DNA from: a virus
IMG/VR virus record: IMGVR_UViG_3300030430_003122
Location: 1-64,000 of that record
DNA: 64,000 nucleotides
Reading direction: 5' to 3' (one strand)
Notes under the pieces: generated by a model
Told to the model about the DNA's origin: nothing
The model's input: the letters and a program-made list of their open reading frames with translations, nothing else
Database searches by the model: none
Program-made: the position numbers and the translations under genes
Shown: in pieces, positions 1-64,000 of the stretch
How positions within the stretch are numbered: position 1 is the stretch's first letter
How the letters are laid out: the number at the start of each line of letters is the position of its first letter

Positions 1-497
1 TCGCTGATAAGTTTGGTCTTGATCAATTTACTCTTACTGAAACACAAGTTCCTCTACCCCTACACTTCCACGGCACTGGTTACATCGATAAAGATGATGA
101 CACCTATTTCCCAATTGCAGGTGAGGAGAACGAGCATGGATTTATGGGACAACCGGGATTTGGTAATCAAAAAGTGGCACTAATTAGTGGTGATGGTCCC
201 GATGGTAGTGATCCGACCACCGGTCGCACCATGCGGTCGGTTTCCGCCAATGTGAATGCAAGCACCGAGTATATCAGAGAGGACAGTATAATCTACCCTG
301 CACTCACAACATATCAAGTTCGACCCTCCGTCTCATCGGAGACAAATGGTTTCTTGGGTGGGTTCCCACCAAGACCCGGAACGATTACTCCCGCCGAGTT
401 TACCGGTAACACCCGAGGTTATGATACGGAAGTGTCCCTTGATAAAATTACCAACACACAACCGTCCATCGCGTTGAACTACATAATTAAGTTCTAA
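1..497 (+). CDS. C-terminal part of a tail collar / short tail fibre (gp12-like) protein, truncated by window start
   Basis: Frame is open from position 3 (ADKFGLDQFTLTETQVPLPLHFHG...) and ends NTQPSIALNYIIKF, the typical tail-collar C-terminal motif. Confidence 0.7.
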   Translation, partial: ADKFGLDQFTLTETQVPLPLHFHGTGYIDKDDDTYFPIAGEENEHGFMGQPGFGNQKVALISGDGPDGSDPTTGRTMRSVSANVNASTEYIREDSIIYPALTTYQVRPSVSSETNGFLGGFPPRPGTITPAEFTGNTRGYDTEVSLDKITNTQPSIALNYIIKF

Positions 498-512
498 TAG
501 AGAAAGAGATCA

Positions 513-2291
513 ATGGCAGGAAAAGCATTTACAAATTTAAACAAGATCTTTCTATCGGATACCTTTCGTGCGTGGTTTGATAAAACAAACCAAATCATAA
601 GCACAATTAACCCGCTCGAAATCTACGGTGTCACCGCTGGTGTCGGCGAAGTCGCTGGCATCACTATGGAATTCAATACTGACGGAACAGTGACCATTGG
701 TCTTGACCTACCGGACGCACTTACAGGTGACTTTAGTTTTAATACTGGGGTAACTTTTAACAATTTTATAAGTGTCGCTGGTCTGACTGTAGACTTTTCT
801 GCGAACGGAGGACATGGTGCGACTTTAACCGGTCGAGTTGTCCGCACCATCAACGGAGCAACGGGAGATGTCGCTCTGGATTTTGTTGCTATCCCCGGAA
901 ACTCTGCGGACGGTGATATACTCTACTATGAGAACACAGGGGCGGGGGCAACCTTCCGTTCCTATAACTTGTTCTCAGATGGAACCGCTGATAACGGCAT
1001 GGTTCATGTTGGCGGTAGTGGTGGTGTTTTCTTCGGCATCACCGCAGGCGGTGCCTCTTCGGCAAATGAATTTGTAAAACTAGGGAACATTCAACTTGTA
1101 GGCACAACCGCCTCTGGTATCTACATGGTTGATAACTCACAAACATCCCTAAGCACTGCGAAGATCGCCGGTGCAGACATTCGCTACGGCACGGAGGGTA
1201 GTTCACAGTTACTCACTATCGGTGGTAGGAATATTAGTGGGACTAAACACTCCACGAACAACCTTATTTTAGATTTTAATAATCAGACCACGACGGTTGG
1301 TGGTGGAGTGACTGGAAACGGTTCCCTAAACATCGGAGACGCGAGTAACTTCGGAAGACCCATTCTCTATACGGACAACGGTGGGGAAACATTTGCTCTT
1401 CGATACCTTTTAGTAAACGAAAAGGGCGGTAGGACATCCGGCGGATCTGCTGGTGTCGCTGCCCTCGGAGGAAACCCATCAACCAAGGGACTTTCGGATG
1501 TTGGCAAGCGGATTCGACTGGAGCATGACGCTGCCTCTGTTGAAGTTGAAATTTCTGGTCCGGGCAAAACCTCTGGTTTTGTAGTTTATGGTCAAGAGGA
1601 ATCTGGACATGTTTACGGCGACTTGCTTCTTCCAACGCTTGTTGCAAGAAAAGACGGAAACGTTGTAATTGGTGGTATTGCTCCAGATGATGGTGGTATC
1701 ACAGGAACAACATTTGGTAGTCTCAACGTTCCTAGTGGTAAATTATATCTTGGAGGAAAGATTGGAGAGTCTGCCACCAAGGGAATGCAAATCATCACCA
1801 GTAATGGTGTAACCGCTGGATGGACCTCACTATCAAGCACGGCATTTAACTACGTTGGGACAATTTCCTCCTTGAATGATACTACCGCCTCTCTAGGCGA
1901 AAGTCCATCAGTCTCAGAGAATTCAAGCAATACTATTTTGTTCAGGGATGAAAATAGGTTAGAGCAAACTGGTCCCTTTACAATTCAAGTAAACTTCCCG
2001 TTAGTTAAACTATCAGGAAAACAATCAAGAACTTATGATGCAGTTTTAGGTGTCGCAATAAATATAGATGGCACTCAAAAGTTAATGAGAGAAACTGTTT
2101 TGTGGAAAGATCTCCATGCACATGGGATAGATTCAATTTCTCCGACATTTGTGATGGCAGGTCAAGCGAATAAATTTGTAAGGATAACACCATTCGCCAC
2201 ACTTAGACTAACTACTGCGAACGGTGCTGACGAGAGATTTTCATATGTTATTCCCGGAACTTACACAGCAACATTCAATAAGATAGGTTAA
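513..2291 (+). CDS. Gly/Thr-rich virion (fibre/baseplate-associated) protein
   Basis: N-terminal SDTFRAWFDKTN motif typical of T4-like fibre N-termini; beta-rich G/T composition; lies in the tail module. Confidence 0.6.
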   Translation: MAGKAFTNLNKIFLSDTFRAWFDKTNQIISTINPLEIYGVTAGVGEVAGITMEFNTDGTVTIGLDLPDALTGDFSFNTGVTFNNFISVAGLTVDFSANGGHGATLTGRVVRTINGATGDVALDFVAIPGNSADGDILYYENTGAGATFRSYNLFSDGTADNGMVHVGGSGGVFFGITAGGASSANEFVKLGNIQLVGTTASGIYMVDNSQTSLSTAKIAGADIRYGTEGSSQLLTIGGRNISGTKHSTNNLILDFNNQTTTVGGGVTGNGSLNIGDASNFGRPILYTDNGGETFALRYLLVNEKGGRTSGGSAGVAALGGNPSTKGLSDVGKRIRLEHDAASVEVEISGPGKTSGFVVYGQEESGHVYGDLLLPTLVARKDGNVVIGGIAPDDGGITGTTFGSLNVPSGKLYLGGKIGESATKGMQIITSNGVTAGWTSLSSTAFNYVGTISSLNDTTASLGESPSVSENSSNTILFRDENRLEQTGPFTIQVNFPLVKLSGKQSRTYDAVLGVAINIDGTQKLMRETVLWKDLHAHGIDSISPTFVMAGQANKFVRITPFATLRLTTANGADERFSYVIPGTYTATFNKIG

Positions 2292-2292
2292 A

Positions 2293-3357
2293 ATGGCACT
2301 ATACTCAGGAAATGTAAATGGTAATACTCGAACGTTTGTTTTCTCCGCCACAGGCGGAACAAACGCTAATTTCGTAACGACTATTGGTGCTGGTGCTTCC
2401 ACCGGTGATTATGTCTCCGCTGGTGGAGACACCTTTGGCACTACAGCGGAGATTAGATCGTTTCGTGGAAACGTGGCATATTTAAACTATAAAAGAAACA
2501 CCACCGAGGTTAGAACAGAACTTTTACCAAGTGGTGGTATAACCTTCACAGAGGAAGATGTTATTCCTGATCCAAGAATTGTCGTTGGATTTTTGGTGGG
2601 AGAGGGAATAACTGGTCACCACATGGATGAGATTCACTATCAGAGTGGTGCTGGAAATGTTGAGGCATTTCTTGGTCGATTAACCTACTCTAGCGGTTCT
2701 ACTCTAGTCCCTGAAGGTTCAGCACTAATTGAACTTGTTGCCCCCGGTCTTACGGGAGTTACTACCCCAAATAGAGATGACCCGGACCCACTTAAAGATA
2801 TTTTTACTGTCGCTGCTGGGAATACCATCGAAAATAAAACAAATGGTATGGTAAGTTCAAATACAACCGGTTCAACTTTTACCAGCACCGCTACTTTTGT
2901 TCGAGTGCCTGTTCCCACTTATAAAAACGTAATTTTAGGTCAAGTTAGGGGTAGTGTTGAGTCTGCTGGTTTAGACTCTAACGGTCTCACTGGTATCACC
3001 ATCGGAGATGCTACTCACCTAAGACACGTTATGGTCGAACTAGGATCTAAAGAATTAAATGAATTTTTAAATAAATCAGCACACGTTAGAAATAACAATG
3101 CAATAACTGGTGACTCTTCCCGAGTTGGACAAATATTTACGTCTACAGGTATTTCAGGAACCACTATCTCAAACAAGGGGATCCTACTCAACGCGGTTAC
3201 TGGTGGAACGGTGGCGGGAACTAGTGTTTTGCAAGAGTTTGCCGCTAAGGTAGCAAACGCTGAATTTCAATTAGACCTAGATGAGAGGACCACTGTAGAG
3301 AAAATCTTAAATCAAACCTCTGTTCGTGGAATTGATCAGATCCCATTCACTTCTTGA
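2293..3357 (+). CDS. Hypothetical Gly/Thr-rich virion protein
   Basis: 354-aa ORF between fibre gene and gp13; many GxT motifs. Confidence 0.5.
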   Translation: MALYSGNVNGNTRTFVFSATGGTNANFVTTIGAGASTGDYVSAGGDTFGTTAEIRSFRGNVAYLNYKRNTTEVRTELLPSGGITFTEEDVIPDPRIVVGFLVGEGITGHHMDEIHYQSGAGNVEAFLGRLTYSSGSTLVPEGSALIELVAPGLTGVTTPNRDDPDPLKDIFTVAAGNTIENKTNGMVSSNTTGSTFTSTATFVRVPVPTYKNVILGQVRGSVESAGLDSNGLTGITIGDATHLRHVMVELGSKELNEFLNKSAHVRNNNAITGDSSRVGQIFTSTGISGTTISNKGILLNAVTGGTVAGTSVLQEFAAKVANAEFQLDLDERTTVEKILNQTSVRGIDQIPFTS

Positions 3358-3382
3358 CATTCTCGCTCCATACATATATTAT
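3354..3382 (+). promoter_or_regulatory. Overlapping sigma70-like promoter (TTGACA-17-TATTAT) and late-type CATACATA box upstream of gp13
   Basis: TTGACA 3354-3359, TATTAT 3377-3382, CATACATA 3369-3376; AAGGAG RBS follows. Confidence 0.5.
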
Positions 3383-3398
3383 GATAAGGAGCGTATAG

Positions 3399-4190
3399 AT
3401 GGCAAAACCCACATCACGACAAGGACTTAAAGACTATGCGTTACGCAGACTAGGTTCGCCTGTAGTAGAGATCAACGTAGATGACTCGCAGGTAGAAGAT
3501 CGAGTCGATGACGCTTTACAAATGTTTTCTGAATATCACTTTGATGGTGTGCAGAAGGCGTATTACAAATACCAAGTAACTAGCACGGATATCAGTAACG
3601 GATTTATTGATACCGACGAGTTGGTAAAAAATGATGGGGCGATTGGTCCTGAACTTGAAGCGGGTAACCAAATCATATCTGTTCTCAGAATTTTTGAATT
3701 TTCTGATTCAGGCACCAGTAATATTTTTAGCGTCCCATATCAATTAGCATTAAATGATGTTTATGGTATTCGTAATCCCGGTTCACTCACCGACTATACG
3801 ATTACACAACAACATATTCAGATGATTCAAGATTATTTGGATCCCGAGAAGATGATTAGGTTTAGTAGGGTGACAAATAGAATTTATATTGATAACAATT
3901 GGACAGAGGACATCAAGGAAAATACTTTCCTGACAATTGAGTGCTATGTCGCTCTAAATCCGAACACATATCCTGAGATATTTAATGATATTCTTCTTAA
4001 AAGATATGTCACTGCCTCAATTAAACAACAATGGGGGGCAAACCTTTCAAAGTATAATAACGTAACTCTTCCCGGAGGTCTTTCGTATAATGGTGCTGAA
4101 ATTTATCAGCAAGCGACAGACGAGATGAATCAAATAGAAGAAACTCTTCAAGACAAGTACGAACTTCCTCCGGACATAATGGTAGGATAA
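3399..4190 (+). CDS. gp13: Neck protein gp13
   Basis: LKDYALRRLGSPVVEINV, FSEYHFDG, KQQWGANLSKY, LPGG motifs; synteny. Confidence 0.95.
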   Translation: MAKPTSRQGLKDYALRRLGSPVVEINVDDSQVEDRVDDALQMFSEYHFDGVQKAYYKYQVTSTDISNGFIDTDELVKNDGAIGPELEAGNQIISVLRIFEFSDSGTSNIFSVPYQLALNDVYGIRNPGSLTDYTITQQHIQMIQDYLDPEKMIRFSRVTNRIYIDNNWTEDIKENTFLTIECYVALNPNTYPEIFNDILLKRYVTASIKQQWGANLSKYNNVTLPGGLSYNGAEIYQQATDEMNQIEETLQDKYELPPDIMVG

Positions 4191-4193
4191 TCA

Positions 4194-4655
4194 ATGGTAG
4201 AATTTAACAAAGACATAGACACATCGGATTTTGACGAGTTTGATTTTGGGTTTGAGTTGGTTGATGGTCCCGCTCCAGTCGAGACCACTTCTGAACCACA
4301 ATCCGTTTCCGTTGACACGACGGAGATTGATGATCGACTAGACACACTCGAAGACAAGATTAATAATGTTCTTAATATCGTTTCGCTCAGTGATTCTAGC
4401 GATGATATTCGTAGAGCGATTGAGGACCAAGGGGTCTCTATTTCAACCGCACTCGAATCTGTCGAGGATATGAAAGAAAATATGCAAAGAGAATATGAAA
4501 GAAAACTAGAAGAAGTTGAAAAACTTGTTCTACCTCTTTTAGTCAATCTTACAAAAAACCCAGAACGAGAATACATCAAGTGGCCAAATCGTGCTAAGTC
4601 CGTGCAAGGTCACATTAATAAGATTTTAGAGGTAACCAGAGGTAATGGCGACTAA
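4194..4655 (+). CDS. Hypothetical acidic coiled-coil protein
   Basis: 153-aa ORF between gp13 and gp14; heptad-rich middle; C-terminal NPEREYIKWPNR. Confidence 0.7.
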   Translation: MVEFNKDIDTSDFDEFDFGFELVDGPAPVETTSEPQSVSVDTTEIDDRLDTLEDKINNVLNIVSLSDSSDDIRRAIEDQGVSISTALESVEDMKENMQREYERKLEEVEKLVLPLLVNLTKNPEREYIKWPNRAKSVQGHINKILEVTRGNGD

Positions 4656-5499
4656 TCCATACTTTCGTAAAGCAGTTCGCTCAGAGCAAGACCTTATTGA
4701 TGATCTTTCTATTGAAGTGATCAAAATCAATGGGTTTGATATGATATATCTCCCGCGAACTCTTGTGAGAGAGGATGAAATTTTCGGTGAAGACAGAACT
4801 CCCTCTAGATTTAGCACTGGTAGAGAAATTGAAATGCTCGTCGAATCAGTCGATGGTTTTGAAGGAGACGGAGAGGTCTTTGGCAGATTTGGTCTTGAGA
4901 TTAAAGATAATGTTTCTCTGCTTGTTTCAAAAACAAGATTTGAAAAAGAGTTTTCTGATCTTGGGTTCAAGGAACCAAGAGAAGGTGATCTGATCTATTT
5001 CCCCATATCAGGTGGTCTTTTTGAAATTGATTACGTTGAGAGAGAAAATCCATTCTATCAACTTAACAAGATTAATACGTTCAAGTTAACTTGCTCGCTT
5101 TTCCGTTTCAGTGGAGAGGATTTCCAAACTGGGTTCTCAGTGGTCGATGGTGTCACTAGTGATCACCTCGATCAATTGCAAACTCTTGTGCTTGGTGCGG
5201 GGACAGGAAACTACACAGAGGGAGAGACTGTTATTCAGGGTGCGGGTTCCACAATCGCTGCTCTCGTTCAGGAGTGGAAGTCCGCCAGCAAAACTCTTTT
5301 CGTCAACGGTATTACCGGTGCGTTCCAAGTTGGTGTTACCGTTGAGGGTCAGTCCTCCGGAACCAAGTATCTTCTTGGAAGCACCGGAACCACCAACGAG
5401 TTCGTTGTCCCCGACGCTGATGAGGATAACACCGAATTTGAAAGTAACGCATTGTTCGACTTTACAGACCTCGATCCGTTCTCGGAGGGTGACCTATAA
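4645..5499 (+). CDS. gp14: Neck protein gp14
   Basis: MATNPYF, SEQDLIDDL, YLPR, PREGDLIYFP, PFYQL; synteny. Confidence 0.95.
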   Translation: MATNPYFRKAVRSEQDLIDDLSIEVIKINGFDMIYLPRTLVREDEIFGEDRTPSRFSTGREIEMLVESVDGFEGDGEVFGRFGLEIKDNVSLLVSKTRFEKEFSDLGFKEPREGDLIYFPISGGLFEIDYVERENPFYQLNKINTFKLTCSLFRFSGEDFQTGFSVVDGVTSDHLDQLQTLVLGAGTGNYTEGETVIQGAGSTIAALVQEWKSASKTLFVNGITGAFQVGVTVEGQSSGTKYLLGSTGTTNEFVVPDADEDNTEFESNALFDFTDLDPFSEGDL

Positions 5500-6347
5500 T
5501 GTTTGAAACATTTTATAACGAAACTATAAGAAACACCGTCATTGGGTTTGGTTCTTTATTCAATGAGATATTTGTAAGCAGAAAAGACTCAGACGGAAAC
5601 GAGACGAGTAGATTTAAAGTCCCGATTACATACGCACCAAAAGAAAAGTTTATTCGTATGCTTAACGAATACTCTGGTCTCAAGGGAACAGCGAACGAGC
5701 GTGATATATCAACTATTTTGCCGAGAATTGGTTTTAACATAGAGGCGATAAATTATGATTCTGAGAGAAAAAGAAACACCCTCTCAAAAAGATATACTGC
5801 TAGTTCAACATCAAATCAAATTAAGTTTGAGTATGCAGAGGTTCCGTACTCGATAGACTTCTTTCTAACCATTGCGTCTAGAACTATGGAAGACGCTCTA
5901 CAAATAATAGAGCAAATTCTCGCATTCTTCACACCAGAGTTTATTGTTTCCATAAACTTCACTGACGCTAGAAATAAAATAGATGTGCCGATTACTCTGA
6001 CTTCGGTTGCCTCAGAGGTTGACTTCGAGGGTGATACATCAACACAAAGATCCATAGTTTTTAATCTATCTTTCACCGCGAGAACATATGTTTACGGTCC
6101 AACTAAAGAAAGCAAGGTTATTACAAAAGTCGATACGACTTTCTTCAACGCAGACTTCGACTCGCAAGGTGTCACCGGGGCAACCGGCGCACTGGCACGG
6201 GTCATCGCTGGTATCACCGGACCTAATGGACTAACGTCTGATATCAATGAATATACTGGAGTAAATGTATTCGGGTCAACAACTGACAGAGCAAATTCTA
6301 TCTTTGAGTATCCAAATACGCTTGACTCACTAGGAGCAACAATATGA
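5499..6347 (+). CDS. gp15: Tail sheath stabiliser/terminator gp15
   Basis: FYNETIR..FGSLFN, VPITYAPKEKF, LPRIGF, LQIIEQIL; synteny. Confidence 0.95.
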   Translation: MFETFYNETIRNTVIGFGSLFNEIFVSRKDSDGNETSRFKVPITYAPKEKFIRMLNEYSGLKGTANERDISTILPRIGFNIEAINYDSERKRNTLSKRYTASSTSNQIKFEYAEVPYSIDFFLTIASRTMEDALQIIEQILAFFTPEFIVSINFTDARNKIDVPITLTSVASEVDFEGDTSTQRSIVFNLSFTARTYVYGPTKESKVITKVDTTFFNADFDSQGVTGATGALARVIAGITGPNGLTSDINEYTGVNVFGSTTDRANSIFEYPNTLDSLGATI

Positions 6348-6805
6348 GTGATAAATTAGAAAAATCATTAAATATCGATCCCGTCGAAAAAATCAAACAA
6401 CCGGTCGTAAGAAAAAAACCAGTTGAGATCGTGGTTTCCGATGAAGTTCGTGAAAATAAAAAGAAAATGGATCAAAACGCTGACTACGCTGAAGTTCGTG
6501 ATAATCTAAAGAATATAATTGGTACGGGGTTGAACGCCATAGATGGGATTCTTTCCGTTGCGAGTGAGGGAGAGTCTCCACGGGCATATGAGGTCGTCTC
6601 ACAGTTAATCAAGAGTGTCACCGATGCAAACAAAGATCTCATCGGACTGCACAAGCAGATGCAGGACTTGGATGAACAGGGTGGAGGCAAAACCACCGGA
6701 CCTGTCACTAATAATTCGATCTTCGTCGGTTCGACAAAGGAACTACAAAAACTAGTGAAAAGTAATTTTAAACAATTGAAGGACGAAGCGGATGGCGGAT
6801 CATGA
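6344..6805 (+). CDS. gp16: Terminase small subunit gp16
   Basis: ESPRAYEV, NNSIFVGSTKELQK. Confidence 0.95.
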   Translation: MSDKLEKSLNIDPVEKIKQPVVRKKPVEIVVSDEVRENKKKMDQNADYAEVRDNLKNIIGTGLNAIDGILSVASEGESPRAYEVVSQLIKSVTDANKDLIGLHKQMQDLDEQGGGKTTGPVTNNSIFVGSTKELQKLVKSNFKQLKDEADGGS

Positions 6806-8435
6806 ATCTACTTATCTTGGCAACATAAACCTAAAACCCGCCGGGGTAAACATAGAGTTTACAGAGGAGCAGGTTCAAGAGTATCTCAAGTGCCAGCAGG
6901 ATCCTCTTTACTTTATTAAAAATTATATTAAAATCATTTCTCTTGACGAGGGTCTTGTTCCATTCAAGACTTGGGCATATCAAGATAATATGATCAATAC
7001 AATTCATAATAATAGATTTACAATTGCCAAACTTCCACGGCAGTCAGGAAAGTCTACTACGGTTATCGCTTACCTTTTACATTATGTTCTTTTCAACTCT
7101 GAAGTTAATGTTGCAATTCTCGCCAACAAGCAAGCGACCGCACGGGAACTCCTCTACCGATTAAAGTTGGCATATGAAAACTTACCCAAGTGGTTGCAGC
7201 AAGGGATCATCGAATGGAACAAGGGAAATATTTCTTTAGAAAACAACTCTAAGGTTCTTGCCTCCTCCACCTCGTCCAGTGCGGTTCGTGGTGGTTCATT
7301 CAACATGATCTTTCTTGATGAATTTGCATATGTCCCTGAAAATGTGGCAGATGAATTTTTCTCATCTGTCTATCCGACAATCTCATCTGGTAAAGAAACC
7401 AAAGTTTTAATTATCAGCACGCCCAAAGGTTTGAACATGTATTACAAACTTTGGCGTGATGCGGAGGAAGGAAACAACTCTTATGTTCCCATTGAAGTGC
7501 ATTGGTCGGAAGTTCCGGGACGCGATGATAAGTGGAAGAAAGAGACGATTGCAAACACCTCGCAGTCACAGTTTCGTGCTGAGTTTGAATGTGAGTTTAT
7601 TGGATCACAGAACACACTGATCGACCCTGCTAAATTAAAATGCTTGGCGTATCGAAAACCCATAGCAGAACGAGATGATGGTTTTGTGCAATATTATCCA
7701 CCAGAAGAGGATCGCACATACTTCATGTCAGTGGATGTGTCCCGTGGTCGTGAACTAGACTACCACGCGGTAACTGTTCTGGATATAACGGAGATGCCAT
7801 ATAAAATTTGTGCAATTTATAGAAACAACGAACTCGCTCCCATGCTTTTACCAAATATTGTAAATGCCATAGGTAATATTTACAACAAAGCATGGTGTCT
7901 AGTTGAGATCAACGATATCGGTGGTCAGGTCGCGGATGTTCTCTATAACGAACTCGAATATGAGAATCTTATGATTACCAGTGTTCGTGGTCGTAAGGGT
8001 CAGACGATGGATGGTGGTTTTGGTAGTTTTCAATCACAACTGGGTGTGCGAACCAGTCCTGCTGTGAAGAAACTTGGGTGTGCTTTACTTAAAGACATGA
8101 TCGAGGGCGACAAGATGCTCATCGAAGATTATCAAATGATCCAAGAACTCACGGCGTTTGTTTCAAAAAAGAATTCATATGAGGCAGAAACGGGTCACCA
8201 CGATGACTTGGTAATGACTCTGGTTTTATTTGCATGGACCACTTCGCAAAACTATTTCAAAGAACTAACTGACCTAGATATAAGGACGAAACTTTATCAA
8301 GACAAAATTCGTCAAATAGAAGAAGATCTTGCTCCATTTGGTTTTATTGACGACGGATCGTTGGACGATACCTTTATCGATAATCAAGGAACGCGGTGGA
8401 GTGTGGATAAAGACAACGACAGTATGGGTTGGTGA
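6792..8435 (+). CDS. gp17: Terminase large subunit gp17
   Basis: PRQSGKST Walker A, IFLDEFA Walker B, HHDDLVM nuclease motif. Confidence 0.98.
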   Translation: MADHESTYLGNINLKPAGVNIEFTEEQVQEYLKCQQDPLYFIKNYIKIISLDEGLVPFKTWAYQDNMINTIHNNRFTIAKLPRQSGKSTTVIAYLLHYVLFNSEVNVAILANKQATARELLYRLKLAYENLPKWLQQGIIEWNKGNISLENNSKVLASSTSSSAVRGGSFNMIFLDEFAYVPENVADEFFSSVYPTISSGKETKVLIISTPKGLNMYYKLWRDAEEGNNSYVPIEVHWSEVPGRDDKWKKETIANTSQSQFRAEFECEFIGSQNTLIDPAKLKCLAYRKPIAERDDGFVQYYPPEEDRTYFMSVDVSRGRELDYHAVTVLDITEMPYKICAIYRNNELAPMLLPNIVNAIGNIYNKAWCLVEINDIGGQVADVLYNELEYENLMITSVRGRKGQTMDGGFGSFQSQLGVRTSPAVKKLGCALLKDMIEGDKMLIEDYQMIQELTAFVSKKNSYEAETGHHDDLVMTLVLFAWTTSQNYFKELTDLDIRTKLYQDKIRQIEEDLAPFGFIDDGSLDDTFIDNQGTRWSVDKDNDSMGW

Positions 8436-8481
8436 AAATAACTAATTTGCTAGATACTACAGCGTTGATAAGGAGATAACA

Positions 8482-10815
8482 ATGGCATTTCAACTTAGTC
8501 CCGGTGTCGATGTAAAAGAAATCGATCTGACAGCAATCATCCCTGCCGTGTCCACAACCAAGGCAGGATTTGCAGGACTCTTTAACTGGGGTCCAGTGGA
8601 ACAAAGAATTACAGTCACCAGTGTAAACGACTTGGTGGAGCGGTTTAACAACCCAGATAACGTAAACTACTCGTATTGGTTTACCGCAGCGAACTACCTT
8701 GGTTACTCAAATAACCTTCAAGTGGTTCGAGTAGTAGATCAAGACACTGCAAAGAACGCATCTACCAATGGTGGATTCTTTGTAAAAAATGATGAACACT
8801 TTGAAGAAGTCGATTCAACAGCAACCGCTGCAAACCATGAGTTCATTGGTAAATATTGCGGAACACTCGGTAACTCTCTGTTCGTCTCTGTCTCTGATAG
8901 GACCGAACAAAGTCTGAACCCAGTTATCGCCTTCCCATCTACTTCTACCGGATTTACCATTACAAACACAAGTGGTCCAACCACATCATCCACTGCGTTT
9001 GGTTTTATTACAACCAACCTACCAAGTGGAATTGTTGCAAATAGTGATAAGTTGAGATTTAAGCGAGGTGAACCAAGAACTATTACCGGAGTTACCAATG
9101 CCGTCTCCTTTGGTAAGTTTGAATCAAGTGGTGCTGGTGCTACCGTCGCTGCTCTCGGTAAAGCAGTAACTCGCGCCGCAGGTGCTACTTTCAACATCAC
9201 GCTAACCACTGCTGGATCCACCGCTGGTCTCGAACCCGGAGGTTATCTAACGTTTACTAATAGCAGTGGTGTCGTTGGTGTGGCAAAAATTAGTGCGATG
9301 TCAAACGCGGCAGCGGGTGTAACGTGTCAGGTCACAACCGGTGCAAGTGGGTTTGGTTTTGCAGGTGATTCTACTACCTTCACGACAGACAGTGAATTTA
9401 TTACTCTCGGTCAAGTAACCGCAGGAGGATTCACTTTCGCAGATGCTACCTCTGGTCTCACCGCCGCCAGTGTTCGATGGAAGTATGCTGAAGAGTTTGA
9501 TCAAAAACTACCAGCGACCAGTTCCTCCGTTGAAGCACACGGTGCCTCTTTCGATCTACTCCACGCCATTGTGATCGACGAAGACGGTGACTGGACAGGG
9601 ACAAAGGGAACTGTTCTTGAAAGATTCCCATCACTTTCTAAGGCAAAGAATGCCAAGAGAGCGAATGGTTCCTCGATTTACTATAAGGACTTTATTAACG
9701 CCAACTCTGAGTATGTGTTCTCAGCAGATGATCCCGGTTTTGCCACACACGTTGCGGGAACCTTCGCCTTTGGTGATGATTCAACTTCATCTGGTGGAAC
9801 GTTTGCTAAACTCTCACAGAACTACTATGAGTCTCTCTCTGGTGGTACGTCCTCTGCCCCCGCCCAGAATGATTTCTACGAAAATGGTTACGAATTGTTC
9901 GCCGACTCAGAAACCGTGGATATTTCACTAATTCTAGGTGGTCCGACAGAGGGAATCCAAGCGAAGAAACTTGTCGATCTTGTTACCGCTAGGAAAGATG
10001 CAGTTGTATTCTTGTCTCCTCCATCTAACGCGGTTGTTAACTCAACCGGAAACGCATCTAAGAGTGCGGCGGTTGCAACAGCAAATGTTGCAGCATATCG
10101 TCAAGGTCTTAACGGTGCTGATGCCGGAGGTGATGTCAACTACACTAATGATAACTTAAATGTATCTTCTTCCTATGCAGTTCTAGACAGTGGTTACAAG
10201 TATATGTTTGATCAGTTTAATGATGTCTTCCGGTTCGTCCCGCTTAACGGGGATATCGCAGGTATCGCAGTTAGATCAGACCTCGAAACTGAAACTTGGT
10301 TCTCTCCAGCAGGATTTAACCGTGGACAGGTTCGTGGAGTCGTGAAACTTGCATACAACCCACTCAAGGCACAGAGAGATGAACTCTATATCAACGGAAT
10401 CAACCCAGTTGTTTCCTTCCCCGGAGAAGGCACAGTTCTCTTCGGTGATAAGACTCTACTCTCCAAACCAAGTGCGTTTGATAGAATTAATGTAAGACGA
10501 CTCTTTATTGTTCTTGAGAAGGCAATTGCCACCGCTGCTAAGTTCCAACTCTTCGAGCAGAACGATGCGTTTACCCGTGCTTCCTTCCGACAGTTGATCG
10601 AACCATTCCTTCGAGATGTTCAGTCTCGAAGAGGTATCATCGACTTCAAGGTCGTGTGTGATGAGTCCAACAACACCGGAGAGGTGATTGATAGAAACGA
10701 GTTTGTTGCAGATATCTTTATCAAACCAACTCGCTCGATCAACTTCATCTCGCTTAACTTCATTGCCACTAGAACTGGCATTGACTTTGACGAAATTGGC
10801 GGATCGTCCGCATAA
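8482..10815 (+). CDS. gp18: Tail sheath protein gp18, with a Thr/Gly-rich inserted domain
   Basis: SPGVDVKEIDLT, WFSPAGFNRG, FDRINVRRLF, FIKPTRSINFI. Confidence 0.98.
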   Translation: MAFQLSPGVDVKEIDLTAIIPAVSTTKAGFAGLFNWGPVEQRITVTSVNDLVERFNNPDNVNYSYWFTAANYLGYSNNLQVVRVVDQDTAKNASTNGGFFVKNDEHFEEVDSTATAANHEFIGKYCGTLGNSLFVSVSDRTEQSLNPVIAFPSTSTGFTITNTSGPTTSSTAFGFITTNLPSGIVANSDKLRFKRGEPRTITGVTNAVSFGKFESSGAGATVAALGKAVTRAAGATFNITLTTAGSTAGLEPGGYLTFTNSSGVVGVAKISAMSNAAAGVTCQVTTGASGFGFAGDSTTFTTDSEFITLGQVTAGGFTFADATSGLTAASVRWKYAEEFDQKLPATSSSVEAHGASFDLLHAIVIDEDGDWTGTKGTVLERFPSLSKAKNAKRANGSSIYYKDFINANSEYVFSADDPGFATHVAGTFAFGDDSTSSGGTFAKLSQNYYESLSGGTSSAPAQNDFYENGYELFADSETVDISLILGGPTEGIQAKKLVDLVTARKDAVVFLSPPSNAVVNSTGNASKSAAVATANVAAYRQGLNGADAGGDVNYTNDNLNVSSSYAVLDSGYKYMFDQFNDVFRFVPLNGDIAGIAVRSDLETETWFSPAGFNRGQVRGVVKLAYNPLKAQRDELYINGINPVVSFPGEGTVLFGDKTLLSKPSAFDRINVRRLFIVLEKAIATAAKFQLFEQNDAFTRASFRQLIEPFLRDVQSRRGIIDFKVVCDESNNTGEVIDRNEFVADIFIKPTRSINFISLNFIATRTGIDFDEIGGSSA

Positions 10816-10845
10816 ACGCCATACATAGAAAAGGAGATCTAACAC

Positions 10846-11409
10846 ATGAATATCGAAAGATTTAAATCAGCACTTTCTACAGGTGGCGTTCGTCCAGCAT
10901 TTTTCCGGGTTCAGGGTAACATCGGAAAGACAACGCTACCTGATAAGGTTGGTTTTCTAGTTAAAACCGCCGCCCTACCTGCCACTGAGATTGGTGAAAT
11001 CCCAGTGGACTATAGGGGTCGAACCATCAAACTTCCCGGAAAAAGAACCTATGGTGACTGGGAGATTACGCTTCTCGCGGATGGTGAGTTCCAACTTAGA
11101 AACGCCTTCGAGCGTTGGGTCAATGACCTAAACGATACTGTAGAGAATGTTGCCGATCAAGAGCATAACCTAAACAATGTTTTGTTCCCAAACTGGAGTA
11201 TTGATCAACTCGATAGACGAGGCAATCCAATTAAAACTTATACCATGTTCCACTGCTGGCCAAAGGCGGTTTCTCAGATCGAGAACACATATGATAATGA
11301 AGGTCTAGCAGAGTTTTCCGTGACACTCGCCTATTCTTACTTCCTCACCAATGACGGAACTGGTGCGAATCGAGTCCCACTCGGTGATGCTGCGTTCCCC
11401 GGTGAGTGA
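10846..11409 (+). CDS. gp19: Tail tube protein gp19
   Basis: GGVRP, YRGRTIKLPGKRTY, QLDRRG, EFSVTLAYSYF. Confidence 0.95.
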   Translation: MNIERFKSALSTGGVRPAFFRVQGNIGKTTLPDKVGFLVKTAALPATEIGEIPVDYRGRTIKLPGKRTYGDWEITLLADGEFQLRNAFERWVNDLNDTVENVADQEHNLNNVLFPNWSIDQLDRRGNPIKTYTMFHCWPKAVSQIENTYDNEGLAEFSVTLAYSYFLTNDGTGANRVPLGDAAFPGE

Positions 11410-11430
11410 TAGATAAAGAAGAGGTGAATT

Positions 11431-12933
11431 ATGCCAATAGATATTTTTGGTTTTAGTATTGGAAGAACAAAATCTTCCCCAAACATGGACCCCTCCTTAG
11501 ATGCTAAAGAGGTGAAGTCGTTCGTTCCACCGTTACTCGACGATGCAAGTTATGTCGATGCCGGTGGATATTTTGGTGCTTATCTTGATTTAGATGGGTC
11601 ACTAAAAACTGAGCAAGAGTTTATCGCAAAATATAGAGAGATGTCACTACACCCAGAGGTAGAGAGTGCCATCGAGGATGTTTGTAACGAGGCGATAGTT
11701 TTTGATGAAGAGAGAAAATCAGTAGAGTTAGTTCTTGATCAAGTTGATATTTCAGATCAAATGAAGGGCAAAATTCAAGAGGAATACGCACAAATATTAC
11801 GTCTTCTTGATTTTGGCAATCGTGGTTATGAAATTTTCCGACGATGGTTTATTGATGGTAAAGGATACTACCATATTCTTATCGATAAATCGAACCCCAA
11901 AAAAGGAATTATAGAATTACGTCCCGTAGATGCACTAAAGATGAAGAAAATTGTCGAGGTTCAGAAAGAGACGGACCAAAAAACTGGGACTAAGGTGGTC
12001 AAAGGTGTTAAAGAATTTTACACTTTTAGAGAAAAGTCAACCGATCAAACTGGATTAAAACTATCACCTGAATCAATTTGTTACTATCATTCTGGACTGT
12101 TTGATCCACTTTCCAACCGTGCCATAAGTTATCTACACAAAGCAATCAAACCGCTCAATCAACTCAGAATGATCGAGGACGCTGTTGTAATTTATAGAAT
12201 ATCTCGGGCACCAGAGAGAAGAATATTTTACGTTGATGTCGGTTCTTTGCCAAAGAATAAAGCAGAGGCATACGTTCGAGATCTCATGAATAGATACCGA
12301 ACAAAACTTACATATGACGCTTCAACCGGAGAAATCCGCGATCAGAAAAAGTTCATGTCAATGCTAGAGGATTACTGGTTACCAAGACGAGAGGGTGGTA
12401 AAGGCACAGAAATCCAAACTCTTGATGGTGGACAAAATCTAGGTGAAATGGAAGATGTCGAGTATTTCCTTAAGAAACTTTACAAAGCACTCAACGTCCC
12501 ACAATCAAGACTAGAGGCAGAGAATGGTTTTAACATGGGTAGATCATCTGAAATCACCCGCGATGAACTAAAATTTTATAAGTATATTGAAAGACTTCGT
12601 TCAAAGTTCAACAGTATTTTTATTCATCTACTAAAAACTCAATGTATTCTCAAGGGTATGATGAAGGAGGAAGATTGGTTTAAGATTGAACAAGATATTC
12701 GTTTCGAGTATGTGACTGATTCTTACTTCACAGAGTTAAAAGAATATGAAATATTAAAGGAAAGACTAGATACTCTAGACACTGTTCAACAACACATCGG
12801 TGATTACTACTCTAGAGAGTGGGTTCGTAAGAATATCTTGCAGCAAACGGACAAAGAAATCAAGAAGCAAGATAAGGTAATTCAGAAAGAAAGAGAACTA
12901 GGTCTAATTAAAGACGACACCGGAGGATTCTAA
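11431..12933 (+). CDS. gp20: Portal protein gp20
   Basis: YRISRAPERRIFYVDVG, EDYWLPRREGGKGTEI, EITRDELKF. Confidence 0.98.
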   Translation: MPIDIFGFSIGRTKSSPNMDPSLDAKEVKSFVPPLLDDASYVDAGGYFGAYLDLDGSLKTEQEFIAKYREMSLHPEVESAIEDVCNEAIVFDEERKSVELVLDQVDISDQMKGKIQEEYAQILRLLDFGNRGYEIFRRWFIDGKGYYHILIDKSNPKKGIIELRPVDALKMKKIVEVQKETDQKTGTKVVKGVKEFYTFREKSTDQTGLKLSPESICYYHSGLFDPLSNRAISYLHKAIKPLNQLRMIEDAVVIYRISRAPERRIFYVDVGSLPKNKAEAYVRDLMNRYRTKLTYDASTGEIRDQKKFMSMLEDYWLPRREGGKGTEIQTLDGGQNLGEMEDVEYFLKKLYKALNVPQSRLEAENGFNMGRSSEITRDELKFYKYIERLRSKFNSIFIHLLKTQCILKGMMKEEDWFKIEQDIRFEYVTDSYFTELKEYEILKERLDTLDTVQQHIGDYYSREWVRKNILQQTDKEIKKQDKVIQKERELGLIKDDTGGF

Positions 12934-13664
12934 TGCGTTCGCTTATAGATTTTATAGAAAACGATCAGATTGACTTACTTGAAACTTTTATCGAGTCTCG
13001 TTTATCTGAACTTGCTATAAAAAACTTTGACGAGGCGACTCCGCGTGTGTTTAATATTTTTGAACAAGAGGGTTCTGCGACAGAGGATCCCAAAGGAACA
13101 ATAGAGGATCCGTTACTACAACCATCTGACATTGTTTCAAAGGAATATTTCTTCAAAAGGTTTCCATACGGTGATCATGAGATTCTCATGAAAAAGGTTG
13201 GCATGGGACAAAACGCACCAACGGTAACTTACATTGATGGTGAGCGGTATGAAGTTTTCACCACATCGAAGCAGGCAGAAAAGGAGACCATTCGCTATAT
13301 TAAGGATGGTTCTTATGCTAAAGCAAACGACGCAAAAAAAGCAAAAGAAGATGAGGCGGCGAAGGCAGAGCAAGACAAAGTAGAGGCAGAAGATCAAAAG
13401 AAAAAAGAGGAAGAGGCGAACCACGAAAAAATAACTGAGTCTCTACGTCGGGTCACTGACACTGGTCGTCCCTCTATTTTTACAATGACAAACGGCGAGG
13501 AAATGATAATTACGCTATCAGAAGCGACACACGCCTTAGAAATACTAAATCTGCTAAATAATCAGAACGGCATTAAGTTTTTAAGGCGTTTGTCTGACAG
13601 TGTGACTTCATATCAAGACACTATGGACTTTTTTCTCGACAGAATTAGAAAAGGAATCTATTGA
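12933..13664 (+). CDS. Probable prohead core protein (gp67/gp68 position)
   Basis: Between gp20 and gp21; charged helical protein; function inferred from synteny. Confidence 0.55.
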   Translation: MRSLIDFIENDQIDLLETFIESRLSELAIKNFDEATPRVFNIFEQEGSATEDPKGTIEDPLLQPSDIVSKEYFFKRFPYGDHEILMKKVGMGQNAPTVTYIDGERYEVFTTSKQAEKETIRYIKDGSYAKANDAKKAKEDEAAKAEQDKVEAEDQKKKEEEANHEKITESLRRVTDTGRPSIFTMTNGEEMIITLSEATHALEILNLLNNQNGIKFLRRLSDSVTSYQDTMDFFLDRIRKGIY

Positions 13665-14179
13665 TGGAAACGGAAACTATTTTACGGTCAATTGAAAATG
13701 GAAAACTTAACGATGCCCGTGAGGGTATTGATGAGATTCTACTTAACAAGATTGCAGATTCTCTTGAAGAGAAACGTCAAGGTCTTGGTGACGCACTAGT
13801 TGGTGTGTGTGAGGGATGTGAAGAAGAAATCGCAGAAATAAAAATGGATGCCAAAGAAATGAAAATGGAAATGGCAGCAATGAAAGAAGCGATGCATAAA
13901 GAGATGGCAGGCGGCGGCGCATCTGAAATGGAAATCGCTGAAATGATGAAAAAAATGGAAGCAATGACCTACAAAGAAATGAAAGAACTCATGCATAAAG
14001 AGGGCATCCATTATGAAACAAGTCACATGGACGAGGAGTCAGACTATGACGCTTTTTTTAAAAAGGCGATGAAAAAGTTTAATATCTCTTCGCCCGCCGA
14101 TCTCAAGAGTGATGAGGAAAAGAAAAAGTTCTTTAACTATGTTGACAAGAACTACAAAGCAGAAAAAGAGACAGACTGA
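13664..14179 (+). CDS. Prohead core protein (gp67-like) with Met/His-rich module
   Basis: gp67-like N-terminus (ILRSIENGKLNDAREGIDEILLNKIADSLEEKR); C-terminal FFKKAMKKF..FFNYVDKNY module; synteny. Confidence 0.65.
   Translation: METETILRSIENGKLNDAREGIDEILLNKIADSLEEKRQGLGDALVGVCEGCEEEIAEIKMDAKEMKMEMAAMKEAMHKEMAGGGASEMEIAEMMKKMEAMTYKEMKELMHKEGIHYETSHMDEESDYDAFFKKAMKKFNISSPADLKSDEEKKKFFNYVDKNYKAEKETD
13868..14041 (+). repeat. Met/His-rich 58-codon module, copy 1
   Basis: EMAAMKEAMHKEMAGGGASEMEIAEMMKKMEAMTYKEMKELMHKEGIHYETSHMDEES; 51/58 aa identical to copy 2. Confidence 0.95.
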
Positions 14180-14826
14180 TGCTACTTATTACCGAACATA
14201 CTGATAACATCAACTTGATCACTGAAGGAACTGATGGTTCTAAGGAGTATCATATTGAAGGTATCTTTATGGAGGCAGATAAGAAAAACCGCAACGGTCG
14301 TGTTTACCCTAAGAAAATTCTTTTTAATGAAGTCAAGCGATACAATGAAGACTTTGTTTCTAAGAATCGGGGTATGGGTGAACTAGGTCACCCTGATGGT
14401 CCCACCGTAAATCTTGAGCGAGTTTCTCATATTATCAAGGAACTTAAGACAGACGGAACAAATATCATGGGCAAGGCAAAGATCCTTGATACTCCATATG
14501 GTAAAATTGTAAAGAACCTGATCGACGAGGGCGTTAAGATTGGCGTTTCCTCCCGTGGAATGGGTTCCCTTAAAAACGTAGACGGCATCAATGAAGTCCA
14601 AGATGACTTTTTACTTGCCGCAGTAGACATCGTTGCTGATCCATCAGCACCCAATGCATTTGTTGAGGGAGTTATGGAAGGCAAGGAATGGGTTTGGAAC
14701 AACGGAGTTCTCGAACCAAGACACATTGAGTCTTACAAGGACAGGATTCAAAAAGCATCGACTATACGAGAATCTAATGAAGCGAAGTTGTATGCCTTCG
14801 CTGATTTCCTGTCAAAACTTATTTAA
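14179..14826 (+). CDS. gp21: Prohead protease gp21
   Basis: NRNGRVYP, GELGHP, GVSSRGMGS, DIVADPSAP. Confidence 0.98.
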   Translation: MLLITEHTDNINLITEGTDGSKEYHIEGIFMEADKKNRNGRVYPKKILFNEVKRYNEDFVSKNRGMGELGHPDGPTVNLERVSHIIKELKTDGTNIMGKAKILDTPYGKIVKNLIDEGVKIGVSSRGMGSLKNVDGINEVQDDFLLAAVDIVADPSAPNAFVEGVMEGKEWVWNNGVLEPRHIESYKDRIQKASTIRESNEAKLYAFADFLSKLI

Positions 14827-14857
14827 TTATAGATAAGAGGAATAAGGAGCGTTACAA

Positions 14858-16114
14858 ATGACTCGCAAAGACCCACTTGAAACAGCGAAGGCAATTTTAG
14901 AAGGGAAGTCTTCGATGGATGAAGGAAAGCACACCCGAGAAGGTATGCATGACCAAGAGCAAGCAGAGATGGTTGCTATGAAGGAAGCAATGCATAAAGA
15001 AATGGCACACGCTGGTGCCTCCGAAGACGAGATTGCTGAAATGATGAAAAAGATGGAAGCAATGTCGTATAAGGAAATGAAAGAATTAATGCATAAAGAA
15101 GGCATCAAGTACGAGATGAGTCACATGGATGAAGAGTCCAGTGAAGATCTTGAAGTCTACAGCGAAGATGCCGAGGATCTAGAAGAAATGGATGAAAAGG
15201 GAGTTGGTAAAACAAAGACCGACCGTCCTGATGCAACTCTTGCTGATACTGAAGACGATCTTGAACCTCTTAAGAAGGCAAAAAGCACCAAGAAGGTTGA
15301 AGCAGGTAAGATTAAACCTTCCGCCGCTTCAGGTAAGATTGAGAAACCATCCATGAAGGAAGATCTCGACGCTCTATTCACTGGTGAAGAACTCACCGAG
15401 GACTTCAAGGAGAAGGCATCGGTTATTTTTGAGTCCGCCATTAACATGCGAGTCGAAGCACTCCGCGAGGAGATTGAGGCAGAGTCCGCTGCACAACTAG
15501 AGGAAGAGAAGGAAGAGTTCCGTAACGAACTATCCGCCAAAATGGATGACTATCTTTCCTATGTTATTGAAGAGTGGATGAAGGAAAACGAACTTGCCAT
15601 TGAGCGTGGTCTCAAGGGTGATATCGCTGAGTCCTTTATGACTGGTCTCAAGGGTCTTTTCGAGGATCACTACATCAGCGTTCCTGATGACAAGTATGAT
15701 CTTCTTGAAGGTCTTTATGAGAAGATCTCTGGTCTCGAAACCAAACTCGACGAGCAAATTCAGAAGAACACTGAACTCAACAAGGACGCTATGGTCTCTC
15801 GTTGTATCAATGTCTTCAATGATGTCGCCGAGGGTTTAACCGAGGTCGAAATTGAAAAATTACAATCTCTCGCAGAAGGTCTTGAGTATGACTCAGAAGA
15901 CCAATTCCGCGATAAACTATCCGTTCTTCGTGAAAATTATTTCAACGATGTTTCAGAAACAAATGAACTTGCCAATGAAATTGTGGGTGACACAATCACC
16001 GAGTCCGCAAACGTAGAGGAACACGCCCCCTCTCTAGACGGTTCCATGAAGTTCTATTCTGATATGCTAACCCGGTCAGCAATCGTAGAAAAGCAGACCA
16101 ACTTTAAGGGTTGA
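14858..16114 (+). CDS. gp22: Prohead core/scaffold protein gp22
   Basis: EDFKEKASVIFESA, YLSYVIEEWMKENELAIERG, LKGLFEDHYI. Confidence 0.95.
   Translation: MTRKDPLETAKAILEGKSSMDEGKHTREGMHDQEQAEMVAMKEAMHKEMAHAGASEDEIAEMMKKMEAMSYKEMKELMHKEGIKYEMSHMDEESSEDLEVYSEDAEDLEEMDEKGVGKTKTDRPDATLADTEDDLEPLKKAKSTKKVEAGKIKPSAASGKIEKPSMKEDLDALFTGEELTEDFKEKASVIFESAINMRVEALREEIEAESAAQLEEEKEEFRNELSAKMDDYLSYVIEEWMKENELAIERGLKGDIAESFMTGLKGLFEDHYISVPDDKYDLLEGLYEKISGLETKLDEQIQKNTELNKDAMVSRCINVFNDVAEGLTEVEIEKLQSLAEGLEYDSEDQFRDKLSVLRENYFNDVSETNELANEIVGDTITESANVEEHAPSLDGSMKFYSDMLTRSAIVEKQTNFKG
14966..15139 (+). repeat. Met/His-rich 58-codon module, copy 2 (gp22 N-terminal region)
   Basis: EMVAMKEAMHKEMAHAGASEDEIAEMMKKMEAMSYKEMKELMHKEGIKYEMSHMDEES. 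Confidence 0.95.
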
Positions 16115-16150
16115 CACGGTATTAATTCCATTAACTAAGGAGAATCAAAA

Positions 16151-17647
16151 ATGGAAAAGAAAGAATTCGTTACCGAACAACTCAGAAAGAAGTGGGCACC
16201 CGTTATTGAACACGCTGACATGCCCACAATTTCTGACGACTATCGGAAAAATATCACTGCCGTTCTTCTAGAGAACCAAGAGCAGTATCTTAAGGAAGCA
16301 GCACCCTCCAACTTTGGTTCGGGTCTTGCCGGTGGTGCTAACACCGATGGTAACTTTAGCAGCGTTGCTGGATTCGATCCAGTGCTTATCTCGCTCGTTC
16401 GTCGTGCGATGCCAAACCTAATGGCATATGATGTCTGTGGTGTTCAACCAATGAACGCTCCCACCGGACTCATCTTTGCCATGAAGGCAAACTTCAAGCA
16501 GCAAGGCGGCGGTGAAGCACTCTTCAACGAGGCACCCACCTCATTCGGTGCAACTGGTAACAACGGCGTTGTTCACGGTAGCACTGCCGCACAGGGTACT
16601 GACCCACTACTTGCCGAGACTTATGGCGACAACACTGCTGATTATCTCGTTAATGGTGGTATGTCAACTGCCCGTGCTGAAGCACTCGGTGGTGTTCAAC
16701 TCGACGATGGTAACTTCAACGAGATGGCATTCGTCATTGATCGTCAGTCTGTTACCGCTAAGACTCGCGCCCTCAAGGCAGAATACACCACTGAACTCGC
16801 TCAGGATCTCAAGGCAGTTCACGGTCTAGATGCCGAAACCGAACTCGCTAACATTCTCAGCACTGAGATTCTTAGCGAAATCAACCGTGAAGTAGTCCGT
16901 ACCATTTACAAGACTGCTAAACTCGGCGCACAGCAACCAGACCTCTTCTTCAAGGGTGGTCAAAACGTTGGTGCATCGCTTCCCGGATCCGATTCGGCAA
17001 CCACTCACTTTGGTGGTCTTTCCGGTGCTGCTGATCCTAACGTCCCCACCTCGTCTGACGGCGTTGGTGGTGTGTATGACCTCGAACTCGACTCCGATGG
17101 TCGTTGGTCTGCGGAACGCTTCCGTGGTCTCGTCTATCAGATCGAGCGTGAGTGCAACACCATTGCTAAGGAAACTCGTCGTGGTAAGGGTAACATTCTT
17201 ATTACCTCCTCCGACGTTGCTTCCGCTCTTGCAATGAGTGGATTCCTCAACCTAACCCCAACCCCACAGGTTCCCGGTTATGCTGATGATACCGCAAACA
17301 CCTTCATCGGTACTCTCAATGGTAACATCAAGGTCTATGTTGATCCTTATTCCACCATTGGTAAGGACTACTGCTGCATCGGTTATAGAGGTACTTCACC
17401 CTATGACGCAGGACTCTTCTACTGCCCATACGTTCCACTCCAGATGGTTCGTGCGGTTGGTGAGCAGACCTTCCAACCCAAGATCGGGTTCAAGACTCGC
17501 TACGGCATGGTCAGCAACCCATTCGTCTCGGGTGGTGGAGTAGATCGCTCTGATCCAAACAGTTCTGATGCAGTTCGTAGTAACCAATACTACAGAATCT
17601 TCCGTGTAGACAAACTACATGGTCAGGCATCTGCCTACACTCACTGA
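16151..17647 (+). CDS. gp23: Major capsid protein gp23
   Basis: FDPVLISLVRRAMP, ELAQDLKAVHGLDAETEL, YCPYVPLQM, FQPKIGFKTRYG. Confidence 0.99.
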   Translation: MEKKEFVTEQLRKKWAPVIEHADMPTISDDYRKNITAVLLENQEQYLKEAAPSNFGSGLAGGANTDGNFSSVAGFDPVLISLVRRAMPNLMAYDVCGVQPMNAPTGLIFAMKANFKQQGGGEALFNEAPTSFGATGNNGVVHGSTAAQGTDPLLAETYGDNTADYLVNGGMSTARAEALGGVQLDDGNFNEMAFVIDRQSVTAKTRALKAEYTTELAQDLKAVHGLDAETELANILSTEILSEINREVVRTIYKTAKLGAQQPDLFFKGGQNVGASLPGSDSATTHFGGLSGAADPNVPTSSDGVGGVYDLELDSDGRWSAERFRGLVYQIERECNTIAKETRRGKGNILITSSDVASALAMSGFLNLTPTPQVPGYADDTANTFIGTLNGNIKVYVDPYSTIGKDYCCIGYRGTSPYDAGLFYCPYVPLQMVRAVGEQTFQPKIGFKTRYGMVSNPFVSGGGVDRSDPNSSDAVRSNQYYRIFRVDKLHGQASAYTH

Positions 17648-17670
17648 TACTGAGTTAGGATAAACTGAAC

Positions 17671-17704
17671 GAAGCAGGGAGAGGGTAAAACCTCTCCCTG
17701 TTTC
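17671..17704 (+). terminator. Rho-independent terminator after gp23
   Basis: Stem CAGGGAGAGG / CCTCTCCCTG, loop GTAAAA, followed by TTTC. Confidence 0.8.
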
Positions 17705-17721
17705 ATTACATACATACTTGT

Positions 17722-18300
17722 ATGACAAGATCAAATCCATTTGAAGGTAATAATTTAATCCACGGGTTTACCTCTGGTAGAGAGAAACTTGCAAAGGAAT
17801 CTGTTCTTGATAGGCAACCAACAAACCAGAACTATATTTACCCAACGTATTTTCAGTTTGTTCTCTCCGCCTTGCCCAAGATGACATATTTTATTACAAA
17901 AGCAAATCTTCCAGATTTTGGGTACGACTCTGCTCTTATTCAACCGAACCGTTTTTCGTCAATTAAACATCCAGCGAACAAACTAGGTTTTCAGGATCTT
18001 GAACTATCATTCCTTGTAGATGAGGATATGAGCAACTGGAGAGAGATCTCCGATTGGATCAAACGCACCAGCGTAGTTGATGATCATTTAGATTTTGATA
18101 CGAGTATAAAGGATCATTTCTGTGATGGGACTCTCATTATTACAAATAGTTCCATGCGACCAAACGTAGAAGTGACCTTTCGGAATATGTTCCCCACTAG
18201 AATCAATGGTTTTCAGTTTGACAGTAGCATCACTGAACTAACACCATTTGAGACCACCGCCACTTTTGCCTACGATTACTACGAAGTCAGAAAAATCTGA
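17722..18300 (+). CDS. gp3: Tail completion protein gp3
   Basis: NYIYPTYFQF, FLVDEDMSNWREI, TFRNMFPT, ATFAYDYY; position after gp23. Confidence 0.9.
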   Translation: MTRSNPFEGNNLIHGFTSGREKLAKESVLDRQPTNQNYIYPTYFQFVLSALPKMTYFITKANLPDFGYDSALIQPNRFSSIKHPANKLGFQDLELSFLVDEDMSNWREISDWIKRTSVVDDHLDFDTSIKDHFCDGTLIITNSSMRPNVEVTFRNMFPTRINGFQFDSSITELTPFETTATFAYDYYEVRKI

Positions 18301-18317
18301 TTTTCTCCCATTTCTTC

Positions 18318-18345
18318 TTGACTTAACTCAAAACCCGTGTAGACT
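18318..18345 (+). promoter_or_regulatory. Sigma70-like promoter for uvsY
   Basis: TTGACT-16-TAGACT in the gp3-uvsY intergenic region. Confidence 0.5.
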
Positions 18346-18390
18346 CTGAGTGTCAACGAGGGAAAAGGGAAAGAGTATTAGGACTACACT

Positions 18391-18825
18391 ATGAATCTCA
18401 ATAACATAAAGCAGATGGTCTTACAGGATTGTGATATCGATGAGACCCAACTCGACCGCGAGTCGTTAAAACTACCCCAACTGCATAATAAATATTTGAA
18501 CCTCTACTTGGACGCGAAACTCATTCTAGAAAGAAAAGAGAACGAGTTCAAGAGGTTACGCCGTGCAAAATGGGAATATTATACAGGAAAAATGGACGAG
18601 GAAGTTCTTGCCAAACTAGGATGGGAACCTTTTAATCTAAAAATTCTCAAGCAAGATATTGCAATTTATATGGAGGGTGATGAGGATCTGATTGCCTTAC
18701 AGGAGCAGGTTTGTTATTATAAAGAACTATGCTCATACCTTGATGCAACTGTCAAGGAAATCACCTACCGCCACAATAAGATCCGCAACGCCATTGATTG
18801 GAAAAAGTTCTTAGGAGGTCAATAA
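18391..18825 (+). CDS. uvsY: Recombination mediator UvsY
   Basis: LPQLHNKYL, KWEYYTGK, IRNAIDWKKF. Confidence 0.93.
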   Translation: MNLNNIKQMVLQDCDIDETQLDRESLKLPQLHNKYLNLYLDAKLILERKENEFKRLRRAKWEYYTGKMDEEVLAKLGWEPFNLKILKQDIAIYMEGDEDLIALQEQVCYYKELCSYLDATVKEITYRHNKIRNAIDWKKFLGGQ

Positions 18826-18840
18826 TCCCTAAATATAGGG

Positions 18841-20367
18841 ATGAGTGAACTTTTAATAGAACATGTTGATTCTGTCAATATACGAGTGAGATGTGAGAGG
18901 GGAGTTGCAAAAGAACTCTCTGATTACTTCACATTTAAAGTTCCCGGTCACGCCTATATGCCCGCGTATCGTAAACGGATATGGGACGGTCAGATTAAAC
19001 TATACAATATGTTCTCTCAAATGATCTATGCGGGTCTTGAGAAATATGTTATTCGCTTCGCTTCGGAACGTGGATACAAGGTAAAAACCGTAGCCAGAAA
19101 ACAAAATGGATTCACTGAATCTACGGTTCAGTCATATATGGAAGATCATTTAAAACTCTCCATAGGTGGCAAACCAATCAAACCACATGAACATCAGGTG
19201 AACGCCGTTACGCACGCTCTACGGAACGACAGAGCGTTGCTAGTGTCTCCAACGGGTTCTGGTAAGAGTCTAATCATCTACGCACTAATGCGTTACCATT
19301 TGGATAAAATAGAAAATGATAGAAAGATTCTCATCATCGTTCCTACCACCAGTCTGGTGTCTCAGTTATATTCTGACTTTGCAGACTACGCCAGTGGATC
19401 CACATGGAAAGTTGATCAAAACTGTCACAAAGTCATGGCAGGTGTTCCGAAAGATGATATCAAGCGTCGAGTGATTATTTCAACATGGCAGAGCATCCAC
19501 AAACAACCCAAGAAATTTTTTGACAAGTTTGCTGCGGTGTTTGGTGATGAATGTCACTTGTTTAAGGCGAAGTCTCTCACCGGCATTATGACCAAATTAG
19601 AAAACTGTCCTGTCCGAGTTGGAACCACCGGAACTCTAGATGGATCTCTTACACATAAACTCGTCATTGAAGGATTGTTTGGTCCCGTTCATCAGGTCAC
19701 AAAAACAAAAACGTTGATGGAAAGAAAACTCTTGTCAGAGTTGAAGATAGATGCTATACTGTTAAAACACAGCGAGTCTGTTCGTAATGAGATGAAGCGA
19801 TGTGCTTATCAAGACGAGATAGACTACATTGTTCGTTGCGATGAGAGAAACAGGTTTATATGCGATTTATGCTCGAACCTCAAAGGAAATACGCTCGTAC
19901 TATTCCAGTTCGTCGAAAAGCATGGTAAAATGTTACACAAGATAATGCAAGAAAAAAACCCAAATAAAAAGATCTTTTTTATCTACGGTAAAACAGATGC
20001 AGACATGCGAGAAGAGGTCCGAAGTATAACAGAGGGTGTAGACAACGCTATCATCATTGCATCCTATGGAACGTTTAGCACTGGTGTCTCCATCAAAAGA
20101 CTACATAATATTGTGTTCTCTTCACCGTCCAAAAGTAGGATTCGAGTGTTACAGAGCATCGGTCGTCAGTTGCGGAAGTCGGAGCATAAAGATGTTGCAA
20201 AACTTTACGATATTGCAGATGACCTCTCATGGAAAAAATACAAGAATCATACCCTTCGTCACTTCGAGGACCGCCTCAAGATTTACGACGGAGAGGGTTT
20301 TGAACACAAGGTTATCAAACTCAATCTGAAGGAGGATTTTCATGGCGAAAAACTACAAAGTTCTTAA
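18841..20367 (+). CDS. uvsW: SF2 helicase UvsW
   Basis: WDGQIKL, SPTGSGKS, GDECH, GTTGTL, LQSIGR. Confidence 0.97.
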   Translation: MSELLIEHVDSVNIRVRCERGVAKELSDYFTFKVPGHAYMPAYRKRIWDGQIKLYNMFSQMIYAGLEKYVIRFASERGYKVKTVARKQNGFTESTVQSYMEDHLKLSIGGKPIKPHEHQVNAVTHALRNDRALLVSPTGSGKSLIIYALMRYHLDKIENDRKILIIVPTTSLVSQLYSDFADYASGSTWKVDQNCHKVMAGVPKDDIKRRVIISTWQSIHKQPKKFFDKFAAVFGDECHLFKAKSLTGIMTKLENCPVRVGTTGTLDGSLTHKLVIEGLFGPVHQVTKTKTLMERKLLSELKIDAILLKHSESVRNEMKRCAYQDEIDYIVRCDERNRFICDLCSNLKGNTLVLFQFVEKHGKMLHKIMQEKNPNKKIFFIYGKTDADMREEVRSITEGVDNAIIIASYGTFSTGVSIKRLHNIVFSSPSKSRIRVLQSIGRQLRKSEHKDVAKLYDIADDLSWKKYKNHTLRHFEDRLKIYDGEGFEHKVIKLNLKEDFHGEKLQSS

Positions 20368-20911
20368 GTTAAGAAGCGGTGATAGTGTTGTCGCAGAGTT
20401 AGTAGAAAACTCTAAATCTCATATTAAAATAGATCGACCAATGGAGATTAAATATATGCACTTCATTGACGCACTAGGACGAAAGCATGAAACTCTTATC
20501 CTTGTTGATTGGTTGAAGTCCACCACAGTGAACGCCGTTAAACTTGAAAAAGATTTTATCTTGGGTATTTTTACTCCAAGTCCAGATGTCATTCAAACAT
20601 ATGATCAACAAAAAAATCTTGATGATAACGGAGGAAAGATTCCGGCGAGTAATGCCTTTGGTCTTTTTTCACAAAAAGACAAAGAGGGGTTAGATCGAAT
20701 GCTTAGAAATATTGAAAACGAGTTCAAAAACATTGATCCTAAAGATATTGAAGATATGATCAAAGAACAACTTGAAGAAGAACAAGAAGAATTAATAGAA
20801 AATATCATAGAAGAAAAAACACAAGAAAGACTTATAGTTGATGAGGACAATCCAAACTATGGGACTAGTTATATTGACTGGTCACCAAATCCAGAAGATT
20901 ATCTTTCTTAA
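20342..20911 (+). CDS. Conserved hypothetical protein (uvsW-gp55 interval, possible Sm-like N-terminus)
   Basis: KVLKLRSGDSVVAE N-terminus, acidic tail; typical position in T4-like phages. Confidence 0.7.
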   Translation: MAKNYKVLKLRSGDSVVAELVENSKSHIKIDRPMEIKYMHFIDALGRKHETLILVDWLKSTTVNAVKLEKDFILGIFTPSPDVIQTYDQQKNLDDNGGKIPASNAFGLFSQKDKEGLDRMLRNIENEFKNIDPKDIEDMIKEQLEEEQEELIENIIEEKTQERLIVDEDNPNYGTSYIDWSPNPEDYLS

Positions 20912-20915
20912 TCCC

Positions 20916-20943
20916 TTTACATTCTAGTTGTATGTGATATACT
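20916..20943 (+). promoter_or_regulatory. Sigma70-like promoter for gp55 operon
   Basis: TTTACA-16-TATACT, intergenic. Confidence 0.55.
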
Positions 20944-20964
20944 TAAACAAAGAAAAGGCATAAC

Positions 20965-21510
20965 ATGAGTAAAGAAGATAGTCATTATGTTGACAACCAA
21001 AAATTTCTACAAGCGATGTCTGAGTGGAAAGAGGAAGTCAAAAAAGCAGAAAACTCTGGCGAAGATAAACCACCGGTCACCGAGTATATCGGTGAGTGTT
21101 TTCTGCTTATAGCAGAACGTCTGTCTCTACGAGCAAACTTTATCAATTATCCATATAGGGAAGAAATGGTAGGGGACGCTATTGAAAATTGTCTGATGTA
21201 CGCAAGTAATTTTGATCCTGAGAAATCAAAAAATCCATTTTCATATTTTACACAAATCATCTATTATGCCTTCCTTCGTCGAATCCAAAAAGAGAAAAAG
21301 CAAAACTATATCAAGTATCGAATTGTAGAGTCTGCTGATCACATGGGTGATATTGCCCGTTTTCTCGATCCGGAAAAGACAAGAGGTAACCCATACGCAG
21401 AATTTTTCAAACTTACATCAAAAGATATAGATAACTTCTCTCCTAAAAAGAAGAAGTCCTCTAAAAAGAAAAAGACTGACGGAGATGATAAATGCGAATC
21501 GCTATTTTAA
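20965..21510 (+). CDS. gp55: Late-transcription sigma factor gp55
   Basis: HYVDNQKF, YIGECFLLIA, NPFSYFTQIIYYAFLRRIQKEKKQ. Confidence 0.97.
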   Translation: MSKEDSHYVDNQKFLQAMSEWKEEVKKAENSGEDKPPVTEYIGECFLLIAERLSLRANFINYPYREEMVGDAIENCLMYASNFDPEKSKNPFSYFTQIIYYAFLRRIQKEKKQNYIKYRIVESADHMGDIARFLDPEKTRGNPYAEFFKLTSKDIDNFSPKKKKSSKKKKTDGDDKCESLF

Positions 21511-22538
21511 CAGATACCCACTTTGGTGCGAGAAATGACTCGCAACAGTTCTTAGATTATTTTCTTGGTTTTATTGAGAATCAATTTTTACCAGAGTGTG
21601 AAAAACAAAACATAGACACTGTGTTGCACTTGGGAGATCTTATGGATCGTCGCAAGTTTGTTAACTTTAATACACTCAATCAGGTCAGAGAACGTTTTAT
21701 CGAAAGACTTCAAGAACGTAACATGAAAATGTATTGCCTAATTGGCAATCACGACACATATTATAAAAATACAAATCAAGTAAACTCACTTACTGAATTG
21801 TTTGGTGAGAGGTATGATTGTTTTATCCCTATTGATGAACCCACGGACATATGTCTCGGTGGAAAAACATTTGGTATGGTCCCTTGGATAAACAAAGAAA
21901 ATAAAGAGCAATGTGATAATTTCTTAAAAGATAGTAAAGCAGATATCATGTGTGGTCACTTTGAACTCTCTGGTTATGAGGTTCTTCGTGGTGTTAAGTT
22001 TGACGGTGGGATGAGCGACAACCTGTTGAAAAGATTTGATGAGGTTTGGTCTGGCCATTTTCATATGAAACATTATAAGAATAATGTCCGGTACATGGGA
22101 ACCCCGTATCAAATCACATTTTCTGATCTATATGAGTCTAAAGGGTTTTATATTTATGACACCGATTCTGGTGACTTAGAGTTCATAGAAAACCCAGAAA
22201 AAATGTTCCTACATATTAATTATAAAGACAACACCGATATAGATGATCTGTCTGAGTATGAAAATAAGTTTATCAAAGTTTTTGTTGATGAGAAAAAGAG
22301 TCAAACTAAGTTTGATACATTCATAGACAATCTTTATGACGCAAAAGTTGGTAGCGTCACTATCGTAGAGAATGAAGAGTCGTTAGTCGAGGACACTGAT
22401 GTTGCAGATATGTCACTAGATACATTGTCTTTAATTTACAAAGAGGCGGAGGACTTTTACTCCACTATTGAAGGCGTGAATACAGCAAGACTAAAAAGAC
22501 TCATTCAAGAAATATACATGGAGGCAATATCACAATGA
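21492..22538 (+). CDS. gp47: Recombination nuclease gp47 (Mre11-like)
   Basis: TDTHFG, LGDLMDRRK, GNHD, SGHFH metallophosphoesterase motifs. Confidence 0.97.
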   Translation: MRIAILTDTHFGARNDSQQFLDYFLGFIENQFLPECEKQNIDTVLHLGDLMDRRKFVNFNTLNQVRERFIERLQERNMKMYCLIGNHDTYYKNTNQVNSLTELFGERYDCFIPIDEPTDICLGGKTFGMVPWINKENKEQCDNFLKDSKADIMCGHFELSGYEVLRGVKFDGGMSDNLLKRFDEVWSGHFHMKHYKNNVRYMGTPYQITFSDLYESKGFYIYDTDSGDLEFIENPEKMFLHINYKDNTDIDDLSEYENKFIKVFVDEKKSQTKFDTFIDNLYDAKVGSVTIVENEESLVEDTDVADMSLDTLSLIYKEAEDFYSTIEGVNTARLKRLIQEIYMEAISQ

Positions 22539-22783
22539 GTGAAGAAGAATCAGAGGGTCTAGGAGACACCGTAGAAAAAATTATCACTAAAATAGGTGAT
22601 GTAACAAAAATCGAATGGATTAGAAAAAAGAAAGGTTGCTCTGGTTGTCGTAAAAGACAAAGGATGCTAAACAACGCCTTTCCATATAAGAAGAAAGAGG
22701 AAAAAAGTGAAGGCGGTTGCCCTGACTGCGATAAAAAGAAAAAGAAGGGCGGAGGCGGTTGTAAGGGTTGCGGAAATAAATGA
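22535..22783 (+). CDS. Small Lys/Cys-rich protein with three CxxC
   Basis: ATGA overlaps at both ends; GLGDTVEK..CSGC..CPDC..CKGC. Confidence 0.75.
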   Translation: MSEEESEGLGDTVEKIITKIGDVTKIEWIRKKKGCSGCRKRQRMLNNAFPYKKKEEKSEGGCPDCDKKKKKGGGGCKGCGNK

Positions 22784-24504
22784 TTAGATTTCATAAAGTG
22801 AGATTCAGGAACTTTGGTTCCTTTGGTAATAATGGAACTGAAATCCACTTAGACAGACACAAGACCACTTTGGTCTCTGGGATGAATGGGCATGGTAAAT
22901 CATTTGCTTTGCTTGATTCTATTACATTTGCTCTGTTCGGTAAACCATTCAGAAAGATTAACATCCCACAACTAGTAAATTCTATTAATGAAAAAGATTG
23001 TTACGTTGAGGTTCATTTCTCCGTTGGTGAAGATGATTACGTTGTTCATCGAGGGGTCAAACCAAAGGTATTTGAAATTTATAAAAATAAAGAATTGATT
23101 GATCAAAATGCGAAAGCGAAGGACTATCAGAAAATGCTTGAGGAGAACATCCTCAAGATGAACTATAAGTCTTTTACTCAAGTTGTGATTCTCGGTAGTT
23201 CCTCCTTTGTTCCATTCATGCAGTTGTCCGCTGCTGATCGAAGAGAGGTCATTGAGGATGTTCTGGATATTCAAGTATTTTCCGACATGAATACTGTCCT
23301 TAAAACAAGAGTCTCTCTTAAGAAAGAAGAAATTAAAGATCTTGAAACTAGAGCAGAACTTCTCAAGTCTAAAATCTCTATGTTAGAGAGTCATATTGCC
23401 TCCTTAAAAGAACAAGATGACAGTAAGGTGTCTTCGCTTACAGAAGAACTTGAACTCACAGAATCAACCATTGAATCGTATGAAAAGAACGTGGACGCAC
23501 TGCTTGAAGAGCAGTCAGATCTTATCAATAAAACAGGAAAAGTTGATAAAGTAAAATCCGATCTATCAAAGTATGAAAATATGAGGAAGATCATTCAACA
23601 AACACATGATAAGAATGTGAAGAAGATCGAAGACATGGAGAAGATGGATCAGTGTCCGACTTGCACACAAAGTGTTCCGGAAGTTGTCAAGACAGAACTA
23701 ATTAATAAATTTGAAACAAAGCGGGAAGAATTATCCAATGGTCTTGATGACATCGCCACGCAGATTCAAGAGAAGAACGAAGCACTCGACGAATTGAGAG
23801 AATACTCCGCTAGAGCGAAAGAGGTTCATGATCAAATTGTGAAGAAGCGAAGTGAAGTAGAATCGAGTAAAAAGTATTCGACTAAACTAAGAAAAGAAAT
23901 CGCAGACATCCAGAAGAAGACCAGTGAAACAGATCAAACTGAAAACGCCACCACTTTGAAGAAATATAAAAAGGAGATGGCGGATACCAGAGATGAGAAG
24001 GTTCAACTCAAGGAAGACGCTGTTCTTCTTGGTGCGGTTGGTAATCTTTTAAAGGACACTGGAATTAAATCTAAGATCATCCGACATTACCTACCGGTCA
24101 TGAACAAACTAATCAATAAGTATCTAACCGACATGGGATTCTTCGCACAGTTTACTTTGGATGAAAACTTTAACGAAACAATCAAGAGCAGACATAGAGA
24201 TCAATTTAGTTACATGTCCTTTTCAGAGGGAGAAAAAATGAGAATAGATCTTGCCCTGCTCCTTGCTTGGAGAGAGATTGCTCGTCTCAAAAACAGTGCA
24301 AATACTAATCTACTCATTCTAGACGAGGTATTCGACTCTTCACTGGATACGGTTGGAACGGATGAGTTCTTGAAGTTAATGAGTGTTCTCAGTGCAAACA
24401 CGAATGTGTTTGTGATCAGTCACAAGTCCGATCAACTTGTAGATAAATTTGATAATCAGATTACCTTCGTGAAGAAGGGTAACTTTAGTAAACTCACTGG
24501 ATAA
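22780..24504 (+). CDS. gp46: Recombination ATPase gp46 (Rad50-like)
   Basis: NGHGKS Walker A, CPTC zinc hook, FSEGEKMRIDL, LILDEVFD. Confidence 0.97.
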   Translation: MIRFHKVRFRNFGSFGNNGTEIHLDRHKTTLVSGMNGHGKSFALLDSITFALFGKPFRKINIPQLVNSINEKDCYVEVHFSVGEDDYVVHRGVKPKVFEIYKNKELIDQNAKAKDYQKMLEENILKMNYKSFTQVVILGSSSFVPFMQLSAADRREVIEDVLDIQVFSDMNTVLKTRVSLKKEEIKDLETRAELLKSKISMLESHIASLKEQDDSKVSSLTEELELTESTIESYEKNVDALLEEQSDLINKTGKVDKVKSDLSKYENMRKIIQQTHDKNVKKIEDMEKMDQCPTCTQSVPEVVKTELINKFETKREELSNGLDDIATQIQEKNEALDELREYSARAKEVHDQIVKKRSEVESSKKYSTKLRKEIADIQKKTSETDQTENATTLKKYKKEMADTRDEKVQLKEDAVLLGAVGNLLKDTGIKSKIIRHYLPVMNKLINKYLTDMGFFAQFTLDENFNETIKSRHRDQFSYMSFSEGEKMRIDLALLLAWREIARLKNSANTNLLILDEVFDSSLDTVGTDEFLKLMSVLSANTNVFVISHKSDQLVDKFDNQITFVKKGNFSKLTG

Positions 24505-25304
24505 TGCAAGAAGGTCAAAAATCAAAATCGTTGCTCCGCTATCCCGGCGGAAAGTCATATGCCATCAGTGCGTTGATGCCATACTTCCCAGACGATATCA
24601 CTGAGATGGTTTCGCCATTTTTTGGTGGTGGATCTTTAGAGTGGCATCTCGCATCTAATGGTATCAATGTTTATGGGTATGATATTTTTGAACCATTGGT
24701 AAACTTCTGGCAACATGTTCTTAATCATAAAGAAGAATTACACGCACGGATTCTAGAGTTTCCGATTCCTCTGCCCAAGGAGGAATTTTATCGTATGCAA
24801 AAAGAATATGATAAATTAGAGAGTCCACTGGAGCAAGCAGCACATTTTTATGTTCTGAACCGAACCAGTTTCTCTGGAACTACTTTCTCCGGGGGCATGT
24901 CTCCCTCTCAGAAAAACTGGAACCCAAGATGTATAGAAAAGTTAAAGAATTTTTCACTAGGTGGACTTTTTGGGTCTGGCGGCACGGTGACAGTTGAGTG
25001 CCTAGACTTTAATGAATCTATGGAAAAGCATAAAAATCTTTTTGCCTATATGGATCCACCGTATCTTTTAGAGAACTCAACACTCTACGGTGACCGAGGT
25101 AGCACCCATAAAGATTTTGATCATTTGCAATTTTACAATAAGGTAAAAGATATGACTGGAAAGTGGGCGATCTCGTACAACGATCATCCCGAACTGATGG
25201 AACTCTATAAAGACTACAATATCCATACCCCAACATGGAGATATTCTATGAAATCAAAGGGTGGGTGCAAAGAGTCCTACGAAATATTGATTACCAATTA
25301 CTGA
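24504..25304 (+). CDS. dam: DNA adenine methyltransferase (Dam/D12 family)
   Basis: LRYPGGKS, PFFGGGS, DPPY, ISYND, EILITNY; GATC specificity not proven. Confidence 0.88.
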   Translation: MQEGQKSKSLLRYPGGKSYAISALMPYFPDDITEMVSPFFGGGSLEWHLASNGINVYGYDIFEPLVNFWQHVLNHKEELHARILEFPIPLPKEEFYRMQKEYDKLESPLEQAAHFYVLNRTSFSGTTFSGGMSPSQKNWNPRCIEKLKNFSLGGLFGSGGTVTVECLDFNESMEKHKNLFAYMDPPYLLENSTLYGDRGSTHKDFDHLQFYNKVKDMTGKWAISYNDHPELMELYKDYNIHTPTWRYSMKSKGGCKESYEILITNY

Positions 25305-25317
25305 TTCAGTTTAGCAC

Positions 25318-25346
25318 TTGACAGTTGATCGACTGTGGGGTATACT
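25318..25346 (+). promoter_or_regulatory. Sigma70 promoter for the denV-like gene, probably leaderless
   Basis: TTGACA-17-TATACT; ATG at 25353. Confidence 0.7.
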
Positions 25347-25352
25347 ACTTGT

Positions 25353-25820
25353 ATGAACATCTTCGTATTAGATAAAAATCCATATGAAGCAGCACGACAG
25401 GCGTGTGATAAGCATGTCGTAAAAATGATTTTAGAGTCTGCTCAAATGCTATGTGCCGTGCATCCGGAAGGAGTGGCACCATATAAGCGTTCTTTTTATA
25501 ATCATCCATGCACGAAATGGGTTCGTGAAACTGACAAAAACTACGACTGGTTGGTAAACCATGCACTCGGTTTGTGTGCAGAGTATACTCGTCGGTATGG
25601 AAAAACACACAAGTCGGAGGAAGTTATCCAGTGGTGTAGATGTAACCGACCATACCTCCCCCTCGGCGAACTTACTAAGCACCCCACATGTATGCCTGAT
25701 AAGTATAAGGTAGACTGTGTAGTAAAGTCTTATCAAAATTACTATAATGGTGAGAAAGCATATTTCGCCAAGTGGAAAGACGGACCAGTCCCCTCTTGGT
25801 TTACAGGAGTATTTGTATGA
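25353..25820 (+). CDS. denV: Pyrimidine-dimer DNA glycosylase / endonuclease V family protein
   Basis: MNIFVLD, CDKHVVKMILESAQML, NHPCTKW, EYTRRYGKTH. Confidence 0.8.
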   Translation: MNIFVLDKNPYEAARQACDKHVVKMILESAQMLCAVHPEGVAPYKRSFYNHPCTKWVRETDKNYDWLVNHALGLCAEYTRRYGKTHKSEEVIQWCRCNRPYLPLGELTKHPTCMPDKYKVDCVVKSYQNYYNGEKAYFAKWKDGPVPSWFTGVFV

Positions 25821-26806
25821 AACATGAAACAGTGTTGGTCACTGGTGGTGCAGGGTATATTGGTTCACATGCTGTTATGTCCTTACTATCATCAGGAAGA
25901 AAAGTAATAGTCATTGATAGAGATAAAGATTCTTGTGAAAATCTAAGAAAGATATTCTCTAGAAGAAAGAACAAACCCATCATTCATTGTTGTGATATCG
26001 ACAACGACGTTTGGGTCGATGGCATTCTACAAAACGAAAAACCAACGGCAGTCATGCACTTTGCTGCGAACATCTCGGTTCCAGAGTCGGTGATGAATCC
26101 TCTAAAGTATTTTGAAAATAATACAGCAAAGACAATAAAGTTTTTAAGTAAACTACATCGAAACGGTATCCATCGTTTTATTTTTTCAAGCACTGCTGCC
26201 GTTTATGGTTCGCCTACAGGCGAAGGTAGTATTGTAGAAACCACGCCGTGTCAACCAATCAACGCTTATGGCAATTCTAAACTAATGACTGAGTTTGTCT
26301 TGAAGCAAATGTCAAAGGCGATTCCCGCTTTCACATACACATCATTTCGATATTTTAATGTAGCAGGTTCTCATATTTCTGGTAGGGTAACAGATCCTAA
26401 GTGGAAAGAAAAAGAAAATGTGTTTCCTCGTTTCATGTCTGGTATCATGAATAATAATGGTAGAATTTATGTTTATGGAACCGACTATCCCACACAGGAC
26501 GGAACCTGTGTCCGTGATTATATTCATCCAGAGGACATTGTTTCCGCACACATGATTGCACTTGATAATGATATCGATGGTGTTTATAACCTTGGTTCAG
26601 GAACCGGACACTCCGTTTGGAATATTGTAGAAAGTTTTGTTTCTGTTACAGGCAGAGAACTTGATGTGATACATAAACCACGAAGGACAGGTGATCCTGC
26701 ATTACTAATTGCTGACTCAACTAGGTTCAGAAGTCTGACTGGTTGGGAACCAACATATACATTGAAAGACATGGTTGCTACAGCATGGAAGACTTACGGT
26801 GAATAA
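25817..26806 (+). CDS. galE: UDP-glucose 4-epimerase
   Basis: GGAGYIGSH, HFAA, SSTAAVYG, YGNSK, RYFNVAG, DGTCVRDYIH. Confidence 0.9.
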   Translation: MKHETVLVTGGAGYIGSHAVMSLLSSGRKVIVIDRDKDSCENLRKIFSRRKNKPIIHCCDIDNDVWVDGILQNEKPTAVMHFAANISVPESVMNPLKYFENNTAKTIKFLSKLHRNGIHRFIFSSTAAVYGSPTGEGSIVETTPCQPINAYGNSKLMTEFVLKQMSKAIPAFTYTSFRYFNVAGSHISGRVTDPKWKEKENVFPRFMSGIMNNNGRIYVYGTDYPTQDGTCVRDYIHPEDIVSAHMIALDNDIDGVYNLGSGTGHSVWNIVESFVSVTGRELDVIHKPRRTGDPALLIADSTRFRSLTGWEPTYTLKDMVATAWKTYGE

Positions 26807-27905
26807 AGTGAAAAATCAACAAAAGTATATTGATAGAGCGTATGGAACAGAACCAGAGTGGACTGGGAGTGAGGAAGACTTTGATGCCAATGATATTCTA
26901 AAGTCCATTAACTGGTATGTCACTCGATCTGACAAGAGAAACTATAAGAAGTGGACTCTTGACTGGATGAAGGACAAGAAAAGTTCTTGGACAAAAGAGG
27001 ATCTTGATTTTGCAAAAAGGTCTCCACTCAAAGAATTCAGAACATACGGACACTACTGTCGGATGCTTTCTCGCGGATTCCCGCAAGTACCGGAACTAAC
27101 GACAACCGTAGATGAGCATATCAAAAGATTGATCGCACTTGGTAAGACTAAAAAAGAGTCCACCAAGGATAAGGTTGTTATTTCTCCGAAAGAAAGAATG
27201 GAAAATCAAGTTACTGAACTTGCAGGTGAACTCATGCAAATTTGTGACGATGCCAACCAGTCTATTATGAATAAAACCGATGACCACAAAAAGGTAAAAA
27301 TTTATCAATGGTTGAAGGGAAAGCAGGTTGGATACAAGCAGGCGGAGATGCTCGCACTTGTTTTTTCACCAGCGTTAGCAGAACTTGACGAGTTGGTTAA
27401 GGGAGAAGATAAGCAACTCATGGAGGGATATTCTTACCTTGGCAAAAGACAACAAAAGAACCTTCACAAGTTTATGGGTGATCTTGTCTCGGACTGTCTT
27501 AGATACCACGGAGACAACAAGACCGTTCGTAAGAAGAGAAAGACCGATCCAAAGAAGGTTGTTGCAAAGGTACAATACGAAAAGCAATCAAAAGAGTTTG
27601 GAATTAAAAGTGTTGATCCCATTAACATATTAGATTCTACAAAAGTCGTTGTTTATAATACCAAGTATAACACTCTTAGTGTATACTATGCATGTGCAGG
27701 ACAAACTCTCTCGATCAAGGGAACGACCATTCAGAACTTTGATGAGGACAAGTCCGAGTCTCGAACCATCAAGCGACCAAAGGATGTCATCAAGACAATT
27801 AAAAATCAATCCTCACTTGATAAGGTCTGGAACTCACAGCACAGTATGATTAAGAGTCCGAATGGTAGACTCAATGCAAACACCGTGATTATGAAAGTTT
27901 TTTAA
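26799..27905 (+). CDS. Conserved hypothetical T4-like protein
   Basis: Long Lys-rich ORF upstream of rnh (QLMEGYSYL, SIKGTTIQNFD, PNGRLN); probable GTG start. Confidence 0.7.
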   Translation: MNKVKNQQKYIDRAYGTEPEWTGSEEDFDANDILKSINWYVTRSDKRNYKKWTLDWMKDKKSSWTKEDLDFAKRSPLKEFRTYGHYCRMLSRGFPQVPELTTTVDEHIKRLIALGKTKKESTKDKVVISPKERMENQVTELAGELMQICDDANQSIMNKTDDHKKVKIYQWLKGKQVGYKQAEMLALVFSPALAELDELVKGEDKQLMEGYSYLGKRQQKNLHKFMGDLVSDCLRYHGDNKTVRKKRKTDPKKVVAKVQYEKQSKEFGIKSVDPINILDSTKVVVYNTKYNTLSVYYACAGQTLSIKGTTIQNFDEDKSESRTIKRPKDVIKTIKNQSSLDKVWNSQHSMIKSPNGRLNANTVIMKVF

Positions 27906-28781
27906 ATGATTCTTCTAGATACAAACCAGTTGTTTCTCGCCTCGTATTTTGTTCATCGAAAGTTTAGTGACGAGTTGGACGAGGGGATGTTGAGACATCT
28001 TTTCCTTAACACAATTCGCATGTATCGAAAGCAATTCAAAGACGAATACGGTGAGGTAGTTCTCTGTCTTGAGTCATCGAATGTGTGGAGAAAGGATATT
28101 TTCCCGCACTATAAGGCAAACCGAAAGAAGACAAAGGATGATAGTCACGACTGGGGAACCGTCTTCGGTTACTTTGAAAACTATCTTTCTGAAATCGACG
28201 AGGTATTTCCTTGGATGCAACTTAGAGTCCCCCGTGCGGAGGCAGATGATATCATCGCAGTAGTTTGTCAGCAGTTTCACTGTGATGAAAAGATTATGAT
28301 TTTGTCTAACGACAAGGACTTCATGCAACTGCAAAGATATCCTTCAATTAAGCAATACAGTCCAATCAAGAAAGAGATTCTCGACTGCACTTGTCCCAAG
28401 GACTTCCTTCTCGAACATATTCTTAAGGGAGATGCCTCTGACGGCATTCCTAATATTTTGTCCGAGGATGATACCTTTATTGTCGAAGGTAAGCGGCAGA
28501 AACCAGTCGGCAAAAAGAAAATGATGCAAATGATCGCGGACGGTAAATTGTCCGAAATGGAAAATTGGAATCGTAACCAAACTCTAGTTGACTTTACTTG
28601 TATTCCTGATACACTAAGAGAAGAAATCATCAGAACATACAAGAATGAAAAGAGCAGAAAGGATAACCAAAGGCAAGAAACTAAAATGCGTCCGGGTGCT
28701 GGACTTTATGTTTCTGTGTCGAACTACTTCTTGGAGAAGAAGTTGGAAAACCTAACGGATCTAGTAAGTGATTTCGTATGA
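27906..28781 (+). CDS. rnh: RNase H (T4 rnh, 5'-3' exonuclease family)
   Basis: MILLD, FPHYKANRK, EADDII, SNDKDFMQL, GDASDGIPNI. Confidence 0.93.
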   Translation: MILLDTNQLFLASYFVHRKFSDELDEGMLRHLFLNTIRMYRKQFKDEYGEVVLCLESSNVWRKDIFPHYKANRKKTKDDSHDWGTVFGYFENYLSEIDEVFPWMQLRVPRAEADDIIAVVCQQFHCDEKIMILSNDKDFMQLQRYPSIKQYSPIKKEILDCTCPKDFLLEHILKGDASDGIPNILSEDDTFIVEGKRQKPVGKKKMMQMIADGKLSEMENWNRNQTLVDFTCIPDTLREEIIRTYKNEKSRKDNQRQETKMRPGAGLYVSVSNYFLEKKLENLTDLVSDFV

Positions 28782-28978
28782 AAAAGAAAAAGACTAATCG
28801 TGGTGATAATCAGACCGGTCGTTTTGAAGACCTTGATTATCATGGATATTACAAAAGTGCCAGAAAAAACGAAAAGCGTAAAATAAGGCACGGTAAGAAA
28901 AAGAACATTCGGGATGTTGTCAACGGTGGGTTGACACCCGAAGAGTATGAGGAATATTATGGCGACTATGACCAGTGA
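28778..28978 (+). CDS. Small basic hypothetical protein
   Basis: ATGA overlap with rnh; 66 aa; contains the gp45 promoter. Confidence 0.6.
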   Translation: MKKKKTNRGDNQTGRFEDLDYHGYYKSARKNEKRKIRHGKKKNIRDVVNGGLTPEEYEEYYGDYDQ

Positions 28979-29660
28979 AACTACAATGAAACTTTCAAAA
29001 CAATCAATCGAAATTCTTAAGAACTTTAACACAATAAATTCTAACCTGCATATTGTTCCGGGTCGGGACCAAGTAACTGTTTCACCCATGAAGAATATCA
29101 TGGTGGAAGCAAAGTTTGAAGAGGATTTTCCGGTTGAGTTTGCAATCTGGGATCTAAGTAAGTTCCTCGGGACTCTATCTTTATTCGAGGATCCCTCCCT
29201 CACATTCCACGAAAATCATGTGACGATTTCTAGTGATTCTACTAATGTTGTCTATCACTACGCGGAACCGAAACTAGTCAAGGGTTGTCGTCCGGACAAG
29301 GAGTTTGTGATGCCGGATACCGTGGTTCACTTCGATCTCTCGCAGAGAGAATTTGTTGAACTACAGAGAGCATCCGCTGTTCTTCGTCTTCCTGATTTGT
29401 GTATCACAGACAACGATGGTTCGATTGATATCTTGTCTCTTGATAAGACCGATCCAACCACGAACCGATACTCGATCTCTGTTTCGGATGAAGCACCAGA
29501 CGCTAGTTTTAAGATGTATCTTAAGAGTGAATATCTTAAGTTGCTTCCCGGTGATTATTCTGTTTCGATTTCTGATCGTGTCGTGAGTCGGTTTGAGCAT
29601 TCCGACATTGATGTGACTTACTATATTGCACTGGACTCGGATTCCGTATACAATGGTTGA
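28968..29660 (+). CDS. gp45: Sliding clamp gp45
   Basis: MKLSKQSIEILKNFNTINSN, FAIWDLSKFL, KLLPGDY, YYIALD; start could be 28968 or 28986. Confidence 0.95.
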   Translation: MTSETTMKLSKQSIEILKNFNTINSNLHIVPGRDQVTVSPMKNIMVEAKFEEDFPVEFAIWDLSKFLGTLSLFEDPSLTFHENHVTISSDSTNVVYHYAEPKLVKGCRPDKEFVMPDTVVHFDLSQREFVELQRASAVLRLPDLCITDNDGSIDILSLDKTDPTTNRYSISVSDEAPDASFKMYLKSEYLKLLPGDYSVSISDRVVSRFEHSDIDVTYYIALDSDSVYNG

Positions 29661-29661
29661 T

Positions 29662-30603
29662 ATGAAGACAGAAGAATTCCTTTGGGTTGAGAAGTATCGT
29701 CCCCGAACAGTTGAAGATTGCATTCTGCCAGAGGACTTGAAAAAGTCCTTTGTGCAAATCGTTGAGAGTGGAGAGATGCAGAATCTCTTACTCGCCGGTG
29801 GTCCGGGTTGTGGTAAAACGACTGTTGCCCGTGCGTTGTGTGATGAACTTGGTTGTGATTCTATTGTGATTAACTGCTCGGAGGATGGAAACATCGATAC
29901 ACTCCGAACCAAGATCCGAAACTTTGCAAGCACAGTTTCTTTATCTGATAATAAAAAGGTAGTGATCTTAGATGAGTTTGATTATTCAAACGCACAGTCC
30001 ACGCAACCTGCACTTCGTGGTTTTATCGAAGAGTTCTCAAAGAACTGTCGATTTGTTCTGACTTGTAACTACAAGAATCGAATCATCGAACCACTGCACT
30101 CTCGATGCACTGTTATCGACTTCCGGTTTGATAAGGTAGCAAAGAGCAAGGTCATGCCCGCGTTCATGGAGAGACTCAGTGGTATTCTCCATGCCGAGGG
30201 TGTTGGTTTCGATGAAAGAGTTCTTGCAAAACTTATTACAAGATATGCCCCCGACTGGCGACGAATCCTAAACGAGTGTCAGCGATACTCTGTTGGGGGT
30301 GATATTGATGTTGGTGTCCTTTCCGAGTCCGGTGATGTCAAAGTCAATGAATTAATGAAGCACCTCTCTGCTAAGGACTTCACTAATGTCCGCAAATGGG
30401 TGACTGCAAATATTCACAACGACCAGACTTTGATTTTCCGAAAGATCTATGATTGTCTTTATGATAAGATGCAACCACAGTCGATCCCAAGTGCTGTTCT
30501 GATTCTTGCAGATTATCAATACAAGGCAGCGTTTGTCGCGGATGCAGAGATTAACCTTACGGCATGTCTTACGACTATTATGATGGAGTGTGATTTCAAA
30601 TGA
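29662..30603 (+). CDS. gp44: Clamp loader ATPase gp44
   Basis: FLWVEKYRP, GPGCGKTT, ILDEFD, LHSRC, YQYKAAFVAD. Confidence 0.97.
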   Translation: MKTEEFLWVEKYRPRTVEDCILPEDLKKSFVQIVESGEMQNLLLAGGPGCGKTTVARALCDELGCDSIVINCSEDGNIDTLRTKIRNFASTVSLSDNKKVVILDEFDYSNAQSTQPALRGFIEEFSKNCRFVLTCNYKNRIIEPLHSRCTVIDFRFDKVAKSKVMPAFMERLSGILHAEGVGFDERVLAKLITRYAPDWRRILNECQRYSVGGDIDVGVLSESGDVKVNELMKHLSAKDFTNVRKWVTANIHNDQTLIFRKIYDCLYDKMQPQSIPSAVLILADYQYKAAFVADAEINLTACLTTIMMECDFK

Positions 30604-31160
30604 GTATAGAAACAGATGTATTGACATCATTATTCAATCTTGAGAATAAAGACTGTTGCTTTATCGAAACAGGATCTTGGCACGGAGATACAGTCGCCCG
30701 TGCCCTTGATATTGGATTTACTAAAGTTAAAAGTATTGAGGCGGGAAAAGATCTGTATGACAAATGTTATGAGAGATTTTCTGATGAGGAAAGAGTCACT
30801 CTCTATCATGGTTCAAGTTCAGATCGCTTATATGAGATGTGTCATGATGAGGATGGAGATCTTTTTTTCTGGTTAGATGCACACTATAGTGGAGGAGATA
30901 CGTTTCTTTCTAATAATCAAATATGTCCACTCTATGAGGAACTGGATCAAATAAAGAAATTAAAAAAGAATACTCACACTATACTGATAGACGATGTTAG
31001 AGACATTATCAACGGATACATGAGGGTGAATATGCAAGAACTGAAAAATAAACTTTTGGAGATCAATCCAAATTATGATTTGTACCTCTTGCCCGGACAC
31101 CAAGAAAATGATATACTAATGGCGACTACAAAGAATGTGACTTTAAATGAATCTATCTGA
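30600..31160 (+). CDS. Class I SAM-dependent methyltransferase-like protein
   Basis: FIETGSWHGD, SIE, GSS, FFWLDAH, ILIDD pattern. Confidence 0.7.
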   Translation: MSIETDVLTSLFNLENKDCCFIETGSWHGDTVARALDIGFTKVKSIEAGKDLYDKCYERFSDEERVTLYHGSSSDRLYEMCHDEDGDLFFWLDAHYSGGDTFLSNNQICPLYEELDQIKKLKKNTHTILIDDVRDIINGYMRVNMQELKNKLLEINPNYDLYLLPGHQENDILMATTKNVTLNESI

Positions 31161-31524
31161 AGTTCTCAACTCGATAAACTATAATAAAGAAGACATATTT
31201 GAAAACCTTCCGGAAGTGACGCAGAAGGAGTATGTTCCTTTTGTTGTTAATAAGTGCTTATCTTATTTTCCTGACACGATTCTACAGGCAAACAACATGA
31301 ATATGCATTCAGGGATTGATCCCAGAATGCAATATCATTATCTTATTAACTCTATCCGGAAAAGAAAGAGATTTTCAAAGTGGAATAAGAATAAAGAATC
31401 GGACCAGTTGGAGGCAGTGAAGAGACACTACGGATATTCTAATCAAAAAGCAGAGGAGGCACTACGACTTCTCACTGATAAGCAAGTGGAATACCTTATT
31501 ACCCTACATAAAGGGGAATCATAA
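31147..31524 (+). CDS. gp62: Clamp loader small subunit gp62
   Basis: LNSINYNK, YVPFVVNKCLSYFPDT, RKRKRFSKW, YGYSNQKA. Confidence 0.95.
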   Translation: MNLSEVLNSINYNKEDIFENLPEVTQKEYVPFVVNKCLSYFPDTILQANNMNMHSGIDPRMQYHYLINSIRKRKRFSKWNKNKESDQLEAVKRHYGYSNQKAEEALRLLTDKQVEYLITLHKGES

Positions 31525-31549
31525 TGATTTTTAGAATAAGGTATTACAC

Positions 31550-31954
31550 ATGGGTGAAAAGATAGAAATAGAAGATCTGGTTGAGATTACTCTCAACACA
31601 GATGAAGACTTTTTGAAAGTCAAGGAGACCCTCACACGAATAGGGGTCGCCTCAAGAAAAGATAAAAAGTTGTATCAGTCCTGTCATATACTTCACAAAA
31701 GAGGAAAGTATTATATTGTTCACTTCAAAGAACTGTTTGCACTTGATGGACTGAGATCAGACTTTGATGAGGAAGATCGTGGTAGAAGAAATGCAATTGT
31801 TGGTTTGCTTGGTGAATGGGGACTGATTAACATCGTTGATGCAGATTCTTGCTCAGAACCAGTTGCTCCAATCAACAAGATTAAAATTTTAAAATACTCG
31901 GAGAGGGATGATTGGGAGTTGTGTCCTAAATACCATATAGGAAAGTCGAGATAA
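31550..31954 (+). CDS. regA: Translational repressor RegA
   Basis: DFLKVKETLTRIGVAS, LYQSCHILHKRGKYYIVHFKELF. Confidence 0.97.
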   Translation: MGEKIEIEDLVEITLNTDEDFLKVKETLTRIGVASRKDKKLYQSCHILHKRGKYYIVHFKELFALDGLRSDFDEEDRGRRNAIVGLLGEWGLINIVDADSCSEPVAPINKIKILKYSERDDWELCPKYHIGKSR

Positions 31955-31961
31955 CTTTGAT

Positions 31962-32615
31962 ATGAAAATTGATCTTCGTGATGTGACCGTGAGATGGGTC
32001 AATGTTGACTCAGACACGGAAAAAAATAAAATGATGGAAGAACTATGTGATCGGGTTGGGTTTAAAAATGCTTCCCGTTTTTCCGCAGTTACAGGTATTG
32101 ATCCACACGAAGGCGTGATCGCCGGGGAAGAACACTACCGAAATTGTGCTGAATCACATTTTAAAATATACGAGGAAACAGATTCCTTCCCACTTCTCAT
32201 CCTAGAGGACGATGTGGAAATTGAGGAATCTGTTTTTACATATAATCTTGATAATGTCCCAGATGATGCAGATGCGATTTACCTTGGCACATCACATGGA
32301 GATGGTAGATACTCAGCACGGGATGTAGGAAACGGATGGATGCGGGTCGAGAGAGTTTTTGCCACGCACTCTATTCTATACTTAAATAAACGAATATGCG
32401 AAAAGGTCATCGAGGTGGGCAAACATTGGATCTATGAACTAAACAGACCATTCGATGTCGGTTTTGCATATCATGTTCAACCGCACTTTAATGTCTACTC
32501 TCCACACATTCCATTTTTCTATCAAGCAGACTCGAAAAATACGAAAAACAAGTGGGAGAAGTTAACAAGAACTCCTCTACAGCACAAGAAAAAGTTTTCG
32601 GTATTTACAACATGA
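31962..32615 (+). CDS. Glycosyltransferase, GT25-like
   Basis: WVNVD, RFSAV, CAESH, LILEDD, IYLG. Confidence 0.75.
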   Translation: MKIDLRDVTVRWVNVDSDTEKNKMMEELCDRVGFKNASRFSAVTGIDPHEGVIAGEEHYRNCAESHFKIYEETDSFPLLILEDDVEIEESVFTYNLDNVPDDADAIYLGTSHGDGRYSARDVGNGWMRVERVFATHSILYLNKRICEKVIEVGKHWIYELNRPFDVGFAYHVQPHFNVYSPHIPFFYQADSKNTKNKWEKLTRTPLQHKKKFSVFTT

Positions 32616-33412
32616 CAAAAACAATCAGTTTTAATATGCTCGGCCGATATGGTCGTCTAGGAAACTCAATGTTTCAGTATGCCGCCGTGTTAGGATCTGC
32701 TAGAGCATCAGGACACAATCCCATTTGCCACCTTTCCGGGATACCCTTAATGTCAGAGTGTTTTGAATTGGGTTCAGTCCAAGATGGTCAGATTGAACCT
32801 GACTTATTGCTTAATGAGCAAGGGTTTAATTATCAACAAATAGCACATAATATTCCGTTCAATCGCAGTGTTGATTTCCGTGGTTACTTTCAAACAGAAA
32901 AATATTTTAAGCACGTTGAGACTGAGGTGAGACAAAACTTCGCTTTTAAACAATATATCAAGGATCTAGCGATTGAAAAAATTCCAGAAGACGTATGTGT
33001 TTCCGTTCATGTTCGTAGGGGGGATTATGTTGCTTTAGCAGAATACCACCATAACCAAACAATGGAATATTATCATGAAGCATTATCTAAATTTCCGAGG
33101 CACCGTCCCGTATTTTTTTCTGATGATATTGCGTGGTGTAAAGAGAATTTTTCACACATCGATAAGGCAGTTTTTGTCGAGAATGAAGAAACTCTAAACA
33201 CCAATGCCACATATAATTCAGACATATCTGGATACGTTGATATGTGTGCGATGTCTTTTTGCAACGACCATATCATTGCAAATAGTAGTTTTAGTTGGTG
33301 GGGTGCTTGGTTGGGACAAGGTAACGTGGTTGCACCTAAAAAGTGGTTTGGATCAAAAAAAGAAAATGAAAACCATGAAGATATTTATTGTGAAGGTTGG
33401 ATGGTCGTATGA
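32612..33412 (+). CDS. Glycosyltransferase family 11 (alpha-1,2-fucosyltransferase-like)
   Basis: GRLGNSMFQYA, GYFQTEKYF, HVRRGDY, FSDDIAWC, ANSSFSWWGAWL. Confidence 0.93.
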   Translation: MTKTISFNMLGRYGRLGNSMFQYAAVLGSARASGHNPICHLSGIPLMSECFELGSVQDGQIEPDLLLNEQGFNYQQIAHNIPFNRSVDFRGYFQTEKYFKHVETEVRQNFAFKQYIKDLAIEKIPEDVCVSVHVRRGDYVALAEYHHNQTMEYYHEALSKFPRHRPVFFSDDIAWCKENFSHIDKAVFVENEETLNTNATYNSDISGYVDMCAMSFCNDHIIANSSFSWWGAWLGQGNVVAPKKWFGSKKENENHEDIYCEGWMVV

Positions 33413-34098
33413 AAATTTTAATGATGAATATCGCCACAAACAAATACACTAGGTTTGTTGACGATTTTTATGTTTCTTGTAATCAGTTCTTTTTACCTAA
33501 TACAGATGTTCATCATTTACTGTTTACAGACAACATGGAGTTTGAAACAAACACCGGAGTTCCTCTTAAAAAAAGTTATGTCGAGCATAAACCGTTTCCA
33601 GAACCAACTCTAAAAAGATATCACTACTTTCTCCAAGAAAGAGATTATATTGAGCAGTTTGATTATGTTTTTTACTCTGATATCGATATGAAGTTTGTTT
33701 CCCCTGTATCAGAGGAAGAGATTTGCTCCGATCTCACTCTAACAATACACCCCATGATTAGAACGAATCGGGAACTGTATTCTTATGACTCTAATAAAGA
33801 AAGCACTGCTTATATCAATATCAACACTGAGGGGGAGTATTATTTTTGTGGTGGGTTTAATGGTGGGTCTTCTAAAAAGTTCATGGAACTATCCAATACC
33901 ATAGCGAAAAACGTTGACACTGATAGTAAAAAAGGTACAATGGCAATTTGGCATGATGAGAGTCATTTGAATAGATACGCGGTTGACAACCCACCAACAA
34001 ATATAATTGATTGGTGTGTCACTGATTGGTATTGGGCACGAACTGGACAAGGAAAATTAATTTGTCTTTCAAAAGACCACACGGAGATTAGATCATGA
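33409..34098 (+). CDS. Glycosyltransferase family 6 (ABO-type alpha-1,3-Gal/GalNAc transferase)
   Basis: IATNKY, FTD, TLKRY, DID, YFCGGFNGG, WHDESHLNRY. Confidence 0.93.
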   Translation: MKILMMNIATNKYTRFVDDFYVSCNQFFLPNTDVHHLLFTDNMEFETNTGVPLKKSYVEHKPFPEPTLKRYHYFLQERDYIEQFDYVFYSDIDMKFVSPVSEEEICSDLTLTIHPMIRTNRELYSYDSNKESTAYININTEGEYYFCGGFNGGSSKKFMELSNTIAKNVDTDSKKGTMAIWHDESHLNRYAVDNPPTNIIDWCVTDWYWARTGQGKLICLSKDHTEIRS

Positions 34099-34700
34099 AA
34101 CTAAATTTAACAGAGTTACCGGTTGTTTATATTAATCTTGACAGAGACACAGAAAAAAGACAGAGCATGGAAAAGATTTTTTGTGATCATGGTTTTTCAA
34201 ACGTTCACAGGTCTCCGGGGGTGATTGTCCCGAATGAACATGTTTGTGTTGGTATATCTCACGCATTTAGAAATGCGTTTGAGTTAGCATTTTCTGTGAG
34301 TAACGGCGGACCTTTTTTAATGTTTGAGGATGATCTGGTAACCCGAGATGCCTTTACAACCGAGATTGATCTTCCGGACAATTACGATGCATGTTACTTG
34401 GGTATCTCTACATGGGCGAGAGTCAATGGAATAAGTGGACCATATTTGAAAGGCGAACTACTCGAAGATAGATCTGATCTGGTTAGGATTCATAACATGC
34501 TATCGGGACACGCCATACTTTATAGAGGAAACGAATACTCAAAAGTTATTCATGCAAAAATGACGAGGGCGATACAAGAAAAAACATATCAAGATATTGA
34601 GTTCGCAGAAACGATGGGTGCATATAATGTATATGCATTCACCGATCCTTTGTTTTATCAGTCCAGTAGTGAAAATGTAACAAACTTGAGGTTACAATGA
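34095..34700 (+). CDS. Glycosyltransferase, GT25-like
   Basis: YINLDRD, SH, MFEDD, CYLG; paralog of 31962..32615. Confidence 0.75.
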   Translation: MKLNLTELPVVYINLDRDTEKRQSMEKIFCDHGFSNVHRSPGVIVPNEHVCVGISHAFRNAFELAFSVSNGGPFLMFEDDLVTRDAFTTEIDLPDNYDACYLGISTWARVNGISGPYLKGELLEDRSDLVRIHNMLSGHAILYRGNEYSKVIHAKMTRAIQEKTYQDIEFAETMGAYNVYAFTDPLFYQSSSENVTNLRLQ

Positions 34701-35551
34701 CAAATGTAACTTATGTTGGTGGTTGTGATTGGTTGTGTGTCCCTGAATGGTTCTCATCTGAAAAAGATATTGAGATAGTTTCTGAGATTGGTGATTGGAT
34801 ACCAGATAAGAATAAATTAAGTGTCTTCATTGATTTCAGTGAACCCGATTGGTATCTTACAACTAAAACAAATGAAGTGTTAAGTAGAGTTGACGATTTC
34901 CAACTTATAGTAACGAGAAGACCAGAACTTTTAGAGTATCCACAATCAGAAAAACTAATTGCGGGCGCGTGTTGGTTGAGTGATGAATATAGAAACAATC
35001 CAAATGTAAACAAAGAACCATCTGTGTCTTTCACGAACACAAACAAATGCATGGTTTATCCTTGGGGGTTTGCTGATGGGTATGATCACCGACATTCCAT
35101 TACCCGAGATTGGAATGAACTTCAAACACTTTCTAACCTCCCACTGCATTTCTATAATAGTAGAAAATTTCCCTGTCCCCTAGAGGGCATGGAAATTAAA
35201 TTTTTAGATGAACACAGTAAAGACTCATGCATGAATCACATGTTTCACATAGCAGTGGAGAACGCACAATCACCAAATTACATAACAGAAAAACTGATAG
35301 ACTGTCTCGCAGCAAAAACCATACCCATATATTATGGTTGTTATAACATACACGAATATTTTGACATCGATGGTATTTTGCAGTTCCACACCAGAGATCA
35401 ATTAATCGATATTTTGCAAAATCTTACGCCAGAGATGTATGAAGAAAGAAAAAAAGTAATCGATAAAAATTATGAACTGTCTAAAAAATGGTGGGACACC
35501 GGTGCTATTTTTTGGAAGAAAGTTGAAGAAAGGTTAAATCATGCTAAGTGA
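34697..35551 (+). CDS. Glycosyltransferase family 10 (alpha-1,3/4-fucosyltransferase-like)
   Basis: FHIAVEN...YITEKL.DC....IPIYYG is the GT10 motif. Confidence 0.85.
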   Translation: MTNVTYVGGCDWLCVPEWFSSEKDIEIVSEIGDWIPDKNKLSVFIDFSEPDWYLTTKTNEVLSRVDDFQLIVTRRPELLEYPQSEKLIAGACWLSDEYRNNPNVNKEPSVSFTNTNKCMVYPWGFADGYDHRHSITRDWNELQTLSNLPLHFYNSRKFPCPLEGMEIKFLDEHSKDSCMNHMFHIAVENAQSPNYITEKLIDCLAAKTIPIYYGCYNIHEYFDIDGILQFHTRDQLIDILQNLTPEMYEERKKVIDKNYELSKKWWDTGAIFWKKVEERLNHAK

Positions 35552-36365
35552 GATTGGTTTATTTTATGATGGACAAGGTAGGGGTCCGGGTAAAGTTCGT
35601 GACAATTTAATCAAAGGTCTTGAACTGTTAGGTGTTAAGGTTTTTCATGGAGAGGAAAGAGAACACACAGGATGGTTACATAATTGTCCTCCCTCATTTA
35701 TTCCGGAACACTGGTTACTAGGTCCAAATTTATTTGTATTACCAACAGACGCACCTCCTGATTTCTGGAGCAAAAAAAGAAGACTGGTTACTCCGTGTTG
35801 GTGGACCACTGATGTTTACTCGCAGGTCTTGACACAGGCAGGTTTACCACATGAACTATACACATGGGCGGTTGGTATAGACACTGACAAGTTCTCCCCC
35901 AGTGATACAACAAAAACGAATGACTGCATCATTTATTTTAAGAATGGAAATCTGAATGATTATGTGGATGTGACCAAAAAACTAAAGAGTAGAAATCTAT
36001 CATATGAAGAGTTACGTTACGGAGACTACGATGAAAAGGATTTGATTGAACTAGCACAAAGATCTAAGTTTGTCGTGACTTTAACATCTACAGAGAGTCA
36101 GGGTATTGCATACCAAGAACTATTGTCAATGAATCTCCCCTGTTATGTTTTTGAAAGAGACATGTGGAGGGACAGACCCGGTTTTTCTTGTCCCGCATCT
36201 TCCGCCCCATATTTTGATAGCAGATGTGGGATAAAATGCAAAGACGTTTCTTTCCTTGATACGTTCATCAACGATCTAGAAAAATATGCTCCCCGTGACT
36301 ACATACTAGACAACCTAACGCTTGAAAAGTGTGCAAGTGAATACCTTTTAATGATGGAGAAATAA
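35541..36365 (+). CDS. Glycosyltransferase (GT-B, GT4-like)
   Basis: GPGKV, GIDTDKF, ESQGIAYQELLSMNLP (EX7E-like). Confidence 0.7.
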   Translation: MLSEIGLFYDGQGRGPGKVRDNLIKGLELLGVKVFHGEEREHTGWLHNCPPSFIPEHWLLGPNLFVLPTDAPPDFWSKKRRLVTPCWWTTDVYSQVLTQAGLPHELYTWAVGIDTDKFSPSDTTKTNDCIIYFKNGNLNDYVDVTKKLKSRNLSYEELRYGDYDEKDLIELAQRSKFVVTLTSTESQGIAYQELLSMNLPCYVFERDMWRDRPGFSCPASSAPYFDSRCGIKCKDVSFLDTFINDLEKYAPRDYILDNLTLEKCASEYLLMMEK

Positions 36366-36366
36366 T

Positions 36367-37431
36367 ATGAACAAATATGTTGTGGTTACTGGTTCTTGTG
36401 GTTTAATTGGAATGGAGTCTTGTCTATTCTTTCATAAAAAAGGATATCGTATCATTGGAATTGATAATGATATGAGATCTTACTTTTTTGGGGAAGGTGC
36501 ATCTACGGCATCGAATCGAAAATTTTTAGAGAGCAATATAGACGGATACATTCACCACCATATTGATATTAGAGATTTTCACTCAATGGAAGAAATTTTT
36601 GAGTCGTTTGGTTCAAACATTGAGTGTGTTATCCACTCAGCGGCACAACCCTCACATGACTGGGCAGTAAAAGAACCGTTTACTGATTTCAATATCAACG
36701 CCACCGCCACACTGAATCTCTTAGAGTTAACTAAGAAACATTGCAAAGATGCTTCTTTTATTTTTATGTCCACCAATAAAGTTTATGGTGATAGACCAAA
36801 CGGAATTTACGATAACTGTGACTTTAACATCAAAGAACTTGAAACTCGATATGAGGCATATGGTAATGATGGAGAACTCTACTCCGTAGATGAAGACATG
36901 TCAATTGATGGGTGTAAACATTCGGTGTTTGGTGCATCAAAGGTTGCAGCAGATGTTATGGTTCAAGAATACGGAAGATATCATAACATGAATACCGTAT
37001 GCTTTCGTGGAGGATGTTTGACTGGGGGAGGACATGCTGGTGCAGAACTACACGGGTTTATGTCATACCTTGTTAAGTGTATGAAATCAAATAAACATTA
37101 CACCATATTTGGTTACAAAGGAAAACAAGTGAGGGACAATATTCACTCATGGGATTTGGTTAATGCGTTTTGGCACTATCACCAAAATCCAACCTCTGCT
37201 GCCGTTTATAATATCGGTGGGGGTCGGGACAACGCAGTATCCATGACGGAGGCAATCGATCTGATTAATGAGGAAATGAACTCTAATTGGGATAATTATA
37301 CTCTCTCGAAAGAAAACAGAATTGGTGATCACATTTGGTATATCAGTGACTTGAGTAAATTTAAAAAAGACTATCCGGAGTGGAATATAACAAAAGACAT
37401 TAGAGAGATTATTCGGGAGATGATCGCATGA
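36367..37431 (+). CDS. NAD-dependent epimerase, CDP-paratose 2-epimerase (RfbE)-like
   Basis: TGSCGLIG, AAQPSHD, STNKVYGD, GKQVRDNIH, RIGDHIWYISD. Confidence 0.8.
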   Translation: MNKYVVVTGSCGLIGMESCLFFHKKGYRIIGIDNDMRSYFFGEGASTASNRKFLESNIDGYIHHHIDIRDFHSMEEIFESFGSNIECVIHSAAQPSHDWAVKEPFTDFNINATATLNLLELTKKHCKDASFIFMSTNKVYGDRPNGIYDNCDFNIKELETRYEAYGNDGELYSVDEDMSIDGCKHSVFGASKVAADVMVQEYGRYHNMNTVCFRGGCLTGGGHAGAELHGFMSYLVKCMKSNKHYTIFGYKGKQVRDNIHSWDLVNAFWHYHQNPTSAAVYNIGGGRDNAVSMTEAIDLINEEMNSNWDNYTLSKENRIGDHIWYISDLSKFKKDYPEWNITKDIREIIREMIA

Positions 37432-38237
37432 TAATTGTTAAGTTAATGGGTGGTCTAGGGAATCAAATGTTTCAGTATGCTATGGGTCGATCTTTAGCAG
37501 AAAGAAATAATACAGAACTCATTGTCGATACCAGTTTCTTGGAAGATAAAAATAGCGGGGTCACTGTGTTTCGTGATTATGAACTTGATTTGTTCCCGAA
37601 TATAAAAGAAAAGAAATTACAGAGTTCGGTGGAGGCGGTTCCATTTTACGAGTCACACTTTCATTGTGATGAGCGTTTGTTAAACGTAAAGACATCACAG
37701 AACATTTATATGACTGGTTATTGGCAAACTTACAAATACTTCAATGACATCAATGATACCATAATAGAAGAATTTAAGTTCCCTATTATTCAAGATGAGA
37801 GAACAAGACTGTTACAAGAAGAAATTGTCTCTCGCAATTCTGTGATGATTAATGTTCGACGATCAGATTATTTGACTGATTCTTTGTTTGAGAATCTTGA
37901 CATGGACTATTACAATCAGTCCGTTGAGAAAATCACCGACATGGTGGACGACCCCATGTTTTATGTGTTTTCTGATGATATCGAGTGGTGTAGGGAAAAT
38001 TTTACCGAAGATAAGTTTTTTATTGTTGATAAGTCATACGCTGGTCCAAAGTATATCGACTACTTACATTTAATGTCCTCATGTAAACACCACATTATTC
38101 CTAATAGCACATTTGCTTGGTGGGCAGCGTGGTTGCATCAAGGAGAGGATCAAATAGTGACATACCCCTCAAAATGGTTCACGGATAAAAGTAAAGATAC
38201 AAAAGATATTTGTCCCCCAGAATGGATTAAACTATGA
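37428..38237 (+). CDS. Glycosyltransferase family 11
   Basis: GGLGNQMFQYA, GYWQ, NVRRSDY, FSDDIEWC, NSTFAWWAAWL. Confidence 0.93.
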   Translation: MIIVKLMGGLGNQMFQYAMGRSLAERNNTELIVDTSFLEDKNSGVTVFRDYELDLFPNIKEKKLQSSVEAVPFYESHFHCDERLLNVKTSQNIYMTGYWQTYKYFNDINDTIIEEFKFPIIQDERTRLLQEEIVSRNSVMINVRRSDYLTDSLFENLDMDYYNQSVEKITDMVDDPMFYVFSDDIEWCRENFTEDKFFIVDKSYAGPKYIDYLHLMSSCKHHIIPNSTFAWWAAWLHQGEDQIVTYPSKWFTDKSKDTKDICPPEWIKL

Positions 38238-38998
38238 AAAAAGTTAGTGCTATAATTTCTTGCTATAAGTCGGATCGTTACATTGAAACCTTCCTGAGAA
38301 CAATGGAATATCAAACGTATGATAATTTTGAATTAGTTATTCATACCAATGAAACCAGTCAACTTGAAAGAGATTGCATCAATCGTGCAAAACAATTTGT
38401 TGATATAGTTCACATCGAGGATGAACAAGTTATTCCTCTTTATGCCGCATGGAACAAATGCATTCAACACTCTGATGGTGAATTAATTTGTATTAATAAT
38501 GCGGATGATCTTCGAGCAAGTGACTCTATAGAAAACATGGTCGCGTGTTTTAATGATGAAGTTGAATTTTGTTATGGTAACTACATAGTCAGCACAAATT
38601 TTGGTGACACGCATGGTCGTTTGGTGGATGAAACTGGTCGTGAAAACGAACTAACCACCGGTATGATACTGGGACCATTTTTTATGTTCAAAAAGTCAGT
38701 GCTTGATAAATGTGGCATGTTTGATGAGCAGTTTAAATCCGGCGGGGACATGGACTTTGCAATGAGACTGGGAAGAAAATGTAAAGGTGTTCATACCCCA
38801 AGTTTACTGGGAGCGTATTTGGATGAGGGGACTGGTCTTAGCACGGGTTCAGAATTGCAACCTCTAGAAAGAACTGTAATTGAGCGTAGATATGGTCTTA
38901 ATATTCTAGAACCAAGATTTGTAGAAAAGTCAATGGAATATGACATTGCAAATGTGTCATACAATGGTTCCACCACGCCAATTGAGGAGTTTATCTGA
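38234..38998 (+). CDS. Glycosyltransferase family 2
   Basis: VSAIISCY, AAWN, NADD, FDEQFKSGGDMDF. Confidence 0.85.
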   Translation: MKKVSAIISCYKSDRYIETFLRTMEYQTYDNFELVIHTNETSQLERDCINRAKQFVDIVHIEDEQVIPLYAAWNKCIQHSDGELICINNADDLRASDSIENMVACFNDEVEFCYGNYIVSTNFGDTHGRLVDETGRENELTTGMILGPFFMFKKSVLDKCGMFDEQFKSGGDMDFAMRLGRKCKGVHTPSLLGAYLDEGTGLSTGSELQPLERTVIERRYGLNILEPRFVEKSMEYDIANVSYNGSTTPIEEFI

Positions 38999-39777
38999 TG
39001 GAAATTTCAATTTGTATCGTAACTTTTAAAGAACGTGCTGAAGATATAAAGCGATTGGTATCGCAGATACGAGCAGACAATGACTCGGATGGTGTTGACA
39101 TAATTCTTGCCATAAACGGGAATATAGATGAGCGGATGGATGAATACTATCGAAAAGAAATGATGGAGTTGTGTTCTACCACACCAAACTGTTATCCAAT
39201 CTTCTGTCCAGAATTTAAAAGTTTACCGAAACTGTGGAATACACTAGCAATCTTTAGTCGAACTGAGTATAATTTGCTTCTAGGTGATGATGTAGAGTAT
39301 ACAAATACAAATACAATTAGAGAAATTAAAGACTACATATTGAACTCCTCTGATTCATTTTTTACCATAAACCACGGATTCTCTCATTTTGTGCTTACTA
39401 AAACTATACTCCATGAACTAAAATATTTTGATGAAAGATTTTGTGCTTACGGCGAAGAGGACGGTGATATGGTTCATCGGTTTATTGATCACATGGGAAC
39501 AGAAATAAATAATATTTTTATAGGTGGGTTGCACAATAAAGCGTTATATGATTCCAAGTCAAACCAACAGTTAGATTTCCATGAAAGCAATAAACCAAAA
39601 TTTAATAGAGAATTTTGCGGACTGAAGTATGAAAATAATCCTAATGGAATACGGGGAATGAGTCCAACCCCAGTATCAGTTAAGTCGGGTATGGAAGTTT
39701 TACAACAATATCCCTATGAGGAATTCGTTAGGAAAAATAAACATAACATTACGAAATTTAAGGAGATCGTTTTATGA
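38998..39777 (+). CDS. GT2-like (GT-A fold) glycosyltransferase
   Basis: ISICIVT, KLWN, GDD, FDERFCAYGEEDGD. Confidence 0.7.
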   Translation: MEISICIVTFKERAEDIKRLVSQIRADNDSDGVDIILAINGNIDERMDEYYRKEMMELCSTTPNCYPIFCPEFKSLPKLWNTLAIFSRTEYNLLLGDDVEYTNTNTIREIKDYILNSSDSFFTINHGFSHFVLTKTILHELKYFDERFCAYGEEDGDMVHRFIDHMGTEINNIFIGGLHNKALYDSKSNQQLDFHESNKPKFNREFCGLKYENNPNGIRGMSPTPVSVKSGMEVLQQYPYEEFVRKNKHNITKFKEIVL

Positions 39778-40763
39778 AAATTTTTGTCACCGGTTGTGCC
39801 GGATTATTGGGTGCTAACTATAGTAGACATCTTTTAAAAAATGGACATGAAGTGGTGGGCATTGATGATCTTTCTGGGGGATATGAATCATTTTTACCCA
39901 AAGAGGATAACTTTACCTTTGTAAAGATGAATCTTGAAAACCAAAAAAATGTTGTAGAGTTATTTGAAAGACATAAACCCAAAGTGGTTTTTCACTTCGC
40001 CGCTTATGCTGCGGAGGGTCTATCGCCTTTTATACGCAATTTTAATTACAGAAACAATCTTATTCCTTCTGTGAATTTAATTAATGAATGTATCAACCAT
40101 GAAGCAAAAATGATTTTCACTTCTAGTATGGCGGTGTATGGAGATCAACCTCCACCTTTCACCGAAGAGTTGCAACCGAATCCAATTGACCCATACGGAA
40201 TTGCAAAATACGCTGTGGAGGAAGACCTAAAAAATGCGTCACAACAATTTGATATGAGATACAGCGTCGTTCGTCCTCACAATGTTCTTGGTATTTACCA
40301 AAATATTTGGGACAAGTACCGTAATGTAATTGGCATTTTTATCCGAAGAACATTAGATGGTCAACCAATGATTATATTTGGTGATGGTGAGCAAACCCGT
40401 GCTTTTTCCGACATCAAACATTACATGGAACCTTTCGACAAATTAATTGATGATCATGATGGTGAAATTTTTAATATCGGCGCAGATAAATATTTCACTT
40501 TAAAAGAAGTCGCAGAGACAGTTCAAAAAATTGGTCGTAAATACGGTCATGACGCTACTATTGAATATGGTGAAAGTCGTCACGAAGTGAAGCACGCATA
40601 TTGTGATCACACAAAAGCAAAAAACATGCTCGACTTCAAAGACGAAACTAATCTTGAGGAGTTAATTGAAAGTATGTTTGTTTGGGCAATGGGTCAACCA
40701 AACAGAAAAGTAAAAATGATGGACTATGAAATCACAAAAAATATTTATGAGTATTGGAAATGA
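39774..40763 (+). CDS. NAD-dependent sugar epimerase/dehydratase
   Basis: TGCAGLLG, TSSMAVYG, YGIAK, GDGEQTRAF. Confidence 0.88.
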   Translation: MKIFVTGCAGLLGANYSRHLLKNGHEVVGIDDLSGGYESFLPKEDNFTFVKMNLENQKNVVELFERHKPKVVFHFAAYAAEGLSPFIRNFNYRNNLIPSVNLINECINHEAKMIFTSSMAVYGDQPPPFTEELQPNPIDPYGIAKYAVEEDLKNASQQFDMRYSVVRPHNVLGIYQNIWDKYRNVIGIFIRRTLDGQPMIIFGDGEQTRAFSDIKHYMEPFDKLIDDHDGEIFNIGADKYFTLKEVAETVQKIGRKYGHDATIEYGESRHEVKHAYCDHTKAKNMLDFKDETNLEELIESMFVWAMGQPNRKVKMMDYEITKNIYEYWK

Positions 40764-40764
40764 T

Positions 40765-41721
40765 ATGAAAAAGATTGTTTATGTGACAGGATGTCTTGGT
40801 TTCATCGGTTCGTATGTCACTCGTCTTTGTCTTGAGCGGGGATGGTATGTTAAGGGCGTAGATAAAATTACATACGCCGCGAACAAAAATCTTTTAGATG
40901 AATTTAATTCATACAAAAACTTTTCATTCGTTCATTGTGATATAAATGATTTGAAGTTTTTATATGACTGTGACTATATTATTAATACTGCGGCAGAGAC
41001 ACACGTTGGAAACTCTATCGCAAATAGTGATGATTTTGTAGAGTCGAATATCAACGGTGTTCATAATCTATTAGAGTTGATCAAAAACTATCGTCAGGAA
41101 CACACTAAGATTCCAACCCTTTTACATTTCAGCACAGATGAAGTTTATGGTGACATCGTAGATGGGGCACACACAGAGACTGATTTGCTAAAACCATCCA
41201 ACCCATACTCCGCAACTAAAGCGGCGGCGGACATGTTAATATTGGCATGGGCGAGGACATATGATATTCCATATGTTATTATTCGCCCCACTAACAACTA
41301 TGGCATCGGTCAGTATGTTGAAAAACTAATACCAAAAACCTGCAAGTCTCTTAAACTAGGAAGAAAGATTCCATTGCACAACAATGGCACTCCAGTACGA
41401 AATTGGTTACATGCCGAGGACACAGCGAACGCGGTAATTAAGATTATCGAAGCAGAAGTGACTAATGAAATTTACAATATTTCTGGTGGATTTGAACAAA
41501 GTAATATGGATACTGTTCGTAAACTTATTAATGTGTTGACAGATAGTTCAGATTACGATATACTAGACTACGTTGATACCTCGTTCTCAAGGGTCGGTCA
41601 GGATTTGAGATATGCTCTCGATGACTCCAAACTAAGATCACTAGGATGGGAACCCAGCAAAGTTTTTGATGAAGAAATAATCGATATAGTAGATTACTAT
41701 AAAAATAAGTTTATTTGGTGA
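40765..41721 (+). CDS. rfbB: dTDP-glucose 4,6-dehydratase-like
   Basis: GFIGS, DKITYA, AAETHV, STDEVYGD, PYSATKAAAD, TNNYG. Confidence 0.85.
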   Translation: MKKIVYVTGCLGFIGSYVTRLCLERGWYVKGVDKITYAANKNLLDEFNSYKNFSFVHCDINDLKFLYDCDYIINTAAETHVGNSIANSDDFVESNINGVHNLLELIKNYRQEHTKIPTLLHFSTDEVYGDIVDGAHTETDLLKPSNPYSATKAAADMLILAWARTYDIPYVIIRPTNNYGIGQYVEKLIPKTCKSLKLGRKIPLHNNGTPVRNWLHAEDTANAVIKIIEAEVTNEIYNISGGFEQSNMDTVRKLINVLTDSSDYDILDYVDTSFSRVGQDLRYALDDSKLRSLGWEPSKVFDEEIIDIVDYYKNKFIW

Positions 41722-41749
41722 TACAAATTAAAAAAAGTAAAGGAAATAA

Positions 41750-42286
41750 ATGATGAAAAATGCGTTAATGATGACATGGGAACAATATCAAGATCACGAA
41801 GTAATCTACCCATACTATAGGGTTATTGAAGAAGGATTTAGTATTGATATCATGGCCAATGTTAAGGGAAGAATTCATGGAATTCTTGGCACTTACATGG
41901 AAAGCACAAGAACAGTAAGTGAACTTGATACTTCTTATGATGAGATCATGGATGAGTATGACTTATTGATAATTCCCGGCGGAGTTAAGTCGCTCGAAAA
42001 ATTACGACAAGAACAGAAAGCATTGGATTTCATTGCAGACTGGGACAGTAGAAATAAAACTATAGCGTGCATCTGTCACGGTGGACAGATGTTGATTTCA
42101 TCCAAGATAACTGAAGGTCGTGATGTTTCCGGTTATTACAGTATTAAAGATGATTTGATTAATTCTGGTGGTAATTATGTTGATGCTCCGGCAGTTGTAT
42201 CTAACAATCTCGTTTCATGTCCCCATTACAAGTGGATGGGTGAATGGATGTCATCTGTTTTTGACGTATACAACGAAAGGAATTGA
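41750..42286 (+). CDS. DJ-1/PfpI family protein
   Basis: DHEVIYPY, IIPGG, CICHG nucleophile elbow. Confidence 0.85.
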   Translation: MMKNALMMTWEQYQDHEVIYPYYRVIEEGFSIDIMANVKGRIHGILGTYMESTRTVSELDTSYDEIMDEYDLLIIPGGVKSLEKLRQEQKALDFIADWDSRNKTIACICHGGQMLISSKITEGRDVSGYYSIKDDLINSGGNYVDAPAVVSNNLVSCPHYKWMGEWMSSVFDVYNERN

Positions 42287-42969
42287 TGTTGTCCCACAAT
42301 AACAACATTGTGAAAAAACCGTGGGGTCATGAATACCTTTGTTATGAAAATGAACATGTCGGACTTTGGTTTTTATTCATAGAGAAGGATCACCAAACGT
42401 CACTTCACTGTCATCCTAAAAAAACTACAGGGTTGGTTCTTTTAGACGGTGAGGCAGAAATTTCATTTTTAGCAGATAAACGCACTATGAAATCAATTGA
42501 TAAGTTGATGATTAGGCGGGGACTGTTTCACTCTACTAAATCTTTATCAGATGGGGGGAGTTTTATTTTTGAAATAGAAACCCCGGTGGACAAAAAGGAT
42601 TTGGTTCGATTGAATGACAAGTATGGTCGCACCAGCAAACCATACGAAGACAGCAGTTTTGAATCGGCAAAGAATGAAGATTGCTTATGGATAGAAGAAC
42701 CCGATGTTGATAAATCAAATCACTATGATTTTTCAAATTGTAAATTGACTGTTGAAAATATTAGTAGTTTGGATTCTATTATTGAAAAGAAGGACGATGA
42801 CATTATAGTTTTTCTTCGTGGTGGCATGATTCGCACCATTGACGACATATCTCATTGTGTCACAGTGCCGGGTGATGTTGGTAAAGGAAACATTGTAAAG
42901 AAAGTGGCCCAGCAATTGGATGGGTTGAAACCAGAAACAATCATAATGACAATTAATAAGAATGATTAA
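42286..42969 (+). CDS. Cupin-domain protein (sugar-phosphate isomerase-like)
   Basis: KKPWGHE, TSLHCHPKK, FH, EIETP, DLVRLNDKYGR. Confidence 0.75.
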   Translation: MLSHNNNIVKKPWGHEYLCYENEHVGLWFLFIEKDHQTSLHCHPKKTTGLVLLDGEAEISFLADKRTMKSIDKLMIRRGLFHSTKSLSDGGSFIFEIETPVDKKDLVRLNDKYGRTSKPYEDSSFESAKNEDCLWIEEPDVDKSNHYDFSNCKLTVENISSLDSIIEKKDDDIIVFLRGGMIRTIDDISHCVTVPGDVGKGNIVKKVAQQLDGLKPETIIMTINKND

Positions 42970-43465
42970 ATCACTAAAAACATTGTGTGAAGAGCATGAA
43001 ATTTTCATGTTTGATCTTGATCGGACGGTATTTGATACTCACACGAAAATGGGCGAACCCATTTGGGCAAAACAAATGATAAATCCATTAATTAATCTTG
43101 ATACAGACACTATTCGAGATGATTGTTTTTCTTTGTGTAAATTACAATCTGGTATTCGTTCTGTGTTAAGTTATTTACAGATTCATAATAAAAAACTTGG
43201 TTTTATATCACGGGGTGGGATATTTGATTTGGATTATGAAAAGCAACCCTCTGTTTTATTACTGAAAAATTTTGGGATTTATGATTACTTTTCGTATAAA
43301 AAAATCTTACTATACAAAGATGATAATAAGGCGGATCAATTATCTGAGATAGGATCTTGTGTATTTTTTGATGATATGGATAGAGATCTTGATTCTGCCA
43401 GAAAATTGGGTGGGATCGAGGTTTGTGATAGAAAACAATTTGAAACATGGGAAGATTTACTTTGA
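42962..43465 (+). CDS. HAD-family phosphatase (magnesium-dependent phosphatase-1-like)
   Basis: FDLDRT motif I, FISR, K, FFDD. Confidence 0.75.
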   Translation: MIKSLKTLCEEHEIFMFDLDRTVFDTHTKMGEPIWAKQMINPLINLDTDTIRDDCFSLCKLQSGIRSVLSYLQIHNKKLGFISRGGIFDLDYEKQPSVLLLKNFGIYDYFSYKKILLYKDDNKADQLSEIGSCVFFDDMDRDLDSARKLGGIEVCDRKQFETWEDLL

Positions 43466-45255
43466 TGAAATTGTCAGATTATGTCTTTGATTTTATGTCG
43501 GAAAAATCAATCGATACTATTTTTTCTGTATCAGGAGGGGCGGCCGCCCATCTATTAAACTCTGTTGCAGAAAGAAACGATTTTAAATTCATATGCAATT
43601 ATCATGAACAATCGTGTGCGATGGCAGCAGAGTCTTATGCCAGATTGATGAATAAACCTGCATGTGTTTTGTTGACAAACGGACCCGGATCGACAAACGC
43701 AATAACAGGGGTCTCTGGTGCTTACGGTGAATCAATTCCAATGATTGTTATTTCTGGGCAAGTTCCAACTAACTTATCTTTGAATATTTTATCAAACGAC
43801 ATTAATCTCAGACAACTTGGTGTGCAAGAGTGTGACATCATTAGTTCGGTCAAGTGCATGACAAAGTATGCTACTCAAGTTACAGATCCAAAAAGAATAA
43901 GATATCATTTGGAAAAAGCATATCATCTGGCAACAACTGGCAGAAAAGGACCGGTGTGGTTAGACATTCCATTGGACATTCAGAATGCCCAGATTGAACC
44001 AGAAGAGTTAATTGGTTATGAACCAGAAGATACACCACGTTTCTCATATGATATGGATGAATTAATTCAATTAATTTGTAATGCAAAAAAACCTGTCATA
44101 GTTACAGGTAATGGAATACATTTATCCAATACTGAAAAATTGTTTTTGGAATTAAAAGAGAAACTTCAGATTCCCATAGTTTCGACATGGACATCAAAAG
44201 ATTTGATGAACTTTGATGATGAATTGTTTGTGGGTAACTTCGGCATAATGGGAGAGCGATCTGCAAATTTGTCGATTCAAAATTCTGATTTGCTACTAAT
44301 TTTAGGGAGCAGATTGTCCGTTCCAAATACTGGATATAACTACAATTCATTTTCACCAGATTCAACAAAAATAATGGTGGACATAGATGCGAATGAGTTA
44401 AACAAACCAACTCTTAAAATAGATTTTCCAATAAATGAAAACTTAAATGTTTTTCTTTCCGGTCTACTTTCTAAGTTACAAGACGTTGACTTGCCTAGTT
44501 ATGAGACTTGGAAAAATTTAACACAGTCTTGGAAGTTAAAATATCCTGTTTTCCAAGAGGAGTATAAAAACAACAAGTCTAAAATAAACTCGTTCTACTT
44601 TATGGAAGTTCTCTCCGATAAGTTAACTGAAGATAGCATTGTTGTTACTGATATGGGAACCAGTTTTACTTGTTCTATGCAATCTCTGAAGATGAATGGA
44701 CATAATAGACTGTTTACTTCAAGTTCCCAGTCTTCAATGGGATATGGATTACCGGGCGCAATTGGATCATATTTTGCACAACCAGACAAAAATATTATAC
44801 TGATAGCGGGTGATGGCGGATTTCAGATGAACATACAAGAATTACAATGTGTGGTTCACTATAACATACCAATTAAAATGTTTATTCTCAATAATAATGG
44901 ATACTTAGCCATTTCTTTGATGCAAGATAATTTGTTTAACAGTAAATATATTGGATCAAACACTCAAAGTGGTGTTAGTAGTCCTGATTTTACCAAGGTG
45001 TCGGATGCATACGGTATTAAAAGTTTTAAATTCAACAATAATACCGAACTAGAAAATCATATAGATGAAGTTTTGAATTACGAAGGGACTGCATTGTGTG
45101 AAATAATGATGACAGAAAACCAATTATTGGTTCCTCGTGTTCAGAGTAAAAAAGATAATTGTGGTAATATACAATCAACAACTTTGGACGATATGTTCCC
45201 GCATTTGAGTAATGATGAAAAGGAAAGTATAAAGATGGAAATTAATAGTATATGA
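43465..45255 (+). CDS. ThDP-dependent enzyme (acetolactate synthase fold, YerE-like)
   Basis: HEQSCAMAAESY, TNGPGSTN, GPVWLDIP, MGYGLPGAIG, GDGGFQMNIQEL..NN. Confidence 0.88.
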   Translation: MKLSDYVFDFMSEKSIDTIFSVSGGAAAHLLNSVAERNDFKFICNYHEQSCAMAAESYARLMNKPACVLLTNGPGSTNAITGVSGAYGESIPMIVISGQVPTNLSLNILSNDINLRQLGVQECDIISSVKCMTKYATQVTDPKRIRYHLEKAYHLATTGRKGPVWLDIPLDIQNAQIEPEELIGYEPEDTPRFSYDMDELIQLICNAKKPVIVTGNGIHLSNTEKLFLELKEKLQIPIVSTWTSKDLMNFDDELFVGNFGIMGERSANLSIQNSDLLLILGSRLSVPNTGYNYNSFSPDSTKIMVDIDANELNKPTLKIDFPINENLNVFLSGLLSKLQDVDLPSYETWKNLTQSWKLKYPVFQEEYKNNKSKINSFYFMEVLSDKLTEDSIVVTDMGTSFTCSMQSLKMNGHNRLFTSSSQSSMGYGLPGAIGSYFAQPDKNIILIAGDGGFQMNIQELQCVVHYNIPIKMFILNNNGYLAISLMQDNLFNSKYIGSNTQSGVSSPDFTKVSDAYGIKSFKFNNNTELENHIDEVLNYEGTALCEIMMTENQLLVPRVQSKKDNCGNIQSTTLDDMFPHLSNDEKESIKMEINSI

Positions 45256-45289
45256 ATGTATTAATTATGGTTGATTGGGGTTATTCGAT

Positions 45290-46141
45290 ATGATAGTGCA
45301 AGTTACTCTTACCCGAGACGAATTATTTTTAATTAAAGAGATGTTACCACAGTGGCAAAAGTACGCAGATGCTTTTGTTTTTATGGTTGATAGATCCGTT
45401 GATGGGACATATGAGTTCCTAATGGAAAATAAAGAAAAGTATAATATTCTCAGTGTTTTACAAACTAACTGGGAGATGGATGGGTTAACTGTAGAAACTG
45501 ATGAGAGACAAAGATTGTATGATGAAGCATTCAAACACAGTGGAAAAATCATATGTCTCGATACTGATGAATACATTGATGGTAATGTCACCAAGGAACA
45601 ACTGGAGGATATCTTAGAGGCAAACAAAAATACTGTATTCAAAGCACCGTGGATACAATACACATCAAAAGATACTCATAGGGTAGATGGTCCTTGGAGA
45701 AACAACTACCATGAGAGAATTGGTTCATATCAACAAAGAGGAAAATTTAAACAAGCAGTGAGGCATTCAGAACATATACCATCGAGTGATAATTCACTTG
45801 CGTTTAATTATCCTGATTTATTCATCGCACATCTTCAGTGGTTGGATAAAAAAACTGTTGGTGTTAAACAATATTATTGGAAGATTTCTGATTATGTTGC
45901 ACAAAGAGAACATGGTGCTGAGATCATATCGTCCGCTTGTTATGATGATTCTGTTAATAATTTCAACTGGGAGTATTCTAGTATTGACTTCCCTCTAAAG
46001 GTAAATGAAAATGTGTATGGTAAAAACAATCTAGAGGATAGTTTTAAATACAAATATATCATGGAATATATTAAAAAATATGACATCCCAAATATGAACG
46101 ATTGGGGTATGGGGATTCACTCGGGGGAAATATTCAAGTGA
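45290..46141 (+). CDS. Putative GT-A fold glycosyltransferase
   Basis: RDE, VDRSVDGT, LDTDE (DxD), IAHLQW. Confidence 0.6.
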   Translation: MIVQVTLTRDELFLIKEMLPQWQKYADAFVFMVDRSVDGTYEFLMENKEKYNILSVLQTNWEMDGLTVETDERQRLYDEAFKHSGKIICLDTDEYIDGNVTKEQLEDILEANKNTVFKAPWIQYTSKDTHRVDGPWRNNYHERIGSYQQRGKFKQAVRHSEHIPSSDNSLAFNYPDLFIAHLQWLDKKTVGVKQYYWKISDYVAQREHGAEIISSACYDDSVNNFNWEYSSIDFPLKVNENVYGKNNLEDSFKYKYIMEYIKKYDIPNMNDWGMGIHSGEIFK

Positions 46142-46944
46142 AAATTTTAATAACAGGAGGCAATGGATACATTGCTAAAAGTCTTCATGAAAAATTCTCT
46201 GATAAGTATGATATAACCAGTGTGAGCAGAAAAGACTTTGATCTCTCAGACCCCATCGAAACCTTTAAGTGGTTCGAGGATAAAAAATTTGATGTTGTCA
46301 TCCACACCGCGATAGTTGGGGGAAATCGATTACAAGAAGACGACCATGAGATAACGAAACAAAATTTGTTAATGTATTATAATCTAATGCAAAATAAAAA
46401 GTCTTTTGGTAGATTACTTTCGTTTGGGTCTGGTGCAGAGGTCACAAGAACAAACACTCCATATGGGTTGAGTAAACGACTGATCGCAGACTCTATAGCA
46501 GAAACAGAAAACTTTTACAATATAATCATATTTGCGGTCTTTGATGAAAATGAATTAGATAGAAGATTTATCAAATCCAATATCAAGAGATATATCGAAA
46601 ACAAACCTATGATTGTTCATTCGGATAAGGTTATGGACTTCTTTTATATGGAGGATCTATGTTCTCTCGTTGATTACTACATCCAAAGAGTTTCCCCTCC
46701 AAAAGAAATTAACGCTTCGTATGAAAATAAATACTCACTTCGAGACATTGCAAACATGATAAACCAGTTGGGAAAACATATAGTTCCTGTTGAAATAAAA
46801 AACGAACATGACCCGGAAGTTTATGCTGGGTCTTCTGATCTACCAATTAAATGTGTTGGGTTGTTTAGGGGAATCGAAAAAACATATTTGACTTTGAAAA
46901 AACAGTCTGGTATAGTATGCACGGAAAATATATCACATGGTTAA
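46138..46944 (+). CDS. NAD-dependent epimerase/reductase (SDR)
   Basis: TGGNGYIA, GSGAE, YGLSK, DFFYMEDL; GTG start overlapping upstream TGA. Confidence 0.8.
   Translation: MKILITGGNGYIAKSLHEKFSDKYDITSVSRKDFDLSDPIETFKWFEDKKFDVVIHTAIVGGNRLQEDDHEITKQNLLMYYNLMQNKKSFGRLLSFGSGAEVTRTNTPYGLSKRLIADSIAETENFYNIIIFAVFDENELDRRFIKSNIKRYIENKPMIVHSDKVMDFFYMEDLCSLVDYYIQRVSPPKEINASYENKYSLRDIANMINQLGKHIVPVEIKNEHDPEVYAGSSDLPIKCVGLFRGIEKTYLTLKKQSGIVCTENISHG
46888..46916 (+). promoter_or_regulatory. Sigma70-like promoter for rfbH
   Basis: TTGACT-17-TATAGT with extended -10 TG. Confidence 0.55.
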
Positions 46945-48262
46945 TTTAACATCACAGAAACAACAAGAAGAAATCGCAGAATTAGTATCCAAGTATAGAG
47001 ATAGAAAAGAATGGACTCCGGGTGACTGGGTACAATATGCTGGACCATATTTCACCGACGAGGAGTTTATCAAAACCATCGAGTGTCTGTTAGGTGGTTG
47101 GTTGGTTCTTGGCGAAAAGGGTCTTCGCTTTGAGAGAAAATTTAAGAGATGGTTTGATAAGGGATATGGTGCGTTGACCAACAGTGGATCTAGTGCGAAC
47201 CTTCTCATGATCTCTTCCTTGAAGTCAAAGAGATTATACAATTTCAAAGAGGGAACCAAGATCATAACTCCGGTCGCAGGATTTCCTACCACACTAAATC
47301 CTATTTTACAGAATGGGTATGAACCTGTTTTTGTTGATATTGAAATTGATACGCTTAATCTAAACGTTGATCAACTAGAAGACGCAGCAAAGAGTGGAGC
47401 AAAAGCGATAACGTTCGCACATGTATTGGGCAACCCACCAAACATGGATAGAGTGATGGAGATTGTTCGAGACTATGATCTTATTCTACTAGAGGATACA
47501 TGTGACGCATTGGGTTCAACCTATGATGGAAAACTTCTAGGATCGTTCGGTAACTTCGCTTCTTGTTCTTTTTATCCTGCCCACCATATTACAATGGGAG
47601 AAGGTGGTTTTGTCGCCTGCTCCACTAAAGAGGAGGAGACGGTTGTTAAGTCACTCAGGGAATGGGGACGCGGGTGTTATTGTGCTGGTGAAAAAGCATC
47701 ATGTCTTAAGAATGGTATGTGTGGTAAAAGGTTCTCTCCTTGGATCGACTCAATGCCAGATACTATTTTTGACCACAAATACTTGTATGAAGAAATCGGA
47801 TACAACCTCAAACCAATGGACCTACAGGCAGCAATGGGATTGGTTCAACTAGACAAACTTGAGGAAATTATTGCCTTGCGTAAGAGAAACTATAAGGCAT
47901 ATTTCGATACCTTTCACAAGTATGAAGATTATTTTCACTTGCCCAGACCACAAGATAAAGCAGATCCCTCTTGGTTTGCGTTTCCACTCACGGTTCGAGA
48001 TAATGCTCCTTTTGATAGAAAAGACTTTACTCTGTGGTTAGAGGAGAATAAAATCCAAACCAGAAACTACTTTGCAGGTAATGTGTTGTTGCAACCTGCG
48101 TACACACATCTATATCCAAATATAGATGCCAAAACAAAATATCCAGTGGCGACAAAGGTGATGAAAGACACATTTTTCCTCGGAACCAGTCCTGTCATCA
48201 CAGAAGAACAGACTAAATATGTTTGTTCAACCGTAGACAAATTTTTTGAAACAAGGAAGTAA
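46937..48262 (+). CDS. rfbH: CDP-4-keto-6-deoxyglucose 3-dehydratase (E1, DdhC/RfbH)
   Basis: NSGSSANL, EDTCDALGS, SFYPAHHITMGEGG (His replaces PLP Lys), WGRGCYC..C..C Fe-S motif, DHKY. Confidence 0.9.
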   Translation: MVNLTSQKQQEEIAELVSKYRDRKEWTPGDWVQYAGPYFTDEEFIKTIECLLGGWLVLGEKGLRFERKFKRWFDKGYGALTNSGSSANLLMISSLKSKRLYNFKEGTKIITPVAGFPTTLNPILQNGYEPVFVDIEIDTLNLNVDQLEDAAKSGAKAITFAHVLGNPPNMDRVMEIVRDYDLILLEDTCDALGSTYDGKLLGSFGNFASCSFYPAHHITMGEGGFVACSTKEEETVVKSLREWGRGCYCAGEKASCLKNGMCGKRFSPWIDSMPDTIFDHKYLYEEIGYNLKPMDLQAAMGLVQLDKLEEIIALRKRNYKAYFDTFHKYEDYFHLPRPQDKADPSWFAFPLTVRDNAPFDRKDFTLWLEENKIQTRNYFAGNVLLQPAYTHLYPNIDAKTKYPVATKVMKDTFFLGTSPVITEEQTKYVCSTVDKFFETRK

Positions 48263-48265
48263 ATA

Positions 48266-49651
48266 ATGAGTGCAAGACCAAATGGCGTGACAGTTACACT
48301 GTGCATGATCGTAAAAGATGAAGAGCATATTATCCATGAGTGTTTGGATTCGATGCGTCCGTATATTGACCGATACGATATTACCGACACGGGATCAACC
48401 GACAGAACCAAAGAAATTATCAAAGAGTGGGGTGAGAAGAATAATATTCCCGGAACTGTTTATGATGCACCTTGGCGTGGGTTTGGTAAGTCTCGCACAG
48501 AATCTTTGAGAAACGCAGACAAGGGTGGTGCTGACTACTCTTGGGTCATCGATGCAGATGATTGTGTTCGTGGTAATTTTGTCTATCCACCCCAGTTTGG
48601 TGAACACGCTGCATATACCCTTAAGATTCATCGTGGTGACTTTGAATGGTGGCGTAATCAAATTTTTAAGAACAACATGGAGTGGGAGTATGTTGGTGTT
48701 ATTCACGAATATGCAAACAGTCCTAAACTCGCTGATTGTGGTCTGGGTGTTGCTCGACTACTCGGTGACTACAATATTGACGCTAGAACAATGGGCAATC
48801 GAACCAAGGAGTTTGATGTTAAGTTAGAAGAAGGTCAAACAGAAGAACCCGGAAAAGAATCTTGGAGGAAAAAGTATCTCCATGACGCTGCAACTTTGCT
48901 AGACTGCTTAACCAATCCCGAAAACGAAAATTACGAACCCGACAATTTAAGATATTATTTCTACCTAGCACAGTCATACTTTGATGGTGGTGACTTTGCC
49001 AGTGCGAAGGAGTGGTATACCAAGAGAGCAGAGAAGGGCGGTTGGGAAGAGGAGCAATGGTATTCTGTTCTTCGTGTTGCAATGTGCATGACTAATCTCG
49101 GAGAGAAGTGGCAGGATACTCAAGACGTATTTTTGCAGGCGTATAACCTCAGACCGCAGCGAGTTGAGTCACTCTTCAACCTTGCAAGAATTCATCGGAT
49201 GAATGGAAACCCAAGACTTGGGTATCTTTTTGCAAAAATGGGTGCTGGAACTCAAGTGCCACCCGAGGATGTATTGTTTGTCGCTAAAGATGTTTTCGAG
49301 TGGCAAATTTATGATGAACTCGCGTCCACCGCTTGGTATGCCAATGATATGCAGGCAGGACTTGCAGCGTCAAACAAACTTCTCACCGAAAAGTTGTACC
49401 CGCAAGAGCATCATGAAAGAATCATGAATAACTGGAAAAATTATGTTGCCTATTTTGAAAAAATAGAAGAAGAGAAAAAGCAAAGAGAAGCAGAGGCAAC
49501 TAAGCAAAAAATACTCAATGATGAATCCCAAAAAGCAGAGTCCGCTAAAAGGAAAGAGCAAACCAAAATTCGAGAGCAACAGAAGAAGATAAATAAGAGG
49601 AGACAGAAACAAAAAGCAGCGTCTAAGTCTCGCAAAGCATCGAGGAGATAA
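48266..49651 (+). CDS. GT2 glycosyltransferase with TPR repeats and basic coiled-coil tail
   Basis: LCMIVKDEE, DTGSTD, FGKSR, IDAD, GVIHE; TPR-like YFYLAQSY; Lys/Arg-rich C-terminus. Confidence 0.88.
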   Translation: MSARPNGVTVTLCMIVKDEEHIIHECLDSMRPYIDRYDITDTGSTDRTKEIIKEWGEKNNIPGTVYDAPWRGFGKSRTESLRNADKGGADYSWVIDADDCVRGNFVYPPQFGEHAAYTLKIHRGDFEWWRNQIFKNNMEWEYVGVIHEYANSPKLADCGLGVARLLGDYNIDARTMGNRTKEFDVKLEEGQTEEPGKESWRKKYLHDAATLLDCLTNPENENYEPDNLRYYFYLAQSYFDGGDFASAKEWYTKRAEKGGWEEEQWYSVLRVAMCMTNLGEKWQDTQDVFLQAYNLRPQRVESLFNLARIHRMNGNPRLGYLFAKMGAGTQVPPEDVLFVAKDVFEWQIYDELASTAWYANDMQAGLAASNKLLTEKLYPQEHHERIMNNWKNYVAYFEKIEEEKKQREAEATKQKILNDESQKAESAKRKEQTKIREQQKKINKRRQKQKAASKSRKASRR

Positions 49652-49653
49652 AC

Positions 49654-50118
49654 ATGCCCGCCGGAAGACATGATATAAGTGCCGAACAAGGTGTGACTTT
49701 TAAGTTGCATTTAAACTATAAGGATTCAAACACTAACCTTGTAGACCTTGCAACATATACTGCTAGAATGCAAGTTAGAAGATCACCCGAAGATTCCGAT
49801 CTTCTTCTTTTCGTCACTGGTTCTACCATGAACAATACCACCGGTGTGGTTCACAGTGGTTCTTTAACAGGCGGTGGTGTAACCGGTGATTTTTCCACTG
49901 GTAGTGGAATCGCTGGAGTTGGAGATCTAAAACTAAATTCAAATGCAGACGGATCAACCAATGGTGGAACGGGTGGTATTTTAATTAGTATGGATGCCAC
50001 TAGCATGGCAAATTGTCCCAAAGGAAATCATTTTTACGATTTAGAAATTATTAGCGGAACTGATGTCACTCGTTTGATTGAGGGAAGATTTTCTGTTGAT
50101 AGAGAAATCACAAGATGA
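49654..50118 (+). CDS. Putative virion fibre adaptor protein
   Basis: [28 protein letters not shown] pattern typical of small phage structural proteins preceding fibres. Confidence 0.6.
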
Positions 50119-51530
50119 GTAACAAGATAACCATCAACACAAATGCACCGAATAAGGTGGAGGTTACTGCCACACCTAATAATATCACGGTGACTCAATC
50201 TTCTCCACAGAAAGAGACGATTGAAGTATCACAAGGTATCATTGCCGCTGGTGTCGCTGGTGCCGATGGTTCTGATGGTTCTGATGGTGTAACCGGATCG
50301 ACCGGGGCAACTGGGGCAACTGGGGCGACCGGATCGACCGGGGCAACTGGATCAACCGGTGCAACTGGATCAACCGGTGCGACTGGTGCTACCGGTATTC
50401 CCGCAGGAGTTCGTTTTCAGGTCACAACGACTTCCGGGGATGTTTCTGCTGGAGACGCTGCTTCACATGGTCAGGTGTTTTTTGCCTCGAACAATTCAAG
50501 TTTTAGAATTGCAAGCACCGACATAAATGCAGTTGATGTTAGTGCTATGGTTCATGGTTTAGGTGAGGGTAGTTTCTTAATATTCACAAATGATCTTGGA
50601 ACAAAAGAAAGAATCATTAGGATAAATGCACTCGCCTTCAGCATCGGTCTCGATTCCACTCCAAACGTCGCTAGTTACAATTCCATAACATACATTAAAC
50701 AAAGTGGATCAGTATTTTCTGATAACGAATTTGTAACAGTGAGTAGAGTTCTTGCTGGTGTGACTGGTGCTGCTGGTGCTACCGGTGCAACTGGGGCAAC
50801 TGGACTTGATCAGGTTGATACTGGTTTGACTCTCATTGAGGGATCTAGCGGTGTTACACTTGGTATTGATCCAACCTCGACCATTCATGTAGCAGGAGTA
50901 TCTTCGGATGGTGGAGCGACATTAGGTAGTTCACTTAGAGTTACAACTGCCGACAGCGATGGGGTTGCAGTTGAGGTGCCTAGCGGCGGAAGAATTCGCA
51001 ATACAAATGGTGGACCACAGGTTCACATCAAGTCAAATCAAGTTCAAATTTTACCATTGAACTCTGCCAGTTCTGGACTACATGTTACAGAGGACTTGGT
51101 GAAATCGAATAAGTTGGTTCACACCGTCGAAGGTATCTCTATGGATACCTCTGGCATCACCTTCCCCGATGGAACTCACCAGTCCAGTGCATCATCTGGT
51201 TCTATCTCAGAAATCACGGACTCATATGTTGGTCACATCGAACATGTGTTGAATAAAACATATTTCATCGATGCTAGGTTGGTTGCTGCGAGAACCATCA
51301 CTGAATTTTTTGCCTTCGCCTCTACTGGAGGTTGCACGGCGGAATTGCATGGCAACGGAAACTCAATCGGAACTATCATATTAAACCCAGATAGTCAGGG
51401 TGTCACCGGAGCAACGACACAATCCAGTTTAGCAAACACAACGATACCAGTAGGCAGCACTCTACAGTTTACGGTGAGTGGAAACACTCTCGCGGAAGAT
51501 TTCAGATTTGCGATTGGATACACACAATGA
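50115..51530 (+). CDS. Collagen-like fibre protein
   Basis: Two Gly-X-Y tracts; GITFPDGT fibre motif; C-terminal beta domain. Confidence 0.8.
50250..50402 (+). repeat. 17 consecutive Gly-X-Y triplets, 12 of them G-x-T
   Basis: [51 protein letters not shown]. Confidence 0.95.
50757..50810 (+). repeat. Second short collagen tract
   Basis: [18 protein letters not shown]. Confidence 0.85.
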
Positions 51531-52138
51531 CCCCCATATGGTTTGGTGGTAGTCAAGGCGGACAAAGTGAGGATTGGTTCACTGATATGCGTGGTGCTGG
51601 ATCGGCGTATATTGACGGAAGTGATGATAGCGATACCGCCCAAAGTGCTTTAGTCTATCATCCGGGGTATCCTCATAACGGAACATTTACTGAAATAAGA
51701 CTCACTGGTGCGGTTGATGGGACCGAGGGGGCATCGTCCCAATACAACAGAGTTCCAAATTCAAGATTTGCCACCACCGCTAACCGTTCTGATGATCCGT
51801 TGTATGTTGCCCTGTATATTCACACAGATCAAATTCACTCATCAACTGATCCCGCTGGTCAGTATGGAAGTGTGGGAGTTCCGGGGTGGTATGTTTTCGG
51901 TCCATTAGTGGATCAGAATCCCGGTGTTAATGGAAGAAACATATGGACACAAATCGTTGCTTGGCCTACAGGTGGACCAAACACAGATAGATCTAATAAT
52001 GGGTTTCTAGGTCTTGGTGGCGATGCATATAACTTAATTGTCGTTGGTAAAAATAGTAGACCAAAAGCAAGTGGTGAAGGTGGAACTGATAGTTGGAGTA
52101 TTCCGTATGAACTACTTGAGTTTGATCCAGATCAATAA
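51527..52138 (+). CDS. Hypothetical protein (possible fibre tip/receptor-binding partner)
   Basis: ATGA-coupled to the collagen fibre gene; Gly/aromatic-rich. Confidence 0.55.
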
Positions 52139-52155
52139 ATTAACTAGGAGATAAA

Positions 52156-52656
52156 GTGAATTTTTACAGAATGAATGAACAGGCGGTTGCTCCGAAAAGG
52201 GCAACCGCAGGGTCCGCTTGTTTCGATTTATATTCTTGCTTTGCACAAGGCGGGGAAGTGACCCGCCTCGGAAAGCGAGAGGGTGAATCTTGGCAGACTA
52301 AACCAGTCGATGACTACCGCGTAATTAACCCCGGACAACGCATGGCAATTCCAACTGGGATTATTTTAGAAATTCCAGAGGGTCATGTTGTAAAGGTATT
52401 TGCAAGATCTGGTTTATCTTATAAAAAAGGAATCACCCTAGCGAACTGCGTCGGTATCATTGATCATGATTACCGCGAGGAGTTATTTGTTCTTTTGCAA
52501 AACAACAGCATGGAACCGTATGTTATCAATCACGGCGACCGCATCGCACAAATGGTTTTGGAAAAAGTTTTAAACTACGAACTACTTGAAATTTCCGAAA
52601 GACCTGCTATACTTGAGACCCGAGACGGCGGCATGGGCAGCACCGGAAAGAAATGA
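52156..52656 (+). CDS. dut: Trimeric dUTPase
   Basis: GSACFDL, ARSGL, GIIDHDYR, GDRIAQ, RDGGMGSTG. Confidence 0.95.
   Translation: MNFYRMNEQAVAPKRATAGSACFDLYSCFAQGGEVTRLGKREGESWQTKPVDDYRVINPGQRMAIPTGIILEIPEGHVVKVFARSGLSYKKGITLANCVGIIDHDYREELFVLLQNNSMEPYVINHGDRIAQMVLEKVLNYELLEISERPAILETRDGGMGSTGKK
52586..52613 (+). promoter_or_regulatory. Sigma70-like promoter within dut, for DUF1599-gp43
   Basis: TTGAAA-16-TATACT with extended -10 TG. Confidence 0.45.
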
Positions 52657-53090
52657 AAGGAAACTCAAAATTGACACGCGATGAATTGCTAAGATTCCAC
52701 GAAAAACTCTGCAAGGAAGGCAGAGATCTTATGAACCTCAAGAACCGTGACTATGCAGGTAACCACGGAACCGAACCATTTGCTAATTTTACTCGATGTG
52801 AGGCGATGGGTATTTGTAATACCGAACAAGGTTTCATGGTTCGTATCACCGACAAGATGAGTCGCTTGTCTTCATTTCTCGACTCTGGTAAGATGCATGT
52901 TAAGGACGAAAGTTTTCACGACACTGTTATTGATGTGATTAACTACATGGTGCTTCTTGCCGCATACACCGAGGACAAAGAATCGAAAGAATATGCACAG
53001 GAGCGAAACGAAGAGGACGAAGTGAACAGGCGGATTTCTAAGAATTGGTCTGAATATACAGAAGCAGGTCTACGCTGTAAGGATTCTTGA
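52653..53090 (+). CDS. Nucleotide-modification-associated domain 1 (DUF1599-like) protein
   Basis: KNRDYAG, PFANF, RITDKMSRL, ESFHDTVIDVINY. Confidence 0.75.
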   Translation: MKGNSKLTRDELLRFHEKLCKEGRDLMNLKNRDYAGNHGTEPFANFTRCEAMGICNTEQGFMVRITDKMSRLSSFLDSGKMHVKDESFHDTVIDVINYMVLLAAYTEDKESKEYAQERNEEDEVNRRISKNWSEYTEAGLRCKDS

Positions 53091-55606
53091 TGGGTTTTTA
53101 TACCAATGTCTCGCTGAAAGGGAACCGTGTTCTCTATCGGGGATATCGAAAAGGACAAAGAGTGCAGGAGAGTGTGGAGTATAATCCTACACTCTTTGTC
53201 AATTCACCATCTCCCACAGAGTATAAGACTCTGGATGGGAAGTATGTCGAACCATTCCGCCCCGGCACAATCAAGGATTGTCGAAATTTTGTTCGTGACT
53301 ACGATGGTGTTAATGGATTTAATATTTACGGAAACACAGATTATGTGTATCAGTTTATAGGTGATTTGTTCAAGGAGGACATCGAATATGATCCTTCTCT
53401 GATTCGGATTGCCTACCTAGATATTGAAACGACATGTGAAGGTGGTTTCCCTGATGTTGATAGACCAAACGAAGAAGTTACTGTCATTACTGTTATCGTG
53501 GGTTCTGAGACTCACGTTCTTGCCATTGGCGATTATACTATTGATGATAGCAATGTTAATTCTCACCATTTTAGTAGCGAGTCAGATCTGCTTCGATTCT
53601 TCATCGAGATATGGAAAAAACTTGACCCGGACATCGTGACCGGATGGAACGTTAGGTTTTTTGATATTGCGTATCTTTTTTCTCGCATACGCAGAGTCTT
53701 GGGTGAGAACGATGCAAACCGGTTGTCTCCTTGGGGCATGACCCGTGAGCATATTGTTCATACTAAGCACGGCGAAAAGACCGCAGTTGATCTTATTGGT
53801 ATTTCTATTCTAGACTATCTTGATCTGTATCAAACTTTCACTTATGTAAATCAGGAGTCATACAAACTAGATCACATCGCACATGTAGAACTGGGCGAAC
53901 GCAAGATTGCGTATGATGAGTATGACAGTATCGCAGATTTTTACAAGAAGGACTTTTGTAAGTTTGTTCGCTACAATCATCAAGATACTGTCCTCATCCA
54001 GAAACTAGAGGATAAGATGAAGTTGCTGGAACTCGCACTCGCTCTTGCGTATGCGGCAAAGGTAAACTTCACCGATGTCTTTTCTCAGGTTCGGACTTGG
54101 GATCAGATAATTTATCATCATCTTCGATCAAACAATATTGTCATTCCGATGAAGCGTGGTTCCTCGAAGGACGCTCAGTTTGCAGGTGCATATGTTAAGG
54201 AACCAATCACAGGCAAGCATAACTGGGTGATGTCGTTTGACTTGAACAGTCTATATCCTCACCTTATTATGCAATACAATATCAGTCCCGAGACAAAGAT
54301 CAAAATGTCGGAGGAAGATCTTTTCGGGATGGGACCGGACAATATTCTCAAGACACATTCCGAAATGTATTGGAAGAAGTGTCATAACAAACTCGAACGC
54401 TTCAAGGCGATGGGTTACTCTGTCGCTGCGAATGGAACTTGTTACACGAAGAAGACTCAGGGGTTCTTGCCCGAACTTATGGAGAAGATGTATCAAGAAC
54501 GGAAGCACTATAAGAAGTTGATGATTGATGCACAAAAAAAGAAAGAAAAGAATCCAGACGACAAGTCGTTGGATATGGACATCTCAAAGTATCATAACTT
54601 TCAGTTGGTTCGCAAGATTCAATTGAACTCCGCTTACGGTGCGATTGGCAACCAATATTTCCGTTACTTCGATGTAGACATGGCGGAAGCGATTACCCTT
54701 TCCGGACAGTTGAGCATTCGATGGATTATCAATCATCTCAATGAATTTCTAAACACCACACTGGAGACAACCGATGTCGATTATGTTGTGGCATCTGATA
54801 CCGATTCTGTTTATCTTACCCTTGATGGTTTGGTCCGCAAGTTTTTACCTGATGAGACGGACACAAACAAGATCGTGGATTTCCTTGACAAGTCATCTCA
54901 AAAGATTCTTCAACCGTTCATCGACAAGAAGTATCAGGAACTAGCAGATCTCATGAATGCCTATGACAACAAAATGGTCATGGAGCGTGAGTGCATCGCG
55001 GACAAGGGTATTTGGACTGCAAAGAAAAGATACATGCTCAATGTCTTCGACTCCGAGGGCATTCGATACGAAACACCCAAGATGAAAATCATGGGTATCG
55101 AAACGACAAGATCATCGACTCCGCAGATTGTCCGAGACGCTCTCAAGAAAGCGATTCGGATTATGATGTCGGGGGACGAAGATGAACTTATTGAATTTGT
55201 TGCAAACTTTAAACGCGACTTCATGAGTCAACCGGTGGAAAACATTGCGTTCCCCCGAAGTTGCAACAACATGGATAACTATAGAGATCCCACCACGATC
55301 TGGAGGAAGTCAACTCCAATCGCAGTCAAGGGTGGTTTGGTTTACAACCATTTCGTAGACGAATGGGATCTGGACGCGAAGTATGTGAAGATTCAAGAGG
55401 GTGACAAGATTAAGTTTGTGAGTCTAAAGGAACAAAACCCATTTGGTTGTAATGTAATTTCTTTCCCGGCATCCCCTCCCAAAGAATTTGAATTGGAAAA
55501 GTATGCCGATTATAACAAACAATTTGAAACATCATTCCTAGATCCACTGTCTGTGATAATCTCACATATTGATTGGAACTACGAAAGAAAGGCGGTGTTA
55601 TTTTGA
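53090..55606 (+). CDS. gp43: Family B DNA polymerase gp43
   Basis: LDIET, SFDLNSLYPH, KIQLNSAYG, SDTDS, KKRY; single uninterrupted ORF. Confidence 0.98.
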   Translation: MGFYTNVSLKGNRVLYRGYRKGQRVQESVEYNPTLFVNSPSPTEYKTLDGKYVEPFRPGTIKDCRNFVRDYDGVNGFNIYGNTDYVYQFIGDLFKEDIEYDPSLIRIAYLDIETTCEGGFPDVDRPNEEVTVITVIVGSETHVLAIGDYTIDDSNVNSHHFSSESDLLRFFIEIWKKLDPDIVTGWNVRFFDIAYLFSRIRRVLGENDANRLSPWGMTREHIVHTKHGEKTAVDLIGISILDYLDLYQTFTYVNQESYKLDHIAHVELGERKIAYDEYDSIADFYKKDFCKFVRYNHQDTVLIQKLEDKMKLLELALALAYAAKVNFTDVFSQVRTWDQIIYHHLRSNNIVIPMKRGSSKDAQFAGAYVKEPITGKHNWVMSFDLNSLYPHLIMQYNISPETKIKMSEEDLFGMGPDNILKTHSEMYWKKCHNKLERFKAMGYSVAANGTCYTKKTQGFLPELMEKMYQERKHYKKLMIDAQKKKEKNPDDKSLDMDISKYHNFQLVRKIQLNSAYGAIGNQYFRYFDVDMAEAITLSGQLSIRWIINHLNEFLNTTLETTDVDYVVASDTDSVYLTLDGLVRKFLPDETDTNKIVDFLDKSSQKILQPFIDKKYQELADLMNAYDNKMVMERECIADKGIWTAKKRYMLNVFDSEGIRYETPKMKIMGIETTRSSTPQIVRDALKKAIRIMMSGDEDELIEFVANFKRDFMSQPVENIAFPRSCNNMDNYRDPTTIWRKSTPIAVKGGLVYNHFVDEWDLDAKYVKIQEGDKIKFVSLKEQNPFGCNVISFPASPPKEFELEKYADYNKQFETSFLDPLSVIISHIDWNYERKAVLF

Positions 55607-55800
55607 CATCTAAACTATTAGAACTTGACCAAAAGCAAATCGATGCTATAATTGGTCTCGCAAGCGATGAAGTGACCATGCTAAATGTAAAAATTACGGA
55701 AGCGGTCAAAGACTCGTATTGTAAGTATGAAACAATGGCAGCGATGACCAGAAGACGGAATGGGTTACTCGCATTAATCGACCTGTTAAAAGGAGACTAA
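55603..55800 (+). CDS. Small hypothetical protein
   Basis: TTG start overlapping gp43 stop; fills the gap to uvsX. Confidence 0.5.
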   Translation: MTSKLLELDQKQIDAIIGLASDEVTMLNVKITEAVKDSYCKYETMAAMTRRRNGLLALIDLLKGD

Positions 55801-55803
55801 ATA

Positions 55804-56850
55804 ATGAATATTAATGAATTAGTGAGGGCAACTGGGAATGAACACGCGGGTATCGCGGAGGAAGGACTGGTTTCAGATGTTAGATCTTTTATTGACACTG
55901 GGTCTTATTGCTTCAATTCTCTATTATCGGGAAGTCTATACGGCGGTCTGCCGGATAACAAGATCACGGCGTTGGCAGGCGAATCCGCTACTGGCAAGAC
56001 ATTCTTCGCTCTTGGAATCGTGCATAAGTTCCTTTGTGATAATCCTGATGCTGTTGTGTTATATTTTGACACTGAACATGCTATTACCTCAGACATGGTT
56101 CGAGAGCGAGGAATCGATCCCAAGCGTATTGCCATCCTTCCTGTCGGCACTGTAGAAGAGTTTAGACATCAGGCGATCTCGGTTGTTGATAAGTATCGAG
56201 AGCAGAAGGAATCTGAAAAGAAACCAATGCTCATCGTTCTCGACTCACTCGGAATGCTTTCTACCAATAAGGAAATGGCAGACACCGCAGACGGTAAGAC
56301 CACGCGGGATATGACCCGTGCCCAAATTGTAAAGTCTACCTTCCGAACTTTAACTTTGAAGTTGGGTCAAGCAGGTGTTCCAATGCTCATGACTAACCAC
56401 ACTTATGATGTGGTCGGTTCTATGTTCCCCACCAAGGAAATGGGTGGTGGTTCCGGTCTCAAGTATGCCGCGTCAACTATCATCTACCTTTCCAAGAAGA
56501 AGGTGAAGGAAGGAACCGATGTCGTTGGTAACATCGTGCATTGTAAACTTTACAAGTCTCGACTGACCAAGGAAAACTCAATGGTCGATGTTCTTCTTCG
56601 TTACGACGAGGGACTTCACCCCTACTACGGTCTCGTTGATCTCGCACTGGAGTGCGAAGTATTTGAAAAGTTAGGAACCCGTGTTCAGGTTGCCGATGGA
56701 TCAAAGGTTTACGAAAAGGCAATCTACAAGGATCCTGAAAAGTATTTTACTCCGGATGTCATGGATAAAATCGAAAAGTATGTCGCGGGTAAATTCAAGT
56801 ATGGTTCTGCAATGGTAGAAGAAGATGAAACCGAAGTATCAGATAGTTGA
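55804..56850 (+). CDS. uvsX: RecA-like recombinase UvsX
   Basis: [33 protein letters not shown]. Confidence 0.96.
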
Positions 56851-57106
56851 AGGTAAAGAAACCCAAGCGGTTGCAGTAGAGATTCAAAACACACAATTCA
56901 AAGGTATGGTTGTTCGTTTTGGAAAAGTTGCCATTCACGAAAAGAATGATACTGCACAACTGGCATTTGATTTTGATGTCATCAAGGGAAAACTTCCTAA
57001 GAACAAGACAAAATTCTCTAGACTTGAAGAGACACTTGGTGATATACTAGTGGACATTCTCGAAAACAACATGGACGCAGTGGAGTTTATTGGTGGAGAC
57101 GACTGA
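56825..57106 (+). CDS. Conserved small protein at gp40 position
   Basis: Between uvsX and gp41 as T4 gene 40; [19 protein letters not shown]. Confidence 0.55.
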
Positions 57107-58514
57107 AAAAGTTATTCTTAGAAATTTAATGCGAGACGAGGAGTTCTCTCGCAGAGTTATTCCTTTCTTGAAGGATGAGTATTTTAAATCGAAAAACGAC
57201 AAGACAGTTTTTCAGATGATTGCCCATCATATTGAAAAGTATAATGCACTTCCCACATCGGATGTCCTGACAATCGCACTCGATGAGAAAAACAATATCA
57301 GTGAGCAGGAATACAAGAACTGCCTTGAACTCGTCGAGGAACTTGGTGAGGAAAAAGAAAAGGTAGACTTCGAGTGGTTGCTCGATAAGACAGAGAACTT
57401 CTGTAAGGATCGGGCAATCTACAATGCTATTCTTGAGTCGATTGAAATTATTGATGGCAAGTCCAGCAATAAAACGAAGAACGCACTACCCGAGATTTTG
57501 TCCGACGCACTCGCAGTCTCATTCGACGAACATATCGGTCACGACTATGAGGGAGATGCAGAGGAGCGATTTGATTTCTATCACAAGGTCGAATCAAAGA
57601 CTCCGTTCGATCTGGAGTTTTTCAATCTAATTAGCAACGGTGGTGTTCCGAACAAAACTTTGAATATCATTCTCGCTGGCACTGGTGTTGGCAAGTCACT
57701 CTTCATGTGTCACCACGCAGCGTCTTGTTACTCTGCTGGTAAAAATGTTCTTTACATTACATGTGAAATGGCAGAGGAGAGAATCGCGGAGAGAATCGAT
57801 GCCAACCTCATGGACATCACACTCGACGAACTCAAGATTCTTCCGAAGGCATCTTATGAAAAGAAACTGGAAAAGGTAACACAGAACATTCAGTCGAAAC
57901 TGATTGTCAAAGAGTATCCGACCGCGACCGCTAACGTGCAACACTTTAGAATTCTACTGGAGGAACTTAAACTCAAAAAGAACTTTGTTCCTGATGTAAT
58001 CTTTATTGATTATTTGAACATTTGTGCGTCGAGTCGATTCAAGGGTGGGAACAATGTAAACTCTTACACGATGATCAAGGCGATTGCCGAGGAACTTCGC
58101 GGACTCGCCGTCGAAAAGAATGTTCCTATCTTTTCTGCAACACAAACGAACCGATCTGGTTTCTCCAGCAGCGATGTTGGTCTCGAAGACACATCCGAAT
58201 CGTTTGGTCTCCCTGCGACTGCCGACTTCATGTTTGCTCTTATATCTACGGAGGAGTTGGATGAGCAGGGACAGATTCTTGTAAAGCAACTTAAAAATCG
58301 TTACAATGATATCGTCACAAACAAGAAGTTTGTTGTCGGCATCAATCGTGGAAAAATGAAACTGTTTGATGTTGACAATTCAGAGGTCAACCTACAGGGA
58401 AGTAACCAAGATGAAACGGACATGTCCGGACTTGGTGTTGGGTTTGATGGAAGAAACTTCGACGAAAAGTTCAAGTCGAATCAAGATAAAATAAGGCAAC
58501 TAAAAGTATTATGA
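57090..58514 (+). CDS. gp41: Replicative helicase gp41
   Basis: AGTGVGKS, EMAEERIAERIDAN, IDYLNIC, ATQTNRSG, SESFGLPATAD. Confidence 0.97.
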   Translation: MVETTEKVILRNLMRDEEFSRRVIPFLKDEYFKSKNDKTVFQMIAHHIEKYNALPTSDVLTIALDEKNNISEQEYKNCLELVEELGEEKEKVDFEWLLDKTENFCKDRAIYNAILESIEIIDGKSSNKTKNALPEILSDALAVSFDEHIGHDYEGDAEERFDFYHKVESKTPFDLEFFNLISNGGVPNKTLNIILAGTGVGKSLFMCHHAASCYSAGKNVLYITCEMAEERIAERIDANLMDITLDELKILPKASYEKKLEKVTQNIQSKLIVKEYPTATANVQHFRILLEELKLKKNFVPDVIFIDYLNICASSRFKGGNNVNSYTMIKAIAEELRGLAVEKNVPIFSATQTNRSGFSSSDVGLEDTSESFGLPATADFMFALISTEELDEQGQILVKQLKNRYNDIVTNKKFVVGINRGKMKLFDVDNSEVNLQGSNQDETDMSGLGVGFDGRNFDEKFKSNQDKIRQLKVL

Positions 58515-58675
58515 AGTATCAAAAAAGACCGTATCAAAAAAGAGAACCCGAACGCATGAGTCGGGACTGGCAGGAAGAATACCGAATGTGGTATGAAAAC
58601 TGGAAGCGAGATCACTGGAATCGAAAGTTCCGTGAACTAAATAAGAAAAACCGCAAAACCAGAAAGCACAGATGA
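58511..58675 (+). CDS. 54-aa basic, Trp-rich protein absent from the supplied ORF track
   Basis: MKYQKRPYQKREPERMSRDWQEEYRMWYENWKRDHWNRKFRELNKKNRKTRKHR; ATGA overlaps with both gp41 stop and gp61 start. Confidence 0.7.
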   Translation: MKYQKRPYQKREPERMSRDWQEEYRMWYENWKRDHWNRKFRELNKKNRKTRKHR

Positions 58676-59760
58676 CCGTTTACATCGATAGAAAATTTGT
58701 TGACTATGTTTCAGGTTCACTCGACAAATTTTCTTGGAAAAAAGATAACCTTGCAAATTGTAGGTGTCCCCTTTGTGGCGACTCACAAAAAAACAAGAAC
58801 AAGTGTAGAGGATTCTTTTATGAACGAGAGGGTTCCTACTATTACAAGTGTCACAATTGTGGAGTGTCACTTTCGCTTTACTCCTTCTTGGAGCAGCACG
58901 CTCCAGCGTTGAAGACGGAGTATCAACTAGAACGGTATCGTGCGAACACGGAGAGTAAACCGAGACCACGACCCGTAAAAATTAAATCAACCGGTGTTGA
59001 AGAAATGTTTAGGAAAAAGTATAAAGAAGTTGTAGATACAAATTGGTTGACCCCAATTAAAGATCTTGACGAGAGTCATGCTGCTCGTCAGTTTGTGATC
59101 AATAGGAAGATCCCAAAGGACAAGCAGGATCTTTTATACTATTGCAAAAACTTTGGTTCATTTACGAAGCGACTGACAGGACAAACAAATCTTTATGGTG
59201 GGGGCGAAGACCGTATCGTTCTTCCTTTCTTTAACAAGGAGGGTAAGATGGTTGCCGCTCAGGGTCGAGCGTTGGCGATGCAGTCTGTTCATGGGAATGT
59301 TGATGACAATAGGCAGACACGAAAGACCAGAGAGTTACTTCGATACATCACCATCAAGTCAAGTGATGCCCCGGATAAACTTTGGTTCGGTCAATGGCGA
59401 GTAAATCCAAAGAAAAAAGTTTACATCGTCGAGGGACCAATTGATAGTTTGTTCATTAAAAACTGCATTGCAATGGTTGGTGCATCTGGGGTTGACAACG
59501 TTCCTCCCCATCTACAAAATAGCGAAGGCGTGTATGTTCTCGACAACGAACCACGCAACAAAGAAATTTACAATCTAAACGAAAAACTAATAAACCTTGG
59601 TAAGACCGTTTGTATTTGGCCAAGTGACATCACACAGAAAGACCCAAATGATATGGTTATGGCAGGGTATACAAGAAGAGAAATTAAAAAGATAATTGAT
59701 GACAATACTTGTAGCGGACTGGTCGCCAAGCATCGACTGAACGAATGGAGTAGAGCATGA
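58672..59760 (+). CDS. gp61: DNA primase gp61
   Basis: CRCPLCGDS..CHNCG zinc finger, QGR, VEGPIDS, DNEPRN, KDPND. Confidence 0.97.
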   Translation: MTVYIDRKFVDYVSGSLDKFSWKKDNLANCRCPLCGDSQKNKNKCRGFFYEREGSYYYKCHNCGVSLSLYSFLEQHAPALKTEYQLERYRANTESKPRPRPVKIKSTGVEEMFRKKYKEVVDTNWLTPIKDLDESHAARQFVINRKIPKDKQDLLYYCKNFGSFTKRLTGQTNLYGGGEDRIVLPFFNKEGKMVAAQGRALAMQSVHGNVDDNRQTRKTRELLRYITIKSSDAPDKLWFGQWRVNPKKKVYIVEGPIDSLFIKNCIAMVGASGVDNVPPHLQNSEGVYVLDNEPRNKEIYNLNEKLINLGKTVCIWPSDITQKDPNDMVMAGYTRREIKKIIDDNTCSGLVAKHRLNEWSRA

Positions 59761-60473
59761 GAGTATTAGATAGAGGACATGTTCAACTTGTGGATCACAT
59801 GGGTTCGGATCTCACAGTTTGTAACGCAGCACGGGTTTCGTTTAACAATGAAACGGACTGGTGTCAAGATCAAAAAGCAATAACTCGTTTAGCAGAGACA
59901 GGATCAAAATACCACGAAGAAGATGTTAGGTGTCTGTGCGATAAAGATAAGAAACTTATAAAGTATCTTGCAAAACATCAACACTGGACTCCCTTTGCAC
60001 ATCCGCAGATCACTTTACGGATCAAAGCACCTATCTCTATTCGCACTCAGTTTTTCAAGCATAAGCAGGGATTCGTCGAGAACGAAATAAGTAGGCGATA
60101 TGTTTCATTTGAACCAGAATTTTACATCCCCCTCTGGAGAGGCAAACCAACTGATGGTGCAAAACAGGGAAGTAGTGAAAGAATATGTGTTGACAACGAA
60201 ACAGATACAAACTATACTAACGCTCTTAAGTTGTGTCTTTACGCATATGAACAACTGCTAGAAAATGGAGTCGCACCAGAACAGGCAAGGTTTGTTCTCC
60301 CACAAGGCATGTATACCGAGTGGTATTGGACTGGATCACTTGCTGCGTATGCAAGATTTTACAAGCAGAGAAAAGACGAACACGCACAATGGGAAATCCG
60401 AGAATACGCAACTGCAATCTCTGAACTAATTCAACCACTGTTTCCTGAGTCATGGAAAAACCTGACTACATAA
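59757..60473 (+). CDS. thyX: Flavin-dependent thymidylate synthase
   Basis: NAARVSF, HWTPF, NEISRRY, PEQARFVLP, AQWEIREYA. Confidence 0.95.
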   Translation: MRVLDRGHVQLVDHMGSDLTVCNAARVSFNNETDWCQDQKAITRLAETGSKYHEEDVRCLCDKDKKLIKYLAKHQHWTPFAHPQITLRIKAPISIRTQFFKHKQGFVENEISRRYVSFEPEFYIPLWRGKPTDGAKQGSSERICVDNETDTNYTNALKLCLYAYEQLLENGVAPEQARFVLPQGMYTEWYWTGSLAAYARFYKQRKDEHAQWEIREYATAISELIQPLFPESWKNLTT

Positions 60474-60494
60474 AGGACACCCAAAGGAAATATA

Positions 60495-62438
60495 ATGAGC
60501 AAACTACCAACCTTATATCAAGATTTTATTCACCTGTCCCGCTACTCCCGATGGTTACCTGAAGAGAACCGAAGAGAGACTTGGGAAGAAACCGTTTCAC
60601 GATACTTTGACTTTTTTGTTGATCATCTTCAGACCAAGCATGATTACAAAGTTTCAAATAAACAAAGAAAAGAATTAGAAGAGGCAGTGATCAACCTAGA
60701 GATCATGCCATCCATGCGTGCGTTAATGACCGCAGGCGAAGCACTTCGTCGTGACAATGTTGCTGGTTACAATTGCTCATATGTCGCTGTCAACAGACTT
60801 CGTGCTTTTGATGAAATCCTTTATGTTCTCATGTGTGGAACCGGTGTTGGTTTTTCCGTGGAGCGTGCAGAGGTCGATCAACTTCCTCCAGTCGCAGAAG
60901 AATTCCACGAAACGGATACCACTATTGTCGTTGCCGATTCCAAGGTTGGTTGGGCAAAGGCATACAAAGAACTCGTATCCCTGCTCGTTCATGGACAAGT
61001 CCCCAAGTGGGATGTGAGCAAGGTGCGTCCCGCTGGAGAGCGTCTTAAGACTTTCGGCGGTCGAGCATCGGGTCCAGAACCTTTAGTTGATTTGTTTGAG
61101 TTTACTGTAAATACTTTTAAGAAAGCAGCAGGACGGCGACTCACGACCATCGAATGTCATGATATTGTTTGCAAGATTGCAGAAATCGTCGTCGTTGGCG
61201 GAGTCCGCCGTTCTGCTCTTATCTCATTGTCCTCGCTCATGGATGATCGTATGCGTGATGCGAAGTCTGGTCAGTGGTGGGTCACCGAACCGCAGCGTGC
61301 GTTGGCAAATAACTCTGCTGTTTACAATGGCGGTCCCACTGACATCGGAACCTTTATGAAAGAGTGGATGTCACTTTACGAGTCCAAGAGTGGTGAGCGT
61401 GGTATCTTCAACCGATCCAGTGCGAAGAGTCAGTGTAAGAAACTTGCCGATGTTCGCGGTGAGGGTCATGTTCACCGAGACCCAGAACACCGGTTTGGAA
61501 CAAACCCATGCTCGGAAATTATTCTTCGTGATGCAGAATTTTGTAATTTAACAGAAGTGGTTGTTCGTGAGAACGATACTGTTGAGTCTCTTAAGAGAAA
61601 GATTCGACTCGCAACCATTCTTGGAACATGGCAGTCCACTCTTACAAACTTTCGTTACCTTTCATCTGTATGGAAGAACAACTGTGAAGAAGAGCGTCTT
61701 CTTGGGGTGTCCTTGACTGGTATCATGGACTGTGAAACCACCCGTTGCACTGATAAACTAGAATTTAGACTAGAGGAAATGCGAAGAGTTTGCATCGACA
61801 CCAACAAGGAGTTTGCCGGTAAGATTGGTATCCCTCAGTCCGCCGCCACCACTTGCGTAAAACCATCTGGAACTGTTTCGCAGTTGGTCGATGCAGCATC
61901 GGGTATTCATGCTCGACACAATGAACATTACATCCGTACCGTTCGTGCAGACAATAAGGATCCGCTTTGTCAGTTTATGAAGGATAAAGGATTCCCACAC
62001 GAAGCATGTGTATTGAAACCAGAAAATGTAACAGTGTTTGCTTTCCCAACCAAGTCTCCAAACGGTTGTGTCACCAGAACTGACATGACCGCTCTTGAGC
62101 AACTTGAGTTGTGGTTGATTTATCAGCGACACTGGTGCGAACACAAACCATCAGTCACCATCTCCGTCAAGGAGCATGAGTGGATGGAGGTTGGTGCATG
62201 GGTGTGGAATCACCTAGATGAGATCTCTGGTATTTCTTTCCTTCCGTTCTCTGATCATGTGTATAAGCAAGCACCATATCAGGACATCGATAAAGAGACA
62301 TACATAAAAGAACTCAAAAATTTACCCCAGAGCGTAAACTGGGAAGAGTTAGCAAACTATGAAAGGGAAGACAATACTTCTGGAACACAGACCTACGCAT
62401 GTAGCGGTGATTCATGTGAAGTAGTAGATCTTACCTGA
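60495..62438 (+). CDS. nrdJ: Class II (adenosylcobalamin) ribonucleotide reductase
   Basis: YNCS, GGVRRSA, GTNPCSEI, FCNL, CVKPSGT, HKPSVT, C-terminal CSGDSC. Confidence 0.92.
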   Translation: MSKLPTLYQDFIHLSRYSRWLPEENRRETWEETVSRYFDFFVDHLQTKHDYKVSNKQRKELEEAVINLEIMPSMRALMTAGEALRRDNVAGYNCSYVAVNRLRAFDEILYVLMCGTGVGFSVERAEVDQLPPVAEEFHETDTTIVVADSKVGWAKAYKELVSLLVHGQVPKWDVSKVRPAGERLKTFGGRASGPEPLVDLFEFTVNTFKKAAGRRLTTIECHDIVCKIAEIVVVGGVRRSALISLSSLMDDRMRDAKSGQWWVTEPQRALANNSAVYNGGPTDIGTFMKEWMSLYESKSGERGIFNRSSAKSQCKKLADVRGEGHVHRDPEHRFGTNPCSEIILRDAEFCNLTEVVVRENDTVESLKRKIRLATILGTWQSTLTNFRYLSSVWKNNCEEERLLGVSLTGIMDCETTRCTDKLEFRLEEMRRVCIDTNKEFAGKIGIPQSAATTCVKPSGTVSQLVDAASGIHARHNEHYIRTVRADNKDPLCQFMKDKGFPHEACVLKPENVTVFAFPTKSPNGCVTRTDMTALEQLELWLIYQRHWCEHKPSVTISVKEHEWMEVGAWVWNHLDEISGISFLPFSDHVYKQAPYQDIDKETYIKELKNLPQSVNWEELANYEREDNTSGTQTYACSGDSCEVVDLT

Positions 62439-62461
62439 AACCATCTAAAAGGAGAATATAG

Positions 62462-63499
62462 ATGAATAGAATTTGTGCTATCCTATTACCATTTGTTTTC
62501 GGCGGAGTTGCCGTTGCAAGTGAACCAATGCCCGATGCGTATGAACTAATCATGCAAGATGTTCGGGATGATGCAGCGACCCGTCGATCACTAAAAGGTG
62601 ATCGGGTAGGAATCCGACTGGACGGTTTTGTTCAGACTGGTTGGTCCTACTCAGGCGGCGGTGATGCTGACGATGTGTACGGTTTCGATGTATACCGTGC
62701 AAGACTTGGACTCGCTGGTCGAGTCGGTAAGGATGCTACTTTCCGTCTAAGCGGCGAGTGGACTCCTGCAAGCGACTTTGAACTCGTCGAGGCGGTCCTC
62801 AACTACAGTGGATTCGACTTCGCTGATGTTCGTGTTGGTCAATTTGTTCCTGCTTTCTACAGCGGGTTCGTTGCCAACCCAACCGAACTCACCACGCAGA
62901 ACTATAGCGTTTCTGCTTTGACTTTTGGTCAGGGATTCGGTCAAGGCATTGAACTTTCACAGTCCTTCGGTGGACTTGATCTCAGTGCTTTCTACAATAA
63001 CGGGTTTGATAATCTAACCGGGGTCTCTAATGGTGACTATGCCGTTGGTGTCCGTGGTTCGTTTGAACTCGTTGACGGTTTCTCTCTCGGTGGCGGTTAC
63101 GCCTACATTGAGGGACCAAACCAGTATTCAACCGTTACTGTTGATGCTGACTTTGATCTTGACCCATTCAATCTAAATGTCGCGTGGATCGCTGACGACC
63201 AGATTGATGGTTGGGAGAACTACTCTGTGGTCGGAACTGGTTCTGTTGATCTTTCGGATCGTGCAGAACTCTTCGGTCAGTATGAGTATGGAAACCTCGG
63301 TGGTTTCGCCGGTGGTGATCTCAATGTGGGAACCATCGGTCTAAATTATGACTTGACCAAGGGTGTCAAGTGGACCAACTCGTTTGGTTACGCTTTTGAT
63401 GACATCGCCGGTGGTTTCGATACCACCAACACCGGTTGGAGAACTGGTGCAGGTCAAGGTGAATATGTGATTCGTAGTTTCGTCACAATTAGTTTCTGA
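62462..63499 (+). CDS. Outer-membrane beta-barrel porin (OprO/P-like)
   Basis: Sec signal peptide (MNRICAILLPFVFGGVAVA), GFDVYRARL, VRVGQF, alternating beta-strands, terminal Phe (VTISF). Confidence 0.8.
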   Translation: MNRICAILLPFVFGGVAVASEPMPDAYELIMQDVRDDAATRRSLKGDRVGIRLDGFVQTGWSYSGGGDADDVYGFDVYRARLGLAGRVGKDATFRLSGEWTPASDFELVEAVLNYSGFDFADVRVGQFVPAFYSGFVANPTELTTQNYSVSALTFGQGFGQGIELSQSFGGLDLSAFYNNGFDNLTGVSNGDYAVGVRGSFELVDGFSLGGGYAYIEGPNQYSTVTVDADFDLDPFNLNVAWIADDQIDGWENYSVVGTGSVDLSDRAELFGQYEYGNLGGFAGGDLNVGTIGLNYDLTKGVKWTNSFGYAFDDIAGGFDTTNTGWRTGAGQGEYVIRSFVTISF

Positions 63500-63516
63500 A
63501 CATAAGGAGAAATTTT

Positions 63517-63717
63517 ATGACTAACAAGAAATGTGAACAAGTATGCCCCGTCACTGGCGATGGATGTGACTGTATTAGCAAGGCACTTTGCAAGGTTGGT
63601 GTTTGCCGATCCACGCTAATTACTCTTGCTCTACTCCCATTCGCATGGGATGGTGTCGTCTGGGGTGCAGAAGTTGTTCGGTTCCTTTGGGATTCGGCAA
63701 CCTCCGCTGTCTCCTGA
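63517..63717 (+). CDS. Small Cys-rich membrane protein
   Basis: Strong RBS (TAAGGAG); six Cys then hydrophobic segment LITLALLPFAW. Confidence 0.75.
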   Translation: MTNKKCEQVCPVTGDGCDCISKALCKVGVCRSTLITLALLPFAWDGVVWGAEVVRFLWDSATSAVS

Positions 63718-63746
63718 TAAAAAAGAAGACAAGACAAAAGGCAAAC

Positions 63747-63775
63747 ACCCCGGTCACGGAAGACCGGGGTTTTTG
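63747..63775 (+). terminator. Rho-independent terminator
   Basis: ACCCCGGTC-ACGGAA-GACCGGGGT then TTTT. Confidence 0.85.
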
Positions 63776-63865
63776 TCTATAAGTGGAGGTTGTTTTTTAC
63801 ATAATGCTAACACATCACACATACAACGATAACACAGTCTAGACTAAGTATTTTTTGGAGATCAT

Positions 63866-64000
63866 ATGAAACTACTTTTATACGCCCTGTTATTTCTGAA
63901 TGTCGATGTTACCGAAGATATTACAACATCAACAACTTGGACTGCTGACAATGTTTACAACTTGACGAAACAAATCTATGTGTTGCCCGGTGCAACTTTG
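63866..64000 (+). CDS. N-terminus of a probable secreted beta-helix-type protein, truncated by window end
   Basis: GGAG RBS; MKLLLYALLFLNVDVTEDITTSTTWTADNVYNLTKQIYVLPGATL; hydrophobic leader. Confidence 0.6.
   Translation, partial: MKLLLYALLFLNVDVTEDITTSTTWTADNVYNLTKQIYVLPGATL

Follow-up and report, generated by a model that had tools for sequence, protein, structure and literature searches.

Lineage-associated avoidance of the DNA word RGCY in an uncultured marine T4-like phage

Purifying selection keeps the degenerate word RGCY (AGCT, AGCC, GGCT and GGCC) out of the genome of an uncultured marine T4-like phage, and the pressure tracks phage lineage, as shown on the hosts of its cultured relatives. 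The window analysed here comprises 64,000 nucleotides of an 86,122-base contig (47% complete). An exact count gives 11 RGCY in the window (AGCT 0, GGCT 0, AGCC 2, GGCC 9), where base composition would predict 653, a first-order Markov model 438 and a Markov model of maximal order 240. These are the 11 positions listed in an earlier note that had described the word as almost absent, with none missed, and the counts of AGCT, AGCC and GGCT (0, 2 and 0) are far from expectation. The sister words are abundant by exact count (RGCR 750, YGCY 601, YGCR 582), and RGCG is not only spared but enriched, with 123 AGCG and 137 GGCG at observed/expected ratios (O/E) of 1.4-1.8. The full contig holds 14 RGCY, three of them beyond the window, so the purge runs to the contig end. 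In its coding part, 200 synonymous codon shuffles over 111 open reading frames (ORFs; 81,822 bases) predict 538.5±16.6 sites with a minimum of 492, whereas 12 are observed (z = -31.6). All four words are depleted and together form a set closed under reverse complementation, AGCT and GGCC being palindromes and AGCC and GGCT mutual complements. Since DNA of the contig recurs in 20 marine runs of 11 studies, eight of which contain at least half of the sampled words, the purge is not an assembly artefact.

Nearly all of the removal was achieved by synonymous recoding. After a purine-ending codon, 459 of 465 alanines are encoded by GCR (GCA 318, GCG 141, GCC 5, GCT 1), whereas after a pyrimidine-ending codon all four codons are used (GCA 363, GCG 151, GCC 235, GCT 310). 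The GGC codon stands twice before a pyrimidine and 197 times before a purine, and AGC 0 and 139 times, respectively. Leucine after an xRG codon is TTR in 127 of 127 instances, and all 25 Trp-Leu pairs use TTR, as the earlier note had noticed for TGG TTA/TTG; lysine, glutamate and glutamine before proline are encoded by AAA, GAA and CAA in 138 of 138. Its remark on Met-Ala gene starts likewise holds, with GCR in the 8 of 8 starts that have alanine next. Protein sequence, tRNA genes and spacers are also touched: Trp-Pro pairs, which force an RGCY, are scarce (4 versus 11.5 expected, P = 0.007), the four tRNA genes contain no RGCY against 5.7 expected, and the spacers contain 2 against 39.

The residual sites, given here on the + strand, fall into forced and unforced groups. 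The four GGCC that had been attributed to Trp-Pro pairs all read TGG CCN, namely TGG CCA at 4582..4585, at 11258..11261 and, in a primase-like gene, at 59618..59621, and TGG CCT at 51963..51966. The unforced sites include two AGCC, at 19092..19095 (GTA GCC) and 44907..44910 (TTA GCC, context TAGCCA), and five GGCC: 22053..22056 (GGC CAT, context TGGCCA), 32642..32645 (GGC CGA, context CGGCCG), 41854..41857 (ATG GCC, context TGGCCA), 42906..42909 (GTG GCC) and 43542..43545 (GCG GCC, context CGGCCG). The site at 41854 is the sole Met-Ala pair with GCY, 1 of 43, the others being GCA (33) or GCG (9).

Comparison within the clade indicates how long the word has been kept out. Across eight clade loci, 18.5-20.8% of aligned bases differ, yet each locus holds 0-1 RGCY, while random placement of the same substitutions would yield 36-113 per locus. 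Two unforced sites are missing in relatives, among them 19092, whose aligned place in relative L001 is without RGCY; one forced Trp-Pro site is retained, that at 11258, where relative L002 keeps TGG CCC. RGCY avoidance is thus lasting purifying selection on a DNA word, and the long selection proposed in the earlier note stands. Many members of the lineage show the trait but not all, as 37 of 80 IMG/VR loci found via the capsid protein have an RGCY O/E of at least 0.6.

The same data bear on a methylation-linked origin, in which methylated RGCY would be lost by deamination or avoided as the target of a modification-dependent nuclease. Some marine viral genomes carry methylated RGCY according to the survey sections used here (PMC8919816), and most synonymous escapes replace C by T or G by A (GGC to GGT, AGC to AGT, CTN to TTR, AAG to AAA). 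Transversion escapes are, however, equally complete, with 6 of 465 left for alanine GCY to GCR; RGCG, which M.CviJI is said in part of PMC3526282 to methylate, is enriched rather than depleted; and a 98% loss together with compensated changes in relatives requires selection. No match to the C5 cytosine methylase family PF00145 was obtained in the 47%-complete contig or five clade contigs, and none to PF01555-type N4/N6 methyltransferases in the contig, the five clade contigs and 41 further records. This is the least probable of the explanations weighed here, and nothing was found in favour of the modification-dependent system that the earlier note had offered beside restriction.

Whether one enzyme or several read the word can be judged from the four words separately. 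An AluI-like AGCT cutter and a HaeIII-like GGCC cutter might act alongside a third agent for AGCC/GGCT. The purge is unequal, with AGCT at 0 while nine GGCC remain; single words vary among relatives (GGCC 0.01 and AGCT 0.28 in S-CAM1; 0.08 and 0.39 in P-TIM40); relative L003 avoids AGCT (4 observed/35 expected) and GGCC (6/19) but not AGCC/GGCT (45/52); and podoviruses avoid GGCC alone. On the other hand, the purge of AGCC/GGCT is no less complete than that of the palindromes (3 observed versus 244 expected), so that AluI plus HaeIII cannot account for the purge, as had been argued before, and these words are low in all five cultured relatives (O/E 0.15-0.26, against 0.72-1.47 for the control YGCR). 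Four of the nine leftover GGCC are forced Trp-Pro sites, and one degenerate palindrome covers all four words. We know of no enzyme for the non-palindromic pair AGCC/GGCT alone, and separate pressures appear quite improbable. The single specificity that fits was named in the earlier note, since the avoided set equals the cutting set of R.CviJI, which in the consulted part of PMC3526282 cuts RGCY and leaves RGCG uncut.

The depletion is distributed by phage family. RGCY O/E is 0.02 in this phage and 0.24 in P-TIM40, 0.18 in S-CREM1, 0.16 in S-CAM1, 0.26 in HTVC008M and 0.30 in Melnitz, so that all five cultured marine T4-like phages (Kyanoviridae) are depleted 3-6-fold, on hosts of three groups (cyanobacteria, SAR11 and OM43). 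In contrast, none of nine podoviruses is depleted (0.94-1.46). On the same four strains, all hosts of cultured relatives, T4-like phages show 0.16-0.26 and podoviruses 0.94-1.46, with 0 of 6 depleted (three on HTCC1062 and one each on NATL2A, CB0101 and WH7803). Two T4-like phages of enterics and vibrios have O/E of 0.66 and 0.75. These comparisons draw on small sets of phages that cluster phylogenetically. Because T4-like phages are poor in RGCY and podoviruses of the same strains are not, restriction by those hosts poorly explains the relatives of this phage, and the "host" in the earlier attribution to long selection by host restriction is only partly supported. As related phages share the habit and unrelated phages on the same host do not, the cutting enzyme may come from among the phages themselves and not from the host.

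That RGCY is cut by a Type II restriction-modification enzyme found in the host population is nevertheless only slightly less likely than the phage-borne enzyme that is our first choice, although we lean somewhat against it. Site avoidance is presented as the usual explanation for purges of this kind in lytic dsDNA phages, with complete or near-complete site elimination in roughly one viral genome in ten, in the sections of Rusinov et al. (2018) drawn on here (PMC6286503). RGCY also lies within a broad purge that includes CCWGG (0 observed/67 expected), GCGC (11/95), GTAC (46/222) and 33 of 64 palindromic hexamers, which are absent where 345 occurrences are expected. The purged repertoire shifts between close relatives, TGTACA being 0/27 here versus 16/14 in a relative and AACGTT 17/27 here versus 0/14. 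A host m5C RGCY methylase would, moreover, be invisible to the SMRT survey of marine viruses, whose text, as far as consulted, states that m5C is not supported (PMC8919816). Against such an enzyme stand the undepleted podoviruses on 4 of 4 strains (n = 6), even though three pelagiphage podoviruses hold only 0-1 copies each of GGCC, GCGC and CCGG and are therefore exposed to Type II-like pressure, and the depletion of T4-like phages of cyanobacteria, SAR11 and OM43 alike. On a host-enzyme account, podoviruses would meet the cutter less often than T4-like phages, which would infect a larger number of strains. We know of no host enzyme of RGCY specificity, nor of a bacterial RGCY enzyme described in REBASE, and none of the 15 papers mentioning RGCY in the literature searched describes such an enzyme or such avoidance.

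An internal control comes from a Dam-type (D12 class) adenine methyltransferase gene at 24504..25304 on the + strand (PF02086, E 1.5e-31). We take GATC to be the usual target of D12-class enzymes, and GATC is not avoided in the contig (424 versus 373 expected from the codon shuffle). Its O/E is 1.40-1.59 in the contig, P-TIM40 and S-CAM1, each with a Dam-type methylase, whereas HTVC008M (0.22) and Melnitz (0.03), both without one, avoid the word. Among the five phages compared, GATC is thus avoided only where the Dam-type methylase is missing, which favours a host restriction enzyme: the word covered by the phage's own methylase escapes avoidance, as restriction-site avoidance predicts.

Known systems resemble the pattern in part. 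R.CviJI/M.CviJI of chlorovirus IL-3A matches the word set, with RGCG spared, and is virus-borne according to the same portion of PMC3526282, but it serves a virus of a eukaryotic alga, and the likeness here lies in the avoided set only, no C5 methylase having been found in the contigs searched. Hiraoka et al. (2022) report that, of all motifs methylated in marine viral genomes, m4C RGCY is the most frequent, in nine myovirus-like V-MAGs, and that viral methylated motifs seldom recur in prokaryotic genomes, in the sections consulted (PMC8919816). Word and habitat are the same and the phage type is similar. Those genomes, however, methylate RGCY, whereas this phage deletes it and yielded no PF01555-type methylase in the contig; of two other words methylated there, CCWGG is absent here and GGWCC is not avoided (79/85). 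The purge is like the restriction-site avoidance of non-temperate dsDNA phages as described in part of PMC6286503, in that a reverse-complement-closed word is lost mostly synonymously. It is unlike the usual case in that the set is a degenerate four-letter one, in effect three letters and hence about 540 sites to recode in 82 kb of genes, and in that depletion goes by phage family rather than host.

Searches for the nuclease itself covered Pfam on 50 of the 112 ORFs of the 47%-complete contig and 10 ORFs of a relative's extension, and PADLOC on 10 ORFs; neither returned a restriction-type nuclease. Searches for the PvuII and HaeIII families, run without a positive control, gave no matches. In the contig, Pfam gave only a protein resembling staphylococcal nuclease, one resembling RuvC that scored below the cut-off, T4 RNase H, DenV and gp46/47, and the relative's extension encodes a generic HNH of sporadic type. 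In S-CAM1, S-CREM1 and HTVC008M, whose genomes are complete, methylases of the C5 and PF01555 types are both absent, and 66-81 RGCY per 41 kb remain; these three phages therefore cannot now express an efficient self-directed RGCY cutter.

The word might instead be the core of a signal for the phage's own machinery, such as an initiator, nickase or packaging enzyme, with stray copies harmful and removed and true copies kept. In relatives' DNA past the contig end, 7 of 7 residual sites lie inside or adjoin copies of CGGCTCCG, five exact and one variant in 3.9 kb, whose orientation switches at a divergent spacer; the last RGCY of the contig, at 86108, is a CGGCTCCG motif as well, and the trait tracks phage lineage. 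The motif is absent, however, at the 13 other RGCY sites of the contig, no common motif of greater length surrounds the residual sites in the five cultured relatives or in three IMG/VR loci, and the idea is without a candidate enzyme. It seems very improbable.

Our tentative first choice, held with slightly less than even confidence, is that the genome evades an RGCY endonuclease in circulation among T4-like phages. On this view RGCY would be cleaved by a double-strand endonuclease whose specificity is CviJI-like, each site being a chance of being cut, and the owner of the enzyme would be the gene pool of marine T4-like phages (Kyanoviridae) rather than the restriction system of one host. The enzyme could be a shredder of host DNA that the phage itself carries in the half of its genome outside the contig, or a weapon of co-infecting relatives. 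Some members of the lineage may protect themselves by RGCY methylation, as in the genomes described in part of PMC8919816, and this clade by having no sites. As a counterpoint, the purge of about 30 palindromes, shifting among relatives, resembles a normal arms race against numerous restriction systems. A broader proposal, which we consider somewhat unlikely, is that marine T4-like phages with unmodified cytosine tell self from host by vocabulary: a phage CviJI-like nuclease would shred host or rival DNA, the phage's own RGCY would be deleted (this clade) or m4C-methylated (others), and the 3-6-fold depletion of the family would be a fading trace.

By codon shuffle the word should occur roughly every 150 coding bases (538 in 81,822 bases), yet it has been erased even at some cost to protein sequence, so whatever reads RGCY must be a major killer of this lineage at sea. 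To our knowledge, an RGCY-cutting enzyme has not been described outside algal viruses, and the same-host comparison moves the search for one from bacteria to phages. If phage-borne, such an enzyme may explain how T4-like phages without modified cytosine destroy host DNA while sparing their own, and would offer a new family of frequent-cutting enzymes.

An exact count of the window returned only 11 RGCY sites (AGCT 0, GGCT 0, AGCC 2, GGCC 9), precisely the eleven positions that the earlier note had picked out by eye, against 653 expected from base composition (G+C content 40.7%), 438 under a first-order Markov model and 240 under a maximal-order Markov model. Counts for the other words built on GC were 277 AGCA, 123 AGCG, 213 GGCA and 137 GGCG among RGCR, 218 TGCT, 150 TGCC, 146 CGCT and 87 CGCC among YGCY, and 263 TGCA, 106 TGCG, 161 CGCA and 52 CGCG among YGCR. 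The window forms the first 64 kb of one IMG/VR virus record, which is 86,122 b long with a CheckV completeness of 47%; the whole record holds 14 sites where base composition predicts 930, and 3 of the 14 lie in the right arm beyond the window versus 270 expected. Scaled to a full genome of about 183 kb, if the record is 47% of it, these counts predict a few dozen sites, compared with roughly 2,000 from base composition. A simple longest-ORF rule gave 112 ORFs covering 95% of the record. Shuffling synonymous codons 200 times inside each gene, for 111 of these ORFs (81,822 b), yielded 538.5 ± 16.6 RGCY, with a minimum of 492, versus 12 observed, and the non-coding DNA contains 2 in 3,935 b versus 39 expected. 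RGCY therefore lies far below expectation in every model, including the Markov and codon-shuffle comparisons that the earlier note had proposed as a check. DNA of the contig was found in 20 marine metagenome runs from 11 studies, and two of the runs may be its source; 8 of the runs contain half or more of the words sampled, and four (X1-X4) contain 97-99%. The purge is therefore not an artefact of a single assembly. Ten N at contig positions 64305-64314, between the window's arm and the right arm, have the appearance of a scaffold gap, and one 44-kb relative (G005) is labelled a provirus by IMG/VR, a classification that seems doubtful for a T4-like phage.

Codon choice in this phage is set by the neighbouring codon. 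After a purine-ending codon, Ala is written GCA 318, GCG 141, GCC 5 and GCT 1 times, versus 363, 151, 235 and 310 times, respectively, after a pyrimidine-ending codon; likewise, the Gly codon GGC stands 2 times before a pyrimidine versus 197 times before a purine, and the Ser codon AGC 0 versus 139 times. After a codon ending in RG, all 127 Leu residues use TTA or TTG (in other contexts CTN is used in 1,392 of 1,962 cases), and before Pro every Lys is AAA (53 of 53), every Glu GAA (55 of 55) and every Gln CAA (30 of 30). Trp-Pro is the only dipeptide that offers no recoding option, and it accounts for four of the nine GGCC sites, the same number that the earlier note had attributed to it. The dipeptide itself is scarce (4 versus 11.5 expected from residue shuffles, P = 0.007), with the reverse order, Pro-Trp, at expectation (11 versus 10.9), implying that selection extends to the proteins themselves. 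RGCY is also missing from four tRNA genes of the right arm (Lys-ttt, Arg-tct, Leu-taa and Ile-tat; contig 78641-80949, L082:14641-16949, minus strand), with 0 in 307 b versus 5.7 expected. In many tRNAs, a G-C pair in the D stem creates AGCT; the Lys and Arg genes here carry an A-T pair at that place (AACTCAA ... GAGT). The Lys-ttt, Arg-tct and Leu-taa tRNAs read AAA, AGA and TTA, which are codons favoured by the purge.

The purge is of long standing and is still being enforced. Two IMG/VR relatives whose capsid protein is 73-75% identical (L001 and L002) contain 0 and 1 RGCY versus 79 and 107 expected, and seven contigs overlapping the right arm, with 86-100% protein identity in one gene, contain 4 in total versus 1,195 expected. 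Aligned to the contig, eight of these relative loci show 18.5-20.8% base differences, corresponding to 1,046-3,312 substitutions each; random placement of substitutions of the same types would create 36-113 new RGCY per locus, and 25-65 of the actual substitutions per locus would each alone make one, yet the relatives hold 0-1. Where relatives' DNA covers residual sites, the forced Trp-Pro site at 11258 is retained in L002 and the spacer site at 80862 in three relatives, and the unforced sites at 19092 and 73911 are missing. In metagenome reads from four runs over window positions 32000-51999, RGCY was created by none of the 40 variants listed (with 423 further differences), where 1.4 were expected (P of zero, 0.24). 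Strain variation is also seen: contigs from runs X5 and X8 connect 36372 to 38240, and those from X5 and X7 connect 36343/36344 to 38239 via about 30 different letters, so that some strains are without two glycosyltransferase-region genes at 36367-38237. More broadly, among 80 environmental loci retrieved via the capsid protein, RGCY observed/expected (O/E) ratios place 2 loci as fully purged, 20 at 0.15-0.30, 21 at 0.30-0.60 and 37 at 0.60 or above; depletion is thus frequent in this lineage, not universal. In three partly depleted cyanophages (L102-L104), the RGCY-richest 1-kb bin lies at or just before the major capsid gene (about 19-21 kb), with 8-9 sites versus a mean of about 2, and in that gene codon preference under high expression may outweigh a weak per-site cost.

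To our knowledge, RGCY as an enzyme word is known only from chlorovirus enzymes. In the available part of one account, the CviJI endonuclease has the specificity RGCY and its methylase RGC(Y/G) (PMC3526282). The words avoided here coincide with the R.CviJI cutting set, in agreement with the match drawn in the earlier note, whereas RGCG, which lies within the methylase set, is spared and even enriched in the window (O/E 1.4-1.8, maximal-order Markov model). Escape by transversion (Ala GCY to GCR) is, moreover, no less complete than escape by transition. Together, the enrichment of RGCG and the completeness of transversion escapes point to selection against cutting rather than decay of methylated cytosines, and methylation-linked causes are highly improbable.

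The phage is a divergent T4-like whose capsid protein shares about 52% identity with the P-TIM40, HTVC008M and Melnitz proteins, and the records of these three phages assign them to Kyanoviridae. A porin gene (62462-63499) was followed as a clue to the host, but two scans of genome contigs returned no relative of it and 89 homologues carried no informative names. Since the contig's host was not identified, host was weighed against lineage in cultured phages, using 31-50 kb pieces or whole genomes, a composition expectation and YGCR as the control. RGCY O/E is 0.24 in P-TIM40, 0.18 in S-CREM1, 0.16 in S-CAM1, 0.26 in HTVC008M and 0.30 in Melnitz, with AGCC/GGCT at 0.15-0.26 and the control at 0.72-1.47 in the same five marine T4-likes. 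Podoviruses gave 1.01 (HTVC010P), 1.00 (HTVC011P), 0.94 (HTVC019P), 1.29 (P60, P-SSP7 and Syn5 alike), 1.46 (P-SCSP-R27W), 1.01 (S-CBP1) and 0.94 (S-RIP2), and for six of the nine the recorded strain is one of the T4-likes' own, namely HTCC1062, NATL2A, CB0101 or WH7803. There is no overlap between T4-likes and podoviruses (6 versus 9, one-sided Mann-Whitney P = 2e-4, a figure that ignores relatedness). Podoviruses are not blind to restriction, as evidenced by the word purges of the pelagiphage podoviruses HTVC010P, HTVC011P and HTVC019P (L108-L110), which contain 0 GGCC (22-34 expected), 0-1 GCGC and 0 CCGG, with 0 GATC in two of the three (112-128 expected); in HTVC008M, from the same strain, GGCC, CCGG and GATC are merely 3-5-fold depleted and GCGC stands at 0.67. 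T4-likes of other habitats gave 0.66 (RB49) and 0.75 (KVP40), with AGCC/GGCT at 0.90 and 0.71, so T4-type machinery does not by itself entail RGCY depletion. Across different hosts, depletion goes with the phage family, and other phages of the same strains are spared. The earlier note had proposed long selection by a host restriction or modification-dependent system: long selection against RGCY stands, given the 0-1 site in relatives, but its assignment to the host is not supported as worded, because podoviruses on the four strains shared with the cultured T4-like relatives are undepleted.

RGCY is the largest component of a wider purge; that its deficit is a sum of several narrower pressures is very improbable. 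Compared with the codon shuffle, CCWGG occurs 0 times versus 67 expected, GCGC 11 versus 95-97, GTAC 46 versus 222 and ACGT 85 versus 218-222. Of the 64 palindromic hexamers, 33 are missing from genes, with a summed expectation of 345, and many of these contain no purged four-letter word, such as TTCGAA (0/30), CCATGG (0/18), GTCGAC (0/16), CTCGAG (0/14), TCGCGA (0/13) and CTGCAG (0/12); TATATA is also missing from genes (0/21). Close relatives share most of this purge but not all, differing at TGTACA (0/27 here versus 16/14 there) and AACGTT (17/27 here versus 0/14 there). A host restriction-modification system as the RGCY cutter is a real possibility, on the doubtful side of even, and would suit this broad, shifting purge of palindromes as well as the GATC contrast. 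GATC is unavoided in the contig (424 versus 373 expected by codon shuffle), which carries a Dam-type methylase gene (24504-25304); all three bearers of such a gene have GATC ratios of at least 1.4, and among phages without it HTVC008M (0.22) and Melnitz (0.03) avoid GATC and S-CREM1 (1.48) does not. The undepleted podoviruses on shared strains weigh against a host cutter. C5 and PF01555-type methylases were found neither in the 47%-complete contig nor in five clade contigs, and across 41 records there were 0 PF01555 and 3 PF00145 members, numbers too small to correlate with avoidance. Melnitz (L097:4010-6194) encodes a C5 cytosine methyltransferase followed by an overlapping Tet/JBP-family dioxygenase (PF12851, E 3.6e-11), a gene pair that makes this cultured marine T4-like a candidate for modification of the 5-hydroxymethylcytosine type.

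Alternatively, the agent would be an RGCY nuclease drawn from the T4-like phages' own gene pool and bound to their lineage, a reading tentatively held at a little under an even chance and favoured by the lineage-bound pattern, the chlorovirus precedent and the viral methylation data. Several observations count against such a phage-pool nuclease. No restriction-type nuclease was found by Pfam in 50 of the 112 contig ORFs or in 10 ORFs of a relative's extension. The complete genomes of S-CAM1, S-CREM1 and HTVC008M, in which no C5 or PF01555-type methylase was found, carry 66-81 RGCY per 41 kb, so an efficient RGCY cutter cannot be at work in these phages at present. In its breadth and its shifts between relatives, the palindrome purge also resembles an ordinary contest with many host systems.

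Individual nuclease candidates were rejected. A 360-aa protein of unassigned function (contig 73215-74297, L082:9215-10297, minus strand), with 188 homologue clusters in metagenomes, gave weak Atlas leads (RE_HaeIII 0.85 and MspI 0.84, with the Atlas's own line at 0.9). Its family alignment has invariant D101, S110, K112 and E126, and it is conserved in HTVC008M (54%) and Melnitz (35%), syntenic with a DUF6267 gene. Pfam even at E 10 and a PDB profile search gave nothing for it, PHROGs only an unknown family, and NCBIfam and PADLOC only a chance-level ZorA. Five contigs with 53-55% homologues are unpurged, and tblastn matched 7 records with no Kyanoviridae cyanophage among them, three such cyanophages being RGCY-poor nonetheless. 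The contig gave no match to the PvuII family, and 47 records gave none to the RE_HaeIII family, but the controls were equally silent. An Atlas search with a 376-aa ORF gave no usable match. A generic HNH protein in a relative (L105:1089-1613) matches HNH motifs of many systems, and its relatives, none above 39% identity, are scattered over 205 phage records of assorted kinds; it is an ordinary mobile HNH rather than a candidate.

The residual sites have flanks of their own: Y-RGCY-R, often TGGCCA, occurs at 10 of the 12 genic sites versus 22.5% expected (P = 1.4e-5), or 7 of 8 without the forced ones (P = 1.9e-4), and R-RGCY-N stands at 0 versus 314 expected. This bias was not reproduced in other phage groups, and no conclusion is therefore drawn from the flanks; nor was a longer shared motif around residual sites found in eight other phages. 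That RGCY is a phage signal whose stray copies are removed seems very improbable. Past the contig's right end, the DNA of two relatives (L105 and L106) contains 7 RGCY versus 167 and 150 expected, all 7 in or beside copies of CGGCTCCG, with 5 exact and 1 variant copy within 3.9 kb. This cluster (L105:7170-11059, L106:1806-5695), in a region of 50-54% G+C, spans a divergent gene pair encoding an AAA ATPase and a protein read from its translation as CobT-like, and the motif's orientation flips at the intervening spacer. The contig's last site, at 86108 (8-mer at 86105-86112), is an orthologous copy, and the exact 8-mer occurs elsewhere only 2 times across all loci examined. CGGCTCCG has the look of a motif that functions in DNA or RNA and takes precedence over the purge.

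Restriction-type word avoidance is a well-known kind of phenomenon, as the available part of one source indicates (PMC6286503), and literature searches on RGCY, CviJI and restriction-site avoidance in phages and cyanophages turned up no account of phages avoiding RGCY. What is unusual here is the word, the size of the purge, its extension to proteins and tRNA genes, and a depletion that tracks phage family, not host. In the accessible portion of Hiraoka et al. 2022 (PMC8919816), the commonest methylated motif of marine viral genomes is m4C RGCY, found in 9 V-MAGs; RGCY, CCWGG and GGWCC methylation is common to myovirus-like genomes, podovirus and siphovirus genomes show little methylation, and motifs of viruses are seldom shared with prokaryotic genomes, m5C being unsupported by SMRT according to the authors. 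Within one lineage, then, RGCY is methylated by some phages and deleted by others, the phage of this contig included; neither seems to happen in phages from other lineages.

What the first reader, a model, noticed from the sequence alone, without database searches (positions are those of the whole stretch)
513..51530. Candidate phage-encoded virion O-glycosylation system with a shared G-x-T sequon
Seen: the tripeptide G-[V/I/L/A/F/S]-T recurs in unrelated, probably surface-exposed virion proteins, often in extensions added to conserved T4 folds. By-eye counts: 11 G[VILA]T in 513..2291; 6 G[VIL]T plus GST/GNT in 2293..3357; GVT, GST, GIT, GVT, GST, GTT in the gp14 tail; 6 in the last ~60 aa of gp15 (GVT GAT..GIT..GLT..GST..GAT); 9 GxT in the ~180-aa gp18 insertion; GAT/GST in a gp23 loop; GVT/GST in the 49654 adaptor; over 20 in the collagen fibre. 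The motif is nearly absent from portal, terminase, scaffold and replication enzymes. The window also carries ~11 glycosyltransferases, sugar-nucleotide enzymes and a GT2-TPR. Known: GT2-TPR proteins include protein O-glycosyltransferases, and GxT collagen repeats are the glycosylated region of Bacillus anthracis BclA. Inference: the phage tags many virion proteins with a Thr acceptor motif and builds a glycan coat, for shielding, adhesion or mimicry.
Basis: partly seen in the sequence, partly recalled or inferred. Interest (0 to 1): 0.9.

Follow-up and report, generated by a model that had tools for sequence, protein, structure and literature searches.

The report
Phage virion sugar-coating system, G-x-T sites
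An uncultured marine T4-like phage carries a sugar-making gene island ending in a protein-glycosylating enzyme next to a threonine-rich collagen-like fibre, and the same short Gly-x-Thr site is twice as common as chance in its other outer virion proteins, so it probably sugar-coats its fibre and perhaps much of its particle, though no sugar has been measured.

Summary
All by-eye counts reproduce.

- **Enrichment.** In 15 virion proteins GxT occurs 99 times against 49 expected (z 7.8). That is the strongest of all 400 a-x-b patterns. In 53 non-virion proteins it is 46 against 49.
- **Controls.** The excess survives removal of collagen tracts (83/45) and of the whole fibre (73/40). It is Thr-specific (GxS 35/35), in-frame only, and its Thr is more conserved than other Thr.
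- **Enzyme.** The GT2-TPR (48266..49651) resembles the Listeria flagellin O-GlcNAc transferase GmaR. It has the architecture and gene order of C. difficile SgtA-BclA3.
- **Neighbours.** In 17 of 23 related phage loci a GxT-rich ORF, collagen-like where read, follows it. In 28 of 80 bacterial loci a Thr-rich collagen gene lies nearby.
- **Comparison.** Four genomes with the enzyme show virion ratios of 1.6-1.84 and a fifth shows 1.2. Four complete genomes without it show 0.6-1.15.
- **Counter-example.** Jumbo phage Tunturi_5 has the enzyme and a GxT collagen fibre but no wider enrichment (0.95).

Fibre glycosylation is likely (about 0.7). A virion-wide sequon is plausible (about 0.45). This scan had already noted the enzyme-collagen pair on other phage DNA; the virion-wide motif is the new part.

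The parts
513..2291 (+). 592-aa Gly/Thr-rich virion protein of no known family, two genes upstream of gp13. It holds 17 GxT.
   Evidence: No PHROG or Pfam hit. GxT is 17 vs 9.5, p 0.007-0.0085. Relatives keep a ratio of 1.6-2.3 in 11 of 11 distinct homologues. Thr in GxT has conservation 0.86 against 0.40 for other Thr.
2293..3357 (+). 354-aa virion protein of no known family, directly upstream of gp13. It holds 15 GxT.
   Evidence: GxT is 15 vs 5.5, p 0.0005. The 9 distinct homologues, at 32-42% identity, keep 8-14 GxT against 3.8-5.4 expected. Thr in GxT has conservation 0.55 against 0.33. The AlphaFold model is poor, pLDDT 58.8.
5149..5499 (+). C-terminal part of neck protein gp14 (residues 169-284). 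It holds all 7 GxT of the protein.
   Evidence: phrog_460 head closure Hc2, E 2e-69, matches residues 1-198. GxT is 7 vs 2.3, p 0.0055. G and T are kept in position while x varies among 13 relatives.
6105..6347 (+). C-terminal tail of gp15 (residues 203-282). It holds 6 of the protein's 8 GxT.
   Evidence: phrog_227 tail sheath stabilizer, E 1.5e-67, matches residues 1-222. GxT is 8 vs 2.0, p 0.0005. The positions are conserved in relatives. The tail has pLDDT below 50 and little secondary structure, in an overall poor model.
8929..9471 (+). Variable middle region of sheath protein gp18 (about residues 150-330). It holds 9 of the protein's 12 GxT.
   Evidence: phrog_23 tail sheath, E 1.7e-122. 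In an alignment with T4, Syn9, Mosig and G001 the region falls at about T4 residues 110-345. G001 carries still more GxT there; Syn9, Mosig and T4 carry few. The whole protein is only marginal, p 0.02-0.10.
31962..48262 (+). Variable island of soluble glycosyltransferases and nucleotide-sugar enzymes.
   Evidence: Pfam hits: GT11 at 32552 and 37428, GT6 at 33397, GT10 at 34697, GT2 at 38234, and SDR epimerase/dehydratases at 36367, 39774, 40726 and 46102. A thiamine-pyrophosphate enzyme lies at 43447 and a DegT-type enzyme at 46937. The 46937 protein scores 465.9 bits against NCBIfam RfbH, cut-off 423. No island protein has a 19-residue window with Kyte-Doolittle mean of 1.6 or more. Content differs among relatives, while the 31962-like, GT11-like and GT10-like genes recur.
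48266..49651 (+). GT2-TPR enzyme, the candidate initiating protein O-glycosyltransferase.
   Evidence: PF00535 E 3.7e-10; TPR_2, TPR_17 and ANAPC3 hits are below cut-off. The best solved relative is GmaR, E 1.8e-12 over residues 9-102. There is a weak SunS hit. 1279 relatives have E of 1e-10 or better. The family has an invariant D96-A97-D98-D99.
49654..50118 (+). 154-aa adaptor-like protein with a Gly/Thr/Ser-rich loop (5 GxT). It is the most constant neighbour of the GT2-TPR.
   Evidence: phrog_1084, E 3.4e-20. The protein atlas gives a BppU_N lead carried by 16% of one cluster's members. A homologue follows the enzyme in 16 of 23 loci, and also in G006, L143 and L165. GxT is 5 vs 2.3, p 0.05-0.09.
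50115..51530 (+). 471-aa collagen-like fibre with (G-[A/S/V]-T)n tracts and 26 GxT.
   Evidence: PF01391 Collagen, E 3.7e-9, residues 46-94. It matches tail-fibre PHROGs. GxT is 26 vs 8.4, p 0.0005. Ten GxT lie outside the collagen tracts.
51527..52138 (+). 203-aa Gly-rich protein closing the fibre cassette. It is not GxT-enriched.
   Evidence: No family hit. GxT is 1 vs 2.1.

Best explanation
The window belongs to an uncultured marine T4-like myovirus with a self-contained, fully soluble system for O-glycosylating its own virion proteins.

Proposed steps:
1. Nucleotide-sugar enzymes in 36367..48262 make unusual donors. These include an RfbH-type 3,6-dideoxyhexose step and a thiamine-dependent step.
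2. In the infected cytoplasm, the conserved GT2-TPR (48266..49651), an enzyme of the GmaR/SgtA type, puts a first sugar on the Thr of G-x-T triplets.
3. The soluble GT11, GT6, GT10 and GT2 enzymes then extend the glycan.

The primary substrate is the (G-x-T)n collagen-like fibre encoded two genes downstream (my estimate about 0.7).

The same minimal G-x-T site has been selected in outward-facing, non-collagen parts of other virion proteins. These are 513..2291, 2293..3357, the gp14 and gp15 tails, the outer gp18 region and the adaptor loop. They would serve as further acceptor sites, giving the particle a glycan coat (about 0.45; the confidence given for this explanation is that of this full, wide reading).

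Shown: the motif statistics, its conservation, the enzyme's kinship, the gene linkage, and the co-distribution across genomes. Inferred: every chemical step, the donor sugars, the order of the transferases, and any benefit of a coat.
For: **Motif statistics**
- GxT is the top pattern of 400 in virion proteins (99/49.2, z 7.8). In non-virion proteins it is at chance (46/49.3).
- It stays first after removing collagen tracts (83/45.0, z 6.4) or the whole fibre (73/40.4, z 5.6). GxS is at chance (35/34.6).
- It survives removal of every run of 2 or more GXY triplets (57/32.5, z 4.8).
- It is in-frame only: 64 vs 28.2 at codon offset 0, but 1 vs 3.2 and 3 vs 4.1 at the other offsets. Codon use within the motif is mixed.
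- Thr in GxT is more conserved than other Thr: 0.68 (n=59) vs 0.49 (n=178), p 1.5e-4.

**Enzyme and linkage**
- The enzyme is kin to GmaR.
- SgtA has the same layout and gene order, and acts on linear GAT/GPT peptides (PMC7157674).
- In 17 of 23 phage loci a GxT-enriched ORF follows the enzyme.
- In 28 of 80 bacterial loci a collagen gene with at least 10 triplets and at least 40% Thr at the Y position lies within 8 kb.
- Tunturi_5 has the enzyme 3.7 kb from a GPT/GAT collagen fibre.
- No island protein has a membrane segment.

**Co-distribution (collagen tracts masked in the ratios for the enzyme-bearing genomes)**
- Enzyme present: window 1.84, G001 1.60 (157/98.2, rank 1/400), G006 1.65 (134/81.0, rank 1/400), G011 1.62.
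- Enzyme absent from complete genomes: T4 0.91, Syn9 1.15, Mosig 1.01, G012 0.61.
- In a ranking of 41 loci made without regard to the enzyme, G011 came first and G012 last.
Against: - No chemical evidence exists.
- Tunturi_5 has a family member (E 2.2e-79) and a GxT collagen fibre, yet its 18 virion-module proteins give 93/97.9 outside collagen.
- G007 has the enzyme but only 179/149.2 (ratio 1.20, rank 13/400).
- Of 850 ORFs beside bacterial homologues, none shows a non-collagen excess.
- gp23, the most exposed protein, is not enriched in the window (2/3.8).
- In the low-confidence model of 2293..3357 many GxT sit at loop-to-strand junctions, as a structural motif would.
- The enriched genomes lie outside one 33-row clade, but the base of the portal tree is unresolved. 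The association may therefore rest on one or two events.
- A few short loci inside the enzyme-free clade also reach 1.6-1.9 on small samples.
- SgtA also accepts Ser in vitro, whereas only Thr is enriched here.
Confidence: 0.45

Rival explanations
1. Only the collagen-like fibre is glycosylated. The GxT excess in the other virion proteins is a structural signature of folds peculiar to this lineage: Gly at a turn, a hydrophobic residue facing in, and a beta-branched Thr opening a strand. It has nothing to do with the enzyme.
For: - In the 2293..3357 model, GxT lies just before or at the start of strands E83-88, E178-181, E194-203 and E233-237.
- The middle residue is mostly V, I, A, S or L.
- Positions are partly conserved, as structural residues are.
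- Tunturi_5 and the bacterial neighbours show that the enzyme does not bring a wider excess with it.
- G007 is weak.
Against: - The excess spans unrelated proteins and contexts with no shared module.
- It includes a tail with no predicted structure and a Gly-rich loop.
- Beta-rich fibres of T4, Syn9 and Mosig show none.
- In the gp18 variable region the motif count is kept or raised in G001, partly at different positions.
- The model it rests on has pLDDT 58.8.
Confidence: 0.3
2. The island rebuilds a host surface polysaccharide (O-chain or capsule) during infection to block superinfection. This is the usual reading of such genes in marine myoviruses. The GT2-TPR may then act on a host protein.
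For: - PMC7029224 (passages) reads glycosyltransferase clusters in pelagimyophages this way.
- The island is hypervariable like bacterial O-antigen loci.
- RfbH-type and dideoxyhexose enzymes are classic O-antigen enzymes.
Against: - None of the proteins from 31962 to 49651 has a membrane segment. So the island encodes no flippase, polymerase, ligase or priming transferase.
- The one constant gene of the island is a protein-type transferase fixed next to virion fibre genes.
- In L187, L190 and L191 the island, the enzyme, the adaptor and the fibre are all missing together.
- This reading does not explain the motif excess.
Confidence: 0.15
3. The transferases hypermodify phage DNA, as T4 glucosylates hydroxymethylcytosine.
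For: - A dUTPase/dCTP-deaminase-like gene (52156) and a weak DUF1599 'nucleotide modification associated' match (52653, E 9.3e-4, below cut-off) flank the cassette.
- Diverse DNA glycosylation by phage transferases is in print (listing only).
Against: - Those two genes are also present in relatives that lack the island and the enzyme.
- The families found (GT11, GT6, GT10, GmaR-like GT2) are not the known DNA glucosyltransferases; this point is recalled, not tested.
- This reading does not explain the fibre linkage or the motif.
Confidence: 0.03

Closest known systems
Clostridioides difficile SgtA with its exosporium substrate BclA3 (PMC7157674; passages read)
   Same: Both have an N-terminal GT-A/GT2 domain and C-terminal TPR repeats. 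Both are soluble. In both, the gene lies just upstream of a Thr-rich collagen-like protein (GPT/GAT/GIT triplets). SgtA transfers a sugar to Thr of short linear G-x-T peptides.
   Different: Direct homology to SgtA itself was not tested; only the relative GmaR was matched. The phage enzyme is 461 aa against 358. Here the pair sits behind an island of at least five further transferases and a rare-sugar pathway. Here the motif also spreads to non-collagen virion proteins. SgtA accepts Ser too.
Listeria monocytogenes GmaR, flagellin O-GlcNAc transferase (PDB 22ao)
   Same: It is the best solved sequence relative of the catalytic domain, E 1.8e-12. It is a cytoplasmic GT2 enzyme that glycosylates Ser/Thr of a structural protein before assembly (function recalled).
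   Different: The substrate is flagellin with no G-x-T rule (recalled). Only residues 9-102 align.
Bacillus anthracis BclA
   Same: It is a collagen-like surface filament whose GPT-type repeats carry O-linked oligosaccharides built from a dedicated rare-sugar pathway.
   Different: It is a spore protein. Its transferases are not known to me to be of the GT2-TPR type.
Mycobacteriophage virion glycosylation, Che8 and relatives (Freeman et al. 2023; the paper is not held; known from passages of PMC11256854 and the reference list of PMC12582341)
   Same: Phage-encoded glycosyltransferases attach glycans covalently to virion proteins and form a glycan shield.
   Different: Those are siphoviruses of Actinobacteria, and the glycans are on major capsid proteins. 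No G-x-T sequon or collagen fibre is known to me from that work. Here the capsid protein is not enriched.
Glycosyltransferase clusters of pelagimyophages and cyanomyophages (PMC7029224; passages)
   Same: They occur in marine T4-like myoviruses, as variable clusters of transferases and deoxysugar enzymes near fibre genes.
   Different: That paper ascribes them to host O-chain modification. It does not mention the GT2-TPR ('tpr' occurs 0 times). It lists collagen repeats only as a domain of receptor-binding proteins.
Giant-virus fibril glycosylation, Mimivirus (PMC9614988; search listing and abstract only)
   Same: These are virus-encoded sugar pathways and transferases that decorate virion fibres independently of the host.
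   Different: They are eukaryotic viruses with different enzymes. No sequon is known to me.

Membership tests
SgtA/GmaR-type GT2-TPR protein O-glycosyltransferases | N-terminal GT-A (GT2) catalytic domain with an acidic DxD-type motif | tested here: met
   PF00535 E 3.7e-10, 40.4 bits against cut-off 23.3. GmaR E 1.8e-12. D96-A97-D98-D99 is invariant in 22 of 22 aligned family members.
SgtA/GmaR-type GT2-TPR protein O-glycosyltransferases | C-terminal tetratricopeptide repeats | tested here: inconclusive
   TPR_2 (E 6.9e-5), TPR_17 (2.5e-4) and ANAPC3 (3e-4) are all below the curated cut-offs. Precomputed TPR-type Pfam domains are listed for only some relatives. No usable structure model was made of this protein.
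SgtA/GmaR-type GT2-TPR protein O-glycosyltransferases | Gene adjacent to a Thr-rich collagen-like substrate gene | tested here: met
   In the window the fibre starts 464 bases after the enzyme's stop. A GxT-enriched ORF follows in 17 of 23 phage loci. 28 of 80 bacterial loci have a nearby Thr-rich collagen gene. In G007 the fibre lies about 10 kb away, and in G006 no Thr-rich collagen is adjacent.
SgtA/GmaR-type GT2-TPR protein O-glycosyltransferases | Soluble cytoplasmic enzyme | tested here: met
   The maximum 19-residue Kyte-Doolittle mean is 0.64.
SgtA/GmaR-type GT2-TPR protein O-glycosyltransferases | Sequence homology to SgtA itself | not tested
SgtA/GmaR-type GT2-TPR protein O-glycosyltransferases | Transfers a sugar to Ser/Thr of a protein | not testable with these tools
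   This needs an enzyme assay.
Collagen-like (BclA-type) glycosylated filaments | Uninterrupted G-X-Y tracts with Thr at Y | tested here: met
   PF01391 E 3.7e-9, residues 46-94. The tracts read G-[A/S/V]-T. 69 residues lie in runs of 4 or more triplets.
Collagen-like (BclA-type) glycosylated filaments | Thr residues carry O-glycans | not testable with these tools
   This needs mass spectrometry.
Lipid-linked general O-glycosylation (PglL-type and Bacteroidetes-type; defining features recalled) | Membrane oligosaccharyltransferase, flippase and priming transferase | tested here: not met
   No protein from 31962 to 52138 has a predicted membrane segment. If the system works, it works by stepwise cytoplasmic transfer.
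Phage seroconversion systems (GtrABC type; defining features recalled) | Membrane flippase, bactoprenol transferase and a serotype-specific membrane transferase | tested here: not met
   There are no membrane segments in the island and no such Pfam family among the hits.
T4-like myoviruses | Syntenic gp13-gp23 structural module and T4-type replication genes | tested here: met
   PHROG and Pfam hits cover gp13, 14, 15, 16, 17, 18, 19, 20, 21, 22, 23, gp3, UvsY, UvsW, gp45, gp44, gp62-like, RegA, gp43 and UvsX. The portal is 52-53% identical to those of cyanophages and Pelagibacter phage Mosig.

The most novel reading that the evidence does not exclude
A broad group of abundant marine T4-like phages runs a general, cytoplasmic, sequon-directed protein O-glycosylation system. 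An SgtA-like GT2-TPR reads a minimal G-x-T site. Evolution has sown that site across sheath, neck, whisker-position and fibre proteins, so the whole particle carries a glycan coat. Its composition is set by a fast-swapping sugar island, in effect a viral serotype. The 'LPS genes' of marine myoviruses would then largely serve the virion, not the host surface.
Probability: 0.3. Interest if true: 0.85.

Novelty: new variant of a known kind. Interest (0 to 1): 0.68.

Why it matters
Protein glycosylation of phage particles has so far been shown for a few mycobacteriophages. If this system is real, three things follow.

- It would be the first phage glycosylation system with a readable acceptor motif, so glycosites could be predicted from sequence.
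- It would extend virion glycosylation to a large group of uncultured ocean myoviruses. The enzyme family has 1279 members at E of 1e-10 or better in the protein collection.
- It would overturn the usual reading of glycosyltransferase islands in marine T4-like phages as tools for remodelling the host surface (PMC7029224).

A glycan coat would bear on adsorption, particle stability, stickiness to marine gels and grazing losses.

The claim is directly testable with one recombinant enzyme and a few peptides.

Tried and rejected
- **Close annotated relatives.** Megablast of two window stretches against 50,697 phage records found one 149-base capsid match and nothing else. No annotated close relative exists.
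- **Shared module.** All-against-all BLASTP of 10 virion proteins, run without composition correction, gave only weak compositional matches. A shared duplicated module carrying GxT is rejected.
- **DNA-level signal.** The motif is in-frame only, so a DNA-level cause is rejected.
- **Periodicity.** Gaps between successive GxT are clustered, with short gaps 2-5 times over-represented, but show no single period.
- **Extended consensus.** Nothing beyond G-[V/I/A/S/L]-T was found, apart from a slight excess of G or F after it.
- **Structure.** AlphaFold models of 2293..3357 (pLDDT 58.8) and gp15 (48.1), from 11-row alignments, were too poor for an exposure test. For that reason I ran no fold search on them.
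- **Complex prediction not used.** An enzyme with its substrate is a poor case for it.
- **Independent replicates of the virion-wide excess.**
  - Tunturi_5 was negative.
  - Megaphage LR745206 has no GxT-rich ORF within 12 kb of its homologue.
  - Bacterial neighbourhoods were negative.
- **Sister lineage without the enzyme.** L187, L190 and L191 lack the whole cassette, but their contigs hold no structural module. The decisive comparison could not be made.
- **Literature.**
  - Searches for phage virion glycosylation, collagen-like plus glycosyltransferase plus phage, and cyanophage glycoproteins were. The listed titles and abstracts of these four showed no description of a G-x-T sequon or of a GT2-TPR with a collagen fibre in marine T4-like phages.
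  - searched only for 'pelagimyophage'. The passages of PMC7029224 read do not mention the enzyme.
  - This covers only the held library.
  - Freeman et al. 2023 is not held.
  - No supplementary files were asked for.

Full report
**What the window is.** All genes read on the + strand.
- PHROG and Pfam searches identify a T4-type module: gp13 (3399), gp14 (4645), gp15 (5499), gp16, gp17, gp18 (8482, 777 aa), gp19, portal gp20 (11431), gp21, gp22 and gp23 (16151). A tail-tube-like gene in the gp3 position, UvsY and UvsW follow.
- After these come Dam, sliding clamp, clamp loader, RegA (31550), DNA polymerase (53087) and UvsX.
- The portal is only 52-53% identical to those of cyanophages and of Pelagibacter phage Mosig. 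Megablast finds no close annotated relative.
- The contig is 86 kb and incomplete.

**The island.** Between RegA and the polymerase lies a glycan island.
- Transferases: GT11 twice, GT6, GT10 and GT2.
- Sugar enzymes in the island: four SDR epimerase/dehydratases (36367, 39774, 40726, 46102), a thiamine-pyrophosphate enzyme, and an RfbH-type enzyme scoring 465.9 bits against a cut-off of 423. A fifth SDR enzyme (25772) lies upstream of the island.
- The island ends with a GT2 enzyme carrying sub-threshold TPR matches.
- Three further ORFs give sub-threshold transferase hits.
- Next come a 154-aa adaptor-like protein, a 471-aa collagen-like fibre and a 203-aa Gly-rich protein.

- Against 2000 shuffles per protein, five proteins exceed expectation at p of 0.0095 or less: 513..2291, 2293..3357, gp14, gp15 and the fibre. 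This holds whether residues are shuffled over the whole protein or within 30- or 15-residue blocks.
- gp18 and the adaptor are marginal. gp23 is not enriched.
- Pooled over 15 virion proteins, GxT occurs 99 times against 49.2 expected (z 7.8). It is the most over-represented of all 400 residue-x-residue patterns.
- In 53 other proteins it occurs 46 times against 49.3.

**Controls.**

| Control | Result |
|---|---|
| Collagen runs of 4+ triplets removed | 83/45.0, z 6.4, rank 1/400 |
| Whole fibre removed | 73/40.4, z 5.6, rank 1/400 |
| GxS, same set | 35/34.6 |
| TxG, same set | 49/40.4 |
| Every run of 2+ G-X-Y triplets removed | 57/32.5, z 4.8 |
| GG....AC at codon offset 0 | 64 vs 28.2 |
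| GG....AC at the other offsets | 1 vs 3.2 and 3 vs 4.1 |

- At DNA level there is also no excess on the reverse strand, and Gly and Thr codons within the motif are mixed. The signal is therefore at protein level.
- There is no extended consensus beyond a small or hydrophobic middle residue.
- The virion proteins share no duplicated module.
- In alignments of five protein families with 11-14 sequences each, Thr within GxT is kept in 0.68 of homologues against 0.49 for other Thr (p 1.5e-4). The effect is strongest in 513..2291 (0.86 vs 0.40) and absent in gp18 (0.53 vs 0.55).

**The enzyme and its company.**
- The best solved relative of 48266..49651 is GmaR, the Listeria flagellin O-GlcNAc transferase (E 1.8e-12, residues 9-102). 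There is a weak match to the peptide glycosyltransferase SunS.
- The family has 1279 members at E of 1e-10 or better, and the top 120 come from environmental assemblies.
- Among 23 IMG/VR loci holding a relative (25-83% identity), 16 have the adaptor homologue downstream. In 17 the next or next-but-one ORF is GxT-enriched. Two pairs of these loci are near-duplicates.
- Where read, these ORFs are collagen-like tracts such as GATGNTGSTGTT.
- The island in front of the enzyme differs from locus to locus. The enzyme itself and the 31962-like, GT11-like and GT10-like genes recur.
- A profile search of one genome per prokaryote species kept 80 of 586 confirmed loci. In 44 a collagen tract of at least 5 triplets lies within 8 kb. 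In 28 it has at least 10 triplets with at least 40% Thr at Y.
- These come from Streptomyces, Solirubrobacterales, Bacillus, Desulfosporosinus, Streptococcus, alphaproteobacteria and others. I had no random-window control for that rate.
- In the unrelated jumbo phage Tunturi_5 the homologue lies 3.7 kb from a 1469-aa tail fibre with eight GPT/GAT collagen tracts.
- This matches the one characterised pair. C. difficile SgtA has an N-terminal GT-A domain and four C-terminal TPR. It is encoded directly upstream of bclA3 and adds beta-O-GlcNAc to Thr, and also Ser, of linear 12-17-residue GAT/GPT peptides (PMC7157674, passages).
- No protein from 31962 to 52138 has a membrane segment. The island therefore lacks the flippase, polymerase and priming enzymes of O-antigen synthesis.

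**Does the wider motif go with the enzyme?** All ratios below are GxT observed over expected in virion proteins. Collagen is masked in the window, G001, G006, G011, G007 and Tunturi_5 rows.

| Genome | Enzyme | Virion GxT | Other ORFs |
|---|---|---|---|
| Window | present | 83/45.0 (1.84) | 46/49.3 |
| G001 (74 kb contig, enzyme 57% identical) | present | 157/98.2 (1.60), z 6.2, rank 1/400 | 33/35.7 |
| G006 (complete 147 kb, terminal repeats, 42% identical, no adjacent Thr-rich collagen) | present | 134/81.0 (1.65), z 6.6, rank 1/400 | 186/160.6; 115/121.1 once six fibre-like ORFs are set aside |
| G011 (portal flanks) | present | 43/26.5 (1.62) | - |
| G007 (128 kb, fibre cassette moved about 10 kb away) | present | 179/149.2 (1.20), rank 13/400 | 90/86.3 |
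| T4 | absent | 53/58.5 (0.91) | - |
| Syn9 | absent | 52/45.4 (1.15) | 21/19.1 |
| Mosig | absent | 54/53.6 (1.01) | 15/12.4 |
| G012 (complete) | absent | 5/8.2 (0.61) | - |
| Tunturi_5 | present | 93/97.9 (0.95) | - |

- The G006 module was defined by position only.
- In G007, gp15 (10 vs 2.2) and three other proteins stand out despite the weak pooled ratio.
- I ranked 41 portal-centred loci by virion GxT excess without regard to the enzyme. G011, the only one of five long contigs found to hold the enzyme, came first. G012 came last.
- On a quick portal tree the enzyme-bearing lineages lie outside a 33-row clade (support 98) that holds Syn9, Mosig and G012. Ratios in that clade are mostly 0.6-1.4. 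The base of the tree is unresolved.
- Relatives L187, L190 and L191 have RegA almost next to the polymerase-side genes. They lack the island, the enzyme, the adaptor and the fibre together. Their contigs hold no virion genes.

**What speaks against the wide reading.**
- Tunturi_5 has both enzyme and GxT collagen, yet shows no excess outside collagen.
- None of 850 ORFs around the bacterial homologues shows a non-collagen excess.
- G007 is weak.
- gp23 is not enriched in the window, although it is in G001 (8 vs 3.5).
- Some short loci inside the enzyme-free clade reach 1.6-1.9 on 1200-2000 residues.
- The co-distribution may reflect one or two ancestral events.
- Both structure models were poor. 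In the 2293..3357 model many GxT sit where a loop enters a strand, which fits a structural role as well as an exposed one. The gp15 tail has no confident structure.
- The gp18 motifs lie in the variable stretch aligned to about T4 residues 110-345. From memory of the T4 sheath structure, this forms the outward-facing domains.

**Most likely mechanism.**
1. The island makes nucleotide sugars.
2. The GT2-TPR starts a glycan on Thr of G-x-T in the cytoplasm before assembly.
3. The soluble transferases extend it.

The fibre is the primary substrate (about 0.7). The two-fold, Thr-specific, conserved excess of the same tripeptide in other outer proteins, in lineages with the enzyme, is best explained by secondary acceptor sites (about 0.45). 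A lineage-specific structural motif is the main rival (about 0.3). Host-surface remodelling (about 0.15) and DNA modification (about 0.03) fit the gene content less well.

**Relation to what is known.**
- The enzyme-collagen pair is a new member of the SgtA-BclA3 kind. This scan has already noted it on other phage DNA.
- Virion glycosylation by phage enzymes is established for mycobacteriophages.
- A minimal sequon spread over many virion proteins of marine T4-like phages is not in the titles and abstracts listed by the four searches. It is also not in the passages of PMC7029224 that I read. Those passages ascribe such islands to host O-chain modification.
- I class the finding as a new variant of a known kind.

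Noticed in passing
window 62462-63499: A 345-aa protein with an N-terminal hydrophobic segment (Kyte-Doolittle maximum 1.81 at residue 4) and a Gly/Tyr/Phe-rich, beta-barrel-like sequence ending in Phe, which looks like a phage-borne porin. G007 has a 45%-identical homologue in the same relative position.
   Followed up: partly
window 43447-48262: An RfbH-type enzyme above the NCBIfam cut-off lies next to an acetolactate-synthase-like thiamine enzyme and SDR enzymes. Together these suggest a 3,6-dideoxy, possibly branched-chain, sugar pathway. No cytidylyltransferase was identified.
   Followed up: partly
L187, L190, L191 (IMG/VR): In these relatives RegA is separated from the dUTPase-like, 52653-like and polymerase genes by only three small ORFs. 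The island, GT2-TPR, adaptor and fibre are absent as one block.
   Followed up: partly
G007 (L281-L287), 96381-97640 and 107813-110904 in the reverse-complement coordinates: The GT2-TPR is followed directly by the dUTPase-like gene. The adaptor and an 876-aa GxT collagen fibre (44 vs 17.5) sit about 10 kb further on, so the fibre cassette can move away from the enzyme.
   Followed up: partly
window 18841-20367 and homologues in G001, G006, G007: The UvsW helicase has 5 GxT against 1.4-2.3 expected in all four genomes. This is probably conserved helicase motifs and unrelated to the virion signal.
   Followed up: no
window 48266-49651, C-terminal ~60 residues: The family consensus ends in a Lys/Arg-rich tail that is absent from the 358-aa SgtA as described in PMC7157674. 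Its function is unknown.
   Followed up: no
contig G000, about 64.3 kb (just beyond the window): An ORF at 64257-65426 translates with a run of X, so the contig holds a short masked or undetermined stretch there.
   Followed up: no
window 50115-51530 residues 340-360, and L014, L018, L020: A recurring motif of the form G-I/L-T-F-x-D-G-T appears in the fibre and in fibres of relatives. From memory it resembles a phage tail-fibre repeat. It contributes a few structurally explained GxT.
   Followed up: no
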